Source: Hydrolagus colliei
Lineage: Eukaryota
Reading direction: 5' to 3'
Length of the DNA: 64,000 nt
Assembly (NCBI GenBank): GCA_035084275.1
Contig: CM068771.1
Coordinates: forward strand, 2,170,001 to 2,234,000
This document shows positions 1 through 64,000 of this stretch, piece by piece (positions within the stretch are counted from its first letter, which is position 1; each line of letters opens with the position of its first letter). A model generated the notes under the pieces. It did no database searches. It was not told where the DNA came from and saw only the letters and a program-made list of their open reading frames with translations. A program made the position numbers and the translations under genes.

Positions 1-866
1 CATTTGACAAAGTGCCACATGAGAGACATATTATGAAATTAAAGGCCCATGGCGTGAAAGGGACAGAGGCAGCGTGGATCCACAACTGGCTGCGAGACAG
101 AAAGCAGAGAGTTGTAGTGAGCGGCTGTTTTTCAGATTGGAGGGAAGTGAGCAGTGGTGTGCCACAGGGATCCGTTTTGGGACCATTGCTGTTTGTAATC
201 TACATCAATGATCTGGACTTGGGTATACGGAGTACAGTTTCCAAGTTTGCAGATGACACTAAGTTAGGGAGAATAGTAAATAGTGAGGAGGATAGTAGCC
301 ATCTGCAAGAGGATATAGACAAATTGGTAAAGTGGGCAGACACATGGCAGATGAAGTTTAATGCAGAGAAGTGTGAGGTGATGCATTTTGGGAGAAGAAA
401 TGAAGGGAGGCAATATAGGCTAGATAGTACAATTTTAAATGGTGTGAAGGAACAGAGAGACCTGGGGATTTGTGTTAATGACTCGTTGAAGGTGGCAGGA
501 CAGGTAGACAAGGCTGTTAAGAAGGCATATGGGATACTAGGCTTTATAAATAGGGGTATAGAGTACAAAAGTCAGGAAGTGCTGACTAACCTCTATAGGA
601 CTTTGGTGAGGCCTCAGCTGGAATACTGTGTTCAATTCTGGTCACCACACTACAGAAAGGATGTGAAGGCATTGGAAAGGGTACAACAAAGATTTACTAG
701 GATGGTGCCAGGATTGAGGGACTTCAGCTATGAGGAGAGGCTAGATAGGCTAGGGTGATTCTCTCTGGAGCAGAGAAGATTGAGGGGAGACCTAATAGAG
801 GTTTATAAGATCATGAGGGGTTTCAACAGGGCAAATAGAGAAAAACTATTTCCACTCGTGGGTGAA
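1..866 (+). mobile_element. CR1 LINE ORF2 (reverse transcriptase) fragment
   Basis: ORF 12-758 has CR1 RT motifs GVPQGSVLGPLLF, FADDTKL, LVRPQLEYCVQFWSP; continues after a frameshift near 760. Confidence 0.95.
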
Positions 867-1148
867 TTTCTGTCTCGCAGCCAGTTGTGGATCCACGCTG
901 CCTCTGTCCCTTTCACGCCATGGGCCTTTAATTTCATAATAAGTCTCTCATGTGGCACTTTGTCAAATGCCTTTTGAAAGTCCATGTAAACTACATCAAC
1001 TGCGCTACCATTATCCACCCATTCCGTTACCTCATCAAAAAATTCTATCAGATTTGTAAGGCAAGATTTGCCTTCAACAAATCCATGTTGACTGTCCTTT
1101 ATTAGCCTATATCTTTCTAAGTGAAGATCTACCTTGTCCCTGATTATG
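867..1148 (-). mobile_element. Inverted CR1 ORF2 segment embedded in the CR1 element
   Basis: 867-969 is the reverse complement of 1-103 with 1 mismatch; minus ORF reads VDVVYMDFQKAFDKVPHERL. Confidence 0.9.
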
Positions 1149-1452
1149 GACTCGTGGTCACAGATTTAAAATAGTTTCAAGGCGAAGTAGAGGGGAGCTC
1201 AGGAGAAATTTTTTCACTCAGCGAGTTGTTCGAATCTGGAATGCATTGCCTGAAAAGGTGGTGGAGGCTGATTCGATAACAACTTTTAAAAGGGAATTAG
1301 ATCTTTATTTAGGGAGAACAGGTCTATTAGGCTATGGGGAGCGGGCAGGGCAGTGGGATTGAATCGCTCTTTTCAAAGAGCCGGCACAGACCAGATGGGC
1401 TGAATGGCCTCCTTTTGTGCCGTAAAATTCTATGAATCTATGAATCTATGAA
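1149..1452 (+). mobile_element. CR1 3' end with (ATCTATGA)n-type microsatellite tail
   Basis: gactcgtggtcacaga...gaatctggaatgcattgcc...aattctatgaatctatgaatctatgaat; near-identical copy at 48925-49230. Confidence 0.9.
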
Positions 1453-1632
1453 TTGATAAGATGTGAAAAGCACTATACCAAATGCAAGAATTATCATTGT
1501 TAGTGCTAATGTATACTGACACCTAGATGGCGCTGTGACCCCATTTTTTTCAAACCTGATCTAGATTCTCAGACTTGTGCAAATACCTCTTTTTACTCAA
1601 AAGCACCTCCCTAATGAAATTCTTGTTTGCAT

Positions 1633-1715
1633 TCATGATGTCCTTCTATACATTGATTGAATCTCTACAAATACGGTTTCCGTGCTGCCCGTAGCACTTG
1701 AAGGTCTGCGGATGT
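1633..1715 (-). CDS. Candidate terminal exon of the lectin gene (DIRRPSSATGSTETVFVEIQSMYRRTS*)
   Basis: AG acceptor in phase 1, open to TGA; weak polypyrimidine tract and no homology recognised. Confidence 0.2.
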
Positions 1716-1769
1716 CTATAGCCAAAGCCTATGGGCAGCACAGCTGGCCAAAGTCTCTTAACGACCTTC

Positions 1770-2100
1770 TAAACATCTGTGATCTCTGCCTCCTTGTACT
1801 CCTTCAATTTTTCTGCCTTCGACACTGTCAACCATTCCATCCTCCTACACTGCCTATCCTCTCAGCTCTATCTTCATGGACCTGCCTTCACCTGGTTCAA
1901 CTTTTACTTCTCTCACCATCTCCACTTTGTCGCCAATAATGGCTTCTCCTCTAGCCCATGCACTGTCGCTTGTGGTGTCCCCCAGGGCTCTGTGTTTGGC
2001 CCCCTACTTTTCAATATCTACATGCTCCCCCTTGGTGACTTCATCCACAGACACATTTATGCGGATGACAACCCAACTCTATCTTTCTGCCTCCACCCTT
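1770..2100 (+). mobile_element. Degenerate L2 LINE RT fragment
   Basis: SAFDTVNHSILL...CGVPQGSVFGPLLFNIYMLPLG...YADD motifs. Confidence 0.8.
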
Positions 2101-2317
2101 GATTTTTATCAACTTCATGCAATACTGTTCAGTGAAAAGATGTGGAAGTTCTCAGTCAATGAACTTTGGTTGGTCTCTGGGTTAAAGCTTGCTATTTCTT
2201 ACATTGAACAGAACCAATAAATCATGTGTTAAAATGAGTGATGTGAAAATACCTCTGTATTTGATGATCCTGGAAAGCGAAACACAACATCCCAATAAAT
2301 CCTTGTCCTAATCTTAC

Positions 2318-2683
2318 CTTTCTGGCACGTGAACTGGTATGTTTGATTACAGAAATCATCAAACCACAGCCCTTTGATCATAGCCACACAAACTGGAGAA
2401 CTTAAGTAACCGTTTGGCTCCATAAATTTCCAGTTTGTATAATTTAGTTGTTCTCCAGTTGTCCACAGCCAGTTGGATTTGGAGCCTTTTTTATTGTACA
2501 GCCCAATCCAGAGAGGTACGTGTGTGTCAATGTTCTCAGAAATGAACAAGTCCTCCTTATAGCTCTGAATGCTGAGCAGATTCGTGTAGTTGATGTGGCA
2601 ATACTCCAAGGCTTCAGTCCAGTTTTTCTTTTGACCAATCAGGTAATACATCCTGTTAACTGACTTGTTATTCACTGCAGGAT
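2318..2683 (-). CDS. C-type lectin domain exon D (EPN motif)
   Basis: 366 bp, phase 1-1, ttctcatcag acceptor and G|GTAAG donor; NWTEALEYC, LWIGL, four Cys, MEPNG, WFDDFC. Confidence 0.9.
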
Positions 2684-3904
2684 CTGATGAGAAGCCATGA
2701 GACAAAGATTCACACTTCAGTGGAATTCAAGTGAAGATAAATCTGACATAAGATACCTATCCTTACTTCAAACCCTATCAAATTTGATCACACCCATGCA
2801 ATATTCTGGAATTCTGTGGAAACAGGCAGAACAGAAGGCATCCTTCTTTGTTTTGGTATACAAGTAGGTTCTTTACATTGTATATTCAAAGATGCATATT
2901 CACTGTATCTGAGAGTGATCGTGGATCACATTCTGGCTTCAAAGATGCAGGCAAGCAATTCTTCCCAATCAGCTCCTGTTAACACTGTGTGATATGTGCT
3001 GTGAGGGTTAAGCAGTTCGATTTCAAAAACCGCACACTCGAGTCAAATACACTCGCTTCCTGGCACCTCCCTTCCTCTCCGACTACCTCAGTCTCCAATC
3101 CACCACCCGGCCCTCCACTCAACTGCTCCCGGGTCACACTTTCAGCCATTACACTCATACCAAAAAACACAATAATAATAAATTCGTAATTTCAATCCAT
3201 GACTGAGTGTGGGACACTGCTGTGCGCAATTGGCTATTGAATTTCACCCACAAATATGAAGTCAATTCACTTTACAGTATATTCTGTGAAGTGCTTTGAG
3301 CCGAAAAAGCGCTATATCAAATGCAAGGATTATTATTATTATTAAAGCTGAATATTAAATAACTTTACATGGATTAATAATAAATTATTATTATATTATT
3401 AAAAACACTGAAACTCTTTCCCTCAATCCCACCACCTCTCTCCTCCTTTCCAAGTCCTGCCTGAAAAATTTCCTCTTCGACCACGCTGATGGCGAGTTGC
3501 ATATCCCCATTCCCCCACACCACACTCTGCAAAAGACTTCTCTTCTGTTACCAAACTAGTAATATTCAGAGTTATGGCTGTAGCTTTTTTTGGGAGCAAA
3601 AATTGAGGGATCTGAAGATAGCTGGTAGGGAGGTAAAGATTTTTTCCCAACTATGAAGACATAGCACATTGGAGCAGAGAGGTTTAAGAGGAGAAGTATC
3701 AAAGTAATCATGGAGTGGTTCCATAAGGTGAACAATGAGAAACTATTTTCACCGCCAAGTGGGCGGGTAACCCAAAGATGCCGATATAAAATAGTTATTT
3801 TTCAATATTGACAGAATGTGAGGAGATATGTTTTCATGCTGCCAGTTACAGTATTAGGGTCTGGAATGCATTGCCTGGGAAGGTGGTAGAAGCTTATACG
3901 ATAA

Positions 3905-4440
3905 AAAAAAAATAAGCGAGAAGTAGATGGTTATTTGGGAAGGAGAGGTGATGTGGGACCACATCACTCCTACCCTCACCTGTCTCCACTGGCTCCCCAT
4001 CCCCCACAGGATCAAATTCAAGATCCTCATCCCCATCTTCAAGGCCATTCACGGCTATCTCTCTGACCTGCCGTCTCCCTATCAGCATGCCCGCCACCTC
4101 CGTTCAGCAGGCTCTGGCTTGCTCCATGTCCCCGACCGAACTGCCCTACCATCGGTGGCCAGACTGCCTCTCTGCCCCCCACACTCTGGAACTCCATCCC
4201 ACAATCCATCCCTTCACCTCGCTTCTTCCCTTTCCTCCTTCAAGGCCGGTCTCAAGACCTTCCTCTTTGACCGTGCCTTCTGCTGCCCTCCAAACTCTCC
4301 CCCCTCTCCTACTTTCCTTCCCCCCACCCCTACCCCGAACTTTCCCCCACCACTCGGGTCCCGACCTAACTGTTCAGCGCCTTGGGACGTCCTCCCGATG
4401 TGAAAGCCGCTCTATCAATGTAATTTTGTTGTTATTGTAC
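3905..4440 (+). mobile_element. L2 3' fragment
   Basis: HITPTLTCLHWLPIPHRIKFKIL followed by the L2 tail cagcgccttgggacgtcc...gtgaaagccgctctat. Confidence 0.8.
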
Positions 4441-5373
4441 AGGGAGAGGGTTGAAGGAGTCGGTTTGATTTGAACAGCTCTTTTCAAAGAGCCAGCACAG
4501 ATACACAGATACGAAAGGCTGAATGGCCTCCTTCTGTGCTGTACAATTATATGATTCTATGATTTGATATCATTGACAGGGACAAAGGAAGAGGATGAGA
4601 TCATATGGTGATGCTTTGGCACTGGCCTTACCTGCAGCAATTTGAAACATGGGAATCTTCAAAGATGCGATTGGAACATTTTTAACTGCTAACTTGTTTG
4701 TAGGTTGTGGAGACATCACTGGTGTGACAGGAAGGGAAAATTCCTGAAGGTCTGTGGAGACAGAAATAACTTTGCTGTTCAGCAGACATTAAAACTAATC
4801 ATTCTTACATTTGAACTAGAGCTTTTCTCGTCTTAAAGATGTCTCAAAAAACCTCCACATAGTATATTGTAAAGTACATTTTTTGGTAAAATGTGGCAGC
4901 CAATTGCGCACAACAGTGTCCCACAAACAGTCATGGATTGAAGTGACTAATTTATTATTGCTTTTTTGATGGATTGAACGCGCTTTTTGCTGTTTGTGAG
5001 AAAGGTGACATGTTTTAAAGTCCTCTTTTCTTGCATTTCAAGTAGAAAAGTATTTTTGGAGGAGTGGAATCAATGGCTCGGGAGTCCAGGCTCTGGAAAC
5101 TAAGATCGAGTATTCAGCTCGATTGGAAGAGTTGGCAGCAAGATAGGCAGACTAACCTGCTCTTGTCCCGCAATTGAACACACCTCTTGGAAGGGTAGAA
5201 TCATAGAATCATACGGCACAAAAGGAGACCATTTGGCCCATCGACTCTGTGCCGGCTCTTTAAAAAGAGCAATTTAATCCCACTCCCCAGCTCTCTCCCC
5301 ATAACCGTACATAGAATCATAGAATTAATGGGTAAAACCCATTAAAGCTGAACATCCCATTGCCTGATCTTAC

Positions 5374-5739
5374 CTTTGTAGCAAATGAACCAATATGTTT
5401 TATTGCAGTAGTTGTCAAACCACAGGTCACTGAACACAGCCACACAGACATTGGACTTAACGTGAGTATTTTTCTCCTGATATCTCCACTGTGTATAATT
5501 GACTACTTCTCCATTTGCCCACACCCACGCGTCAGTGGAATTCATTTTCCTGAACAGACCAATCCAGAGAGTACGATTTCCGACAGTCAGCTGAGATATA
5601 TACTTGGCCTCCTCCAAATTCCGGATACTGACCAGATCTGTGTAGTGACTTTTGCAGTAATCCTGTGATTCGGTCCAGTTTTTCAATTGCTCGATTGGGT
5701 AATATTCTCTGTCCACAGGTTTATTTCCTGATGCCCACG
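5374..5739 (-). CDS. C-type lectin domain exon C
   Basis: 366 bp, phase 1-1, ttttcccctcag acceptor and G|GTAAG donor; NWTESQDYC, LWIGL, WFDNYC...FIC. Confidence 0.9.
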
Positions 5740-6240
5740 CTGAGGGGAAAACATCACATCAGCGAGCAACCATTGTAGATTCAAGTTTCATTTCTAAACA
5801 GATTGCCTTCACATCCCTTTGCAATTTCATTCCTTCTTGCTTCAGTAAACACTTCTTGCTGTGTTTTGCTACAAGCACATTTATGTAACTTATTGCTGTG
5901 CAGGTGTTATTACAGTATGTAACTTATTCTTCTGCACTGCCATTTGTGGCTAAACTTTCATCCACCATTTTCATCATATTATTATTACCATTTCCCTATC
6001 CTATGGAAATACTGTCATTCCAGACCTTTCAGCATTACTGCCTACTGTCTTCACACTAACCCCCTTTTGAAAGACATCTCACTTAACTCAGCTTTACGTC
6101 AACATGCTTAAATATTTGACCAAAATTTCTGTATAACTTTTCATCCATTGAACTCCACATTTGGGCAATGGCACCATCAGAGAGAACTGGCAGATTTGAA
6201 CAAATATTTGCCAAAAAGTGCAGCAAAAATGCGTTAGCAA

Positions 6241-6515
6241 CTACCATCTGTACATTGCACCAGGCTTATAAGTATTACTTACATATATTGGTCTGCGAAT
6301 GAACACGTGAACAGAGATTATGTAACCTGCTGAGGAAATCTTTCCAAAGTTAGGATACTTCAAAGCTGCAAGTTGAGTGTTTACTGCTACAGGAAGATTT
6401 GAGGGCTGCAAGGAATTGATTTCTGACTTGTTGGCGCTCGAAGCATTGGTAGGATTTGTGAACACAGCATCAGAAATAAAAGTTATAACAATCCTTGTGT
6501 TTGATATAATGCCCA
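6241..6515 (-). CDS. Candidate S/T/N-rich stalk or terminal exon between CTLD exons
   Basis: Phase-1 aag acceptor after gtctttctcattgtcac; open frame with NAS and NKS sequons; no homology recognised. Confidence 0.2.
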
Positions 6516-7140
6516 CTTGTGACAATGAGAAAGACTAAAAGTGATTCACAGAGCATTATACTGTACTGTTAAGTGAATTGGCTGTACATTTTGTGAGCGA
6601 AACCCACCAGTAAATTGCACATAGAAGTGTCTCACAAATGGAGTGAATGGTGTGACAACAGCAACAACAAAATTACACTTATAGTACGCCTTTCACGTTG
6701 GGAGGATGTCGCAAGGCGCTGAACAGTCAGTACAGGACCCAAGCAAGGGAGAGGGGCAGGCCGCGAGAGTGTTAGGAAGGAAGGGAGAGAGTTGGGAGGG
6801 CAGCAGAAGGCATGGTCGAAGCAGAGTATCTTGAGACCAGCCTTGAAGGAGGAGAGGGAGGAAGCAAGGCGAAGGGACTGTGGGATGGAATTCCAGAATG
6901 TGGGAGCGGATAATTTATAATATTTATTACCACCCTCTTAAATACACCTATGCTGTTTGCCTCAAAAACTCCTTGTGGTAGTGAGCTCCACATTTACACC
7001 AATTCTTTCTGCATAAAGAAATTTATTCTAACTTCACCATTTGATCGGTTTGTGACTATTAAATACGTCATCCCCAAGCTTGACAAATAGTATATATTTA
7101 TCAAGCTCCCAATCCAAGAAATTGGACGCTGTAATTATAC

Positions 7141-7509
7141 CTTCATAGCAGATGAACCAATAAGTTTGATTGCAGTAACCATCAAACCACAACGCATTGT
7201 TGATAGCCACACAGATCCCAGAAGCTGTGTAATTATTCATCTTTTCATCTTTCCAGTATGTATAATTGAATGGATCTCCGTTGGTCCATTGCCATCTATC
7301 AGAGGTTAGATTATTTTTGTACAGCCCAATCCAATACGATTCTCCCTCATTAAGCAGCTGAGCAGTAACATTAGTCTCCTCTGGGCTCTGGATGCTGACC
7401 AGGTCTGTGTAGTGAGCGCGGCAGTGATCCCGGGCTTCAGCCCATTTTAGTTTTACGTTAATCGTGTGGTATTTTCTGTCCAAGGATGGAAGAACAGTTT
7501 GGGCCAGAG
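7141..7509 (-). CDS. C-type lectin domain exon B
   Basis: 369 bp, phase 1-1, ctctttgcag acceptor and G|GTATAA donor; KWAEARDHC, YWIGL, WFDGYC. Confidence 0.9.
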
Positions 7510-8178
7510 CTGCAAAGAGGCAATTACATCAATCATTAACTCAACAACAACAACATTTGCGTTATGTAACACCCATCACACAGGTTACTGTCCCAGAGAA
7601 CTTGACAAGGTAGATAGTGGATTGCTCAGCTCTCTGGTGGAATGAGCCAGAACAGGAAGAAGGCATATTAAATCTGAACACTCAGCATGAAGTTCAGAAC
7701 AACAACAACAAAATTACATTTACAGAGCGCCTTTCATGTCAGGAGGACATCTGAAGGCACTGAACGGTTAGGTCGGGACCGAGCGGGGGGAGGGGAATGG
7801 TCACGGTAGGGGTGGGGAGAAGGAGAGTAGGAGAGAGGTGGGAGGGCAGCAGAAGGCACGGTCGAAGCGGAGTATCTTGAGACCAGCCTTGAAGGAGGAG
7901 AGGGAGGGAGCAAGGCAAAGGGACTGTGGGTTGGAATTCCAGAATGTGGGAGCGGATAATATGTAATATTTATTACCACCCCCTTAAATACACCTATGCT
8001 GTTTGCCTCCTCGTGGTAGTGAGCTCCACATTTACACCAATTCTTTCTGCATAAAGAAATTTCTTCTAACTTCACCATTTGATCCGTTTGTGACTATTAA
8101 ATATGTCATCCCCAAGCTTGACAAATAGAATATATTTATCAAGCTCCCAATCCAAGAAATTGGACGCTGTAATTATAC

Positions 8179-8547
8179 CTTCATAGCAGATGAACCAATA
8201 AGTTTGATTGCAGTAACCATCAAACCACAACGCATTGTTGATAGCCACACAGATCCCAGAAGCTGTGTAATTATTCATCTTTTCATCTTTCCAGTATGTA
8301 TAATTGAATGGATCTCCGTTGGTCCATTGCCATCCATCAGAGGTTAGATTATTTTTGTACAGCCCAATCCAATACGATTCTCCCTCATTAAGCAGCTGAG
8401 CAGTAACATTAGTCTCCTCTGGGCTCTGGATGCTGACCAGGTCTGTGTAGTGAGCGCGGCAGTGATCCCGAGCTTCAGCCCATTTTAGTTTTACGTTGAT
8501 CGTGTGGTATTTTCTGTCCAAGGATGGAAGAACAGTTTGGGCCAGAA
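8179..8547 (-). CDS. C-type lectin domain exon A
   Basis: 369 bp, phase 1-1; 4 substitutions relative to exon B by manual comparison. Confidence 0.9.
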
Positions 8548-9449
8548 CTGCAAAGAGGCAATTACATCAATCATTAACTCAACAACAACAACACTTGCGT
8601 TATGTAACGCCCATCACACAGGTTACTGTCCCAGAGAACTTGACAAGGTAGATAGTGGATTGCTCAGCTCTCTGGTGGAATGAGCCAGAACAGGAAGAAG
8701 GCATATTAAATCTGAACACTCAGCATGAAATTCAGAACAACAACAACAAAATTACATTTACAGAGCGCCTTTCACGTCAGGAGGACATCTCAAGGCACTG
8801 AACGGTTAGGTCGGGACCGAGCGGGGGGAGGGGAATGGTCACGGTAGGGGTGGGGAGAAGGAGAATAGGAGAGAGGTGGGAGGGCAGCAGAAGGCACGGT
8901 CGAAAAGGAAGATCTTGAGACCGGCCTTGAAGGAGGAAAGGGAGAAAGCGAGGCAAAGCGATTGCTGGATGGAGTTCAGAAGTGTGGGAGCAGAGCAGCT
9001 GAAAGCCCGGCCACCGATGGTATGGCGGATCGGGCGGGGGACATGAAGCAGGCCAGAGCCCTCTGGAGGGGATGAGCAGGCTGATAGGGAGACCGCAGGT
9101 CAGAGAGATAGGCGGGAGCAAGGCTTTGAATGGCCTTGAAAGTGAGGACCAGGGCCTTGAATTCAAATCTCTGGGGGATGGGGAGTCTGTGGAGACAGAC
9201 GAGTTTGGGAGTGATGTGGTCACGGAGCCCAGTGTGGGAGAGTACACGAGCTTCACAGTTCTGAATAATCTGCAGCTTGTGAAAATGTTTAAATTAGAAA
9301 AGAACAGATATCTTGGAAGGTAGTGGTTAGGAGAATTCCTGCATTGATATAACAAACTGGTGGAACACATTGAGTGGGCTGATTGCTACTTCATTGCTAT
9401 CCTGATATTGCCCAGGATCTCCTGTCCAGGATGATTAAAACTCACTCAC

Positions 9450-9495
9450 CTTGAGTTAGAAAGAGGAGGGGGAAAAATACCAACACTTTACTCAT
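9450..9495 (-). CDS. Signal-peptide exon of the lectin gene (MSKVLVFFPLLFLTQ)
   Basis: ATG plus hydrophobic run, G|GTGAGT phase-1 donor; splices in frame to exon A giving MSKVLVFFPLLFLTQVLAQTVLPS. Confidence 0.85.
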
Positions 9496-11899
9496 CTTCT
9501 CATAGGAAACTCGTTCCAAATATATGGGGTATGTTGCTGAGGAGAAACAATTGGCATCTATTTTGCACCAACTGTGACCTACATATAACAACGATAGAGA
9601 TATATTTTAATACAAACAACAAAAACAACAAAATCATATTTGTATAGCACCTTTCGTGTCAGGAGGACATCCCAAGGCGCTGGGCAGTTACTGCTTGAGA
9701 CCCAAGCTGAGGGATGTGTGGTAGGGAGGGGGAGAAGGAGTTGCCGAAGGGTCCATCGAAGAGGAGAGTCTTGAGGCAAGACTTGAAGGAGGCCAGGGAG
9801 AGGGCGAGGTGGAGGGACTGCGGGACAGAGTTCCAGAGGTTGGGACCAGAGTGGCTGAAGGCTCGCCCACCAATGGGTCGGGGGACGTGGAGAAGGCCAA
9901 AACCTGCTGAACGGAGGGGTCGGGCAGATTGGTAAAGGGATAGGAGGTCACGGATGCAGGGTGAGGGACGAGGTTGTGGAGGGCTTTAAATGTGAGGAGT
10001 AGGATCTTGAATTGGCTTCTCTGAATGATGGGGAGAAGTATTTGGGAGTCAGGACGCTACTAGAACAACAGCAACAACTTCTATTTATATAGCGCCCTCC
10101 ACGCCGGATGCCATCTCAGAGCACTTAAGACGCTGCCCCCAATAAACACATACATACATACATATATTATCGACTCTCTGAAATTCTAATAGGAGTAAAT
10201 GTAGACTCAGGAGGAACCACCAGATAGACAGGACTTAGGTTTAATGTTTTCTTGTAGAACAAAATTATAATCTGGAGTAAATGGTAATTATTACTATTAC
10301 AATACAACAGCATTATAAAACAACACTTATGTTTCCAAATTAACCCTAATCTGGAAACGAAGACAACTAAAATTTTAAGAGTGAATTGATCTTGAGGGCT
10401 AGGATGTGTTCTTTTGGCATCGGGTTGTTAATTTATTAATGGGCCTTTGCGAGCACCAATCTTGGCTTCCCTGTCTATAAAACAGATTCGGAAGCAAGTC
10501 TGATCGAGCTAGGACATCTGTGCGTAACCTGTCATTGTAGTATTAGAACTCATATTACCAGTGTTGCTTTGGGGGGGCACATCACTGGATAAGTAACTGA
10601 GGTATTCATTGTCACATTACAGTATAACAAAGTTCGAATGCGAGCAATTTATATATGTTTCTTCCCCCCAAAAGAGTAAGTTAAATGAGTTAACTGAGAC
10701 ATTTTGGAAGCACCGAGCACAAGTTCTATTATAAATAGTCGGCATCTCAATGTGGTGCTTACCAGATCTCCTCTACCCTGGTTGTCCAGGCTCCAAGTGC
10801 ACAATTTCCTGCAGAGTCAGCTTCGCTTTCGATCTTAACTCTTCTCACTTGTGAGGCAAGTGCTCCAACCGATAAACTACGCGACTCCAGCCTTAAATCT
10901 CAGCTTTACAATCAGTGGATGCATAGGATGAACACAGTGACAGACTAGGAGAAATTGGCTTCCTCGAAGAAACATGCAGGAATAAATCGTCTGTTTTCTG
11001 AAAACGAAATATCCCTTCTCTTCAGCACGAATAAACTAAATGAGGAGGGTTTCTGGGCAATAAAATGAGAGGCCACTTGAGTTACAGGTCCAGGAGACAA
11101 TTCTCTTCCATCCTGCTCTACCGCAAAGCAAAGGAACATACATAAAGGCTGGACAAAAGAAACACCAAGTTGCATCTAGTCTGCCGTCTCTGATCCTCGT
11201 CATCATATGCTACAATAATGGAGATGTTGATAGCAATTAATTTTGCATGGATTAGACTACATCACAGTGGGAAGCTTTGGAAACCCTCAGATCCAAAGTG
11301 GCCTTAGTTCTTTCACACATACTACAATTATAATGTTTCAAATTACTCACACTGTATAATATAAACAAAGCACTTGTTAAAATACCACCCCATTAAGATT
11401 ATCATGACTCAACTGTGCGTTCGCAAGCCATATAAGGCTCTCCCTCCAATCCAGCACTCCTCCTCCCCCCAAAAAACACACTTCCATTTCTGTCTGTTTT
11501 CTTTTCCTCCTTCGGATACATTTTCGGGAGTAATTACTTTTACACTCGGGGGATGGAATTTGCCACTGTTTCGTTCTAAAAAGTGACATTTTTCAACAAC
11601 AAAAAAACAACCATATTCAGTCAAAACGTCCTGTCTTAGAACAAGTCCTCTTCTGGGGATTTTTAAAAAAAAAGTAGACATTTTGACAGGACAGCAAATA
11701 TCACTGTTTCCACTGTTACAATTTTGTTGGGGAAGAGAAGGCAACATGGAATTGCTTTGGCAGAATATGGTGGAAAATGATTATTCGCAATTATTGCTTA
11801 CTAGGAAAAATGATATGCAAGCCAAACTTGTTCATGCAGCCAACTCCATTCAGCAACTACCCCCTATTAAATATCAAATGTGGAACAGTTGTACACTCG

Positions 11900-12005
11900 G
11901 AACAAAAACAGAAGTCGCTGGGAACACTCAGCAGGTCAGGCAGCATCTATGGAGAAAGGAAAAGTGAGTCAATGTTTCGGGTCCACGACCCTTCGTCAGA
12001 ACGGT
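11900..12005 (-). mobile_element. Penelope-like terminal repeat fragment
   Basis: ctgacgaagggtc..gacccgaaac..agatgctgcctgacctgctgag pattern, recalled as a Penelope-associated repeat of sharks; not database-checked. Confidence 0.6.
11968..12002 (-). ncRNA. Minimal type I hammerhead ribozyme relic
   Basis: GUU-CUGACGA-A-GGGUC GUG GACCC-GAAAC-AUU-GAC: core and stem II intact; stem III palindrome ACGU reads ACAU. Confidence 0.55.
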
Positions 12006-14288
12006 TCTGTAGTGTTCACAAGTGTGAAACACTGTCATTGAGGCAGAAGGAATACTTAAACAATAGTTAGTAGGATAGTTGGGGAGTTCGCGTATAGTAT
12101 AACAAAATAACCCTTGCATTTGTTATAGCGCCTTTTCACGTCTTGGGAATATTGCAGTGTTTCACAGGATACACTTTCAAGTGGATCAACAGTATATTTT
12201 TTGGTGAAACATGGCAGCCAATTGCGCACAGCAATGTACCACAAACAGCAATCCAGCTATGGATTGAGTGAGTGACCAAATTATTATTATTAATTTTGAA
12301 CGGATTATTGGCCATTTGAAAACTACAAGCTATTTGTCTTAACAACCGTGATTCCTACTTACCACAGTGTAAAACAGCGTGGAGGGAAATATAACAAAAT
12401 ATACTTGGAAAAAATATAACAAAATATCAGGGAAGGTTTGTACACTGACATGGTCATTTCATGTTCCTTCGGATTCTGAGGCACAATATGATTTGTACTT
12501 AAACAAACAGGCAACTTTCAGATCCATGTGAGAACATCTGAAAGGTTGGAGGTTTTGCTTCTACAGCGTATCAATATGTTTTTCTGCGATTTATCCTTCA
12601 AAGTAACCAAGTTATCAAGAGAAACAAAAGTGCATTGTTTGCGCTTAGACCAGTGTTGCTCAATTGCGTCCACCCCTTGTGAATTTTCCTTCATAGTCTC
12701 ATCACAAGCATAGAAGCATAGCCCCCCCCCCCCCCACACTCTCCCTCCCTCTCTCTCTGAGCATCTTTCCTAATGTATCAGGAACTGAGCTCACACCCTC
12801 AGAGTTGACACTTCAGAACATATCAAACCGTCAGCTCCTTTCACTCAGCAGTTTCCAGCCTTTAGCCTCTTTGCCCCCATCCTTTGGAACTCCATCCCAA
12901 TAGTCCCAATTTCCCTTGCTCCTTCCCTTGTCTACTTCCAATTTCTGGTGTGTGCTCTACTAGGATTTAGACTGGACGGACGAGAGTACACAGACCACAC
13001 CTGTGGTACAAGGCTGTTTCCCAATCCCTGAGGGCGAAGAGTAGAAGACAGAGCAAGGAGACTGATTCTTGCTGTTAAACAGTTAGAGTGATGAGCTATG
13101 ACAAAATGACTAAGATAATCTAGGAATATCCAGAATCATCATTTAAAAAAACCATCTCATTGATTGTGAAACAACAACAACAAAATTACATTTATAGAGC
13201 GCCTGTCACATTGGGAGGACTTCCCGAGGTGCTGAAACAGACATACCTAGAACTAACTGTACATGGTCGATTGCAAATAGAAACCACAAATGCGAATCAG
13301 ATCACAGAGAATTTGCATTTGTTATGTTGTGGGAACCAAAAATCCAATGCATATATTCCTAAAACTTTACATTTCACTCTAGGAAGCCTCATATCAACAT
13401 ATCATAATAATAATAATAATCCTTGCTTTTGATATTGTGCTTTGCACATCTTATTGACGTCTCACAGCGCTTCACAGAATATACTGTAAAATGAATTGAC
13501 TGTATATTTGTGAGCGAAATGCAACAGCCAATTGTGCACAGCAGTGCCCCACAAACAATTGTGGATTGAAATGACCAATTTTTTTATCGTTTTTTTTAAT
13601 GGATTATTATTAGGATTATTAGTATGCACTCTTTCAACACATCTTTGCCCAAGCATTCATTTTACATTCAAGAAGGAAACAGAGGTTCTGAGTTAAAATT
13701 CAATTGCTTTGTTTAGCGCGCTTAAAAATGAGAAGTCTTAGGTTTGATTCCAGAGTTGGGAGAAACATTGCATAGGTTTCCTTACTCCATACACATACCT
13801 CTATTAACTTACCATAGAATAGGAACCAGGTTGTTAGTCAATTGGCGGATCAATTTCCCAGGAGTCACGAACCATCCCAAAATGTACAATCAAATAATAA
13901 TGTGTTCACTCAAGCCTTAACTGTGGGACATTGCTTTGGGCAGTTGCTTACCAGGTTTTTCCTACAAAATACAGTCAATTAAATTTGTACTGCATCCTGT
14001 AAAGAGTTTGAGATATCTCGAAGATGTGATTAGGCAAATGCAAGGATTATTGTTAATATTTACAGTTTGCTATGGAAGAGGGAGGTCAACTCTCTATGTG
14101 TTGAGTTGAAGGACAGTGAGATTAATGTGTGTGTACATTGAGTCAGATCTTCTTTCATTGACTTGAGTGGCATTTAACCCAGAAAACTGCTGCCGTTACA
14201 CCCCTCCTGAAAACACCCACCCTTGATCCCTCTAATCTCTCTCACTACCATCCCACCTCCCACTTGGATTACTCCAACACAGTCAAGT

Positions 14289-14616
14289 GGAGCTCCTGTA
14301 GCTCAGTGGTTAGAATACTCGCCTTACAAGCGTGAGACCTGTGTTCAAATCCAGGAAGGTCAGGGCGAAACCTTGGGCAAGTTTCCTTACTCCACACACA
14401 CACACCTAATAATAATCCGTCCAAAAAAATACCTATAATAAAAGTTGGTCATTTTTAATCCACAACTGTTTGTGGAGGACACTGCTGTGCGCAATTGGCT
14501 GCCGCGTTTCGCCCACAAATGTACAGTCAATTCACTTTGCAGGATATTCTGTTTGAGATGTCGATAAGATGTGAAAAGCGCTATAACAAATGCAAGGATT
14601 ATTATTATTATTATAA
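14289..14616 (+). mobile_element. Full-length tRNA-derived SINE (DeuSINE-like body, L2-type tail); dozens of relatives across the window
   Basis: A box tagctcagtggttaga, B box gttcaaatcc, body gctgtgcgcaattggctgccgcgtttc, tail gtgaaaagcgctata..atgcaagg(att)n. Confidence 0.9.
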
Positions 14617-14618
14617 TA

Positions 14619-14830
14619 CAGTAAAAGCCTATTTATCCGTGACCCGATCAACCGTAACTTCCATATAACCAGCACCACAAAAAAGGTCCACATTCGATTA
14701 ACTGGAATTTATCTGGAAAAATGCATTAAAAACAATAATAATTTGGGGGTGTTTTCAACCGAATATCCGACACGCGCTTTAACCGGCATCGTCCAGGTCC
14801 CAAGGGTGCTGGATAAATGGGCTTTTACTG
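14619..14830. mobile_element. Tc1/mariner (pogo/Tigger-like) MITE, 212 bp
   Basis: 20-bp TIRs cagtaaaagcctatttatcc / ggataaatgggcttttactg (1 mismatch) flanked by TA on both sides. Confidence 0.9.
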
Positions 14831-15437
14831 TATATATTATAACACACTCCTCGCCGGTCTCCCCAGCTCTTCTATTCAAAAGATCCATCTGATTCAGAAA
14901 CTCTTTGGAACCAAGTACTGACCTGGACCAAACTTTGTACCCACAACATTACCAGTTCTGGCCAAGCATCCACTGGCTCACCATCGCTGAATGCATTGAC
15001 TTCAAGATCGTCACACTCGTGTTCAAATCCCCTCACTCTCTGGGACGCTCTATAAATGTCATTTTGTTGTTCTTGTTGTTGTGACTTCCGTACTTCTCCG
15101 ACCTCCTCACTCCGCAATCCACCAGTTGGAGGCTCCGCTTGACTGACACCAACCACCTGGTGTTGGTAATAAAAAATAGAAAATAAAAATATTTTTGTAC
15201 TAATTCGAGACTACAGAATACAGTAAAAAAAATTGTTCATTTTCAATCCACGATTGTTTGTGGGACACAGCTGTGCGCAATTGGCTGCTGCGTTTTGCTC
15301 ACAAAGTATACAGTCAACTCAGTTTACAGTATACAGTATTCTGTGAAGCGCTTTGAGACGTCGAGAGGACAGCGCTATATCAAATTCAAGGATTATTAAT
15401 ATGTGGCTCAACGTTTGCTGAAGAGATGAGAGACGTG

Positions 15438-15713
15438 AATAATAATAATCATCCTTGCATTTGATATAGCGCTTTTCACATCCTATTGACGTCTCAAAGC
15501 GCTTCACAGCCAGTTGTGCACAGCAGTGACCCCACAAACAGTCATGGACTGAAAATGACCACATTTATTACCGGAGGGATTATAATATTAGGCGTGTGTG
15601 TGTGTATGTAGTAAGGAAATTTGCCCAAGGTTTCGCCCTGATCTGCCTGGGTTCGAACACGGGTCTCACGCTTGTAAGGCGAGTGACTCTAACCACTGAG
15701 CTACAAGAGCTCC
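15438..15713 (-). mobile_element. tRNA-derived SINE of the same family
   Basis: Reverse-complement head ggagctcttgtagctcagtggttagag and tail. Confidence 0.85.
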
Positions 15714-15754
15714 TATCGACCTATCAGAGCGATGCAAAGCAATTGTTTGGCCTG

Positions 15755-16132
15755 TCAACCAATAGGAATTGGAGGTGAGCGGGGCGGGTGTTACAAATAG
15801 CCAATGGCAGTGAGGGTGGGCGACGATGAGGAACGATGGGAGTGATTGACCGGTGAGTTGATTGACAGTCACTTTGGCGTAGGAAATAGCTGACCTGTAG
15901 CCAATAGGGAGCGAGTAGGCGGGAGTGGAATGACGGTTGGCGAGATAGCGGGGAGAGGGGGTGAGGGGGAAATGATTGACGTGGACACGTACCAATCAGT
16001 GCGCTACGTCTGATTGATATGTGAGGTGACCAATAGAAAGCTACGATCTCGGGGGGGAGAGGGGGCGTAACGGCGGGAAAGATCAAGTGGGAGGGGTCAG
16101 AGTGAGGGTTGGAGGAACACAAACATGGCGGC
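15755..16132 (+). promoter_or_regulatory. CCAAT-rich GC promoter of the ZNF gene
   Basis: CCAAT at 15759, 15801, 15901, 15992, 16030; ATTGG at 15768; GC box at 15781; TGATTGACAG at 15859; YY1-type AAACATGGCGGC over the ATG. Confidence 0.75.
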
Positions 16133-16163
16133 AGAGAAGGGGACAGCGAGAATCGTGGAGCAG
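16125..16163 (+). CDS. Putative first coding exon of the ZNF gene (MAAEKGTARIVEQ)
   Basis: aacATGG context downstream of the promoter; CAG|GTCAGT donor in phase 0, matching the ZNF exon acceptor phase. Confidence 0.6.
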
Positions 16164-16220
16164 GTCAGTGAGGGACACAGGGAGAGACGGAGGGAGGGTG
16201 GGGGAGAGAAAGAGGGAGGG

Positions 16221-16559
16221 NNNNNNNNNNNNNNNNNNNNNNNNNNNNNNNNNNNNNNNNNNNNNNNNNNNNNNNNNNNNNNNNNNNNNNNNNNNNNNNN
16301 NNNNNNNNNNNNNNNNNNNNNNNNNNNNNNNNNNNNNNNNNNNNNNNNNNNNNNNNNNNNNNNNNNNNNNNNNNNNNNNNNNNNNNNNNNNNNNNNNNNN
16401 NNNNNNNNNNNNNNNNNNNNNNNNNNNNNNNNNNNNNNNNNNNNNNNNNNNNNNNNNNNNNNNNNNNNNNNNNNNNNNNNNNNNNNNNNNNNNNNNNNNN
16501 NNNNNNNNNNNNNNNNNNNNNNNNNNNNNNNNNNNNNNNNNNNNNNNNNNNNNNNNNNN
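16221..16559. other. Assembly gap (N run)
   Basis: N characters. Confidence 1.
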
Positions 16560-17880
16560 GGAGGGGGAGAGAGGGAAGGAGGGGGAGAGAGAGAGAGAGA
16601 GGGAGGGAGTGGGGAGAGAGAGGGAGGGAGTGGGGAGAGAGAGGGAGGGAGTGGGGAGAGAGAGGGAGGGAGTGGGGAGGGAGGGGGAGAGAGAGAGAGG
16701 GAGGGAGTGGGGAGAGAGAGGGAGGGGGAGAGAGAGAGAGGGAGGGAGGTGGAAAGGGAGCGGGAGAGGGGAGGGAGAGAGGGGGGGAGAGGGAGGGGAG
16801 GGGGAGAGAGAGAGTGAGAGAATACGTGTGACTGAAGGAGGGAGAGAGTGTGTGAAGGAGAGAGTGGAGGGGGAGAAAGAGAGAGTTTGAGAGGGAGGGT
16901 GTATGTGAGGGAAGGATGGAGGGAGAGGGTGTGAGGGGATGGAGGGAGAGAGTGAGTGGGAGGGAGGGAACGTGAGAGGGAAGGAGGGAGTGTGTAAGAT
17001 GGGGGGGGGGGGGCAGAGAGATTGAGGGAGGAAGAGAGTATGTGAGAGGGAGGGAGGGGGAGAGAGGGAGTGAGTGTGTGAGAGGCAGAGAGAGAGAATG
17101 AGGGGGAGAGTGATAGAGATAAAGAGAATGTGTGTGTAAGAGAAATGTGTGAGTGAGAGAGGGAGAATGTGGGGGGAGAGTGATGGAATAAAGAGTGTGT
17201 GAGAGGGAGGGAGTGGAAGAAAGTGTGAGAGGGAGCGAGGGATGGAGGGAGAGAATGTGTGAGGCACAGAGAGAGAATGAGGGGGAGAGTGATAGAGATA
17301 AAGTGTGTGTGTGTATAAGAGAAATGTGTGAGAGAATGTGGGCTAGAGGGAGTGTGAGAGGGAGTGAGTGTGAGAGAGGGAGAGAATGAGGGGGATAGTG
17401 ATGGAGATAAAGCGAGTGTGTGAAGAGTGAGGGAGAGAGTGAGTGTGAGAGGGAGTGCGAGAGAGAGTGGGTGTGAGAGGGAGTGAGTGTGTGAGGGAGA
17501 GAGTGTGTGAGGGAGAGGGAGAGAATGGGGGAAAGAGTGATGGAGATAAAGAGAGTGTGTGTGGGAGAGGGAGTGGGTGTATGAGAGAGAATGATGGAAA
17601 GAGTGATGGAGATAAAGAGAAAGTGTTGTGTGAGAGAGAATGTGTGTGTGTGTGAGAGAGTGAGTGTGAGAGAATGTGAGAAAGACAGATTGTGAGAGAC
17701 AGACATAGTGTGTGTGAGAGAGAGAATGATGGGGAGAGTGATGGGGGTAAAGAGAGCGTCTGCATGTGAGTGAGTGTGAGAGAGAGAGAATGTGTGTTAG
17801 AGAGTGTGTGTGAGAGATAATATGAAATAGACTATAGTATGAGAGATAGAGAGAGTGCCAGAGAGAGAGAGATTGGGTGG
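16560..17880. repeat. GA/GT-rich low-complexity tract with degenerate ~20-70 bp repeats
   Basis: gggagggagtggggagagaga repeats; source of the spurious long S/L/P ORFs. Confidence 0.9.
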
Positions 17881-18744
17881 AGATGCTGATGGGAGCCCAT
17901 CGGGATGGCCTCGATCCTATTGATGTTCCCCTGTACAAAGTTAGCACTCAATAATAGTAATAATATTGTACTAATAGTAATCCTTGCATTTGATATTGCG
18001 CCTTATCTCGTCTTGCAAGAGGTCTCAAAGAGCTTCACATGATATACATTGAAATGACTGTATATTTTGTGGATGAAACACGGCATGCAATAGCTCACAG
18101 CAGTGTCCCACAAACAGTCATGGATTGAAGTGAAACCCTGGTCCGTGCCTTTGTCACCTCTCGGCTGGACTATTCCAATGCCCTCCTCGCCGTTCTCCCC
18201 CACTCCGCAATCCACAGAGTCCAGCTCATTCAGAACTCTGCCGACCGCGTTCTCACCTGCAGCAAACTTCGCTCCCCTATTACCACAGTCCTTGCCAGAC
18301 TTCACTGGCTCCCTGTCCCCGAGAGGATCGACTTCAAGATCCTCATCCTTGTCTTCAAATCCCTTCACTCCCCCACCTCCCTGACCTCTCTCCTCATACC
18401 AGCTCCCGTTGCCTTCGCTCCACTGGGTCTGGCCTCCTCCATGTCCCCCCGAATCCTCCGCTCCACCCTCGGCGGCCGTGCCTTCAGCCACTAAGCCCCG
18501 AGGCTCTGGAACTCCCTTCCTCACTACCTTTGCCTCGCCCCCTCTCTTCCCAGTTTCAGGTCCCAGCTGAAGACCTTTCTCTTCGACCGCGCCTTTGGTC
18601 ACCTTTCTCCCCCTGCCCCTGGCTCGGTCCCGGGATCCGCTATTGTGAGGCGCTCTGAGACGCCGTCCGGCGTGGAGGGCGCAGCATAAATCAAAGTTGT
18701 TGTTGAAGTGACAAATGTATCATTTATTATAATTTCCTTTGAAG

Positions 18745-18886
18745 GCGTTGTCAGCGCCGGAAAAGCCAGGAGACCACACGAGAGATGTGACCGGAGTCTC
18801 GGGTTCAGCAAATGAAGAGAGCGGTCTGGTCAAAACAGGAGGAGGCTCAGATGGTGACAGTGAAGATCTCAAAACATCTAAGAAAG
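18745..18886 (+). CDS. Candidate internal exon of the ZNF gene (ALSAPEKPGDHTRD...DLKTSKK)
   Basis: tttcctttgaag acceptor in phase 0, unique G/S/E-rich open frame, AAG|GTATTC donor in phase 1; no phase-1 partner exon found. Confidence 0.35.
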
Positions 18887-19859
18887 GTATTCCTCCTGCA
18901 AAAATCTACATAAAAGATTGAGCGCACAAAGATTTGACCCATTGTGTGTTTACCACTGATGGCTCTGTTTTCTTGTTCTTTCATTCATCTCATTTTCCAA
19001 TTCCAAGGACTGAAATATTATCAGAAACCGATCCGAGCCGGGTCAAGCCAATATATCTTTACCTCTTGCTAGCCCACAAATATACAGTCAATTTTCCAGT
19101 CTCCATCCCCCTACCCCGACCTCTCCCTATCTGTTCTGGTCCCTACCTGACTGTTCAGCGCCTTGGGACGTCTTCCCGACGTGAAAGGCGCTCCATAAAT
19201 GTAATTTTGATTGATTAACTGAAACTTCTAACTTAAGTTAAAAGCAAACAACCTCACTTGTAGTATACCATTAAGGAGTATAATAATAAATAAAATAATA
19301 ATAATCCTTACATTTGATATAGCGCTTTTCACGTCTTCTCAACGTTTCAAAGCGCTTCACCGAATGTACTGTAAAGTGAATTGACTGTGTACTTGTGGGC
19401 TAAATGTGGTAGCCAATTGCGCATATCAGTGTCCCACAAACAGTCGTGGATTGGAATGACCAATCTGTTATTGTTTTTTGAGGGATTATTATTAGGCATG
19501 TGGAGTCATTGGCCATGGTTTCGCCCTGACCTGCCTGGATTCGAGCACAGGTCTCGCTCTTGTAAGGCAAATGCTGTAACCACTGAGCGACGGGACTCCA
19601 CAATATTATAGATAAGTTACAATTGAAAATGCCTGAAACAAACATTTAGCATCACAAACATAATCTTACAGCGATGCGTGACCACCAGCTGATCAGACCC
19701 AGACAGGGAGTGAGGTTTAACATCTCATGAAGGACAAAGCGTTTCCGCTCAGCTCTGGCACTGGAGGGTCAGTCTGGGCTGTGAATTGAGTTAACACTCA
19801 ACTGAATTGCACATAAATTTTACACCATCTTAAATTTTGGAATAATGGCCGAGAGTTGT

Positions 19860-21150
19860 GAGAGCTTTCAACAGCAACATCAAGAGAATTACCTTTGTCT
19901 AGTGCTTTTCATGTCGGGAGGATATCACGAGATGCTGGATAGTCAGTGTTGCGTACCTGAGCTGGGGTTGGGATCGGGGAGGGTAGTAGGAAGAGGGGGG
20001 AAAGGTGGGGTAACCGAAAGGGGAAAGGCGAGATTAAGGAGGAACATGAAGGAGGGTAGGGAGGGGTGGGGTGGCGGGTTTGCAGGATGCAGGTCCAAAG
20101 GTTGGGGGCAGAGTGGCTGAAGGCTCGCCCGCTGATGGTGGGGCGGGTTGTTCGGTGTATGTAGAGCAGGCCGGAGCCTTCTGTTGCTACACAGGGTTCG
20201 TAGGGGTTTAGGAGGTCACAGAGATAGGGTGGGGCAAGACCATGGAGGGCTTTGAAGGTGAAGACCAGGATCTTGAATTCTCTATGTGATGTGGAGTCAA
20301 AAGGGAGTGAGGGTGATAGGTTTGCGGAGTCTTGTGCAGGAGAGGACACGGGATACAGAATTCTGGATGATTCGTAGTCTATGGAAGGAGGAATTAGGGG
20401 AGGCCAACAAGGAATCCATTAGCATAGACGAGCCTGGACATGAGGAAGGCGAGAAATTTGTTTCAGTGGCCTGAGGGTGAGGAAATGGCAGAGTCGGGTA
20501 ATGTTGCGTAGGTGAGGGAAGGCAGATTGGGTCATTGGATGGATGCGCGGGAGAAGAGTTGAGGATCTATCGAGGCACCAAGTCAGTTCCTGACTGACTT
20601 GGTGAGGTGGAGAGTGTGGAACCATGGAGGTTGATGCTGTCAGTACCTGTGGTGTGAAGGCGCTGGTGTGAGACAATCAATGGGAACTCAGTCTTGTTGA
20701 CGTTCAACTGCAGAAAGCTAGCTCTCATCCAGTACTTGATGTCTAACAGACAGTCTGTCAGGACAGCAGTGGTCCTGGAGTCGAGAAGAGAGGCAGAGAG
20801 ATAGAGTTGAGTGTCACCCGCAGACATGTAAAATGTTGACCCCGTGTCTGCAGATGGTGTCACCAAGGGAGAGCATGTAGATGTTGAAAAGGAGAGAGTC
20901 AAGGACAGAGCCCTGGGGGACGTCACAGGTGACGGTGCGGGGGCTGGAGGAAAAACCGTTAGTGGCAACAAAGTGGAGACGGTTGGAGAGGTAAGATTCG
21001 AACCAGGCAAGGTCAGGTCCGTGAAGGTTGAGCTGAGAGGAGGAGCGGTCGGTAGGAGGTGCCAAAGAGGTCGAGGACAGGTAGGCAGAGAGAGCTCCAG
21101 TCGCCGATATTCAGAATATCATCGGAGACTTTGACCAGGGCTGTCAAAAG
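19860..21150 (-). mobile_element. Degenerate L2 RT region
   Basis: CDVPQGSVLDSLLFNIYML, LQLNVNKTE, HLRNITRL, FKALHGLAP motifs across frames. Confidence 0.8.
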
Positions 21151-22157
21151 CCGGTTCGGAAGGGGGTTCAAAGAGGAATGGCGGGAAGGGAAAGACTCGA
21201 GACTCTGTACACTGTTGAGATATACTAATATGAAGCAAAATTATAAATGGATAGCTATTGAAACATTACTGATACGAATTACAATCATGAAAATGAATAA
21301 CTATGATTAGCTGAATTAAAATGGCAGAAACAACCATTTTGCACTCAGTCTGACCCAAGCTGGTTTGTGAAAGAAAATCAGACAGTCAGTTGGGATGTAA
21401 TGACAAAGGGAATGGCAGACTTGAGACGGGAGAAGACTGCCACAAGCTGATAACATTGCATTCGTTGTACAACATCAACAACAACAAAATTACATTTATA
21501 GAGTGCCTTTCACGTATAAAAACTGAGAAGGAGCAACTTATCCTCCTGTAAATATCTGCTCACCCGATAACTTGTTCTCCCAATTAGAGACAGACACTGG
21601 GCTTGGGAGGAAGGGAGCTGTCTGTATTGAGAACTGGTGGGCAGTTTTGCTTTTATCTATAACGAACTGATCAGATAAACAGATGTTCGTACAAGGATGT
21701 GTAATGGTCGAATACGAGAGGCAGATCCTCGGGGGCAAAAAGGTATAAATCGAAGTTGTTGCTGTTGTATAACTGCCTTGGTGTGGAGTGGTTGAGTAGC
21801 AGACCCAGCCGAGGGAAGACACACAGAGACCATTGCGACTGACTGCTCCGAAACTGGTGGTATAATTTTGTTACTTGTAGTGACATTATTATTGTACCAG
21901 TTTCTTGTGTTTTACTTTGATTAATATATGCAATTGGCTGCTGACAAAAACTGACCTGCCTGAAGTGCTCTATATATATATATATATATATATATTCAAG
22001 TTGTCGTTTTTGACACAATCCTTGACAGTAGTTATTGTGAAGCATTTAGAATGGTGTTTTGATTTGATCAGGTGCTGTACAAATGCAAGGATTAATTCTG
22101 AGTTGGTCAAACGGCGAAGGAAACTTGCTTAGACAGATATTTATTTTCTCCCATCAG

Positions 22158-23060
22158 CACCCAAAGTGCACGAGTCTCGCCCTCGCTGTAACACTGCTTA
22201 CTGGTGCCAAACTCCTTCAGAAACGTAGCAGAAGACTTCACAACACACCAGCCACGCAATCAGCTTGCAGCGTAAATGTTTCTTCAAAGCAGAACGAGGG
22301 ACCGGGCTCTATCGCACCTTCTGTTGACGGAGAGGTGTGTACGCCCACGGGATCTGCGCAACGTCACCAGCGATCGATCTCTGGCGAGGGGCTGTACCAG
22401 TGTGCGCAATGTGGAAAGAGTTTCACTCGTTCGGGGCACCTCATGGTCCACCAGCGATCGCACACGGGCGAGAGGCCCTATAAGTGCGGCGAATGCGGGC
22501 AGAGCTTCACGCAAGCCGGGCACCTCCAGAGGCACCGGCGGTCGCACACCGGAGAGGGGACGCACGTGTGCGCCGAGTGCGGGAAGAGTTTCACGACGTC
22601 GACCAACTTCCACATCCACCAGCGGTCGCACACGGGGGAGAGGCCGTACGTGTGCGCCGACTGCGGCAAGGGTTTCACCACCTCGGCCGTCCTCCAGCGG
22701 CATCGGGGGTCACACGCGGCCGAGAGGCCGCATCGGTGCGCCGAATGCGGGAAGGGTTTCGTGCGCTCGGGCGACCTCCAGAGGCACCGGCGCTCGCACA
22801 CGGGAGAGAGGCCGTATGCGTGCGTGCAGTGCGGAAAGAGTTTCACACAGTCGGGGACACTCCAGATCCACCAGCGGTCGCACACGGGAGAGAAGCCTTA
22901 CACGTGCGCGCAATGCGGGAAGAGTTTCACCGAGTCGGGCAACCTCAAGGTACACCAGCGATCACACACGGGGGAGAAGCCGTACCACTGTGCTCGTTGT
23001 GGGAAGAGTTTCGCAGAGTCGGGCAACCTCAAGGTACACCAGCGACTGCACACAGGGTGA
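22158..23060 (+). CDS. C2H2 zinc-finger protein, main exon with 8 tandem fingers
   Basis: Eight CxxC-x12-HxxxH units with HTGEKP/RP-type linkers, GC3-rich codons, ttttctcccatcag acceptor, TGA at 23058-23060. Confidence 0.9.
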
Positions 23061-23126
23061 ATCAGACCCTGTATATAAACGTGCCATTATTGTGGAAAGA
23101 GTTTCACATCTTCAGAAGTCAAGCGT
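23061..23126 (+). pseudogene. Degenerate ninth finger after the stop
   Basis: Same frame reads IRPCI*TCHYCGKSFTSS, then a SINE head begins at ~23127. Confidence 0.7.
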
Positions 23127-23721
23127 GGACCTCCTGTTTGTCACTCGGTGGTAAGACCACTCGCTCACCTTACAAGCGCGTGACGTGTGTTCGAATCCAG
23201 GGCAGGTCAGGGCGAAACCTTGGTCAAGTTTCCTTACTCCATATACACACACACATTCACATGCCTAATAATACCGCAAAAAAAACCACAATAATAAAAT
23301 TGGTCATTTCAATCCATGACTGTTTGGGGACGCTGCAGTGCACAATTGGCTGCCGCGTTTCGCCCACAAATATACAGTCAATTTACTTTACTGTATATTC
23401 TGTGAAGCGCTTTGAGAAATCGATAATATGTGAAAAGCGCTATATCAAAATGCAAGGATTATTAGATTATTAAATATTATATAATTGCATTTGACATAGC
23501 GCTTTTCACGTCTTCCAGATGTCTCTATTTTATAAGTGTATATATAATATATAATACATAATTATTTTTGGCCACCACGTTTCGCCCACAAATATACAGT
23601 CAATTCATTTTACAGCATATTCTGTGAAGCGTTTTGGGACGTCGATAAGATGTGAAAAGCGCTATATCAAATACAAGGATTATTATTATATTATTATAAG
23701 TCTATTATATAAGTCTTTCAG

Positions 23722-23784
23722 ATCCACCAGCGATCACACGCAGGAGGGAGATCGTATAAATGTACTGATTTGGAACGAATTTGA
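23722..23784 (+). pseudogene. C-terminal half finger and linker relic (IHQRSHAGGRSYKCTD)
   Basis: Direct translation; separated from the array by ~600 bp of SINEs. Confidence 0.7.
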
Positions 23785-25192
23785 ATAGACAACAATACAA
23801 CACACAATTACATTTGCACAGCTCATTTCACATCGGGAGTACGTCCCGAGTTGCTGAACGGTCAGGGGTTGGAGTAGCTCAAAGCAGACAAGGGAAGGCA
23901 CAAAGGACGTGACTGTTTTCATATCTCAAATGTGGGAAGTGATTGGCTGGTTCCTGGCGCAGAAGAAAGACCACAAATGCTCCGAAAGATACGGTTACTG
24001 TGGGAAGGCTTTCCTGGAGCCGGTGCTGTTCACGGGCCACTTGAGCGGCTGCTTTGAAATGAAGGGAATAACGGTACTATTTTGATGCAAGGTGCACAAT
24101 TTCCATTTGATCCAACACTCACAGATAGTCATCAGATAGATTTTTTGGCCCCCTCGTTCTCTCCTGCAGCACCTCACGCACACATGGCTGTCGTTGACTA
24201 CCTACAGTTCGAAGTGTAATTGCTGGGGTTTATATAAAAATACTAATAATAGTTGCATTTGATGTGGCACTTTTCACATCTTCTAGATGGCTGTTTAACA
24301 GTTTGTTACCAGCACAATGTTCTGTGCTTCTTATTTTACTGCCAGCAGATTATTGATGTATTAACAACAACAGCTTGTATTTATTTAGCGCCCTCCATGC
24401 CAAACGGCGTCTCAGAGCGCTTAAATTATTGGTCAATAGTCGCAGTATGTACTACGTACTTGAGATGATTGAGATTTCACCAATGTTGTTGACTAATAAA
24501 CACAGCAATTTGATGGAAACCCTTGCTGTTGTGGTTATTGTCTCGCAAAGAGTCCAAACAGTTGGAAATGGCTGGAGCGTGAGGAAAGGGGAGGAAAGTA
24601 CAAAGGACAGGAGGGGCAGTTCGTGTCAGTGTTTGTCTGCGTGTGTTGTGTGTCTGTAATAATATTAATATTGTGGATTGAAATTACCAATTTTTTCTTA
24701 CTATTGTGTACTTTCGCCCCGAAATATACAGTCGGCTTTCCTGGTCTCCTTCCCCCTACCCCAACCCCTCCCCTTGCCATCTTTCCCCCCCTTTTCCCAC
24801 TAATCCCACTTCCATGACTGTTTGTGGGACACTGCTGTGCGCAATTTGGCTGCCACGTTTCGCCCATAAATATACAGTCAATTTTCCTACTCTTCTTCAT
24901 CCGTCCCGACCCCTCCCCCCCCACCTAACTGTACAGTGCCTTGGGATGTCCTCTCGATGTGAAAGGCGCTATATAAATGCAGGTTTTGATTGATTGATTT
25001 TGTTTGGAGGGATTGTTATTAGGTGTGTGGAGTAAGGAAACTTGCCCAATGTTTCGCCCTGATCTGCCTGGATTCGAACACACGTCTCACGCTTGTAAGG
25101 CGAGTGTTCTGACTACTGAGTTACGGGTTGTCTCCATGCTCTGAGCTAATTACAGTATGTTCTTCTGATAGAGGAAAGATAGTAGTTTTAAC

Positions 25193-25392
25193 ATGTTATG
25201 TTAAAAACCTTTTGCTTCCCTCTCCTGATTAGGTTAGCTAGTTTATGTTATGTTAAAAACCTTTTGCTTCCCTCTCTTTTGATATGGTTAGCTAGTTTAT
25301 GTTATGTTAAAACCTTTTGTTTCCCTCTCCTGATTAGGTTAGCTAGTTTATGTTATGTTAAAAACCTTTGCTTCCCCTCTCCTTTGATATGG
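25193..25392. repeat. 51-54 bp tandem repeat x4 with alternating A/B variants
   Basis: Units start at 25193, 25245, 25299, 25350; cores alternate cctgattagg / tttgatatgg. Confidence 0.95.
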
Positions 25393-26139
25393 GATTAGTG
25401 GGTGAGGTAACCGTTTTGTCCATTTGTCTTGTCTGTATAAAGGTTGAAGAAACTCTTAAGGCGAGGTCTGATGTCTGACAGGGGGACATTGGACCCTATA
25501 GGTATACGGGAGTCTGTAATCCTGAATCCTGTATGCGTATAGAACAATAAACTTTGTAGAATTACATCGCATCTTGTTTTCATTGTTTGGAATCAGAATA
25601 ATAATAATAATAATCCTTGCATTTGATATAGCGCTTTCCACATCTTATCAACGTGCCAAAGCGCTTCACAGAATATACTGTAAAGTGAATTGACTGTATA
25701 TATTTGTGGGCGAATTTGTGTCTCATAATAATCATTCATTTGATACTGCGCCTTATCCTGCCACCACGATTGTTATTGAGATCAAGGCCTTTGTACCGTG
25801 TGCAAAAGGACTAGAATTTTAATTCTCTTCCAGTTTTGACAGACATCCAGCGAGTTCAGTTTTCTCATTTTGTCATTTTTACGTGATTTGTAGAATAATA
25901 TAATATTATAAATATAATAAAATAATATTGTAATATAATCGTCCCCAAAAAACTATAAACATTGGTCATTTCAATCCACAACTGTTTGTGGGACACTGCT
26001 GTGCACAATTGGCTGCCGCATTTCGCCCACAAATAGTCAATTAACTTTACAGTATATTCTGTGAAGCGCTTTGAGACATCTAGAAGACATGAAATATCAA
26101 TTATATATCAAATGCAAGGATTATTATTAGTATTATTAT

Positions 26140-26381
26140 TACCTGGTGGCTGTGGCGTTCGGTGACCTGATGGTGGCGATATTTGACGTGATTTTTTATT
26201 GGCTCGGCTATCTCAATTTCCCAGGTTCCTTTCTCAACAGGACCAATATCGTTCTCCTCACCGTGTCCACAGATTGTTCTGTTTGGTTCACAGTGGCTTT
26301 CACATTTGACCGTTTTGTCGCTATCTGCTGCTGTCAAAGACAGAGGAGGCAATATTGCGATGAGAAAACGGCGGCCATAGT
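26140..26381 (+). pseudogene. Fragment of a GPR139/142-like class A GPCR (TM2 to ICL2)
   Basis: YLVAVAFGDLMV...TDCSVWFTVAFTFDRFVAICC...YCDEKTAAIV; DRF motif; both ends abut SINEs. Confidence 0.8.
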
Positions 26382-26659
26382 TTCACCCTGACCTGCCTGG
26401 ATTCAAACACAGGTTTCACGCTTGTAAGGCGAGTGTTCTAACCACTGAGCTACAGGAGCTCAGATGCAGATGACACCCAACTACCTCTCTGCCTCAATCA
26501 ATCAGTCAATCAATCAATCAAAACTTACATTTATATAGCGCCTTTCATGTCGAGAGGACGGCCCAAGGCGCTGTACAGTTGGGTAGGGACAAGAGCAGGA
26601 GGGGGGTGGGTTGGGGCAGGAGGAAGAAGAATAGGAAAATTGACTGTATATTTGTGGGC

Positions 26660-27250
26660 GAAACCTCCATCCTCAATTCCGATGACTTCAGCTTGGATGA
26701 GCACAATGATATTCTTGGACTCACAGAAACCTAGCTCTCGCCCGGTGACCCCAACCCCATTATTGAAGCCCCCCCCCACCCCCTTACACCACACCACACC
26801 CTCCACCCTCACAGCTATACTTTTATTCCCAACCAACCAACATGTCGGCAGGCTGACCTCATCTGCACTCGGTCTATCTTGCCTCCTCCTTTGAGCACCT
26901 CACCCTCTACCATCCGTCCTCCTCTCTCCCTCAAAATCCTCCTAGTTTACCGCCTCCATCCCTCCCACCCCCTCCCCTTTCTAAACATCATGGCTCTTTC
27001 ATCACTGATATCTCCTCTCATCCCTGTCCATCTGCACTGAACACTTGCTCCCAACGGATGAAATCAATCTCCTACACTCCCTATACACCACCTCCTCAGA
27101 TTTCACTGCCCTCCTCCACTCACTGATCCACAGCCGCTCTTCTCATCATCACACACTCCCTAACATTCCAACCTCTTCAATCCGCAATCCACCATCCAGC
27201 TCCACTACTCGACTACCATCAGTCTCCCTCATGCAGTTGGTTCCATTGGC
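26660..27250 (+). mobile_element. Degenerate L2 endonuclease-region fragment
   Basis: C-rich L2-like sequence with LTET-like and GDPN-like remnants. Confidence 0.5.
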
Positions 27251-28090
27251 GGTCACACATTCAGCCACTATGTCCCCAAACTCTGCAACAGTCTCCCTCC
27301 ATCACTCCACCTTGCTTCCTCTCCCACTTTTCAAGTCCCGCCTGAATAAACCTCCCTTTGCTACCTCCCCTTCCCTGCCCCCCCCCCCCCCCTCCCTTAC
27401 ATCCTGTGTGGGGGCACTATTTAACTTTTTGGGGTGGTTGTTATTGTTATGCGTGTCTGTGTATGTTTTTACATTGAAATAATTGGAGAAATGAGATTAA
27501 ATGTCATTTATGAACATGACATAAAATTTGTTTCGAATTTGTGTTTCTCTGTTGTATTTGTGACAGTACCTTATCACGTCACCAAGACATCTCAAAGCCC
27601 ATCACAGGATATACTATAATGTGTAGTGACTTCTGTGCACGGCAGTCAGGGAATAAGTGACCAATTTTATTGATTTATGAAGGGTTTATTACCCCCAGAA
27701 GAGCGATCCGCCAATTAACTAACAAACGGGTTCCTACTTTCTGCTAAGTAAACAGTGTGTGGGTGCGGGAGTAAGGAAACTTGCCCTGACCTGCCCGGGA
27801 ATCAAACCCGAGTCTGTAACCCAGTGCTCTAACCACTGAGCTGAAGGACTCCACAAACGGGGGGATTGATCTGTGAGAGGGAAATGGATAGAGACTTGGG
27901 GAGTCAGTGGATGGACTGACGTATGAGAGGGGGATGTGCGGAGCCTTGAGATGGATTGAAGTAGGAGAGGGAAATGGATGAAGACCTGGGGGGAGCAAGG
28001 GGGTGGATTAAAGTACAAGAGGGAGATATATCGAGCCTTGGTGGGAGCCGGGGGATGGATTGAGATGGGAAAGAGCAAGAGGCGGATCTC

Positions 28091-29016
28091 CTAAATTTCC
28101 CCGACCACGTATCCCAAAATGAAACAGTAGGTGTCGTCCGATTGGCTGTGACGGACGCCCACATCGACTCGCTCCCCGGGGGGGCCGGTGGTGTAGACCC
28201 CCTCCCAGCGTCCGGTCCCTGCAGCGGAGGGGCGGAGCAGAGTGAAACCCCTCCCTCGAACACACACCTGGTGCGAGCCGGGCAGGCGCAAAGCGAAGCG
28301 GACGGTGGAGCGAGGCTTCAAGAGCCCATCGACCGGCTCCATCACTGAGTAGGTCTCCCTCCAGTCGTGGTAGAGTTCGGGGAAGGGACGGGGGTTGGCG
28401 GGCGGGTCGTCGCACGCCAGGAGATACCGGCAGAGAGGAGTGAGGGAGTCTCCCTCTCTGCCCGGCTCCCTGCGGCACACGCTCAGCAGGTAGACGCCTC
28501 TGCCGGGCAAACGGACGTCGAGATTCACCCTGTCGCCGTCGCGCGACATTCGGACGTTCTGGAGGTGGGTGAGGTCGCCCGAGGGGACGGCGTCGTCCGC
28601 GTGGAGCAGACCCTGGATCTCCATCTCCCGGCTCAGCAGAAACGTGAGTCGTGCCGAGCCATCTCGCGACCAGACGAGGGGTCGGGAGTGCGAGGTCTCG
28701 GACAATCCGCGCAGCACAGACAGCCAGTTGTGACCAAGGGCCGAAGGTGGGTGTTTGGGGAGAGTCAACGACGGCCGTTGGCGTCTGCTGCAGATCAGGA
28801 AGTCGCAAACGATGGCTAATTGCCTCCTGACGTCTTCCTGACGTCCGGCGAAGATCTCCAGGCGGAACAGACCCGGCCTGGGGGGGTCCAGGGTGAGAGA
28901 CATCCCTCCCCGCGTCAGCGAGAGAATCCCACAGTCCTCAACCCCCCACAGACGATAGGAGAAAACAATGCTTTTCTCAGTGCCCTCCACACATACCTCA
29001 CCCATCCGCTCGCCAT
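28091..29016 (-). CDS. KY: KY-like protein, terminal exon (C-terminal beta-sandwich repeats); orthology untested
   Basis: gttacag acceptor in phase 1; GC-rich frame to TAA; aligns by eye to the KY C-terminus (GRWEGVYTT...YCFILGYVV). Confidence 0.85.
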
Positions 29017-29226
29017 CTGTAACACACACACACACACACACAAGGGAATCACTATCATTATTGATAATAATGATCGTCGTGTTCGAGGTATTCGTTCAAT
29101 CTTTCAATCATCTTGCACTCACTCGGGTGGGCGGACAGGCGGGGGGGGAGGGAGGGAGGGAGGGCGAGCGAGCGAGTGAGTGAGTGAGGGACTGAGGCTC
29201 CCTCACTCAGTCACTCAGTCAGTCAC

Positions 29227-29264
<38 letters not shown>

Positions 29265-31329
29265 ACTCACTCACTGTCAATGAATTTGATTCAATTCTTT
29301 ACCACATCGTTGAGACATCTCAAAACGCTTCACATGAATTGCTGAAAGGTGTAGTGACTGTGCGTTTAGTGGGTCTTTCACAGCAGCCAACAGACATGCA
29401 GACATACACACTTACACAGACACAAATAGATACAACTATACAGCTATACTGAAGAATTCATACATATATGCACTGAACAACACAATTGAACACAAACACA
29501 TATAACAACAACAACATCTTGGATATATATAGCACCTTCCATGCCAGACGGCATCTCAGAGCGCTTCACAAATTGGATCCCGGGGCCGTGAGGAGGAAAA
29601 GGGTGACCAAAAGGGCGGGAGGAATGAAAAGTCTTCAGGCGTGACCTGAAAATAGGAAAGGATGGGGCGAGGCAAAGGAAGTAGAGTGTAGCTCAGTGGT
29701 TACAGAACTTATCTTACAGGTGTTCGAATCGAGGCAGGTCAAGGTGAAACCGTGGGCAAGTTTCCTTACTCCACACGCCTAATGATAATCCCTCAAAAAA
29801 AATAGGTCATTTCAATCCACGACTGTTTGTGGGACACTGCTGTGCGCAATTGGCTGCCGTGTTTCTCCCACAAAATATACAGTCAATTCACGTTACGGTA
29901 TATTCTGTGAAGCGCTGTGGGACATCTAGAAGACATGAAAAAGCGCTATATCAAATGCAAGGATTGTAGTGAGGAAGGGAGTTCCAGAGCCTCGGGGCAC
30001 AATGGCTGAAGGCACGGCCACCGAAGGTGGAATGGAGGATTCGGGGACAAGGAGGAGGCCAGACCCGGGTGGAGCGAAGGCAGCGGGTGTTGTTGTGAGG
30101 AGAGAGGAGGTCAGAGAGGTAGTGGGGTGCAGAGGAGTGGAGGGATTTGAAAACAAAAGTAAGGATCTCAAAATTGATTCGGTCCGAAGACAGGTAGCCA
30201 GTGAAATCTGGCAAGGACTGGGGTAAGCGGGGTAAACATACTCTATTATGAACGCATATACATACAGAACACACACACCTGAACACAAAATCACACACGC
30301 AAAGAACTATAATAATTCCTGAATTTGTTATAGCACATTATCATGTCTTCGAGATGTCTCAAAACCGTTCATAGAATAAGCGGTAAAGCGTAGGAATAGA
30401 AACTTTTATATCCAAGTTTGCGGATGACACTAAGATAGGAGGCTCTGTGCCTAGTGTAGATGGGAGTAGGAAGTCAGCGTATTCAGGGATATAGGGAGAA
30501 AGTGGGAAATTGGATTTGAAATGATCGTAAAGAAACGGATCAGCCATGATCTAATTAAATGGCAGAACAGACTCGAGGGGCTGAATGGCCCACCCCTGTT
30601 CCTACGTTTGTGTATTTTGCAGGTGAAACGCAATAGCTAATGGCACACAGCAGTGTGCCACAAACAGTCAACGGTTGAGTGATCAAATTATTATTATTAT
30701 TATAATTTTGTAGAGCTATTATTAGCCCCGGAAAACAATTCACCAAACAAGTGTGTTTCCACTTACTGCTACATAAACAGCATGTATGTTGAGTGAGGAA
30801 ACTTATCTTAGATTTTTGTCCTGTTCCATCCAGGAATCAAACTCAGGGCCTCTTGCTTGCGAGGAAAATGCTCAACTAGTACACCCCAGGACTCCGTTCA
30901 TTATAGTAGAGACTATAATTTGTGGATGAAATGTAGCAGCCATTTATTCACAGCAGTGCCCCCAAAAAATATTTATATTATATAATAATGCTGCATTTCA
31001 CCCACGAAACACAGTCACTATGCAGTGTATCTTCTGAAGCACTTTGAGATGTCTCGAAGAACTTGACAAGGCGCTATATCAAATGCAAGGATTATTATTA
31101 TATACCATGCGTGAAAGGGAGTAAGTGTGAGTGAGAATCCACGAGAGAGAGAGAGAATGTGTGAGATAGTGTGAGAGTTGTGTGAGAGGAAGAGTGTGTG
31201 AGATAAAGTGGGTGAGAGAGTGAGATAGAGAACATAAGTGCGATGGGTCGCCGATAGAGAGAGAGATAGAGAGATGAATAATGATGAGAAAAAGAGACAG
31301 AGAGGAATATAAAGGATGGGAACAGTAAC

Positions 31330-31520
31330 CTATGATGATGGTGTTGTCTCGAGGGGAAATGTGGGTCATTCCTAAACTGTGGAAGGTTGGGCGGAGATGG
31401 ACTGAGGTTTGAAACTCTCTCAGCGAGATTGGCGGAGAGACTAATTGCCACTCTTGCTCCAGAGGGAAGTGTTCCTGTAGGAAATGTTCTGGCGACGTCA
31501 GGAAATAAAACTCATTGTAT
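31330..31520 (-). CDS. KY: KY-like exon (YNEFYFLTSPEHFLQEHFP...EWQLV)
   Basis: Not in the ORF track in this frame; phase 2 to 1, ctgtcccag acceptor, G|GTTACT donor; KY hallmark YNEFYFLT..F...HFP...WQL. Confidence 0.9.
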
Positions 31521-32214
31521 CTGGGACAGTGGAGAGAGAGAGAATATTATATTAGTGGGTACCAACCTTCCAAGTTCCCCTTCCCAATAAACGCACCCCT
31601 CACTCATTCCAGCCCTCGCCAGGCTCCACTGGCTCCTATCCCACACACTAAACTCCACACACCTCTCTCCAGTCCTTACAAGGCTCCACTAACTCCCTGT
31701 CACACACACCAAATACTATTCCACCATCACCCCTGTCCTCGACAGGCTATCAAGCGATACAACCTGGTTTGTTTCACAGGCAGTGTAAAACCTTAGGCAA
31801 GTTTCCTTAAGAATAATTCATTCCTAATTGCGTTTGATACATTCAATCATGATAACACATCTCTCTCTTTCTCTCGCATTCTCTTATGCGATCCCTCTCT
31901 CACACACTCTTCCCCCATCGGTAGCATATCCGTATCTGCTATCGGTAACAACTATAATAATAATCCTTACATTTATATAGCGCTTTCCACATCTTATCGA
32001 CGTCTCAAAGCGCTTCACTGAATACAACAACGTCCCAAGGCAGAGACCAGAGAGGGGTCGGGGTAGAGGGAATGAGAGCAGAAAAAACGACTGTATAGTT
32101 ATGGGCAAAACGCGGCAGCCAAATTGCGCACGCCAGTTTCCCACAAGCAGTCACTCCCCTTTGCGAATGCATATTGGCTACCGTTTACGATTTAGTTTCA
32201 GATTTCAGATTTTA

Positions 32215-32690
32215 TTCCTTTAGTTTTATCCTCCAGAACTTTACCCACAACGAAAGTCAAACTTTCCTCGTCTGTAGTTTCCTCGTCTTACCTTTCTTAA
32301 AAATAGGGGTTTTTAAAACCATCTGCCTTTCTCCAATCCCGGGAACCTCTCCCGTATTCAGCCCTTCTTGAAAGACTTGTGCCCGCGTTTCCGCGAACTC
32401 CTCCCTATTTCCTTACGTTTTCCTGGAAGCGGTTTAACTGGCCCCTGAGATTAATTTACCTCGTTACGTTTACACAGCTGTTTGGCGAGCAGTGATATGA
32501 ATAATGTCGCAACTTTCCTCTGCAACACTCTTGAATTCTCGTTCCAGATCAGATGGGTTGCCCGTCTCCTCGTTGATCAATATCGACGCAAAAAATTCGC
32601 TTGGCACTTTTACAGCAGTATTATTTGCCGTGTTCTCTCCTGAACTCGGCTGCAGGGGCCCTAGTCCATTGCTTACTAACCCTAGGAACT
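32215..32690 (-). mobile_element. Degenerate CR1 ORF2 fragment in a KY intron
   Basis: EFFASI; LNTGEVPG-WRKA; PIFKKGK motifs with frameshifts. Confidence 0.75.
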
Positions 32691-32885
32691 CAAAATTGTT
32701 ATATCAAATGATATATTAAATGCAGGATTTGTTATTCTTATTGTTGCTGTTATTGTCAGTAGCGTTATTATTGTGTTTACTTTTATTATTATTAATATTC
32801 TTATGGATATTGTTGTTATTTGTGTCGTTAGTGGTATTATTATGGCTGCGATTAATATTATTATTAATAACGGTATAACCTGTAC

Positions 32886-33077
32886 CTGCTGTGAAAGGTC
32901 TTCGTCTCGCGGTTCACTTCTCCTGATCCCCAGCAGGAATCGATCAGGAACCAGCGTCCCCCGATCTCCACGGAGTTCCAGACGTGTTCGGGGGCACGAG
33001 AGGTAAACGTGTCTCCTGTCTGGTATCCCAACCCCTTACAGTAGCCCACCACCTCCTCGCATCTCAGCCCGGCCACT
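32886..33077 (-). CDS. KY: KY-like exon with catalytic His and Asp
   Basis: Phase 2-2; GYCKG...EHVWNSVEIGGRWFLIDSCWGSG. Confidence 0.9.
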
Positions 33078-33562
33078 CTGCGTGAATGCAACGAGAACAA
33101 ACAACAGCGTGTGTAGTCCCGTGGCTCAGCGGTGAGAGCACTCGCCTCACGAGCAAAGAGGACCTGGGTTCAGTTCCATTCGTCCCATGTCTCCAAAGTC
33201 TCCATCCATCTCCCTCTCGCACCTCAATCCACCCTCTGGGCCAGTATATACCGCAAAGTGCTTTGAGACGTCTCAAGGATGTGATCGGGCATCGTATCAA
33301 ATGGAAGGATTATCGTATTAGATTCTCCCTCCGCACATTCGCTCTCAATCTATGACCGCGCGTGGGACGATCGACCGTCGGGGAGTCGACAATCTACGAC
33401 TTTGTCAGCGAAACGCAGATCCAAGGGTGCGCGGTCGCCATTGTTGTGGGGCCCTGCAGCTCAGTGGTTTGAGCCACTCGTCTTTACGGGCGAAAACCTT
33501 GGGCGAGTTTCCTTACTCCACACGCCCGATAATAATTCCTCAAAATGAAACAATAGTCATTT

Positions 33563-33701
33563 NNNNNNNNNNNNNNNNNNNNNNNNNNNNNNNNNNNNNN
33601 NNNNNNNNNNNNNNNNNNNNNNNNNNNNNNNNNNNNNNNNNNNNNNNNNNNNNNNNNNNNNNNNNNNNNNNNNNNNNNNNNNNNNNNNNNNNNNNNNNNN
33701 N
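33563..33701. other. Assembly gap (N run)
   Basis: N characters. Confidence 1.
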
Positions 33702-34335
33702 ATGTGTCCTTGTAAGTCTATGTGTGTATGTGTCACTCTCAGTGTTGCCTCTCTCAGTGTGTGTGCGTGTGTCTCTCAGTCTGTCACTGTGTGTCTCTAT
33801 CTCAGTGTGTCTCTCTATATGTCTCTCTCAGTGTGTCTCTCTATATGTCTCTCTCAGTGTGTCTCTCTCAGTATGTGTGTCTCTCTCACTCTCTCAGTAT
33901 GTGTGTGTCTCTCGGTCTGTCTCTGTGTGTCTCTCTCCGTCTCAATGTGTCTCTCTCAGTGTATGTCTCTCAGTATGTGTCTCTCAGTGTGTGTGTCTCT
34001 TTCACTCTCTCAGTGTGTGTCTCTATCTGTGTGTGGTTCTCTGTCACGCGTGTGGGTGTCTCTCTCTCTTATTCTCTCAGTTTGTGTGTGTCCCGATCTC
34101 TGTGTGTGACTCTGTGTGTGTTTGTGTCTCTATCTCATTGGGTGTCTCTGCGTCACCTAATTGCCCAACAGACTTCTCATTCTGATCTACCTCACTCCGA
34201 TCCCTCGCCAGGGTTTCTGGCCTCTCTGTCTCTCTCTGAGTGTATGTCTCCCTGAGTTTCTTTATGTGTGTCTCCCTATGTGTGTGTTATCTCTCTCTCT
34301 CTCTCTCTCAGTGTGTCTCTCTGAGTTTGTTTGTG
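33702..34335. repeat. TG/TC low-complexity tract
   Basis: ctctcagtgtgtgt-type degenerate repeats. Confidence 0.9.
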
Positions 34336-34339
34336 TGAG

Positions 34340-34775
34340 TTTAAGATCCTCTTCCTCACCTACAAGGCCTTACACGGCCTTGCCCCATCCTACCTAACCG
34401 ATCTACTCTCCCCCTACACGCCCACCCGGACCCTCCGTTCAACAGGACTTGTCCTGCTCCAAGCCCCCCACCCGAACCGCCCCACCATCGGAGGCCAGGC
34501 CTTCAGTTTCTCCGCTCCCACCTTATGGAATGCCATCCCTCAATCCCTCCGTTTCGCCTCTTCCCTCCCTTTCCTCTTTCAAGGCCGGTTTGAAGACTTT
34601 CCTCTTCGATCGTGCCTTTTGTTCCCCACCCCCCGAACTCTTTGACCTCCCCTTCGTGTCTCACCCCTTCCCAAACACTCCCCTCCCAGCTCGGGTCACA
34701 CGCCTCCTGTTCAGCGCCTTGGGACGTCCTCCCGACATGAAAGGCGCTCTATAAATGTAAATTGTTGTTGTTGTT
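34340..34775 (+). mobile_element. L2 3' fragment
   Basis: FKILFLTYKALHGLAPSYL followed by the L2 tail; close to the copies at 41.7 and 57.4 kb. Confidence 0.85.
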
Positions 34776-35307
34776 GTGTGTCCATGTGTCTGTGTGTGTA
34801 CGTGTGTGTCTCTCTCTCTCTCTCTTTGAGTGTGTGTGAACAACAACAACAACAACCACGACGACGAACTTCCACTTGTATAGAGACAGCGCCTTTCACG
34901 TCAGGAGTACGTCCCAAGGCATGCGACTGTCATCGTTTCAGGCCTGAGCCGGGGAGGGTGGAGGGACAGGGGGGGTGGGGGTTTGGGGTGACCGATGGCA
35001 CTGTCGAAGAGGAGGGTCTTGTGGTGGGACTTGTAGGAGGCCAGGGAGAGAGAGAGGAGGAGAGACTGTGCGATAGAGTTCCAGAGGTTGGGGGCAGAGT
35101 GGCTGAAGGCCAACGGTGGGGCGGATGGATCAGGGGATGTGGAGCAGGCCGGAGCCTTCCGAACTAAGGGGGGGCGGGCAGGTTGGTAAGAGGTTAGGAG
35201 GTCACAGGTGTAGAGTGGGGGCTTTAAATGTGAGGACCAGAGATGGGGCCAGGAGGCTTGGTGAATGAGTTAAGTACTCACTGTCTCTCTCTCTCTCTCT
35301 CACTGAC

Positions 35308-35425
35308 CTGCACATGGCTGAGAACAGCCTCGCGTAGCCGGAGCAGACAGTCTTGCCTGTTTGCAGGATGTTTTGTAGTGACCTGTCCTCTCTCTGTGCC
35401 GAGTGACGGACGTCCGTGTCAAACC
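35308..35425 (-). CDS. KY: KY-like exon with catalytic Cys
   Basis: Phase 1 to 2; FDTDV...LQTGKTVCSGYARLFSAMC; AG|GTCAGT donor. Confidence 0.9.
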
Positions 35426-35697
35426 CTGCGACGCAGAAAAACACTGTTAACGGACTTCTCCGCCAGGCCTCTCACACTTCAATCCAACCCCCTGACTCTC
35501 CACCCCACCCACCCACCCCCCCCCCCCCCCACTCCCACCCAAGTCACTATCCATCTCCATCTCACACCTCAATCCATCCACATGTGGAGTTTTGTAACTC
35601 AACCACAATAACAAAATTACATTTGATAAGCGCCTTGCACATCAGGAGGATTCCCAAATTACTGGGCGTTCAGTGCGACGGACTCGAGCAAGGGGTT

Positions 35698-35887
35698 GGG
35701 ATCGGGGAGAGGGGAGGGCAGGGATCGGGGAGAGTGGAGGGCAGGGATCGGGAAGAGTGGAGGGGCAGGGATCGGGGAGAGTGGAGGGCAGGGATCGGGG
35801 AGAGTGGAGGGGCAGGGATCGGGGAGAGTGGAGGGCAGGGATCGGGGAGAGTGGAGGGCAGGGATCGGGGAGAGTGGAGGGCAGGGC
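35698..35887. repeat. 23-24 bp G-rich minisatellite x8 (agggcagggatcggggagagtgg)
   Basis: Eight gggatcggg cores counted, expanded within an L2-tail repeat. Confidence 0.95.
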
Positions 35888-36666
35888 ATGGGAGGGGGTT
35901 GACCAAAGGCACGATCGAACAGGAAGTACCTGAGCCACGTCTTGAAAGAGGAGAGGGATGTGACGACGGGAGAGACTACGGGATGGAGTTTCAGAGTGGC
36001 CTGGGTTAAATTCCAGGGCAGGTCAGGGCGAAACCTCAGACGAATGTGTGTGGAGTAAAGTTTCATTAGTCCACACATTCACACTCACACCTCGTAAACT
36101 AGCAGTAAGTAGGCTCCCGCTTGTTAGGCGATGGGTGGATTGCTTTCTGGGAGTAACAATCCTTTCAGAATAATAATAATCGTACACAATCGTCCGCCAC
36201 ATTTTCGCCCACAAACACAGTCAATTCATGAGAGACCTGGCTTCGAATCCAGGCAGGGCCGAAATCTTGCGCAAGTTTCCTCGCTCCACACGCCTGATAA
36301 TAATCCCTTTTCTTAAAAAAAATTACTCTTTTCAATCACGTCTGCGTGCGATTGGCTGCCGCAATTCGCTTCACGTATACTCTGTGACGTGAAAAGCGCC
36401 GTATTGATTGTTTGCAAGGATTGTTGGACGCAAATGTTTTGCGGGGGAAACACAGAGGCCAATTTCTCACGGCAACGTCTCGGAAACAGTTGTGAATTGA
36501 GTGACCAGGTTACCCCTCTTGCCTTTCTCGGGTCCCGTCCTGACTGATCAGCGTCTTGGGACGTCCTCCTGACGTGACAGACACTCTATCAATGTCAATG
36601 TCATTTTGTTGTTATCTAACCACTATAGTCCACACGAGATGCGGAGGAGAAGGGAAGGTTGCTCAC

Positions 36667-36775
36667 CAATGTGACTACAAACCCATATCCAGATAACCCT
36701 CACTCTCTCCACGTCACTCCCAGCTGCTGTCAGCAAAGAGTTAGTCAGAACTTTAATACTCTGCTGGGCTCGGAC
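36667..36775 (-). CDS. KY: KY-like exon (VRAQQSIKVLTNSLLTAAGSDVERVRVIWIWVCSHI)
   Basis: Phase 0 to 1; ctcacgcag acceptor, G|GTGAGC donor; matches the KY EKVRAIWxWxCHHI motif. Confidence 0.9.
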
Positions 36776-36861
36776 CTGCGTGAGAGAGAAACGCACACAT
36801 ATATCAACTCAATCTCCCCCTTATCTCATAGTCACTACACCAAACTGTATGTTTCTGTTTG

Positions 36862-36899
<38 letters not shown>

Positions 36900-37504
36900 T
36901 GAAACAGAGTGTGTGTCAGAGTGTGTTTGAGAAAGAGAGTGTGAGAAAGTGTGACGGAAAGTCAGAGAAAGCGAGTCAGAGTTAGAGAGAGTCGGAATCC
37001 AAGTTGTTGTTGTTGCTGTCAGCAGTGTCCTGAGACCTGTCTGGCTAAATCTCAAATCAACTCTACCCTATTAAGCCCTCACACTCTTTATTTCAGCCTG
37101 TGTTAATCACACCATAAACCGCAGCTAAATATACCTGCCCCTATACTTGTATAATGTCTGCTAACCCAACATACCAGACAGGCAGAGAGAGAGAGAGTGT
37201 GTGTGAGAGAGAGAGAGAGAGAGAGGCACACACACACACACACACACACTGAGAGACTGGTAGGGAGAGACACACCGATAGTGAGAGAGCTAGACACACA
37301 CACACACAGCGTGAAAGAGACACGTACACAGACAGAGACACACGCAGGGTGTGTGAGACACACACGCACTAAAGGGAGACATACAAACACACTGAGAAAG
37401 AGGGAGAGAGAGAGAGAGACGCAGAGAGAGAGACAAACATAGAGGAAACGTGCAAACAGGGGCAAAGAGACACACACGGAGGGTGTGAGTGTGTCAGCAC
37501 TCAC

Positions 37505-37601
37505 AGTTCTGGCGTGTTGATCCACACTCGCTAACAGCGACAGATCCGGGATCAAATCCTGTTTTTTCCCAAAAGGTCTCATTTCCAAATATTCCTGCTT
37601 C
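37505..37601 (-). CDS. KY: KY-like exon (KQEYLEMRPFGKKQDLIPDLSLLASVDQHART)
   Basis: Phase 2 to 0; cctactcag acceptor, T|GTGAGT donor; in frame with the next exon. Confidence 0.7.
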
Positions 37602-37879
37602 CTGAGTAGGGATCAAGAAAGGAGGTGTAGAGAGAGAGAGAGAGAGAGAGAGCGGGGGGTAGAGGGTGCGTGTTTGTGTGGGTGGGAGGGGTGGGTGGGG
37701 GGGGGGGGTGTAGTGAAAATAATAATGGCTTTCCAGAGTAAAAATCCCTCGAAAGATAAAAATAATAATATGATCCCTCAACCCACGACAGTTTCTGGGA
37801 CGCTGCTGTGCGCAATTGGCTGCCGCGTTTCACCCACAAAACACATGGTTCACTACACTTTACAGCGTAGCTGGTGAAA

Positions 37880-39500
37880 CATCTCAAACACGTGATATGT
37901 GTATGTGTCAGTAGGCGTGTATGTGTCTCCCAGTGTGTATGTATGTATGTATGTGTGTCTCCTCAGTGTGTGTGTGTTTATATGTCTATGTGTTTCTCAG
38001 AGTGTGCGTGTCTGTGTGTCTCAGGTTGTGTGTGTCTCATGGTGTGTGAGTGCGTATGTGTGTCTTAGTGTGTGTGTCTCAGTATGCGTGTATGTGTCTT
38101 CCAGTATGTATGTATGTGTGTCTCAGTGTGTGTGTTTATGTGTCTGTGTTTCTCAGTGTGTGCAAGTCTGTGTGTCTCAGTTTGTGTGTGTCTCACAGTG
38201 TGTGTGTGTCTGTGTGTGTTTGGGTCTTAGAGTGTGTGTATATACACTGTAATGTAGAGTGTATGTATTTCAGGGTGATTGTCTCAGTGTGTGTGTGTGT
38301 ATTACAATGCAATGCGTGTGTACAGTGGATGTGTCTTGGGGTGTGTGTGTCTCAGTATGTGTGTATGGTGTGTGTGTCTCAGTGTGTTTCTCTCAGTATG
38401 TGAGTCTCAGTGTGTATGTACATGCGTAGTGTGTTTATCTCAGTGAGTGCGTGTCTCACTGTGTATACTGTGCGTGTGTGTGTCAGCGAGTGTGTATGTG
38501 CATAGTGCGTACAGCGCCTTTGCAGTGTGTTTCTCTCAATGGGTGTGTGTTTGTCTCATCGTGTGTTTCTGTGTGTACACAATGTGTGTGTCTCGGTGTG
38601 TGTGCCACAGTGTGCATCTCAGTTTGCATGTGTGTGTCAGTGTGTGTACAGTGTGTACACTACATTTAATGTGTGTGTATAATGTGTGTGTGTATGTGTG
38701 TGTGAACAGTATTATGCATATTTGTGTCCGTGTGCACGTGCCTCAGTATGCGTGTGTGCACATTGTATCTGTATGTGTGTGTGTGTGTGTCTCTGAGTGT
38801 GTATGAGTGTGAACACACAGTTTGAAGTAGGAGAGAAATGGGAAAAAGTGTGTACAGTGTGTGTGCAGTATGGGTGTGAGTGCATGCTTGTGTGCAGTCG
38901 TGGGTGTGAGGTAGAGAGAGACAGACTGACCTGCACGGAGCGGGAGAGAGAGAAAGAGAGAGTGAGAGAGGTTGATCAGAGATCAGTAATTTTATCAGTA
39001 ATTTTAGCTCAACAGCTGAGACCGGCTTCTGTCAGCAAAAACGCTTAGTGTGTGTGTGTGTGTGTGTGTGTGCTCTCTCTAACACTGACACATAAACACT
39101 GAGACAGAGAGACCCAGAGAGAGAGAGAGAGACACACACATACACATTGTCAGCAATAATAGTGCTTTGTGTGTGTGTGTGTGTGCTGTCTCTCTAACAC
39201 TCTCACAATTACATGCAGACACAGAGATGTGTGTGTTTTTGTGTCTCTGCATGTAGGTCACTGTGTCTGTTTGTACCTGTGATGTGAGAGCATGTATGTG
39301 TCTGGTTGCCATGTGTCTGTGCGGTCTGTGTTTGTGTATGTTGCAGTATTGATGTGTGTCTGTGTGTATATTTGTTTGTCTGTGTGTGTGATTGCAATGC
39401 GAGTGTGTGTGTGTGTGTGTGTGTGCGTGTCTATTTCTGTACGTTTGTATGTGGTCGGTTGCCATATGTGTGTGGTTTGTGTGCGCGGGCGTATCTATAG
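37880..39500. repeat. TG-rich low-complexity tract
   Basis: Degenerate (TG)n; source of the C/V-rich spurious ORFs. Confidence 0.9.
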
Positions 39501-41703
39501 GTGTGTGTTTGCCACGTGTGTATTCGAGTATCAGTTTATTCTGTTTAGGAGGTGACAGAATGTGCTGGCGTCTATTTATATATTGGATAGACCACTCGCC
39601 TCGGAAGCCAGGGGACCTGGGGTCGATTCCCGGGTGGGATCAGGGCGAAACCTTAGACAACTTTCCTTACTCCACACATACCGTTTATCTAGCAATAAAT
39701 CACTCAAACCACAACTGCTGTGCGCAACTGACCAAATGCTACGTTTTACAACGTTTCCTGTGAAGCATTTCGAGACGTTTTGAAGATGTGATAACGCCTT
39801 GTACCATCTGCATTTTTACTCTGCAGAGAGAGAGAGACAGTGATTGATCGAGTGAGTAAGTAAGTGAGCGAGCAGGTGAGCTGGTTATCGCTCAATCTGT
39901 GTGTCTCTATCTCTCTGACTGCCGTGTTTCGCCCTCCATTAGTTGTAGTTTAAGTGACCACATTTAATATTATTAGTATTTTGGAGGGATTGTTACCCCC
40001 GACAAGTGTCTTCTAATCGACAAACAAACATATTCCTACTTACTGGTAGGTAAACGGGCATGTGTGTAGAGCAAGAGCTTGCCAAACATTTGGCCCTGCC
40101 TTGCCCAGGAATCGATCACACAAAATACATAGTCACAACAACCACAATATTATATAGGTATAACGGCTTTCAACTTGGGAGGACATTCTAAGGCCTTGGA
40201 CAGACAGTATTTTGCACCTGAGCTGGGGGTTGGGATTGAGGAGGGCAGATGGGGAAAGAAGATTGATTGAAAGCTCGGTCAAAGTGGAGGGTCCTGAAGG
40301 CGGCAATGGGATGGGGCGAGGCAGAAGGTCTGTGGAATGGAATTCCAGTGAGTTGGAGCAGTGGAGAGGCAGGTGAGGTGAGGGACGTGAAACTGCCTGC
40401 AGCCCACTGAATGGAGGGAGCGGACAGGTTTGTTAGGAGGATCGGAGGCCACAGAGGTAAGGCGGTGGGTGGGTGGGATGGAGGTCATGGAGGGCTTTGA
40501 GGATGAGGACCTGTGTGATGGAAAGTTAGTGGAGTCGGGCCATGGAGAGGAGAGGATGGGGGTCACAGAGGCTTTTTGTGGGAGGGGACGTGGGCTGCAG
40601 AGTTCTGGATGATCTGCAGCCCTTGGAGAGAGGAGTTAGGGAGACCGAAAGGCAGGGAGTTTGCATAGTCAAGCCGGGATGTGACGATGTGATGTGATCG
40701 CGCTTTTGGTCACCTTTCTGCCCCTGCCCCTGGCTCGGTCCCGGGATCCGCTATTGTGAAGCGCTCTGAGATGCTGTCCGGCGTGGAGTTGCGCTATATA
40801 ATTCAAAGTTGTTGTTGTTGTTGTTGAATGCGTGTATGAGAGTCTCGGTGGCCAGCGATTTAGACAGTGCTGGAATTGGGCAACATTGTGGAGGTGAGGG
40901 AGAAAGCAGAACAGGTCATGGCATGGTTGTGGGGTGGAAAGCAGAGTTGATAGTCGAACAAAACACCAAAGTTCTGGACAGGCTCAGTGAGACGCAGTGT
41001 GTATCCTTGGATGGTGATGCTGTCAGCGCCTGGAGGTCTTGTTTACAGTCAACTGAAGACAGTTATTTCTCATCTAGGACTTGATATCGGACAGACATTC
41101 TGTCAGGTCCTGGAATCAAGGGTGGAGGCAGACAGATACAGTTCCGTGAGATCCGTATTTCGCCCTCAAACAGTTGTGGTTTAAGGGACCATATTTAATA
41201 TTATTATTATAATAATAATAATCCTTGCATTTGGTATAGCGGCTTTTCACATCTTATCGACGTCTCAAAGCGCTTCACAGAATGCACTGTGAAGTGAATT
41301 GACTGTATATTTGTGGGCGAAACGCGGCAGCCAATTGAGCACAGCAGCGTCCCATAAACAGTCGTGGATTGAAAATGACCAATTTTTTATTATTGTGTTG
41401 TGTTTGGGAGGGATTATTATTATTATTATTATTATTAGGCGTGTGGAGTAAGGAATCTTGCCTAAGGTTTTGCCCTGATCTGCCAGGATTCGAACCACAG
41501 GTCTCACACTTGTAAGGCGAATGTATCAGTCCACCACACTGTGCTATTGGTAGTTTAACTGGCCAGTTTTTACACACATTGCACGTGTTTTTCATCGCAT
41601 ATACTTGAATTTGCAATCGATAAAGTCGCGTTCAACGAGGGTTAACTGTACTTGAGTGCTGTGTATTTGTCAGCGTTAGTTCGAGACAAAATCTTGTGCA
41701 AAC

Positions 41704-42390
41704 ATGTTCAACAACAACAACAATTTACATTTATATAGCGCCTTTCACGTCGGGAGGACGTCCCAAGGCGCTAAACAAGAGGCGTGTGACCCGAGCTGGG
41801 AGGGGAGTGTTTGGGAAGGGGTGAAACACGAAGGGGAGGTCAAAGAGTTCGGGGGGTGGGAACAAAAGGCCCGATCGAAGAGGAAAGTCTTCAAATCGGC
41901 CTTGAAAGAGGAAAGGGAAGAGGCGAAACGGAGGGATTGAGGGATGGCATTCCATAGGGTGGGAGCGGAGAAACTGAAGGCCCGGCCTCCGATGGTGGGG
42001 CGGTTCGGGCGGGGGGCTTGGAGCAGGCCAAGTCCTGTTGAACGGAGGGTTCGGGTGGGCGTGTAGGGGGAGAGTAGATAGGTTAAGTAGGATGGGGCAA
42101 GGCCGTGTAAAGCCTTGTAGGTGAGGACGAGGATCTTAAATTCGATCCTCTGGAGGATGGGGAGCCAGTGGAGACGGGCGAGGGTGGGGGTTATGTGGTC
42201 ACGGAGGCGGGTGCGGGATAGTACACAGGCTGCAGAGTTTTGGATGGTCTGCAGCCTATGAATGGAGGAACTGGGGAGGCCGACTAGGAGAGAATTTCCG
42301 TAGTCCAGCCGTGAGGTGATGTACGCGTGCACGAGTGTTTCAGCAGCGCGGGGGGTGAGATAGTTGCGGAGCCTGGCAATGTTGCGCAAA
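41704..42390 (-). mobile_element. Relatively young L2 3' end with open frame
   Basis: LRNIARL...SRLDYGNSLL...HWLPILQRIEFKIL to the tail. Confidence 0.9.
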
Positions 42391-42950
42391 GTCTTTCTTG
42401 CAACTAGTATCGCAGTTAACTCCTTTATCACTTCTCTTCTTCCCTGTATTACTCTCTCTCTGTGCTCCACCCTACTCTTTTCCCTTATATTGGAGCATTG
42501 TGATATTTTGAAACGTTAAATTATTTCAAGCTTACATCTGATTAGACCACTTTTTATGGCGGAAGTTGTCTCAATGTGTATCATACATTCTCAAAGTGTA
42601 GTGAATGACTTGTAGGCAAACGTGGCAGCTGTTTGCAGACAGAGATGTTCTGTGAGCAGTGAAACTGCCACCAAATTACAACTGTCTGGCTTCTCTCTGA
42701 CCGAATGTCACCACTACCAAACTCAGCTGTCCTCGGTTTCGCTCTGTCCCATCTTATTCTGTATTGAAATCTCCATTCAACAGCCGATTGTGTTCAGCAG
42801 TGTCCCACAAACACTCAAGGATTGAGAGACCTAATTATTATTGTTTTTGCTTGAGGGATTATTATCAGGCGTGTGGAGTAAGGAAATTGGCCCAAGGTTT
42901 TGCCCGGAGAGGGAGGAGCTGTGCCTGAGCTGTGGCAGCCGATACCGTTT

Positions 42951-43157
42951 NNNNNNNNNNNNNNNNNNNNNNNNNNNNNNNNNNNNNNNNNNNNNNNNNN
43001 NNNNNNNNNNNNNNNNNNNNNNNNNNNNNNNNNNNNNNNNNNNNNNNNNNNNNNNNNNNNNNNNNNNNNNNNNNNNNNNNNNNNNNNNNNNNNNNNNNNN
43101 NNNNNNNNNNNNNNNNNNNNNNNNNNNNNNNNNNNNNNNNNNNNNNNNNNNNNNNNN
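42951..43157. other. Assembly gap (N run)
   Basis: N characters. Confidence 1.
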
Positions 43158-43509
43158 AAGAGAGCCATGAGGCAGCGGCCACCGATAGGTGGCGGCGACT
43201 GTGAGACAAGGAGCCCCCCCCCCACCCCATCCCCATGGGGTAATTTACTGTATATTTTGTGGGTGAATCGATCACTGCCAATCGATCACAGCCACGTCCA
43301 AGAATCAATCGAGGATTGAAGTGACCAATTTATTTGATTTTAAGGTTTTATTACATTGGGTTCAATCCAGATACAAACCAACAGAAACTCGCCGTGCACC
43401 CGTCTCCAACACTAGTAAAGGATCTCTGTGGACCCACAGAGCATCGTTTCCCGTAAACACCCTCCCCCCACCCTGCCGCTTGCTCACACCCTGTATTCCC
43501 TTAAATGAC

Positions 43510-43860
43510 AGACAGTGAATCACATGGAAACTGAGGTAAATCCACATCGCCGTTAATGTGTTAGACCTGGCAGATTCTCAGCGGCTCAGAATTTTTCCCG
43601 CCATCGCTCCCAAAAGGATGGACGAGAGGATAAAGTTTCCCCAGTCAAAGTTTGGGTGTAAGTGAGGAGATGAGACATGTTATCAGCGGTGTAAAATGAC
43701 ACCTGTCCCCCTTCATAGCCCAGGTAAACTCCGACCTTCCTGGGTCTCATTGTCAGGGGCAGGCGGGTGGGAGGTGATGTCACAGCCTCATAGACCCCGT
43801 TCCTCATCCACAACCCCCAGACCCCAGTCTCTGTTGACCAGATGATTGGTTGTTTCCTGT
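43510..43860 (-). pseudogene. Truncated, frameshifted SPRY (B30.2) fragment with 3' UTR homology
   Basis: GVWGLWMRNGVYEAVTSPPTRLPLTMRPRKVGVYLGYEGGQVSFY; +1 frameshift at TGKLYPL; lacks PRY. Confidence 0.85.
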
Positions 43861-44810
43861 GGCCTAACCCCTGAGTAACCCTGTGACTCCATCTCCCCCA
43901 TTCTGGTGTGACTCCATTGGCTCCCCCATCGCCAGAGGATTCAATTCAAGATCCTGGTCCTCACCTTCAACGCCTTCCATGGCCTCACCCCCCCTTACAC
44001 CTGAGACCTCCTAACCCACTACCAACCTGCGCACCCCCTCAGCTCAGCAGGCTCCTGTCTGCTCCACCTTCCCCGAACCTCCGACCCCACCATTGGCGGA
44101 CAAGCCTTAAGCCACTGTGCCAAGAAACACCACTCCATCCCACAGTCCCTCCACCTCGCCACCTCCCTGGCCACCTTCAAGTCCCGCGACAAGACCCACC
44201 TCCTCGACAGTCCCATTGGTCACTCCAAATGCCCCCTTTCCCTCCAGCCTCCCTGTGGGGCTAGTTCAGGTAAGAGTTGGGGAAATGGGACTAGTTGGGG
44301 TATGAATGGGGGAGTGGGGGCCGGTTGGGGTAAGAGTGGGGGCAGTGGGGGCTGGTTTGTTACTGTATCACAGACTGGGTTGAATGGCTTCCTCCTTGTG
44401 CCTGAGGTCAGGTTGGATGATCCTATGCCTGTAGTACCGCGTTACCGTCCACAGGAGGCGCTGTGTGAGCCCAACAGCCACTGCAGTCACACTGTCACCA
44501 GCGCCCTCTGCTGGCGGCGGGACAACATCACTGCAGTTGATTCTAACCCTCTGATGGGGATCAGTCACCAGCTCCCGGGTCCTAGTGCCCATCCCTTGAC
44601 AATACTTTGTGTTGTTTCTCTCTCACTCCACTCTCTCTCACCGTCTCACTACACTTTGTGCTGTTTCTCTTCCACTGTGCCTTTGGTCATCTTTCTACCC
44701 CTGGCTCAGTCCTGGGATCCGCTATTGTCAAGCGCTCTGAGACGCCTTCCAACGTGGAGGACGCTATATAAATAAAAGTTGTTGTGGTTGTTGTTGTTTT
44801 TCTCTCTCAG

Positions 44811-45346
44811 CTCCGGCCTCTCTGACTCTGGATCCTGACACAGCCCATCCCCAGCTCATCCTGTCTGAGGACCTGACCAGTGTGAGACTCGGAGACACAT
44901 GGCAGCCGCTCCCTGACACCCCAAAGAGGTTTAGTGTCTGGCCCATTGTCCTGGGGTCTGAGGGCTTCACATCAGGGAGACATTACTGGGAGGTGCAGGT
45001 GGGGAAGAAGACTGAGTGGATTGTGGGATTGGCCAGAGAGTCTGTCAACAGGAAACAACCAATCACATGGTCACCAGAGGAGGGGGTCTGGGGGGTGATT
45101 CTGGTGGACGGGGCCTATGTGGCTCTGACGTCACCCCCCACCCCCCTGCCCCTGACAGTGAGACCCGGGAAGGTGGGAGTTCACCTGGACTATGAGGGGG
45201 GACAGGTGTCAGTTTACAACGCTGATCACATGTCTCATCTCCACACCTTCACCAGCACTTTCACTGAGAGACTGTATCCTCTATTTTGTCCCTTTCCTGA
45301 CGAGGACAGAAACAACTCAGAGCCGCCGACAATCTGCCGGTTATAA
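44811..45346 (+). CDS. PRY-SPRY (B30.2) terminal exon, intact frame
   Basis: tctctctcag acceptor in phase 1; [13 protein letters not shown]...[13 protein letters not shown]...[12 protein letters not shown]...LYPLF; no upstream TRIM exons found. Confidence 0.8.
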
Positions 45347-48300
45347 CCCGTTATGTTGATTATGTTGTTTATTGTTGTTGTTTCATTTCCACCTCCCCAC
45401 CCACTGGCCCCTGGTCTTCCCCCCTCCCTCTTCTTCTTCTTCTTCTCTCACTCCCATTCCCCATTTACTCTCCCTCCTTGTCCACTTCCCTCCCTCTTCC
45501 CTCTTACACCATTTTCTCCACATTTCTCACTGATCTTGCCACCCACCCACCTTTAACTCCCTCTCCCCCCTTACCTGCCTTTCTCCCCCTTTCTCCTCAG
45601 CTCCATTTCCACGACTGTTTGTGATTCACTGTTGTGCACAATTTGGCTGCCGCGTTTCACCCACAAATATACATTCAGTTTTCCTACTTTTCTTCATCCT
45701 GCACTGACCCATCTGCCCTTGCTCTTGTCCACTCCCTACCTAACCGTACAGTGCGTTGAGACATCCTCACAATGTCAAAGGCACTATATAAATGTAAGTT
45801 TTGATTGATTGATTGATTGATTAACATTAACATGGCTTTACCTCAGTTTCCATGTGATTCACTGTCTTATGTTTTAGGAATCCATGTTTTAGGAATTCCA
45901 ATCCACGTTCCCCATAAGCCAACGCCTTGATGCCGCTCTGAGGCCGTTGATGTCGAGGAGTGAACAATGTCTGGCTCCAGTTAATCAGTTAAGATTATAA
46001 CTGATTGTCGCCATCAATGGAGTGTAGCCTCTGTGGCCGTCTCCAGTCCTGAGCCAGGCAGCTCCACAGCCCATGGTGACCCAGCCCCACCCAGACCATT
46101 ACACAGTGTAATGGAACCACCCTCTACCCCCCTCGCCCAAACCTACCTACTGGACTTCATCTCCTCAATGAGCATTAGGTTGGCCAATGAAATTGAATGT
46201 GAAAAACATAAAGTAAACATGGGATCACAAAATTGTGGGAGGGACTATCATTGGAATAGAAGCAAAATAATATTGACAGGCAACAAAGAGGACCTGGGAG
46301 TGCAGACTGACAATGAACTGAAGCTCTCCCATCATTGCTCTATGTACTGGGTACATTTCTGGCCACAGTGTGACAAGGCTATTGGAGAATCGAGAAAATA
46401 CAGAGGAGATCAAGCAAAATAATTGATGGAAAGGAACGACTGAATTGTGAGGAGCAACAGTTCGACAATATAGATCTGACTGTTTATTTCCTGTTGTCTA
46501 TAAATTACATATAAGGGAATGTTGAATATGTGATTCAAGCTTGGACAAATTCAGTAAAATGACTGTGTGTTTGTCTGCAGCTTTGGTCTATTGATCACAA
46601 GGGATAACCTTAACTGGAATTGTTTTTCTTAGTTTAGAAGAAAGAGGGTGAGGGTCCAGATGTCAGGGGGATGTCGGTTGACCAGCCTGTGTCGGCTGTT
46701 ACCACATATTTGAAAGATGATAAACAGATGAGGATCTTGCAGAATGTGTCAGAACAACTCCAAATAAGAAATGGGCCTGTTGAGGTGAAGTTTAATTATT
46801 AGCAACCTTGAGTAGTCCAAGGGAGTACAGGATACGGTTAATGATGAAATATGCTCACAAGACAGCAGCAATGGTAGATTAGGAGAATTTGTACTATAAT
46901 CAGCAATGCTTTGCCAGCTTCAGTGCAGTAACAGTAGGATACAGGGAGAGAGAGAGTTAAATAACTGAACTCCTTCCATTGTGTCATCTACAGTCAGGAG
47001 TCAAAGACAATGGATAATGTGTGTTTGATTCTGTAGTGATTGCTTTATTGCTCAATTATATTCACGTGTTGATCTGTCTAATGTTAAATAAACTATTCGC
47101 ACCGAGTTGGGATTGTCAAGTCATTCGTGCCTGAAGGAATTCTAACATAACTAAGCACATTGGGCATGTTCACAATAGGAATAGAGAAGATTCCCAGAAT
47201 GGAATCTAGGAATAGAGACTGGAAAAGAGAAGGTTGAGAGTTGACATGGTTACTGTCTTTCACATTCTGTCAGCGGCAGGCGGGTGAAAGATTACTGTCT
47301 TTCACATTGCCCACAAGTGGGCAAAACAATATAGATCATCACAGGATGTTTCAACTTGTCTAGAATACTAAAGACAGAGGAGTTGGCCTGTGATTGAAGG
47401 GGGTAAATTCAGGACAAATGTACGCAAACACTATTTCAGTGAGCGACTGATGAACTTGTGGAAAAGACTTCCTAGGGGCTCGGTTGAAGCTTGAAGTGTT
47501 GATTCTTTTAAACACAGATAAGATCGTTTTCTTTTAGGAAATAACATTATGGGATACAGTACATAGTTAGTTTGGGACATATGTGGAAGCAAATATATAT
47601 ACGAACAATAAGGTAGTTTGACTAAAGAATATAATGCTTTGTGAACTGTACAAAGTGTTGTTATATCCCAACTGGTTGAGAAAAGAACAGACTGTTTCAT
47701 CTTGTGTATCTGGCCTGTCTGGCTCCACACACTAGAGCAGCCCTGAGGTAGCTGTGGGGACAAGGACAGTGGGGGAGGGGAGGTGTGTGGTGGGAGAGGA
47801 GAAGGGGAGAGGTGGGGGAGGTCAGGAGGGTGATGGAGGAGCAGAGGAGTGTGGTGTGGGAGGTGAGGAAGGAGGTGGGGAGGAGGGGAGAGAGGTGTGG
47901 GATGAGTGAAGGAGAAATGTTTTGGGGAGATGCGAATTGTGAACTTCCAAACCAATAAAGGTCTGATCTCTAAATTATCATTGAATTACAGCAAAGTATA
48001 CATTCTCAAATGCATGTTATAAGTACATGTTACATACTTTTTCACCAGCTGTGCGTATGTCACATGAGAAAATGCATCTCTGCACTTAAGAAACTCAAAT
48101 AAGAAAGTTAACTTAAGAAACTAAACCAAACTGTTAGGGTCAATTTAATTCGTGAAGTACAGACTAACACAAATGTTGTAAAAAAATATAAATGTTTATT
48201 AATTCAGATTCCAGTAACGTTCCAACAGAAGCCAACAGATTCCAGTAACGTTCCAACAGAAGCAGTAAAATTACATTTACAGTGTGCATCTCATGTTGAG

Positions 48301-48924
48301 AGGACGTCCCAAGGCACGGGCCAATCAGGACGGGATCCGAGCAAGGGAGAGGGGCAGGACAGGGAGAAAGTTAGGAGGGGATGGCAAGAGTTGGGAGGGG
48401 CAGCAGAAGGCACAGCCAAAGAGGAGGGTCTGGAAACCGGCCTTGAAGTTGGCGATGGAGGGAGCGTGGTGAAGGGACTGTGGGATGGATTAGAAATACT
48501 ATTGGTGATTAACGAAATGCAATACAATAATTCTTCCGTATCCCTGTTTGATTCTCTCAAGGGTCACGGCAACAAAACCACTGTTGCAAAAGAGATGGAG
48601 AAGTAAAGTCCAATTCCATTCAATTTAATATCCTCCAATATGTATTCAGCTGCTGCGTCACAGCTTCACGTTCAATCAGCAAAACAATGTTCAGGTACTG
48701 AGGTACTGTTGCTTAGTTTGAGAGCTTCAATAGAGGTGTTGGGAATCATCTAAGTCTTGATCTTTCCTTCTTCTCCCTCTTCTTTCTCGTTCATTGTGGA
48801 GTGTCTCTCTCTTGATCTGTGAGACTCGTCTTCTTTGTTCCCCAAGTTAGACCTTTTTAGTCCATGTCTTCAGTGAGAATCTCAACAGTTCGCTTTTATT
48901 AACACAGCTGTTTCTCCAGCTATA

Positions 48925-49230
48925 GACTCGTGGTCACAGATTAAAAATAGTTTCAAGGCGAAGTAGAGGGGAGCTGAGGAGAATTTGTTTCACTCAGCGA
49001 GTTGTTCGAATCTGGAATGCATTGCCTGAAAAGGTGGTGGAGGCTGATTCGATAACAACTTTTAAAAGGGAATTAGATCTTTATTTAGGGAGAACAGGTC
49101 TATTAGGCTATGGGGAGTGGGCAGGGCAGTGGGATTAAATCGCTCTTTTCAAAGAGCCGGCACAGACTAGATGGGCCAAATGGCCTCCTTTTGTGCCGTA
49201 AAATTCTATGAATCTATGAATCTATGAATC
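48925..49230 (+). mobile_element. 5'-truncated CR1 3' end
   Basis: Near-identical to 1149-1452, including the microsatellite tail. Confidence 0.9.
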
Positions 49231-49882
49231 TCTCCATTAAGGCAGAGATAAGGCCTGAAAAACAGTTTGCCATCCACACACAATCCCCTGTCTCTTCTGC
49301 AAAGCCAGACATAACCAAGTCCCATCACTAATGTTCACATGTCTCAAATATACACATATTGTTGTTAATATAAATGAGATATGAAGTTGACACATTAATT
49401 ACAGATGTTACTAAACTAACACATTCTATGGTCACATGGAAATACCTGAGATTACACATTGTTACATACAATCACAAACCAACAATAGCAACGTACTGAC
49501 AGCTATACAGTCTCCAAATATACCGTTTGATGAGAGAAGTAAATAGCTAATTGGGAAGGACACGTTTGTAGAGTGATAAGGAGAGAGTGGGAGAGTGGAA
49601 TTGTTTTGGACCGGTCTTCTCAAACAGTTGACACAGACACGATGGGCCCAATGACCTTCCTTTCTGCACAGTGTAATTCTGTTATTCTATGAAAGTTCAA
49701 ATGTGACTTTAGTGGCTCTTAATATCTCTGTGAATCACAAGGTGATGGATCAGTTTCAATCTTACACTTGATGCTGAGTTAAGGAATCTGCTGTTGAACC
49801 AGTGACTCTGAGAGAGAATCAGTGACTGAGAACAAAGGAGACACCAGAACACTCAGGCCTTCCCTCTGCTCCTCTCAGTCCC

Positions 49883-49927
49883 TCAGGCCGGCTCCTCCAG
49901 TCTCTGATCCTCACTCACTCCAGGTTC
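49883..49927 (-). CDS. MHC class I candidate last cytoplasmic exon (EPGVSEDQRLEEPA*)
   Basis: tttttgttctcag acceptor in phase 0; could instead be a 9-nt micro-exon (EPG|GTGAGT). Confidence 0.4.
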   Translation of the reverse strand, partial: EPGVSEDQRLEEPA

Positions 49928-50668
49928 CTGAGAACAAAAATACAACCAAACTCCTCATTAGTCTCAGGTTGTTTTGCCCATAAATACATAACCAATTCAC
50001 TTCAAAGTATATTCTGTGAATTGATTTGAGACGACTAGAAGACATGAAGAGCTCGGTATCAAATACAAGGATAATTATTATCATCTGCCAGGCAATGTGA
50101 CCCCCGAGCTGTCCATCACTGCTCGTGTCTGATACACATAGAAACCTATCACCGTGATCATACGGGTAACTGATGAACGTGGGAACCTATACCTGTGCTT
50201 AAGAGTTTCCAAGGCACATCAGATAGTTGTACATGTGAATGCTCTGGCCTGCTCCCCGTCACCCGCCTACCCCATAGTTGGCGGCTGGGCCTTCAACATT
50301 TCTGCCCTGATCCTGCACGACTCCATCCATGATTCCCTTCTCCTCGCTCTCTCCCTTGCCTCCTTCTCCCCTGCGTCTCAAAAACCTCCCGTTTGACCCA
50401 TCCTTCGTCCTCCCTGCCCTCCACCCTCCCCAATACTGACCCACTACTCGGGTTCAAATCTCTGACTGTCCAGTGGCTTGGGACGACCTCCCGATGTTGA
50501 AGGCCCTGTATCATTGTGATTTTGACACCAACACACAAACTCTCCCTGTTTCTGGGATGGGGTGCGCATCTTGCATATGTAATTCCCGAGAGTGTTAGGT
50601 GCAGATGAGCAAGAGTGAAACCTTGGGGAGCCAGCAATGTGCATTGGGGGTAACTGCTGGAGTCTAAC

Positions 50669-51309
50669 CACTGAACTAAAATAAGACCTGGAAGGATTAT
50701 CGCCCACACAAAGTGTCGCCACCGATTGTCCGAGGTCACGTGATATCCGCCATTTTGGTTGGTCCTCGACGCGACTCATCTCATCTCATTTCATGAAGGT
50801 ACATGTCTCTAGGTTTACATTCACTGTTTTTGTATCATGATCCTGATACATGAGGTGAATTTAGGTAAAGCTCGTCATGATATTCGATTCATCCATTTGA
50901 CTGTTAGTTTTTCTTTGAATTTCAGATTAATCTTCAGTATTTTTTACAGTCTGAATCATACTCGTTTTGATCAAAAATTCAGGAACGCTTTGTCACCAAT
51001 GATCAATTTGACATTCAGTTATTACATGACTGAATTTAACCTCTGCAAATTCCTCCAGCAATCCTTAAATTAATTTGCAGTGAATTATATTTTTATTACA
51101 TATTTATTATTTTTTAATTGTTTATCTGTTTTTCATTTAGGGAGGGGCACACCCATTTATTTCTTGCGTATGCAAAACTTCATCATTTGTCTCCTCCATA
51201 ATCCTCAACAATGTATTCGAGGACTACGCAATATGGCGGCTTGACGGTGACACCTCGGTCTGTGCATTGTGTGTAGAGATAATCCTTCCAGGTTTTTTTT
51301 AGTTCAGTG
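50669..51309. mobile_element. Non-autonomous DNA transposon, 641 bp, CACTG termini, 8-bp TSD
   Basis: AGTCTAAC at 50661-50668 and 51310-51317; TIR cactgaactaaaataagacctggaaggattatc, imperfect to ~100 bp. Confidence 0.9.
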
Positions 51310-51482
51310 AGTCTAACCAGCTAAACACATAGAGCTCATCTGCTAAGAGGGATGTCTCTCAAGCTTCCCCTTACTTATCCAGTGATGATCCAGTCACAGC
51401 CCAGCCCTGATCCTCACAGCAGGATAGTGTTGGTTAGTGACTAGTGATCACATGAGGTTGTGTGGCTCTGACCAGCTCTTAC

Positions 51483-51520
51483 CTGTGGCTGAACATCTGA
51501 TGCTTGGCTACTGTCATCAC
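51483..51520 (-). CDS. MHC class I cytoplasmic exon 2 (DDSSQASDVQPQ)
   Basis: Phase 1 to 0; ggtaacag acceptor, CAG|GTAAGA donor. Confidence 0.65.
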
Positions 51521-51828
51521 CTGTTACCAGAAACAGATTAAAGATGAAGTCAGGGTGAGACAAACAATATCAACATGTTACCCAGACAATATCTACATGT
51601 CAGACAGACAGACAGACAGACAGACTATATCCATGTGTTACACTCAGACAGTTGGAGAGAAATTGGCTGAATGTCACAGTTTCAAAGAGCCAGACAGCAA
51701 ACTCCTGTACAGTACAGTACAGAGCTTTGAAAGTGAGGTGAGCATAGAATATGTCACACGTGTTGCACACACGTCTACTCGCAGAGTGTAACCTGACGCT
51801 GTGTTCAGACTCACTGTGATGTACTTAC

Positions 51829-51861
51829 TGGATGGACGGCTGTACAGGTGAGGGCCGGGAC
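51829..51861 (-). CDS. MHC class I cytoplasmic exon 1 (PGPHLYSRPS)
   Basis: 33 bp, phase 1-1; tttatttacag acceptor, A|GTAAGT donor. Confidence 0.75.
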
Positions 51862-52225
51862 CTGTAAATAAACAGGTGTGAATTACAACAGACCAGTGTC
51901 ACACAGACACACACAGACAACAGCCAGTTACACACAGAGAGTTACAACACTCAGTCACACATATCACAACCCTTCTCTCACACACACATACACAGTAACA
52001 CCCAGTCATAAACACACACAGAGAAAACGATTTGTTCTCACACTCGCGGATAACATCCATCACAGATACACAGAGACAAACAACACTCAGTAACACAGGG
52101 CCAGTGATGTGATAGTTATCACTGATGATACAAAGATGGCTGAGGTTGAGTTACTGACTTAACGACTCTGACATGATTCCCAGGGGGATCACAGCCCCAC
52201 CTCCCCTTCTCCCCCATTTCCTCAC

Positions 52226-52357
52226 CATTTTTCTCTCTATTTCTTATCCAGACGAGAATCACAACAACAATCCCGACAACAGACAACAGGAGGGTTCCGA
52301 TGATCAGGCCAATGATCCAGGAAGCAAGAACGGCCGGAGTTCTCTCTGTTTTCCCAT
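52226..52357 (-). CDS. MHC class I connecting peptide and transmembrane exon
   Basis: 132 bp, phase 1-1; WIIGLIIGTLLLSVVGIVVVILVW followed by IRNREK. Confidence 0.9.
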
Positions 52358-52928
52358 CTGTTTGGAGTGAACAGAAAATAAACTTTAGCTAAGATCCTGA
52401 GAGCGAGAACATAGACTCTCATTAATATCCTGTTTAGAGAAGACAGTGTAATCAACATCTTCTCTGCTGTGGCTCTGACCTCTTCATGCTTCCCGGCCTA
52501 GCCTTTACCTTACAATTGCTGATATGTACATCAGGTTCAACCCTCAGATATTCTTCCACCCCCACATCCGGTCCCTTACCAGCACCGCTTCCCTCCACCT
52601 CCTTCATATACTTACCCTCCAACTGTACCTCTCACTAAACACAACCACAACCCTTGTCTATGTTTTCATCAACTCCAACATTGACTGTGTCAATTCACTC
52701 CTCACCATCTGCCCAGATCCACTATCCAAGAAATCCAACTCATTCTGAACTCTAATTCGTGCATAATTACCCTCTCTAAACTCTGTACACACATCAACTC
52801 GCTGAGGCCATATGATTCCCTAACATCCTCCAACATGAAAGACGCTATAGAAATGTAATTTTGTTGTTGCTGTTATCAGAGAACAGCTCGACTTCAAGAT
52901 TCTCACTCACAGTTGTGGTTGATCTTAC

Positions 52929-53207
52929 CCCACGGCACCTCCATCGCCCCCTGGAGGCTGCTGTGCTCCACCAGACAGGAGAAGCCTTGCCCCTCCATGG
53001 AACCCGTCTCCAGCTCCATCTGCTTCATTATCTGAAAGGTGCCATCGTGGTTGGGTAATACACCACTGGACACCACCTCGTGGACAGTGTTGCCGTCCCT
53101 TGTCCAGGTCACCTCGATGGGCCGCGGATAGAAGCCAGTGACAAGACAGGAGAGAAGGGCTCTCCCCGCCAGGTCCCTCCTGTAACTGACTGAGACGTCA
53201 GGGCGGC
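52929..53207 (-). CDS. MHC class I alpha-3 (Ig C1) exon
   Basis: 279 bp, phase 1-1; LSCLVTGFYPRPIEVTW...LPNHDGTFQ...FSCLVEHSSL. Confidence 0.95.
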
Positions 53208-53319
53208 CTGGGGAGGGGAGCACAGTCACACACAGCTCAGCACTGAGCCCACTCTGACACAGCAACAATTAATCATATAACAAAATATTACTGTATTATA
53301 TATAAAAACAGTCACTCAC

Positions 53320-53595
53320 TCTGTCTCTGGAACATGAATTTTGAATGCTGATAATGGTTCTCCATCCAAGTAAGACAATCATTCTCCAGTTCATGTTTCC
53401 AATGCTCATTCATGACTCTGTCACTGTCCAGTTTCTCTCTCAGGATCTGAGCCTCAGGAACAGCGGAAATCCATCTCAGCTCATTTTTATCGAAGCTGAT
53501 AAAATCCTTACCATCAAATGCCACTGAGATGTGTCCATGTGTTCTGCCGTCCTCACTCACTGCACAGCTATACATCACCTGGGCATAGTGAGCAC
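53320..53595 (-). CDS. MHC class I alpha-2 exon
   Basis: 276 bp, phase 1-1; QVMYSC...AFDGKDFISFDK...LENDCLTW. Confidence 0.95.
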
Positions 53596-53819
53596 CTGAA
53601 ATAGTCATTCACAGCCATTGTGATCAGTGTCTCTTTCTCTCACCACATTTCTGTTACACACACAAACTCCCCCTCTCACACTCGCGTACAGTAACAACCT
53701 TAACCACATAGTGTCGCTCATCCAGGGTAGTTCACCAGAGCACTCCACACTGGTGAGCATGATGCTGGGAGATGACTGTACATATGGTCCAACAGAAAGA
53801 TCTTCAGGCATGAACTGCA

Positions 53820-54070
53820 CATAAGACCATAGGAATTAGCAGGAGTAGGCCATTCAGCCCCTCGAGCCTGCCGCGCCATTCGATAAGATCGTGGCTGATC
53901 TTCCGACCTAACTCTAATTACCTGCCCTATCCCCATATCCCCTAATCCCTCTATTGTTAAAAAAAATCTATCATTCTCAGCCTTGAAAATGTTGAAGGAT
54001 TGAGCATCTGCAGCTTTCTGGGATTAGTGAATTCCATAAATTGACTACTCTCTGAGTGAAGAAATGTTTC
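53820..54070 (-). mobile_element. CR1-type 3' end
   Basis: cataagaccataggaattagcaggagtaggccattcagcccctcgag reverse tail pattern. Confidence 0.7.
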
Positions 54071-54299
54071 CTCATCTCTGTGGAGAAGGAGGGGGAAGTC
54101 AAAGGGAAAGAGAAAGTTCGGGGTGCAGTGTCTAAAAATATGGTCTCCGATGGTGAAGTGAAAGGCATGAGGGACATGTAGGTGGCCGGGGCCAGTCAAG
54201 TGGAGTCAGAGCTTAATGGGTTGTGGGGTAAGCAGGTCGGAGATGTAGGAAAGTGCCAGTGTATTAAGGGATTTCAAGGTGAGTGGATCTTGCAATCAA

Positions 54300-55560
54300 T
54301 CCATTTGGATATATTTGGAGTCATTGCAACCTGGCTAGAACTGGTGTGAGAGATGTGCACAGTTTAGTATGGGTGAGAATGCGAACAGTGGAGATGGGAT
54401 CAGCTGGATCCTGTGTATGTTGGAGCTCAGAAGACTGAATAATGGCATTTGAAATACTCGAGTCAGGAGGGAAGCAGAACTCCTCAACGGTCAGATGTGG
54501 AGATGTAAGGATAGTGCAGATGAAACCTTGAGTTGAGGTTTGCAAGTAAGTGTTCGTTCAGCATTGTGTTGTCTACATCAGGATCACAAATGTGGAGGTG
54601 GTCTGAGGAAGAGGGCATTTGTGAGGGTCTCAGTGGAAAGCTTTTTTGAAAGTCAGACAAAGATGGTGGAGGGTTGGAAGAGGGGAGGGTTATATAGAAA
54701 GAGAGGGAAATGAGGAAATGATCTGAGATGCAGATTGGACACATCAAGTGTGTGAAAGAGGTCGAGGAAGTGGCCACAGTAGTTTAAGTGGACGTGAGGT
54801 TTAGTTTGGTGAGGAGAGCATTTAAGTTGGAGAAGATGGAGCAAGAAGAGTTTAGGTGAGGGTTGGAATCACCCATTAGAATCAAGTGTTCATTGCAAAG
54901 ATGGAGGAATTGTAGCGGAAGGCGATGTCAGTGATGAGGGGACCAAGTGGTTTGAGAGGGCAAGAAATGGAGAGGACTTTGAAGTCGAGGGAGGGATGCT
55001 GCAAGATTAGGTGTTAAAAAGAGGAAAAGCAGCCAGAGGAATAGAGCGAGGTATGTATGGGAGACCAGGGCAACCTCACCCTTGCGTTTGAGTTGCGGAT
55101 ATGGTGAAAGGTGTAGCCAGAGTTGGGGGGAGGGCAGAGGCGTCAATCAGGGGACAGAGTGACTGGGGCAATGGGGCAAGACTTTTATTATCCCAAGAAT
55201 ATCAATTTTCTCACCCAGGATGCGGTCATGGATCGAGAGGGTTTGATATTTGGGTGGTATTGGGAGCAGACATTTTGGAGGTGAATGTGAGTGAATGAGC
55301 TGGTGGAGGAAGGTTTGAAAGGAGGGTAGGTTGGGTTTCAGGCTGTGGGAGAGAAATTACTGTGGAAGTGGGTGTCTTTTGGAGTATTGCGGTATAGGGG
55401 ATATGGTGTTGGGCAGAGTGGGTGATGGGGCAGTCGGGGTGGCTGCTTTGAGACAACTAACAAACAGTTGGAGCCAAAATGAGCTCGGGTGAGAATCCTT
55501 AGGCTCTAGAGGGTTAATGGTGGTGTCCAGTACAGAGAGAAAGGAAGGAGGGCAGTGGGA
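54300..55560 (-). mobile_element. Degenerate L2 endonuclease region in the class I alpha1-alpha2 intron
   Basis: GEVALV and ISDHFLISLS remnants. Confidence 0.6.
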
Positions 55561-55726
55561 AGAAGGACGATTAGGAATAGTGGAGTGTGGAGATGAATTC
55601 AGGGCATGATTCACAAGAGCAAACAGAAACTCACTGACTCCCTCCCTCGCACATTCAAAAACACATGAACACAGACACACACAATGAAAAGTGCTGGATG
55701 TTTACAGAATATATCAAACCACTCAC

Positions 55727-55978
55727 CTCTAGTAATATTCCTTCTCGTCATCACGTAAAACATATTCTCCTTTATGAGAATACGATCTTCCTCTATACCT
55801 ATGGATTCGTATTGTTCTCTAACAATCCGCTGTAAACTCGATGTCCAGGTGACAAACCTCCGATTGTTGCTGTCGTAGTGATCCACTTCAACATCATCCA
55901 CCATCACCGCACGGCGAAATTCTAGAGACTCTCCGCCTCCTGACACTAACGTGTGGAATATTCTGAACACGTGAGGCT
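55727..55978 (-). CDS. MHC class I alpha-1 exon
   Basis: 252 bp, phase 1-1; PHVFRIFHT...MVDDVEVDHYDSN...MTRRNIT with the N86-type sequon. Confidence 0.9.
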
Positions 55979-56096
55979 CTATCAGACACAAACACACAGA
56001 CTGACATGTAACAGTTCACTCTGAACACACGCTGAGCACACACACACACACACAGCTCACACTGTACACACTGTACACACAGCTCATTGTGCAGTA

Positions 56097-57127
56097 CAGG
56101 CCCGTACGCAGGGGGGGTGCGTCGGGTGCGTAGGCACCCCCCCAAATTATAAAAGATCCACATTTTCCGGGGTAGAGAATTGTATTTTTATCAAATTTAA
56201 ATACCAAGTAACTTTATTGAACATTTGTGTAACAATTAATTCTTCTAAACTATGTATTACTTATAAATACACATCTTTGAATGATTTAGTATTAATATAA
56301 AATTACTCGCACACCAGAATTGGCGTCTACCCAAAACATACCGCGTCGATAGACGATCTAGTCAATGTTTACGCGGTGAGTCTGTGACTCACCGCGCAAA
56401 CATAGGCGCGCGCCAAGACTCAAATCCATCCTCGTTTGGAAATCATCCCGTATACAGCCACAAAGGTAGCACCACTTCTAGAAGTTAAAATCATCTTTTC
56501 ATCTGATCACCGTAAGTAAAAATTACTCAAGTTTTGAGAGGTGTGACTGTAATGCTAGCAAACAATGACAACATATTTACAAGCTTCTGAGAAATTAAAG
56601 CTTTTGAGAACCCAACAAAAAAGTTATATGTGTCTGGACGGAAATGCCTATCTTTAAAAAAGATACTCATGGACGTAGACCTATGCTTTAGGGCCTATGT
56701 CTACGTGGTGTGTCAATTGGAAATCATCCCGTATACAGTCACTACATAAAAAGGTAGCACCACTTTGTGGAAGCTGAAATCATATTTTAATCTGATAAAT
56801 GTAAGTAAAAATGACTTAAGTTTTGATAGGCGTGTTTCTGAAATATCATGTTTCTTGTTTTGTCTTGATTATCACATTTGATTTATATTATTCAAAATGT
56901 ATTCCTGTAATTAAAAATTGCTTTTAGAGACATCCACTGGCATGCAAAAAAAATGACCGCAAAAATGTGTAAAATATGACCTCAAACTGTGTAAAACGTC
57001 GGAGCCTCGAGGGGGCTTTGCCCCCTTCACCCCCGCCAGGGGCCCTCGTGGGCAGCCCCCAAGCCGCTGTTGGTCCCATCACTAGCAATTCGCACCCCCC
57101 CCATTAAAAATCCTGCGTACGGGCCTG
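56097..57127. mobile_element. Non-autonomous DNA transposon (hAT/Tip100-like ends), 1031 bp
   Basis: Perfect 16-bp TIR caggcccgtacgcagg; flanking CAGTA repeat; internal ~105-bp direct repeat (~56435 and ~56718). Confidence 0.85.
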
Positions 57128-57336
57128 CAGTATACACACAGGGAGAGAGGGGGGAGAGCAAACTCACACAACTGTGATAGACCAAGAAAAGGAGCCCTGG
57201 TGCAATCTCTGTCCACATCAACCCCACGCCTTCCCTCAGGCCCTCCTCACCTCCCCCAGTTACTCAACCCTAATGACGGAGCCACTCCCCCACCTTCCCC
57301 AGCCCCTCACCCCATCAACCAGCCCCTGTTCTGCAA

Positions 57337-57975
57337 TTATCTCACCCCCCACGCTGCCGAAACGCTCGTACATCACCTCACGGCTGGACTATGGGAACTC
57401 TCTCCTTGTCGGCCTCCCCAGCTCCTCCATTCACATGCTGCAGGTCATCCAAAACTCTGCAGCCCGTGCACTATCCCGCACCCGCCTCCGTGACCACATA
57501 AGCCCCACCCTCGCCCGTCTCCACTGGCTCCCCATCCCCCAGAGGATCGAGTTCAAGATCCTTGTCCTCGTTTTCAAGGCCTTACACGGCCTTGCCCCGC
57601 CATATTTAACCCATTTACTCTCCCCCTATAAGCCCACCCGGACCCTCCGTTCAGCAGGACTTGGCCTGCTCCAAGCCCCCCGCCCGAACCGCCCCACCAT
57701 CGGAGGCCGGGCCTTCAGTTTTTCCACTCCCACCCTATGGAATTCCACCCCCACAATCCCTCCACCTTGTTTCCTCTTTCAAGACCGGTTTGAAGACTTT
57801 TCTTTTCGACCGTGCCTTCTGTTCCACCCCGAACTTTTCGACCTCCCCTATGTGTTTCACCCCTTCCCGAACACTCCCCTCCCATCTCGGGTCACACGCC
57901 TCCTGTGCAGCGCCTTGGGACGTCCTCCCCACGTGAAAGGCGCTCTATAAGTCTAATTTGTTGATGTTGTTGTTG
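57337..57975 (+). mobile_element. L2 3' end
   Basis: ITSRLDYGNSLL...HWLPIPQRIEFKIL to the tail. Confidence 0.9.
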
Positions 57976-57979
57976 CTCT

Positions 57980-59520
57980 CATCCTCACACCCTCACCTAG
58001 CTCCTCACTCCCTCCACCAGCCACTCTTCCCTTCCCAGCTACTCCCCACCCTCCCCAGCCATTCGCACCTTCTCTCACCCCACAACCCCTTGTCCAACCC
58101 CAACAGCCCGTCCCCACCTCTCACCCCTCCACTGGCACCTCCCCGGCCACTCTTTCCCCTCACTCAGCCACTTACACCATCCCTCAGCAGACCCACAAAC
58201 CTACCAACACACCCTCAGCCACTCAACAACCCCTCATCTCATCAAAAACCCACTTCAGACTCTTACGAAACACTTCAACACACTATCAGCCCCTCGTCAA
58301 CACATCATCAAGTCCCTGAACACAACTCAACACAATGACACACCTTCAAAATAGCCTCAGCACCTCAACAACTCTCTCAACCCACACTCAGTCCCTCAGC
58401 ACACCATCATCCCCATCAAGACCAGCCTTAACCACCCAACACACCCTCAATCCCTCAACACACCACTCAACATCACCTCATCCCACAAACATAGCCTCAG
58501 CCTCTGAACACACCCTCAATAACCCCAGTCCATCATTACACCCTCAGCCAGTCAACACAACCTCAGCACCACAACACAATCTCAAACTGGGGAGCCCTGT
58601 AGCTCAGTGGGTAGAGCACTCATTTTGCAAGCAAGAGACCTCGGTTCAATTCCAGTCAGAACAAAATCTTCAGCAAGTCTCCTTACTCCATATGCCTGTA
58701 AATAATCGCTCCAATTTTTTTTTAATTGGTCATTTCATTCCACAGCTGTTTCTGGGAAACTCTGTGGGCAACTGCCTGCTGAGTTTCACCTCCAAATATA
58801 CGGTAAATTTACTTTATACCATCTTCTGTGAAGCGTTCTGAGACGTCTAGAATATGTAAAAAGTGCTATAGCAAATCAAAAGGATTATTACTAAATCCAC
58901 TCAACATGCCCTCAGCCACTCAACATACGCTCATATCCTCAACATAGCCTCAAACTCCCTTCCCCTCAACACCCCTTCAGCATAACCTCATCCCTTCAAA
59001 ACAGCCTCAGCATCTCAATACCCCCGTCAACATACCCTCAGCAAACCCTCATCCGATCAAGTCCCCCATCAACCCCACAACAAATTGCTCAACACACACT
59101 CAGCTGCTCAACACAACCTCAACACAACCTCCACCCCTCAACATATCCCTCAAAACACCTCTCATCCAATCAACACAACCTCAGACACTCAACACACACC
59201 TCAACACACATCCAACATCTGCTTTTCTCCCCCTTAAATCCAACCCTTCGCCCAACCACTATCCATCTCAACCCCTTCCCCCTCCGCCATGAACAAACCT
59301 CTTCATCCCCCCACGAATACTCCCCCTCATCCCCCCATTCCCCCGGCACCCCCCCCCCACTCCCTCAGCCAACCCACTCCCCAAGCCACGCTCCAGCTCA
59401 ACCCCCAACCACCCTCTCTCACCCACTATTCTCCTCCACCAAACCATCACCGTCAACCATTATACCCCTCACCCCCTCCCCACTCAGCCCCTCCACTCCC
59501 CCAAATAAGAGAATAATATC
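57980..59520. repeat. C/A-rich degenerate repeats (ctcaacacaccctcag-like) with an embedded SINE at ~58590-58875
   Basis: Visual periodicity. Confidence 0.75.
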
Positions 59521-59553
59521 AAACAGTAACAGTCAGAGTCTGTGGCCACTTAC

Positions 59554-59620
59554 TGTCCAGCCCCCCACACACAGACAGGAGGACAGGGAGAGCCATCAGA
59601 GACCTTATCATCCTGGCCAT
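59554..59620 (-). CDS. MHC class I leader exon (MARMIRSLMALPVLLSVCGGLD)
   Basis: ccagccATGG start, hydrophobic core, A|GTAAGT phase-1 donor in frame with alpha-1; not in the ORF track. Confidence 0.85.
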
Positions 59621-59724
59621 GGCTGGTCACTGACACTGACAGTCTGTCTGTCCAGCCAGACCCTCTGCTCCCCACCACAGCCTCTCAGCTCTAACCCCAA
59701 CACTGTCTCTGATCAGACTCTCAC

Positions 59725-59743
59725 TGACTCACTCACAGCCAAT
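59725..59743 (-). promoter_or_regulatory. Class I proximal promoter: Y-box-like ATTGG and TGAGTCA
   Basis: CCAAT at 59739-59743 and TGACTCA at 59725-59731 on the plus strand, ~110-120 bp upstream of the ATG. Confidence 0.45.
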
Positions 59744-60172
59744 GGGAGGATCTCAGGAGCTGATCATAACCTGTCTCTGGGTAAAAGGCTCTGAGACAGG
59801 TTGTGATCTGTGGTTTCTCACTGTGTGAGTGAGAGAGTCTGTCTGTCTGTATGAGTGTGTACATGTTTCTCTGTCTGGATATGTGAGAGCGTATCTGAGT
59901 GTCTCTGTGTGTGCATTAGTGTGTGTCTGTGTGTGTGTGTGAGAGAGAGAGCCTATGTGTGTGTTCGTAGCTGTGTCTGTGTCTATCTGTGTCTGTCTGT
60001 GTATCTGTTTGTGTATCTGTGTCTGTCTGTCAAAGTTGAAGTTGTCCCAGAAGAAGTCACTGCATGCAAATGCCATTCTTGTATCTGTAGGAACTAAATT
60101 ACAAGCTTAACTCTCCCGTTTCTTTAACCGTTTTCAGTTGTTAATATGACATGAACATTAACGGCAGAAACC

Positions 60173-60182
60173 GTTTCACTTT
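60173..60182 (-). promoter_or_regulatory. IRF-element-like motif AAAGTGAAAC
   Basis: Sequence match only; lies between the divergent class I and TRIM starts. Confidence 0.35.
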
Positions 60183-61774
60183 AAGTGGAAACCAAAGGGT
60201 TAACTCTCACTGAGCAGCCTGTGGTGATCAGCATGAACTGTGTGCTTTAGTTACACAAACCATGTTGCTCCAACTCAGTGAATTTAAACCGCCCACAGTC
60301 AGTGGCCGTGGTTTTAAAAGTTGATGTATAAGTTTCTTTATTTTGCTGTGTTTTTGTTTCACGTAATCCATCCTCCTGTCTCGCTCAACTTCTGTTCATT
60401 TGTTTATTTGAGGGAACAGCATTTTGACCGTTTCTGACTCCTCACAAGTATGAAGCAGATTTAACTGTTTGAGAGCCTTCAGATTAGCCAATAAATCATC
60501 TCCCAGTCCTGTCTGGAGGCATATCGGTGGAACACTGGCATCTATACGTTGCTCACTCAGTTGTCTCATCGCTTTTAACTTTTTCATATTCTTTCAAATT
60601 CAGAAATAATCATTTTGCCCAAACTTTCCTCCAAAATTTGACACTTTAATCCCCGTCTTAGTTTTATCTTTACAATCCTTCAGTGTTGGTGGTTTTGTTA
60701 TTGGATTTGAGTTTTTACCTTCACCCCTTCTTTGACCTGTAGAATTAGTTTGTCCAATTTTGTCTTTTCAACCTCACAATGAACTGTTCTTCCGCACTCT
60801 TCCAGTTATTTTCTTGTACTGAGGCAGTTACTTGATGCCCCTTTTAATGTTGTGGCTGCCTCTCGCTGTCTGACTTCCCATTGTGTGGGTGATGTGACGT
60901 GTGAAACATCGCCAAGAGGGAACATGTACATGAGGAAGAGGAGGAGGCCAAGGAGGGAGCCCTGGGCTACACCACACATGACCAGTGGGGGAAGGAGGAG
61001 AATCTGTTGGAAGAGACCATCCCAGGTAGCAAGCCCATTTGGGCCCCATATGGGACAAATTGGGTTGATCCATACCCATATGGGCCCCACATGGGCTTGC
61101 TACCTGGGATGTTGAGTGAAAGTTTTCCCTCCCGCACTCCAACCCCCCCACTCCACCCTCCTCCTCACTCCACCCCTCCTCCTCTAAGCTCACACTGCAG
61201 GCTGATGATCCATTGCAGGGCTCACAGTCTCAAAATTGTCTGAGTGACATCACTGCGTGACAGTCACACTCACTCACACACTAGTCTGAGTGTGATCACA
61301 GGGCAAAACCTTGGGCAAGTTTCCTTACTCCACAGGCCTGATAATAATCCGTCAAGAAATAAAACAATAACAAATTGGTCATTTCAAACCACGACAGTTT
61401 CTGGGGAAGCTGCTGTGCACAATTGGCTGCCGTGTTTTGCCCACATACATAGAGTCAACTCTTGAGTCTTTACAGTATATTCTGTGAAGTGATTTGTGAT
61501 GTCTAGAATACATGAAAAGCGCTACATCAAACGCAAGTATTATTATATTATTGCTGCTGGTAAACAGGGATGTCTGCAGTAAGCCAATATTCCCTAATGT
61601 TTTCCCCACCGGGAATCCAGCCTGTGTCCTCTCGCTCACTGACCTCTATGCTACAGGACACCATTATTAGCCGCTCGAGGTTTTATTCTGGTTTTTCGGT
61701 TAGAATTTGTTTCCGTCACAATAATAATTACATGTGGAAACCGAGGAATTGTTATGAGAGGCAGGCAAGTCTAA

Positions 61775-61830
61775 GCCACGCCCACACCGACACTGAGTCA
61801 CCAAACAAGGAAGTTAGACAAGGAAGTCTT
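61775..61830 (+). promoter_or_regulatory. TRIM proximal motifs (GCCACGCCC, TGAGTCA, two AGGAAGT)
   Basis: KLF/SP, AP-1 and ETS-type matches immediately 5' of the ATG. Confidence 0.35.
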
Positions 61831-61840
61831 GGAGATGAAA

Positions 61841-62251
61841 ATGGCTTCTAGAGATCAGGTTGAGAGTCTGACTGAGGAGTTAAACTGTCCAATTTGTCTG
61901 GATTTCTTTAATGATCCTGTGACCCTGGAATGTGACCACAACTTCTGCCGCTCCTGTATCACACGGAGCTGGGAAAAGCAGGAGACACACTCCTGTCCGG
62001 AATGTCGAAGGGTGATTCCAGGAACTAACCTGAGACGCAATCGTACGCTGCGTAATCTGACAGAAAAAGCTCGGAATCTGAGCCTGAATCTGACACAAGC
62101 TGACAAGAAGCTTCACTGTGAGGAGCATCAGGAGGAACTGAAGCTGTTCTGTGAAACAGACAAGAAACTGATGTGTGTGATTTGCAGAGATGCCCGAGAG
62201 CACAGAAACCACAGCTTCATCCCCATTAAGGAGGCCATTCAGGTCTATAAG
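61841..62251 (+). CDS. TRIM E3 ligase first coding exon (C3HC4 RING + B-box 2; TRIM39/RFP-like); alternative ATG at 61835
   Basis: CPIC...LECDHNFCRSC...CPEC; CEEH...LFCETD..LMCVIC...EHRNH; AAG|GTAAAA phase-0 donor. Confidence 0.92.
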
Positions 62252-62499
62252 GTAAAACACACCAGATTGTCAATTGTGCTTTTTTTTTCTTTTAAATGTG
62301 ATATCCCTCCACAGCCCTGGAGTCACCTCGAGTCACCTGAACTCCCTCACCCCCTCTGGCCTACCTCCCGCACTATCCTATCCTCCTCCCTCACTCTCCT
62401 CCATACAACCCTCTCCACTACTCTCGATTCACTTGCCCCTCTCACCTCCTGAACCGCCTCCTATTCGCAAATCTCACCTCAGTTCTCCAGTCAACTCCG

Positions 62500-63190
62500 C
62501 TGCTTCAAGTGTCAGGTCCGGGCCACCGAAGGCACCTGGATCAAATCTGGCCTAACTGTCAACCAGTAACCGGTGAATATATCTCCAAACCCATACGCAA
62601 CCTGGGCTTCAGGTACGACCCCCAATTACCTCTTAGCTGGACTACTCCTCCGTCCTCTTCGCCGGTCTCTCCTTCGCCACCATTCACAAAATCCAGCTCA
62701 TACAGAATTCCACCGCCCGACTTTTAACATGTGCCAAACTCCGCTCCCCGATTACCCCAGTCCTTGTCAGACTGCGCTGGCTCCCTGTCCAAGAGAGGAT
62801 CGATTTCAAGATCCTCACTCTTGTATTTAAACTCACCAATCCTCTGCATCTCACCACCTCTCTGACCTCCTCTCTCCTCCCAACAGTACCCGCTGCCATC
62901 GCTTCACCGGGTCTGGCCTCATCCCTGTCACCTGAATCCTCCGGTCCACTATTGGTTGTCATGCCTTCAGCCACTACGCCCAAGGCTCTGGAACTCCCTT
63001 CCTCACTCCCTTCGCCTCACCACCTCTTTTCCCACTTTCAGGTCTCGGCTACAGACCTTCCTTTTGATTGCGTTTTGGTCACGTTCTTCCCCCTCCCCGT
63101 TGCTCAGCCCCTGATCTGTTATTGGAAAGTGGTCTGAGACGCTGTCCGGCGTGGAGAGCATTATATAAATCCAAGTTGTGGTTGTTGTTG
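62500..63190 (+). mobile_element. Degenerate L2 3' fragment
   Basis: gaggatcgatttcaagatcctc core and tail ctgagacgctgtccggcgtggag. Confidence 0.75.
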
Positions 63191-64000
63191 ACCCATACCT
63201 CTCCCTCCTTCCACACCTTCGAAACTCCCCCCCACCATCCCACAACTCCTCTGTCATCACAACCATATCATCTATGTAGCCCACTCCCTGCTCTCTTGAA
63301 CCCATGCCCACTACTCTCCTTACCTCCCAGATGCACCTCCTTAACCCCTACTCTCTAACTCCATCAATCTCTCCCTTTCATCCAGTAACATTCCCAACCC
63401 CCACGAAACAGCCAGAATAGAACAAAAAAATTACATTGATAGAGCCCTTTCACGTTGGGATGGTGTCCGAAGGGACTGAACAACCTCATCCTGAAGAAAC
63501 TTTCCCTGGACGCAAACCCTCTCTCCAACAACTGGCCCATCTCCAACATTGCTTTTCTTTCCAAGCTCCTTGAATGAATCGTTGCTTCCTAGCATCGATC
63601 TTTCCGTTCCTACCACTCCCTCTATGAGCTTCTACAATCAGATTTCCATCCTCGGAGTAGCACAGCAGTCAAGGTCACAATTCTGTCCTTCTTTGACCTG
63701 TCTCCTCGTCCTCCTCGATCTCTAAGCCAACATTGATACCATGAGCCACTGATTTCTCCTGCACCACCTCTCACCTCAACCTTCAAGATTCTATCCCTTT
63801 GACTGGTTCAGATCCTACCTGTCACATTTCCCATCTCCACGTTTTCTCCACGTGTCTCATGCTCTGTTCCTCAGGTCTCTGGCATTGGACCCTGCGCTTC
63901 AACCTCTACAATCTGTTGATGATATCATCCGCAGAATTTGGTAAATTCCCAAAAGTATTGGGATCACACTCTACTCTATCTCTCGGTGTCCACCATCGAT

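Follow-up and report, generated by a model that had tools for sequence, protein, structure and literature searches.

A predicted nonclassical class I gene among TRIM, zinc-finger, lectin and KY-like neighbours in the holocephalan Hydrolagus colliei

Introduction

In the compact MHC-B (TRIM/BG/B-NK/B-lec) and MHC-Y regions of the chicken, class I genes lie beside TRIM-B30.2, zinc-finger and C-type lectin genes. The human extended class I region contains TRIM10, TRIM15, TRIM26, TRIM27, TRIM31, TRIM38, TRIM39 and TRIM40 together with ZNF/ZSCAN clusters, olfactory receptor GPCRs and BTN genes. The 'TRIM-B30.2 in the ancestral MHC' hypothesis, in the sections of Boudinot et al. 2011 (PMC3137616) considered here, predicts that the TRIM linkage reaches sharks. 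In the portions considered here of the elasmobranch study of Verissimo et al. 2023 (PMC10751288) and its supplement, the gene list of sawfish chromosome 34 holds about 45 A33-like, NF7-like or TRIM39-like genes across the MHC, three of which lie some 85 kb away from MHC-Ib genes, together with a ZFP2-like zinc-finger gene between B2M and MHC-Ib, 13 'GPR139' genes interleaved with MHC-Ib and one 'macrophage mannose receptor 1-like' gene; in the sawfish MHC, SLC44A4 adjoins A33-like TRIMs. Because TRIM, ZNF and CTLD genes form large, clustered families, such listed names do not equal orthology.

Here we describe a 64,000-nucleotide stretch of the Hydrolagus colliei genome (the window), which an initial annotation had read as an MHC-like cassette of class I, TRIM/B30.2, C-type lectin, zinc-finger and KY-like genes in a probable cartilaginous fish. 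That first interpretation is partly supported.

Results

A Pfam search recovered lectin, C2H2 zinc-finger, KY-like, TRIM/B30.2 and class I domains where the initial annotation had placed them, confirming that all five gene types are present (Table 1). Callorhinchus milii gave the top protein match throughout the window, at 58-81% identity and never identical, which bears out the cartilaginous fish origin and makes it specifically holocephalan. The outermost coordinates of the annotated region correspond to splice donors, 2318 to that of the final lectin exon in the window and 62251 to that of TRIM exon 1.

Table 1. Exons, relics and assembly gaps located in the window.
Feature	Position	Strand	Evidence or remark
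Lectin CTLD exon D	2318..2683	-	Pfam 1.2e-18
Lectin CTLD exon C	5374..5739	-	Pfam 7.1e-18; splice sites
Lectin CTLD exon B	7141..7509	-	Lectin_C, E about 1e-18
Lectin CTLD exon A, 369 nt, phase 1/1	8179..8547	-	Pfam Lectin_C 4.9e-18; splice sites
Lectin exon 1, signal peptide (MSKVLVFFPLLFLTQ)	9450..9495	-	read from sequence; phase-1 donor GTGAGT
Gap 1	16221..16559	.	intergenic; start of GA-rich polypurine array (1.4 kb; about 16180-17950)
C2H2 zinc-finger exon, 8 fingers, stop at end	22083..23060	+	Pfam zf-C2H2 2.8e-52
Class A GPCR relic, TM2-TM3, DRF motif	26131..26388	+	Pfam 7tm_1 3.3e-6, below gathering score
KY-like last exon, Ig-like_KY region, stop codon	28091..28996	-	Pfam 1.4e-21
KY-like exon (NEFYFLTSPEHF...)	31349..31522	-	tblastn 88% to P0117
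KY-like exon, triad His and Asp, approximate ends	32876..33070	-	tblastn
Gap 2	33563..33701	.	inside KY-like intron
KY-like exon, triad Cys (GKTVCSGYARLF)	35313..35423	-	Pfam Transglut_core 3.3e-5; tblastn
Gap 3	42951..43157	.	intergenic; SINE copy left, unique sequence right
Partial inverted B30.2 pseudo-exon	43564..43894	-	tblastn; Pfam SPRY 7.7e-9
Complete PRY/SPRY (B30.2) last exon	44798..45346	+	Pfam PRY and SPRY; open frame, stop codon
Class I connecting-peptide/transmembrane exon	52226..52357	-	gene model ends here, cytoplasmic exons unmapped
Class I alpha3 exon	52929..53207	-	C1-set 2.1e-18; 88% identity to C. milii paralogues
Class I alpha2 exon	53320..53595	-	Pfam MHC_I 1.7e-16
Class I alpha1 exon	55727..55978	-	43-49% identity to paralogues
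Class I leader exon (MARMIRSLMALPVLLSVCGGLD)	59554..59620	-	phase-1 donor; DNA homology to C. milii paralogue 5' ends
TRIM exon 1, RING and B-box2	61841..62251	+	Pfam zf-C3HC4_4 1.3e-15, zf-B_box 5.6e-11

The class I gene (59620-52226, minus strand) proved to be real and intact, with five exons, open frames with zero stop codons and canonical phase-1 splice sites. It has the organisation of a class I heavy chain, with an alpha1/alpha2 fold and a C1-set alpha3 domain on separate phase-1 exons followed by a transmembrane exon. The alpha1 exon by itself has no Pfam match; across residues 3-262, class I chains in the PDB match the protein with an E value of 5e-42. Residues were numbered by alignment to HLA-A2; on this numbering both disulfides, Cys101-Cys164 and Cys203-Cys259, are retained, as is the glycosylation site at N86. 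The residues that contact the peptide termini in classical class I molecules are Y7, Y59, Y/R84, T143, K146, W147, Y159 and Y171. At these sites the window gene encodes I7, Y59, R84, L143, K146, L147, E159 and H171, and L143 and L147 also occur in the C. milii paralogues. Because only three of the eight peptide-end anchor residues are kept, we class the predicted product as nonclassical. Tight linkage to TAP1/2 and PSMB8/9, as expected of a classical class I gene, was not found within the 64-kb window. A gene tree unites the window gene with 14 C. milii paralogues, to which it is sister; the resulting clade is purely holocephalan, has 100% support and a long stem, and falls outside every elasmobranch clade.

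The initial annotation had listed TRIM/B30.2 as one gene type. The domains are present, but they belong to three separate items, namely a first exon, an orphan B30.2 exon and a frameshifted relic. A single gene was rejected because the B30.2 exon at 44798 and the RING exon are on the same strand with the B30.2 exon upstream, so that it must belong to another gene. TRIM exon 1 carries the RING and B-box2 of a class IV TRIM, is at most 66% identical to C. milii A33-like TRIMs by tblastn and lies head-to-head with the class I gene at a distance of 2.2 kb; the remainder of this TRIM gene runs past the window. Searches by tblastn with 120 TRIMs found no RING, B-box or coiled-coil exon upstream of the B30.2 exon at 44798, which is thus an orphan, and no TRIM exon in the window beyond the mapped three. 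The DNA homology of the orphan to C. milii TRIM genes ends at the exon edges. The inverted relic retains only the C-terminal half of SPRY and has a frameshift near 43640. Stand-alone PRY/SPRY ORFs are also found in C. milii TRIM clusters.

Lectins of the NK-complex type are type II membrane proteins with a single C-terminal CTLD split across several exons, while members of the mannose receptor family have a Cys-rich ricin-type domain and FNII, then 8-10 CTLDs, then a transmembrane segment. In the window lectin, a signal peptide is followed by at least four tandem CTLDs, each encoded by one phase-1 exon, for which the best PDB relatives are PLA2R, DEC-205 and MRC of the mannose-receptor family. 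This exon structure rules out an NK-type lectin such as chicken B-NK or B-lec and agrees with the caveat in the initial annotation that the protein is a signal-peptide multi-CTLD lectin and not a type II NK receptor. The full architecture of the mannose receptor family (group VI) was also rejected, as the signal exon splices straight to the first CTLD and a domain screen found no other domain between positions 9450 and 8547. Exon B is a tandem duplicate of exon A (period 1038 bp, 98% identical). Exon D has the EPN motif and WFD where WND is expected; because it ends in a phase-1 donor, the gene extends past the window start, where the C-terminus of the lectin would be encoded.

No upstream exon or N-terminal domain of the zinc-finger gene was found in the window screen. 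The GPCR relic spans 86 codons between stops and is cut off by a repeat; it is the one coding relic that the screen added to the annotated gene types. Its best PDB match is GPR139 (E 0.0024), and it is 46.5% identical to an intact 325-aa class A GPCR ORF of C. milii, which lies 4.7 kb from an A33-like TRIM. This full-length relative matches NMUR2 and GPR52 first, at about 1e-5, and any assignment of the relic to GPR139 is weak. The KY-like gene encodes a transglutaminase-like core with a Cys-His-Asp triad (Cys in GKTVCSGY, His in EHVWN, Asp in FLIDS) followed by the Ig-like_KY region that together characterise KY and KY-like proteins, and its last exon is 78-80% identical to C. milii A0A4W3H0H1. 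N-terminal exons 5' of 35423 were not found in the window. The portions examined of the elasmobranch MHC gene lists contain no KY-like gene, leaving its proposed membership of an MHC-like cassette without precedent there.

Judged by contigs of equal length, the closest TRIMs share a chromosome with class I in eight of eight elasmobranchs (Mustelus, Hemiscyllium, two Chiloscyllium, two Scyliorhinus, Cetorhinus and Heterodontus). Chromosome sharing is weak evidence for close linkage, because 25 Mb separates a sampled TRIM from a sampled class I gene in Hemiscyllium. With the portions considered of the sawfish chromosome 34 list, these eight species match the grouping of class I with TRIM/B30.2 and ZNF genes that the initial annotation had described. 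C. milii scaffold MU250313.1, where five tandem class I genes adjoin a choline-transporter-like gene fragment, has no TRIM, ZNF, lectin or KY gene between the five. This array does not support a cassette in the sense of a repeated or functional unit.

Discussion

We consider it probable (roughly 0.6) that the window belongs to a holocephalan birth-and-death immune region whose content resembles the class Ib- and TRIM-rich elasmobranch MHC, forming a neighbourhood and not a co-functioning or transposable cassette. Its core is one intact nonclassical class I gene from a holocephalan-specific multigene lineage, whose predicted product is a heavy chain anchored in the membrane and paired with beta2-microglobulin. 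The product may bind ligands other than conventionally anchored peptides, or may itself be a receptor ligand. Class IV TRIM material (A33-like, nuclear factor 7-like or TRIM39-like) flanks class I on both sides, as one apparently live gene 2.2 kb upstream and two B30.2 relics 7-9 kb downstream; such relics are the debris expected of repeated tandem duplication and decay, and suggest a birth-and-death history. The ZNF exon and the GPCR relic represent families found in the class I regions of elasmobranchs as well, and the multi-CTLD lectin and KY-like genes may be plain neighbours of class I. The five gene types would then have come together through shared ancestry and local duplication.

The window can be assigned to the MHC by analogy only, because the C. 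milii paralogues sit on unplaced scaffolds. A satellite cluster of class I genes, comparable to chicken MHC-Y, genetically unlinked to the core of the holocephalan MHC and arising from a lineage-specific class Ib expansion among resident multigene families, is conceivable but distinctly less probable. It is consistent with the absence of framework genes from the window, as a domain screen of 409 six-frame segments, which holds within these 64 kb, found no match to TAP, PSMB, class II, B2M, BRD2, C4, RXRB or NOTCH4, and with the scatter of the C. milii paralogues and TRIMs over different unplaced scaffolds (49 kb, 34 kb, 36 kb and 4.1 Mb). In the portions considered of PMC10751288, the C. milii MHC-6 cell of the paralogon table is blank, with the C. 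milii MHC scaffold unassigned, and elasmobranchs are set apart from every other vertebrate group studied, in which class Ib genes are found outside the MHC. However, the same TRIM family is MHC-resident in the listed part of sawfish and on the class I chromosome in 8/8 elasmobranchs, and the choline-transporter-like gene that adjoins the C. milii class I cluster has a possible counterpart in SLC44A4, an MHC class III gene.

That the five-way co-occurrence reflects the chance meeting of large, mobile and clustered gene families on one scaffold, or misassembly across gap 1 or 3, with only the class I-TRIM adjacency being real, is unlikely. The lectin gene is alone on contig 1-16220, and it and the ZNF/KY block connect to the class I contig only through the putative joins at gaps 1 and 3. 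Recognised exon accounts for only 5.9 kb of the 64-kb window, the remainder being repeat-rich; the lectin is not of NK type, KY-like lacks MHC precedent in the gene-list portions examined, and the C. milii array has no such neighbours between its genes. Of the three gaps that the initial annotation noted, none cuts a recognised exon. Against this reading, the KY-like gene bridges gap 2, a join supported by exons that are collinear and consecutive in homologues on both sides (P0126 residues 207-243 and 248-311), and the gap-free contig 43158-64000 carries TRIM exon 1 and the two B30.2 exons as well as the class I gene. Counterparts of the ZNF, GPCR and mannose-receptor-like lectin genes also lie on the sawfish MHC chromosome in the portions of the list considered.

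Very improbable is a functional unit in which class I (leader exon starting at 59620, minus strand) and TRIM (exon 1 starting at 61841, plus strand) are driven by one 2.2-kb promoter, bidirectional and inducible by infection, and work in concert, for instance by coupling TRIM-dependent sensing to class Ib display. In its favour, a stretch of some 350 bp ahead of the class I start is conserved at 71% in the C. milii paralogues, and there is an inverted CCAAT box about 120 bp before the start codon, but ISRE and kappaB consensus sequences are absent from 59400-62000, the interval contains LINE and SINE fragments, and the class I promoter is kept in C. milii paralogues that have no TRIM neighbour.

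The neighbourhood that we favour can be set against four described systems. The C. milii MU250313.1 array shares with the window gene the class I lineage, exon structure and leader, at 58-74% protein identity and 87% DNA identity over the alpha2-intron-alpha3 stretch, although the window gene is an outgroup to all its class I genes. With the elasmobranch class Ib regions, in the portions of Verissimo et al. considered, the window has in common a nonclassical class I gene amid TRIM, C2H2 ZNF and orphan class A GPCR families and, as on sawfish chromosome 34, a mannose-receptor-like lectin on the same chromosome. In the listed portions the spacing differs, from 2-8 kb in the window to tens of kb in sawfish, and the lectin is within about 50 kb of class I in the window and 6-8 Mb away in sawfish. 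The window adds a KY-like gene and its class I gene belongs to a holocephalan-only clade; as it contains no framework gene, regional homology to the elasmobranch MHC would follow from family content, not from orthologous anchors.

Chicken MHC-B and MHC-Y share with the window class I, TRIM-B30.2, ZNF and C-type lectin neighbours. The lectin parallel first drawn with them nevertheless fails, since the chicken lectins are type II, single-CTLD and NK-receptor-like, whereas in the window lectin a signal peptide precedes four or more tandem CTLDs nearest to the mannose-receptor family. In the human extended class I region, as in the window, class IV TRIM, ZNF and GPCR families lie beside class I, but the window GPCR is a relic and not an olfactory receptor. 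The expansions are lineage-specific, and the likeness holds at the level of families, not of one-to-one orthologues.

Gene content and linkage of the window

All five gene types reported in the initial annotation (class I, TRIM/B30.2, C-type lectin, C2H2 zinc finger (ZNF) and KY-like) were confirmed in the window by mapping of their domains and exons. They are distributed over three linkage blocks joined to one another by scaffold only: 1-16220, containing the lectin gene; 16560-42950, containing the ZNF gene, a GPCR relic and the KY-like gene; and 43158-64000, a gap-free contig in which an intact, predicted nonclassical class I gene is accompanied by class IV TRIM sequences 2-9 kb away (both B30.2 exons and a TRIM exon 1). 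None of the three gaps touches a recognised exon. The join across gap 2 is supported because the KY-like exons flanking it, one carrying the catalytic Cys (35423-35313) and the other His and Asp (33070-32876) on one strand, match consecutive residues of homologues (207-243 and 248-311 in P0126). No gene or feature bridges gap 1 or gap 3.

Features mapped in the window and in related Callorhinchus milii loci (window coordinates unless an accession is given)
Feature	Position	Strand	Remarks
LINE reverse-transcriptase fragments	12-758, 806-1165, 1779-2102	+, -, +	fill first 2.2 kb of window
Lectin tandem duplication	6657-8994		CTLD exon and intron repeat, period 1038-1046 bp
Lectin signal-peptide exon	9495-9450	-	
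GA-rich polypurine array	16180-17950		adjoins gap 1
Gap 1	16221-16559		at start of 1.4 kb GA-rich polypurine array
Class A GPCR relic	26131-26388	+	TM2-TM3, DRF motif; 86 codons, ended by repeat
Gap 2	33563-33701		within KY-like intron, between SINE tail and TG-rich array
TG/CA-rich arrays	33702-34320, 36900-39500		first adjoins gap 2
LINE-derived repeat	41748-42470, 57336-57972, 34337-34776, at least 11 further sites	-, +, +	at least 14 copies
Gap 3	42951-43157		SINE copy on one side, unique sequence on the other
Half B30.2 exon (C-terminal)	43894-43564	-	frameshifted, inverted; ~400 bp right of gap 3
PRY/SPRY last exon	44798-45346	+	complete, open frame
Class I transmembrane exon	52357-52226	-	
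Class I alpha3 exon	53207-52929	-	
Class I alpha2 exon	53595-53320	-	
Class I alpha1 exon	55978-55727	-	
Class I leader exon	59620-59554	-	found via DNA homology to 5' ends of C. milii paralogues
TRIM exon 1 (RING + B-box2)	61841-62251	+	remaining exons outside window
Choline-transporter-like gene fragment	MU250313.1 (L002) 249-3225	-	directly beside five-gene class I array
Class A GPCR ORF, intact, 325 aa	WEZY01002787.1 (L007) 20580-21557	-	7tm_1, 9e-21
PRY/SPRY-only genes, 195 and 171 aa	WEZY01002742.1 (L008) 3668-4255, 19408-19923		stand-alone, annotated inside TRIM cluster

The class I gene belongs to a holocephalan clade

The class I gene comprises five exons on the minus strand, with AG/GT sites all in phase 1 and no stop codon. 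Its predicted product matches solved class I chains (E 5e-42) and retains Cys101/164, Cys203/259 and N86. The eight peptide-terminus positions read I7, Y59, R84, L143, K146, L147, E159 and H171, of which three are kept, and by that criterion the gene is predicted to be nonclassical; L143 and L147 are common to the window gene and its C. milii paralogues. Gene trees had been proposed as a check in the initial annotation. A maximum-likelihood tree of class I placed the window gene as sister to the full set of 14 C. milii sequences (SH-aLRT 96 for the C. milii clade); the two together form a clade supported at 100%, on a long stem (0.94), apart from every elasmobranch clade sampled. Almeida et al. 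in 2020 reportedly did not detect the shark UEA lineage in chimaeras, an absence that a separate holocephalan class I lineage would fit.

On C. milii MU250313.1, five tandem class I paralogues follow one another beside a choline-transporter-like fragment with nothing between them. Since this array holds no other genes between its members, the five-type set is not a repeated unit, and the term "cassette" used in the initial annotation is not supported in that sense. Should the choline-transporter-like fragment prove to be the MHC class III gene SLC44A4, it would tie this family of class I genes to the MHC framework.

TRIM/B30.2 sequences are three separate entities

The TRIM exon 1 and the class I gene are arranged head-to-head, with 2.2 kb between that exon and the class I leader exon. 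A motif search detected neither interferon nor NF-kB motifs between the two genes, nor any sign of shared regulation of the pair. The second entity is the complete PRY/SPRY exon. Upstream of it in the window, neither Pfam, run on the full set of 409 six-frame segments (55 aa or longer), nor tblastn of 120 TRIM proteins revealed a RING, B-box or coiled-coil exon. The DNA homology of the PRY/SPRY exon to the C. milii TRIM genes, which are compact (2.9 kb each), ends at the exon edges. The third, the half B30.2 exon, is located about 900 bp from this orphan exon, head-to-head and facing away from it. Stand-alone PRY/SPRY ORFs also occur within C. milii TRIM clusters, indicating that such relics are typical of the TRIM family; the two PRY/SPRY-only genes of WEZY01002742.1 resemble the orphan exon. 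The segment 43893-44121, considered as a TRIM promoter-like piece, was rejected as such because it is a copy of the LINE-derived repeat.

Lectin, ZNF, KY-like and GPCR sequences

The lectin gene, on the minus strand, consists of a signal-peptide exon and four C-type lectin domains (CTLDs), each encoded by one phase-1 exon. The initial annotation had cautioned that the lectins are signal-peptide multi-CTLD proteins, not type II NK receptors. The closest solved CTLDs are of the mannose-receptor family, NKR-P1B scoring just tenfold weaker. With this architecture, however, the gene cannot encode a type II lectin of the NK type. The last exon closes in a donor site at 2318, so the gene runs on past the window; the LINE fragments filling the first 2.2 kb explain why the next lectin exon falls outside it. 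Exons A and B form a 1038-bp tandem duplication with 98% identity, reflecting either exon duplication in the very recent past or a duplication introduced by the assembly. The EPN motif is present in CTLD D only and WFD replaces WND in all four CTLDs, a motif pattern that makes canonical calcium-dependent sugar binding doubtful.

The ZNF gene is a single exon coding for eight C2H2 fingers, and no N-terminal domain could be recognised. In the KY-like gene the Cys-His-Asp triad is retained, as are Ig-like_KY domains. A single C. milii protein is the only relative of this gene above 50% identity; next, at 27-31%, come KY proteins of frog, ray, sturgeon and eel. Since that C. milii protein has no contig record, the gene was dropped as a synteny anchor.

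The GPCR relic is 46.5% identical to an intact C. milii ORF located 4.7 kb downstream of an A33-like TRIM gene. The locus table does not list this ORF as a gene, and the protein collection contains no entry with its exact sequence. The best PDB match of the relic is GPR139, a weak one (E 0.0024), whereas the full-length C. milii relative first matches NMUR2 and GPR52; a GPR139-like identity is thus kept as a lead only.

Composition and closest relatives

The window DNA is vertebrate, with a GC content of 40-55%, abundant LINE and SINE copies and long microsatellite arrays; the low-complexity arrays are the source of long spurious entries in the ORF list (SLSLS..., CVCVC...). Window repeat copies are up to 95-97% identical to each other and at most 88.6% identical to those in C. 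milii loci totalling about 130 kb; between C. milii scaffolds the identity reaches 91%. The LINE-derived repeat contains an ORF-like 240-aa stretch (…LHWLPI…FKILVLTYKALHGLAP…), certain copies being 95% identical mutually, and a copy is also found upstream of one C. milii TRIM gene. For every window protein the best match was from C. milii, none of them identical (58-74% for class I, 78-80% for KY-like, 75-81% for B30.2 and at most 66% for RING/B-box). The source is therefore holocephalan, more probably a chimaera other than C. milii than a C. milii region lacking annotation. The window-encoded proteins themselves were not found in a database of 5.8 billion proteins.

TRIM and class I genes share contigs in elasmobranchs

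Elasmobranch TRIMs were searched with a chimeric query combining the RING/B-box exon and the B30.2 exon of the window, a search device and not a gene model. The closest matches are annotated as A33-like, nuclear factor 7-like or TRIM39-like, and lie on the class I contig in all eight elasmobranchs in which both were placed (contigs equated by identical size). Proximity did not follow everywhere: close linkage was rejected in Hemiscyllium, in which one sampled TRIM and one sampled class I gene are 25 Mb apart. A shared contig thus does not guarantee closeness.

Discussion

In the simplest reading, duplication and decay have shaped the window as a class Ib/TRIM region of a holocephalan genome. 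That it corresponds, in holocephalans, to the class Ib block of elasmobranchs is a more tentative proposition, to which we give a probability of roughly one in three. Holocephalans are sister to sharks and rays. If the proposition is true, a neighbourhood of class Ib, A33/TRIM39-like TRIM, C2H2-ZNF and orphan GPCR genes would go back more than 400 million years, to the chondrichthyan ancestor, and would have been retained despite independent turnover in every family; the multi-CTLD lectin and the fast-evolving KY-like gene would be holocephalan additions, and the most basal jawed-vertebrate lineage would directly support TRIM-B30.2 genes in the ancestral MHC.

No MHC framework gene was found within the 64-kb window, and the literature leaves the C. 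milii MHC scaffold unassigned (PMC10751288). Whether class Ib genes were originally all MHC-linked, and whether the ancestral MHC included TRIM-B30.2 genes, are questions to which the window brings a holocephalan data point, not a settlement. Evidence from the shark lineage on the second question has been requested (PMC3137616), and the holocephalan MHC is explicitly "data-deficient" in the latest synthesis (PMC10751288). The result is not surprising, yet given this scarcity of holocephalan data it should be of moderate interest to comparative MHC specialists.

The main text of that synthesis notes ZNF genes around class Ia-like genes and nowhere mentions TRIM. Its supplementary gene list for the sawfish MHC chromosome, in the part available, includes about 45 TRIMs with A33-like, NF7-like or TRIM39-like names spread over the class III and extended regions, three of which lie at about 85 kb from class Ib genes, with two A33-like genes directly after SLC44A4; a ZFP2-like ZNF that has B2M on one side and class Ib on the other; thirteen "GPR139" genes alternating with class Ib, C4 and TRIM39-like genes; and one "macrophage mannose receptor 1-like" gene at 6.1 Mb (PMC10751288). 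Against this neighbourhood, the KY-like gene has no counterpart in that part of the list and the lectin match is loose. The interpretation offered in the initial annotation is partly supported. The scaffold carrying class I and TRIM sequences also carries ZNF and GPCR family members; the GPCR match is the less certain, whereas the TRIM and ZNF family content matches that of the elasmobranch class Ib neighbourhood.

Follow-up and report, generated by a model that had tools for sequence, protein, structure and literature searches.

A probable class Ib gene of a holocephalan MHC class I family with a divergent groove in the chimaera Hydrolagus colliei

Among the oldest jawed vertebrates with an MHC, chimaeras are the branch that has been studied least. 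Three other non-classical class I clades of cartilaginous fishes, here called A, B and C, were sampled for comparison, and the names given to them are provisional and not based on authenticated sequences, those of B and C drawing in part on a review's remark. Clade A (nurse shark QGX07421, Callorhinchus milii V9KZF7 and relatives) is probably UDA (Almeida et al. 2020), clade B (PDB 9CH4 with skate and sawshark relatives) probably UFA/UGA, and clade C probably UEA (Almeida et al. 2021). The nurse shark sequence of clade A bears the name 'nonclassical MHC class I antigen', and this class Ib lineage is likewise present in holocephalans. Clade B is low-copy and occurs in sharks and rays, not in holocephalans; UFA/UGA are CD1-like and lipid-binding (PMC12562908). 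Clade C is a shark-only multicopy group comprising 'F10-like' proteins of Hemiscyllium, Stegostoma, Rhincodon, Cetorhinus, Chiloscyllium and Pristiophorus. In classical class I molecules eight conserved residues clamp the two termini of the bound peptide, namely Y7, Y59, Y/R84, T143, K146, W147, Y159 and Y171 (PMC4364491). The XNC genes of Xenopus (mhc1-uba) are a taxon-restricted multigene class Ib family with divergent groove and homogenised alpha3 (PMC12562908, PMC8010645). Some of them are known to restrict innate-like T cells. According to the most recent genomic survey holocephalans are data-deficient (PMC10751288).

The gene described here lies in a 64-kb window, which means the whole stretch of Hydrolagus colliei DNA that was analysed, and all coordinates refer to it. 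An earlier note, made from the letters alone, had claimed a complete class I gene with 359 codons joined in frame and about 373 amino acids with a candidate last exon. Rebuilding the exons from the sequence confirmed this. On the minus strand, from 59620 to 49883, eight exons join in frame to a class I heavy chain of 373 amino acids, in the order leader, alpha1, alpha2, alpha3, transmembrane segment and a tail from three exons. The spliced coding length is 1122 nt, 359 codons precede the last exon, and the exon sizes are 67/252/276/279/132/33/38/45 nt, with one exon per domain followed by the transmembrane and short cytoplasmic exons. All introns run from GT to AG (14 canonical splice signals), and junctions 1–6 are phase 1, as is usual in class I genes. 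All exons are on the minus strand. Exon 1 (59554..59620), supported like exons 5 and 8 by tblastn of the model, carries the ATG and the signal peptide MARMIRSLMALPVLLSVCGGLD and ends in phase 1 at the donor GTAAGT. Exon 2 (55727..55978; 252 nt, 84 codons) encodes alpha1 with I7, R23-R24, Y59, R84 and N86-I-T, and exon 3 (53320..53595; 276 nt, 92 codons) encodes alpha2 with C101, C164, L143, K146, L147, E159 and H171. Exon 4 (52929..53207; 279 nt) encodes alpha3, which is of the Ig C1-set type, carries the expected two cysteines and is 88% identical to the C. milii family introduced below. Exon 5 (52226..52357) supplies the connecting piece, the transmembrane segment WIIGLIIGTLLLSVVGIVVVILVW and basic stop-transfer residues. 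The cytoplasmic exons 6 (51829..51861; 33 nt, GPGPHLYSRPS) and 7 (51483..51520; 38 nt, SDDSSQASDVQPQ) have peptide layouts which were compared with C. milii V9KN34 and XP_042202287, that of exon 6 being as in these two. Exon 8 (49883..49927) holds the final 14 codons EPGVSEDQRLEEPA and TGA. This candidate last exon is supported by the C. milii cDNA V9KN34 and by XP_042202287, whose tails are built alike, and with its flank it aligns to the matching segment of the C. milii locus at 88.6% nucleotide identity.

Both class I Pfam domains pass the curated cut-offs (MHC_I E 5.9e-18, C1-set E 1.6e-18) and the top matches among solved structures are classical class I chains with E about 1e-41, which is far beyond chance. 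MAFFT alignments contain both disulfides (C101/C164 and the alpha3 cysteine pair) and the N86-I-T sequon, all of which had been claimed before. The FDGKDF loop (118–123) and the alpha3 fold are retained. The arginine pair reported earlier on the beta-sheet is R23-R24 and sits on the second beta strand. Alpha1 had also been described as short, and its 84 codons are explained by a deletion of three codons in the alpha1 helix, the closest relatives having 87.

Upstream of the gene, about 100–200 bp from the ATG, a conserved proximal promoter block (59716..59821, minus strand) is 87% identical to sequence upstream of a C. milii paralogue, versus 48–56% in the flanks. By consensus resemblance only, it contains, on the minus strand, a CCAAT/Y-box-like element CCCATTGGC (59738-59746), a TRE-like element GTGAGTCAGTG (59722-59732) and a RUNX-like element GAAACCACAG (within 59796-59817). 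A strict ISRE pattern had no match in the window, and an ISRE-like GTTTCACTTT near 60170 was dropped as it is not a consensus site. The long intron 1 is partly due to an insertion of about 1 kb (56088..57136) with 25-nt inverted repeats at its ends, which is probably a non-autonomous DNA transposon and lies outside the function of the gene. The same intron has a tRNA-like SINE head, in which ARAGORN found no tRNA. Neighbours in the window are lectin, zinc-finger, KY-like and TRIM/B30.2 exons. Tight linkage to TAP and PSMB is a feature of classical (UAA-type) class I genes; none of the large open frames in the 64-kb window was recognised as TAP, PSMB or tapasin, the window being too short to exclude linkage.

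At the eight terminus positions the gene has I7, Y59, R84, L143, K146, L147, E159 and H171, which means that three of the eight anchors are kept and the full set of a classical (class Ia, UAA-type) molecule is not present. The positions were read independently in three alignments, one by phmmer against chicken, one by MAFFT with about 130 class I proteins and one by MAFFT L-INS-i, in which the HLA-A2 ruler was checked against the PDB. I7, R84, L143, K146, L147, E159 and H171 agree in all three, and Y59 is retained too. The earlier by-eye reading of Y7 to I, T143 to L, W147 to L, Y159 to E and Y171 to H, with K146 and R84 kept, thus stands in formal alignment, and with it the description of a non-classical groove in an intact gene. 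This loss of anchors argues against canonical peptide binding. Of 36 pocket residues 19 are hydrophobic, compared with 15 in HLA-A2 and 21 in shark 9CH4, and the pocket assignment at positions 58–66 is uncertain because of the three-codon deletion. Compared with classical class I (nurse shark Gici-UAA*01, PDB 6LUP; chicken BF2; HLA-A2), the fold, domain order, disulfides, N86 site, transmembrane segment and tail are alike, and the differences are the three of eight terminus anchors and the lack of recognised antigen-processing genes in the window. The match to shark UAA is no closer (128.6 bits) than that to chicken BF2 (146 bits).

The closest relatives of the gene were found in the elephant shark C. 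milii. In a tree of the whole ectodomain it is sister to six C. milii class I genes or cDNAs with support of 100/100, and the clade with the C. milii members obtains 100/100 for alpha1+alpha2 and 99/98 for alpha3. Identity to the C. milii proteins is 65–73% overall (alpha1 40–51%, alpha2 63–70%, alpha3 88%), and the next best matches have about 35–40%. When the C. milii family member P0002 was used as query against 1.84 billion representatives, identity above 50% was found only in C. milii proteins, and nothing outside C. milii exceeded 42%. The family is present in databases as RefSeq XP_042202285-XP_042202288 on scaffold MU250313.1 and as the cDNA-derived V9KN34 'MHC class I antigen'; none of the papers searched names or studies this C. 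milii/chimaera family. The suggestion of the earlier note that the gene might belong to a divergent or undescribed lineage was therefore half right: it is divergent, its family is holocephalan-only and outside the three other chondrichthyan non-classical clades sampled, but it nests (100/100) with C. milii genes already public and is no new lineage by itself. The gene thus belongs, as a divergent copy, to a multicopy family which had been seen only in the elephant shark, where it is annotated yet uncharacterised. We consider it likely that the gene is intact and a class Ib member of this holocephalan family, a statement which concerns its identity and does not include a ligand.

Chimaera and C. 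milii members have in common the exon and tail layout (GPG.H.Y.RPSS..S.Q..D.QPQEPG.SE....EE..), L143-K146-L147, the F/E-pocket residues and the promoter block. L143, K146, L147, Y80, F123 and W133 are found in all seven family sequences, and with N77 (K in two copies) and W156 (C or L in two) they make the F/E-pocket end near-invariant, whereas the A/B-pocket end varies between copies. Family entropy is 1.02 at the 36 pocket positions versus 0.50 elsewhere in alpha1/alpha2 (Mann-Whitney p = 1.7e-5). Differences from the C. milii copies are Y59 and H171, which occur in the chimaera gene alone, a gene span of 9.7 kb instead of about 3 kb, and an alpha3 which does not belong to the pool of nearly identical alpha3 domains in the C. 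milii copies.

Trees place the family outside clades A, B and C. The multicopy UDA of holocephalans was considered as the identity of the gene. This was rejected, since the holocephalan members of the QGX07421 clade (V9KZF7, P0082) are separate and the AU test disfavours joining the family with clade A (p = 0.033). Clade A also differs in that it keeps seven to eight of the eight anchors, as compared with three in the chimaera gene, has a long Ser-rich tail and forms a clade of its own (100/99). It is possible, though we regard it as doubtful, that the family is the holocephalan orthologue group of a named elasmobranch lineage, either clade C (probably UEA) or 9CH4 (probably the CD1-like UFA/UGA), which would make it a known lineage in a new taxon. 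The family is found in holocephalans only and clades B and C in elasmobranchs only, a pattern expected of lineages split at the divergence of Holocephali and Elasmobranchii. The AU test leaves the family joined with B (p = 0.33) or with C (p = 0.195) standing, and the alpha1+alpha2 tree puts all three in one weak group (75/52). Clade C is also alike in being a multicopy class Ib group of one chondrichthyan subclass with anchors largely lost, a variable groove and a conserved alpha3, and in clade B T143 and Y159 are likewise replaced by hydrophobic residues, and the pocket hydrophobicity of 9CH4 (21 versus 19 of 36) is similar. On the other hand no supported node joins the family to B or C, each clade has a long separate stem of 0.6–0.8 substitutions per site, alpha1/alpha2 identity to B and C is just 25–36%, and the names of B and C carry the provisional status given above. 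The gene itself is not inside either clade in the trees. Clade C, at about 35% identity, keeps W147 and in its sampled members is without the C101/C164 pair which the family retains, and clade B keeps W147 with Y7, Y59 and Y171, which the family does not as a set. A tentative picture, held no more firmly, is that of an unnamed holocephalan class Ib lineage which would share its origin with the elasmobranch hydrophobic-groove lineages (9CH4/UFA-UGA and/or UEA), with a non-peptide (lipid-like) presenting branch in the common cartilaginous-fish ancestor, and in which the A/B-pocket end would have diversified in chimaeras and the F-pocket end have been frozen. To the XNC genes the likeness is one of kind and not of descent, as they have no phylogenetic tie to the family.

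As for function, for which the earlier note had proposed a non-peptide ligand or a role as receptor ligand, we prefer, with a probability of about 0.55, a groove ligand of non-canonical kind. The gene encodes a probable class Ib heavy chain, membrane-anchored and with all determinants of the fold (two disulfides, N86 sequon, FDGKDF loop, C1-set alpha3, transmembrane segment and tail), which may pair with beta-2-microglobulin and reach the cell surface. Its groove would not grip ordinary 8–10-mer peptides by their free termini and would hold another ligand, probably a more hydrophobic one, of which one end may be shared by all family members and the opposite end specific to the paralogue. The complex would be read by T-cell or NK-type receptors, and we infer a role in showing this ligand to them. 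That the ligand is hydrophobic is weakly founded, because charged residues are frequent in the pocket set as well (11 of 36). The predicted structure of P0002, taken as a proxy from C. milii in which the three-codon helix deletion of the chimaera gene is not represented, shows with good confidence the usual open fold of class I (pLDDT 85, pTM 0.76). The structures that match it best are those of classical class I, chicken YF1*7.1 and MR1, and as classical neighbours are not told apart from lipid- or metabolite-binding ones the fold search says nothing on the ligand.

The loss of five of the eight terminus anchors would also suit a molecule without any groove ligand, itself recognised or binding its partner away from the groove, in the manner of MIC/ULBP-type stress ligands, FcRn, HFE or ZAG. 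The helix deletion could narrow the groove, and four C-type lectin domain exons, of a gene class which includes NK receptors, are in the same window. We think this rather unlikely: variation between paralogues concentrates at inward-pointing pocket positions, as expected of ligand binding, the model of the family has the fold of open-groove class I molecules, transmembrane segment and tail are of classical type, and the lectin exons are 40–55 kb off with nothing to tie them functionally to the class I gene. Peptide presentation with an unconventional grip on the termini, as is seen in a few class I molecules whose anchors are substituted, appears improbable. Y59, R84 and K146 are retained, and classical peptide presenters are the nearest solved structures in both sequence and fold, but Y7, T143, W147, Y159 and Y171 have all given way to other residues, of which three (I, L, L) cannot form the hydrogen bonds, the whole family has L143 and L147, and the large open frames of the window contain no recognised TAP, PSMB or tapasin. 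Very improbable, finally, is an unexpressed or decaying copy still open by chance. Multigene class Ib families have many pseudogenes, repeats have swollen the introns, and the gene is absent from the annotated proteins in the database; against this stand eight open exons with their canonical splice signals, the conserved promoter block, the retention of every structural residue, and dN/dS of 0.40–0.78 in all three domains versus the C. milii copies, values which are averaged over long branches and are no proof of present function.

For the family, a divergent member in the chimaera shows that this class Ib group predates the C. milii expansion and allows fixed and free positions of the groove to be judged a second time, independently, and the complete gene model offers ligand discovery a definite object. 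The find is useful, though rather ordinary. If the family is related to the lipid-binding or UEA lineages of sharks, it would help to date non-peptide presentation; otherwise it would add one more case to the taxon-restricted non-classical families that class I genes are well known to form.

At 59620-49883 lies an intact gene for a class I heavy chain, which belongs to a class Ib family of holocephalans. Its exons were located by three-frame translation of the minus strand of 49500-59800, which contains stop-free stretches with class I motifs, and the borders were set from the splice signals. All exons lie on the minus strand: the leader (59620-59554, 67 nt), alpha1 (55978-55727, 252 nt), alpha2 (53595-53320, 276 nt), alpha3 (53207-52929, 279 nt), the connecting piece with the transmembrane segment (52357-52226, 132 nt), and three cytoplasmic exons (51861-51829, 33 nt; 51520-51483, 38 nt; 49927-49883, 14 codons plus TGA). 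Every exon is open and every splice site canonical, with GT...AG in seven of seven introns and domain junctions in phase 1. The coding sequence of 1122 nt translates to 373 amino acids; the rebuilt exons give the same figures as the earlier note, which had counted 359 codons and 373 amino acids with the last exon. This last exon, there only a candidate, is now backed by the tails of Callorhinchus milii proteins and by 88.6% identity of the exon and its flank to the C. milii locus in DNA alignment. The full-length C. milii RefSeq protein XP_042202287 (370 amino acids) ends in ...KGPGTHQYNRPSSEESGQVPDDQPQEPGASEERRMEERS and the window protein in ...NGPGPHLYSRPSSDDSSQASDVQPQEPGVSEDQRLEEPA, and since the C. 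milii proteins end alike, both short cytoplasmic exons, together with the candidate last exon, constitute the normal tail of the family. Pfam recognized MHC_I and C1-set in the protein, both over threshold, a PDB search matched about 1,500 class I chains with a best E of about 1e-41, and tblastn of the gene model found it to be the single class I gene in the whole window.

The groove was examined in three alignments, that is phmmer against chicken BF2, MAFFT of about 130 class I proteins numbered by a classical reference, and MAFFT L-INS-i with HLA-A*02:01 as ruler, in a sequence identical to that of PDB HLA-A2 chains. All three gave identical calls for the eight residues of class I which bind the peptide termini (PMC4364491): positions 7, 143, 147, 159, and 171 are replaced by I, L, L, E, and H, respectively, and Y59, R84, and K146 are kept. 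The five losses and the retention of R84 and K146 read earlier from the sequence are thereby confirmed in formal alignments, Y59 is a third kept anchor absent from that list, and the replacements uphold the reading of a non-classical groove. Most of the hydrogen-bonding residues fixing the N and C termini of a peptide are absent from the protein. Both disulfides (C101/C164 and the alpha3 cysteines) and the sequon N86-I-T were found as described, and so was the short alpha1 domain with its arginine pair, R23-R24; position 24 is part of the B pocket lining. Alpha1 has 84 codons versus 87 in the C. milii relatives, three codons being missing from its helix. The gap was aligned near HLA positions 67-69 but its exact placement is arbitrary, so that the pocket assignment of positions 58-66 is uncertain in this protein.

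In a collection of 5.8 billion sequences the closest proteins were all from C. milii (57-73% identity), elasmobranch class I-like proteins came next (33-40%), and none was identical to the window protein. The C. milii relative P0002, used as a phmmer query on 1.84 billion cluster representatives, found identities above 50% only in C. milii and at most 42% in all others. A further C. milii relative, V9KN34, is derived from cDNA. A maximum-likelihood tree of 46 ectodomains (LG+C20+F+G4) joined the window protein and six C. milii members in one clade (100/100), whose stem measures 0.68 substitutions per site and in which the window protein branches off as sister to every C. milii copy (100/97). 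The same clade was recovered from alpha1 and alpha2 alone (100/100) and from alpha3 alone (99/98).

Three other chondrichthyan non-classical clades, A, B, and C, are each separate from this family in the tree. Clade A contains nurse shark QGX07421 ("nonclassical MHC class I antigen"), C. milii V9KZF7, and the holocephalan-type transcript P0082, the branch of which to its C. milii counterpart is equal in length to that between the window gene and C. milii. It keeps seven to eight of the eight anchors as compared to three in the window protein, and we believe it to be UDA, which is meant as a lead only. Clade B, with the solved structure 9CH4 and skate and sawshark proteins, we take as a lead to be probably CD1-like UFA/UGA. 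Clade C is found in multiple copies and only in sharks, and it lacks C101/C164, both of which the window protein has; presumably, and again as a lead only, it is UEA. In the AU test a union of the family with clade A was rejected (p = 0.033), therefore the family is not UDA-like. A union with clade B (p = 0.33) or clade C (p = 0.195) was not rejected, and the family could, as judged from these ectodomains, be the holocephalan counterpart of one or both of them. CD1-like UFA/UGA are mentioned in PMC12562908. A common origin of an unnamed holocephalan lineage with the shark hydrophobic-groove lineages is possible, though short of probable. Nurse shark classical UAA (6LUP, PMC8236899) scored 128.6 bits against the window protein and chicken BF2 a higher 146 bits. 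Neither a name for the holocephalan family nor a study of it was found in the literature searched. Of the suggestion in the earlier note that the lineage is divergent or undescribed, the divergence stands and the family is unnamed in that literature, but it is already in databases for the elephant shark. The tree of 46 ectodomains, a phylogeny of the kind proposed there, nests the gene with the C. milii family outside clades A, B, and C, and the gene is a divergent new member of that family.

Variation among the seven family members was compared as entropy between 36 HLA-A2 pocket positions (pocket lists of Saper et al. 1991) and the other 146 positions of alpha1/alpha2. It was 1.02 at the pocket positions versus 0.50 elsewhere (p = 1.7e-5). 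Pockets A, B, and C hold the variation, and pockets F and E hardly vary in the seven members (Y80, F123, W133, L143, K146, L147), with N77 changed to K in two copies and W156 to C or L in two. Across the family the F/E end of the groove is conserved and the A/B end is paralogue-specific. The 36 pocket residues of the window gene include 19 hydrophobic and 11 charged ones, as compared to 15 and 8 in HLA-A2 and 21 and 5 in 9CH4. In comparison to two C. milii genes every domain has a dN/dS of 0.40-0.78, and dS forms a mosaic of 0.62-0.66 in alpha1, 0.35-0.39 in alpha2, and 0.08-0.09 in alpha3. Nucleotide identity to C. milii is equally mosaic, with 87% from alpha2 through intron 3 to alpha3, about 71% in the alpha1 region, and 77% at the leader and transmembrane regions. 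This fits the homogenisation described for class I Ig-like domains, where it is the binding region that defines lineages (PMC8010645). The alpha3 domains of the six C. milii copies are nearly identical mutually and differ by 12% from that of the window gene. On the unplaced 49-kb C. milii scaffold MU250313.1 two family genes lie tail to tail (719-3642, plus; 5788-13606, minus). Between them alpha1 has a dN/dS of 2.1 and the synonymous sites of alpha3 are identical, a pattern which suggests that alpha1 has undergone diversifying change and alpha3 homogenisation.

TRIM/B30.2 and lectin genes are frequent neighbours of class I genes. Four C-type lectin domain exons stand in tandem on the minus strand (2232-2726, 5345-5758, 7037-7528, 8075-8566; each Lectin_C in Pfam with E about 1e-18). 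Those at 7037-7528 and 8075-8566 are near-identical duplicates, and the cluster lies 40-55 kb away from the class I gene. A TRIM RING/B-box first exon beginning MASRDQVESLTEELNCPICLDFF (61775-62449, plus) stands a short way upstream of the class I promoter in divergent orientation, and there is a complete PRY-SPRY exon (44741-45343, plus) and a partial SPRY exon (43589-43945, minus). The 64-kb window is too short to be called MHC-linked on the strength of such neighbours. The window also holds a C2H2 zinc-finger frame of 330 codons and eight fingers (22068-23057, plus), with generic zinc-finger proteins of only about 50% identity as best database matches, and a KY-like Ig-like domain frame (28094-29095, minus; PF23265, E 1.5e-21) within GC-rich sequence (GC 0.55), where long open frames overlap it on the opposite strand and in another frame. 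In the whale shark, Rhincodon typus, the RefSeq model XP_048472426 joins a clade-A (QGX07421-like) class I gene to a different downstream class I-like gene; apparently a read-through annotation, it puts the two genes side by side in that species.

The long introns of the class I gene are filled with repeats. Intron 1 contains an element of about 1 kb (56088-57136) with 25-nt inverted ends, TGTGCAGTACAGGCCCGTACGCAGG and CCTGCGTACGGGCCTGCAGTATACA, probably a non-autonomous DNA transposon, and a tRNA-like SINE head (58590-58670, GGGGAGCCCTGTAGCTCAGTGGGTAGAGCACTC...GGTTCAATTCC), in which ARAGORN called no tRNA. An interspersed repeat present in many copies (57108-57947, 41748-42515, 18129-18491, 62637-63134, and others) has the frame ...RLDYGNSLLVGLPSSSIH.LQ.IQNSAAR.LS.T....HI.P.L..LHWLPI..RI.FKIL.L..KAL.G.AP.YL... 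and the one copy searched had no Pfam match. Extreme strand asymmetry was seen at 16001-18000 (GC skew 0.84, AT skew 0.34), adjoining an N run (16221-16559); the minus-strand frame is a long low-complexity Ser/Leu/Thr/His/Pro stretch and hence probably a simple repeat. A LINE reverse-transcriptase fragment (3-755, plus; RVT_1, E 3.8e-21) is truncated at the window edge, and an inverted piece related to it occupies 806-1165.

A block of about 105 bp (59716-59821), 100-200 bp 5' of the ATG, aligns at 87% identity with the sequence upstream of a C. milii paralogue, as against 48-56% in its flanks, and contains CCAAT/Y-box-like, TRE-like, and RUNX-like motifs; the strict ISRE pattern had no match in the window. 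Set beside this block and the open exons, a silent gene copy is quite improbable. The structure of P0002 was confidently predicted (pLDDT 85, pTM 0.76) and has the standard fold of class I. Closest to it in structure are the classical class I molecules of chicken, duck, carp, and shark, chicken YF1*7.1, and MR1. The model indicates an open-groove class I shape with no pointer to a ligand class. Next to such a groove, a recognition molecule working without any ligand is unlikely, and unconventional peptide binding, in a protein which keeps three anchors and has lost five, is more doubtful still. By the working which we propose, the protein would pair with beta-2-microglobulin, be taken to the cell surface by its transmembrane segment, and bear a non-canonical ligand there, probably partly hydrophobic. 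T-cell or NK-type receptors would then read it, and the paralogues of the family may differ in the ligands they handle.
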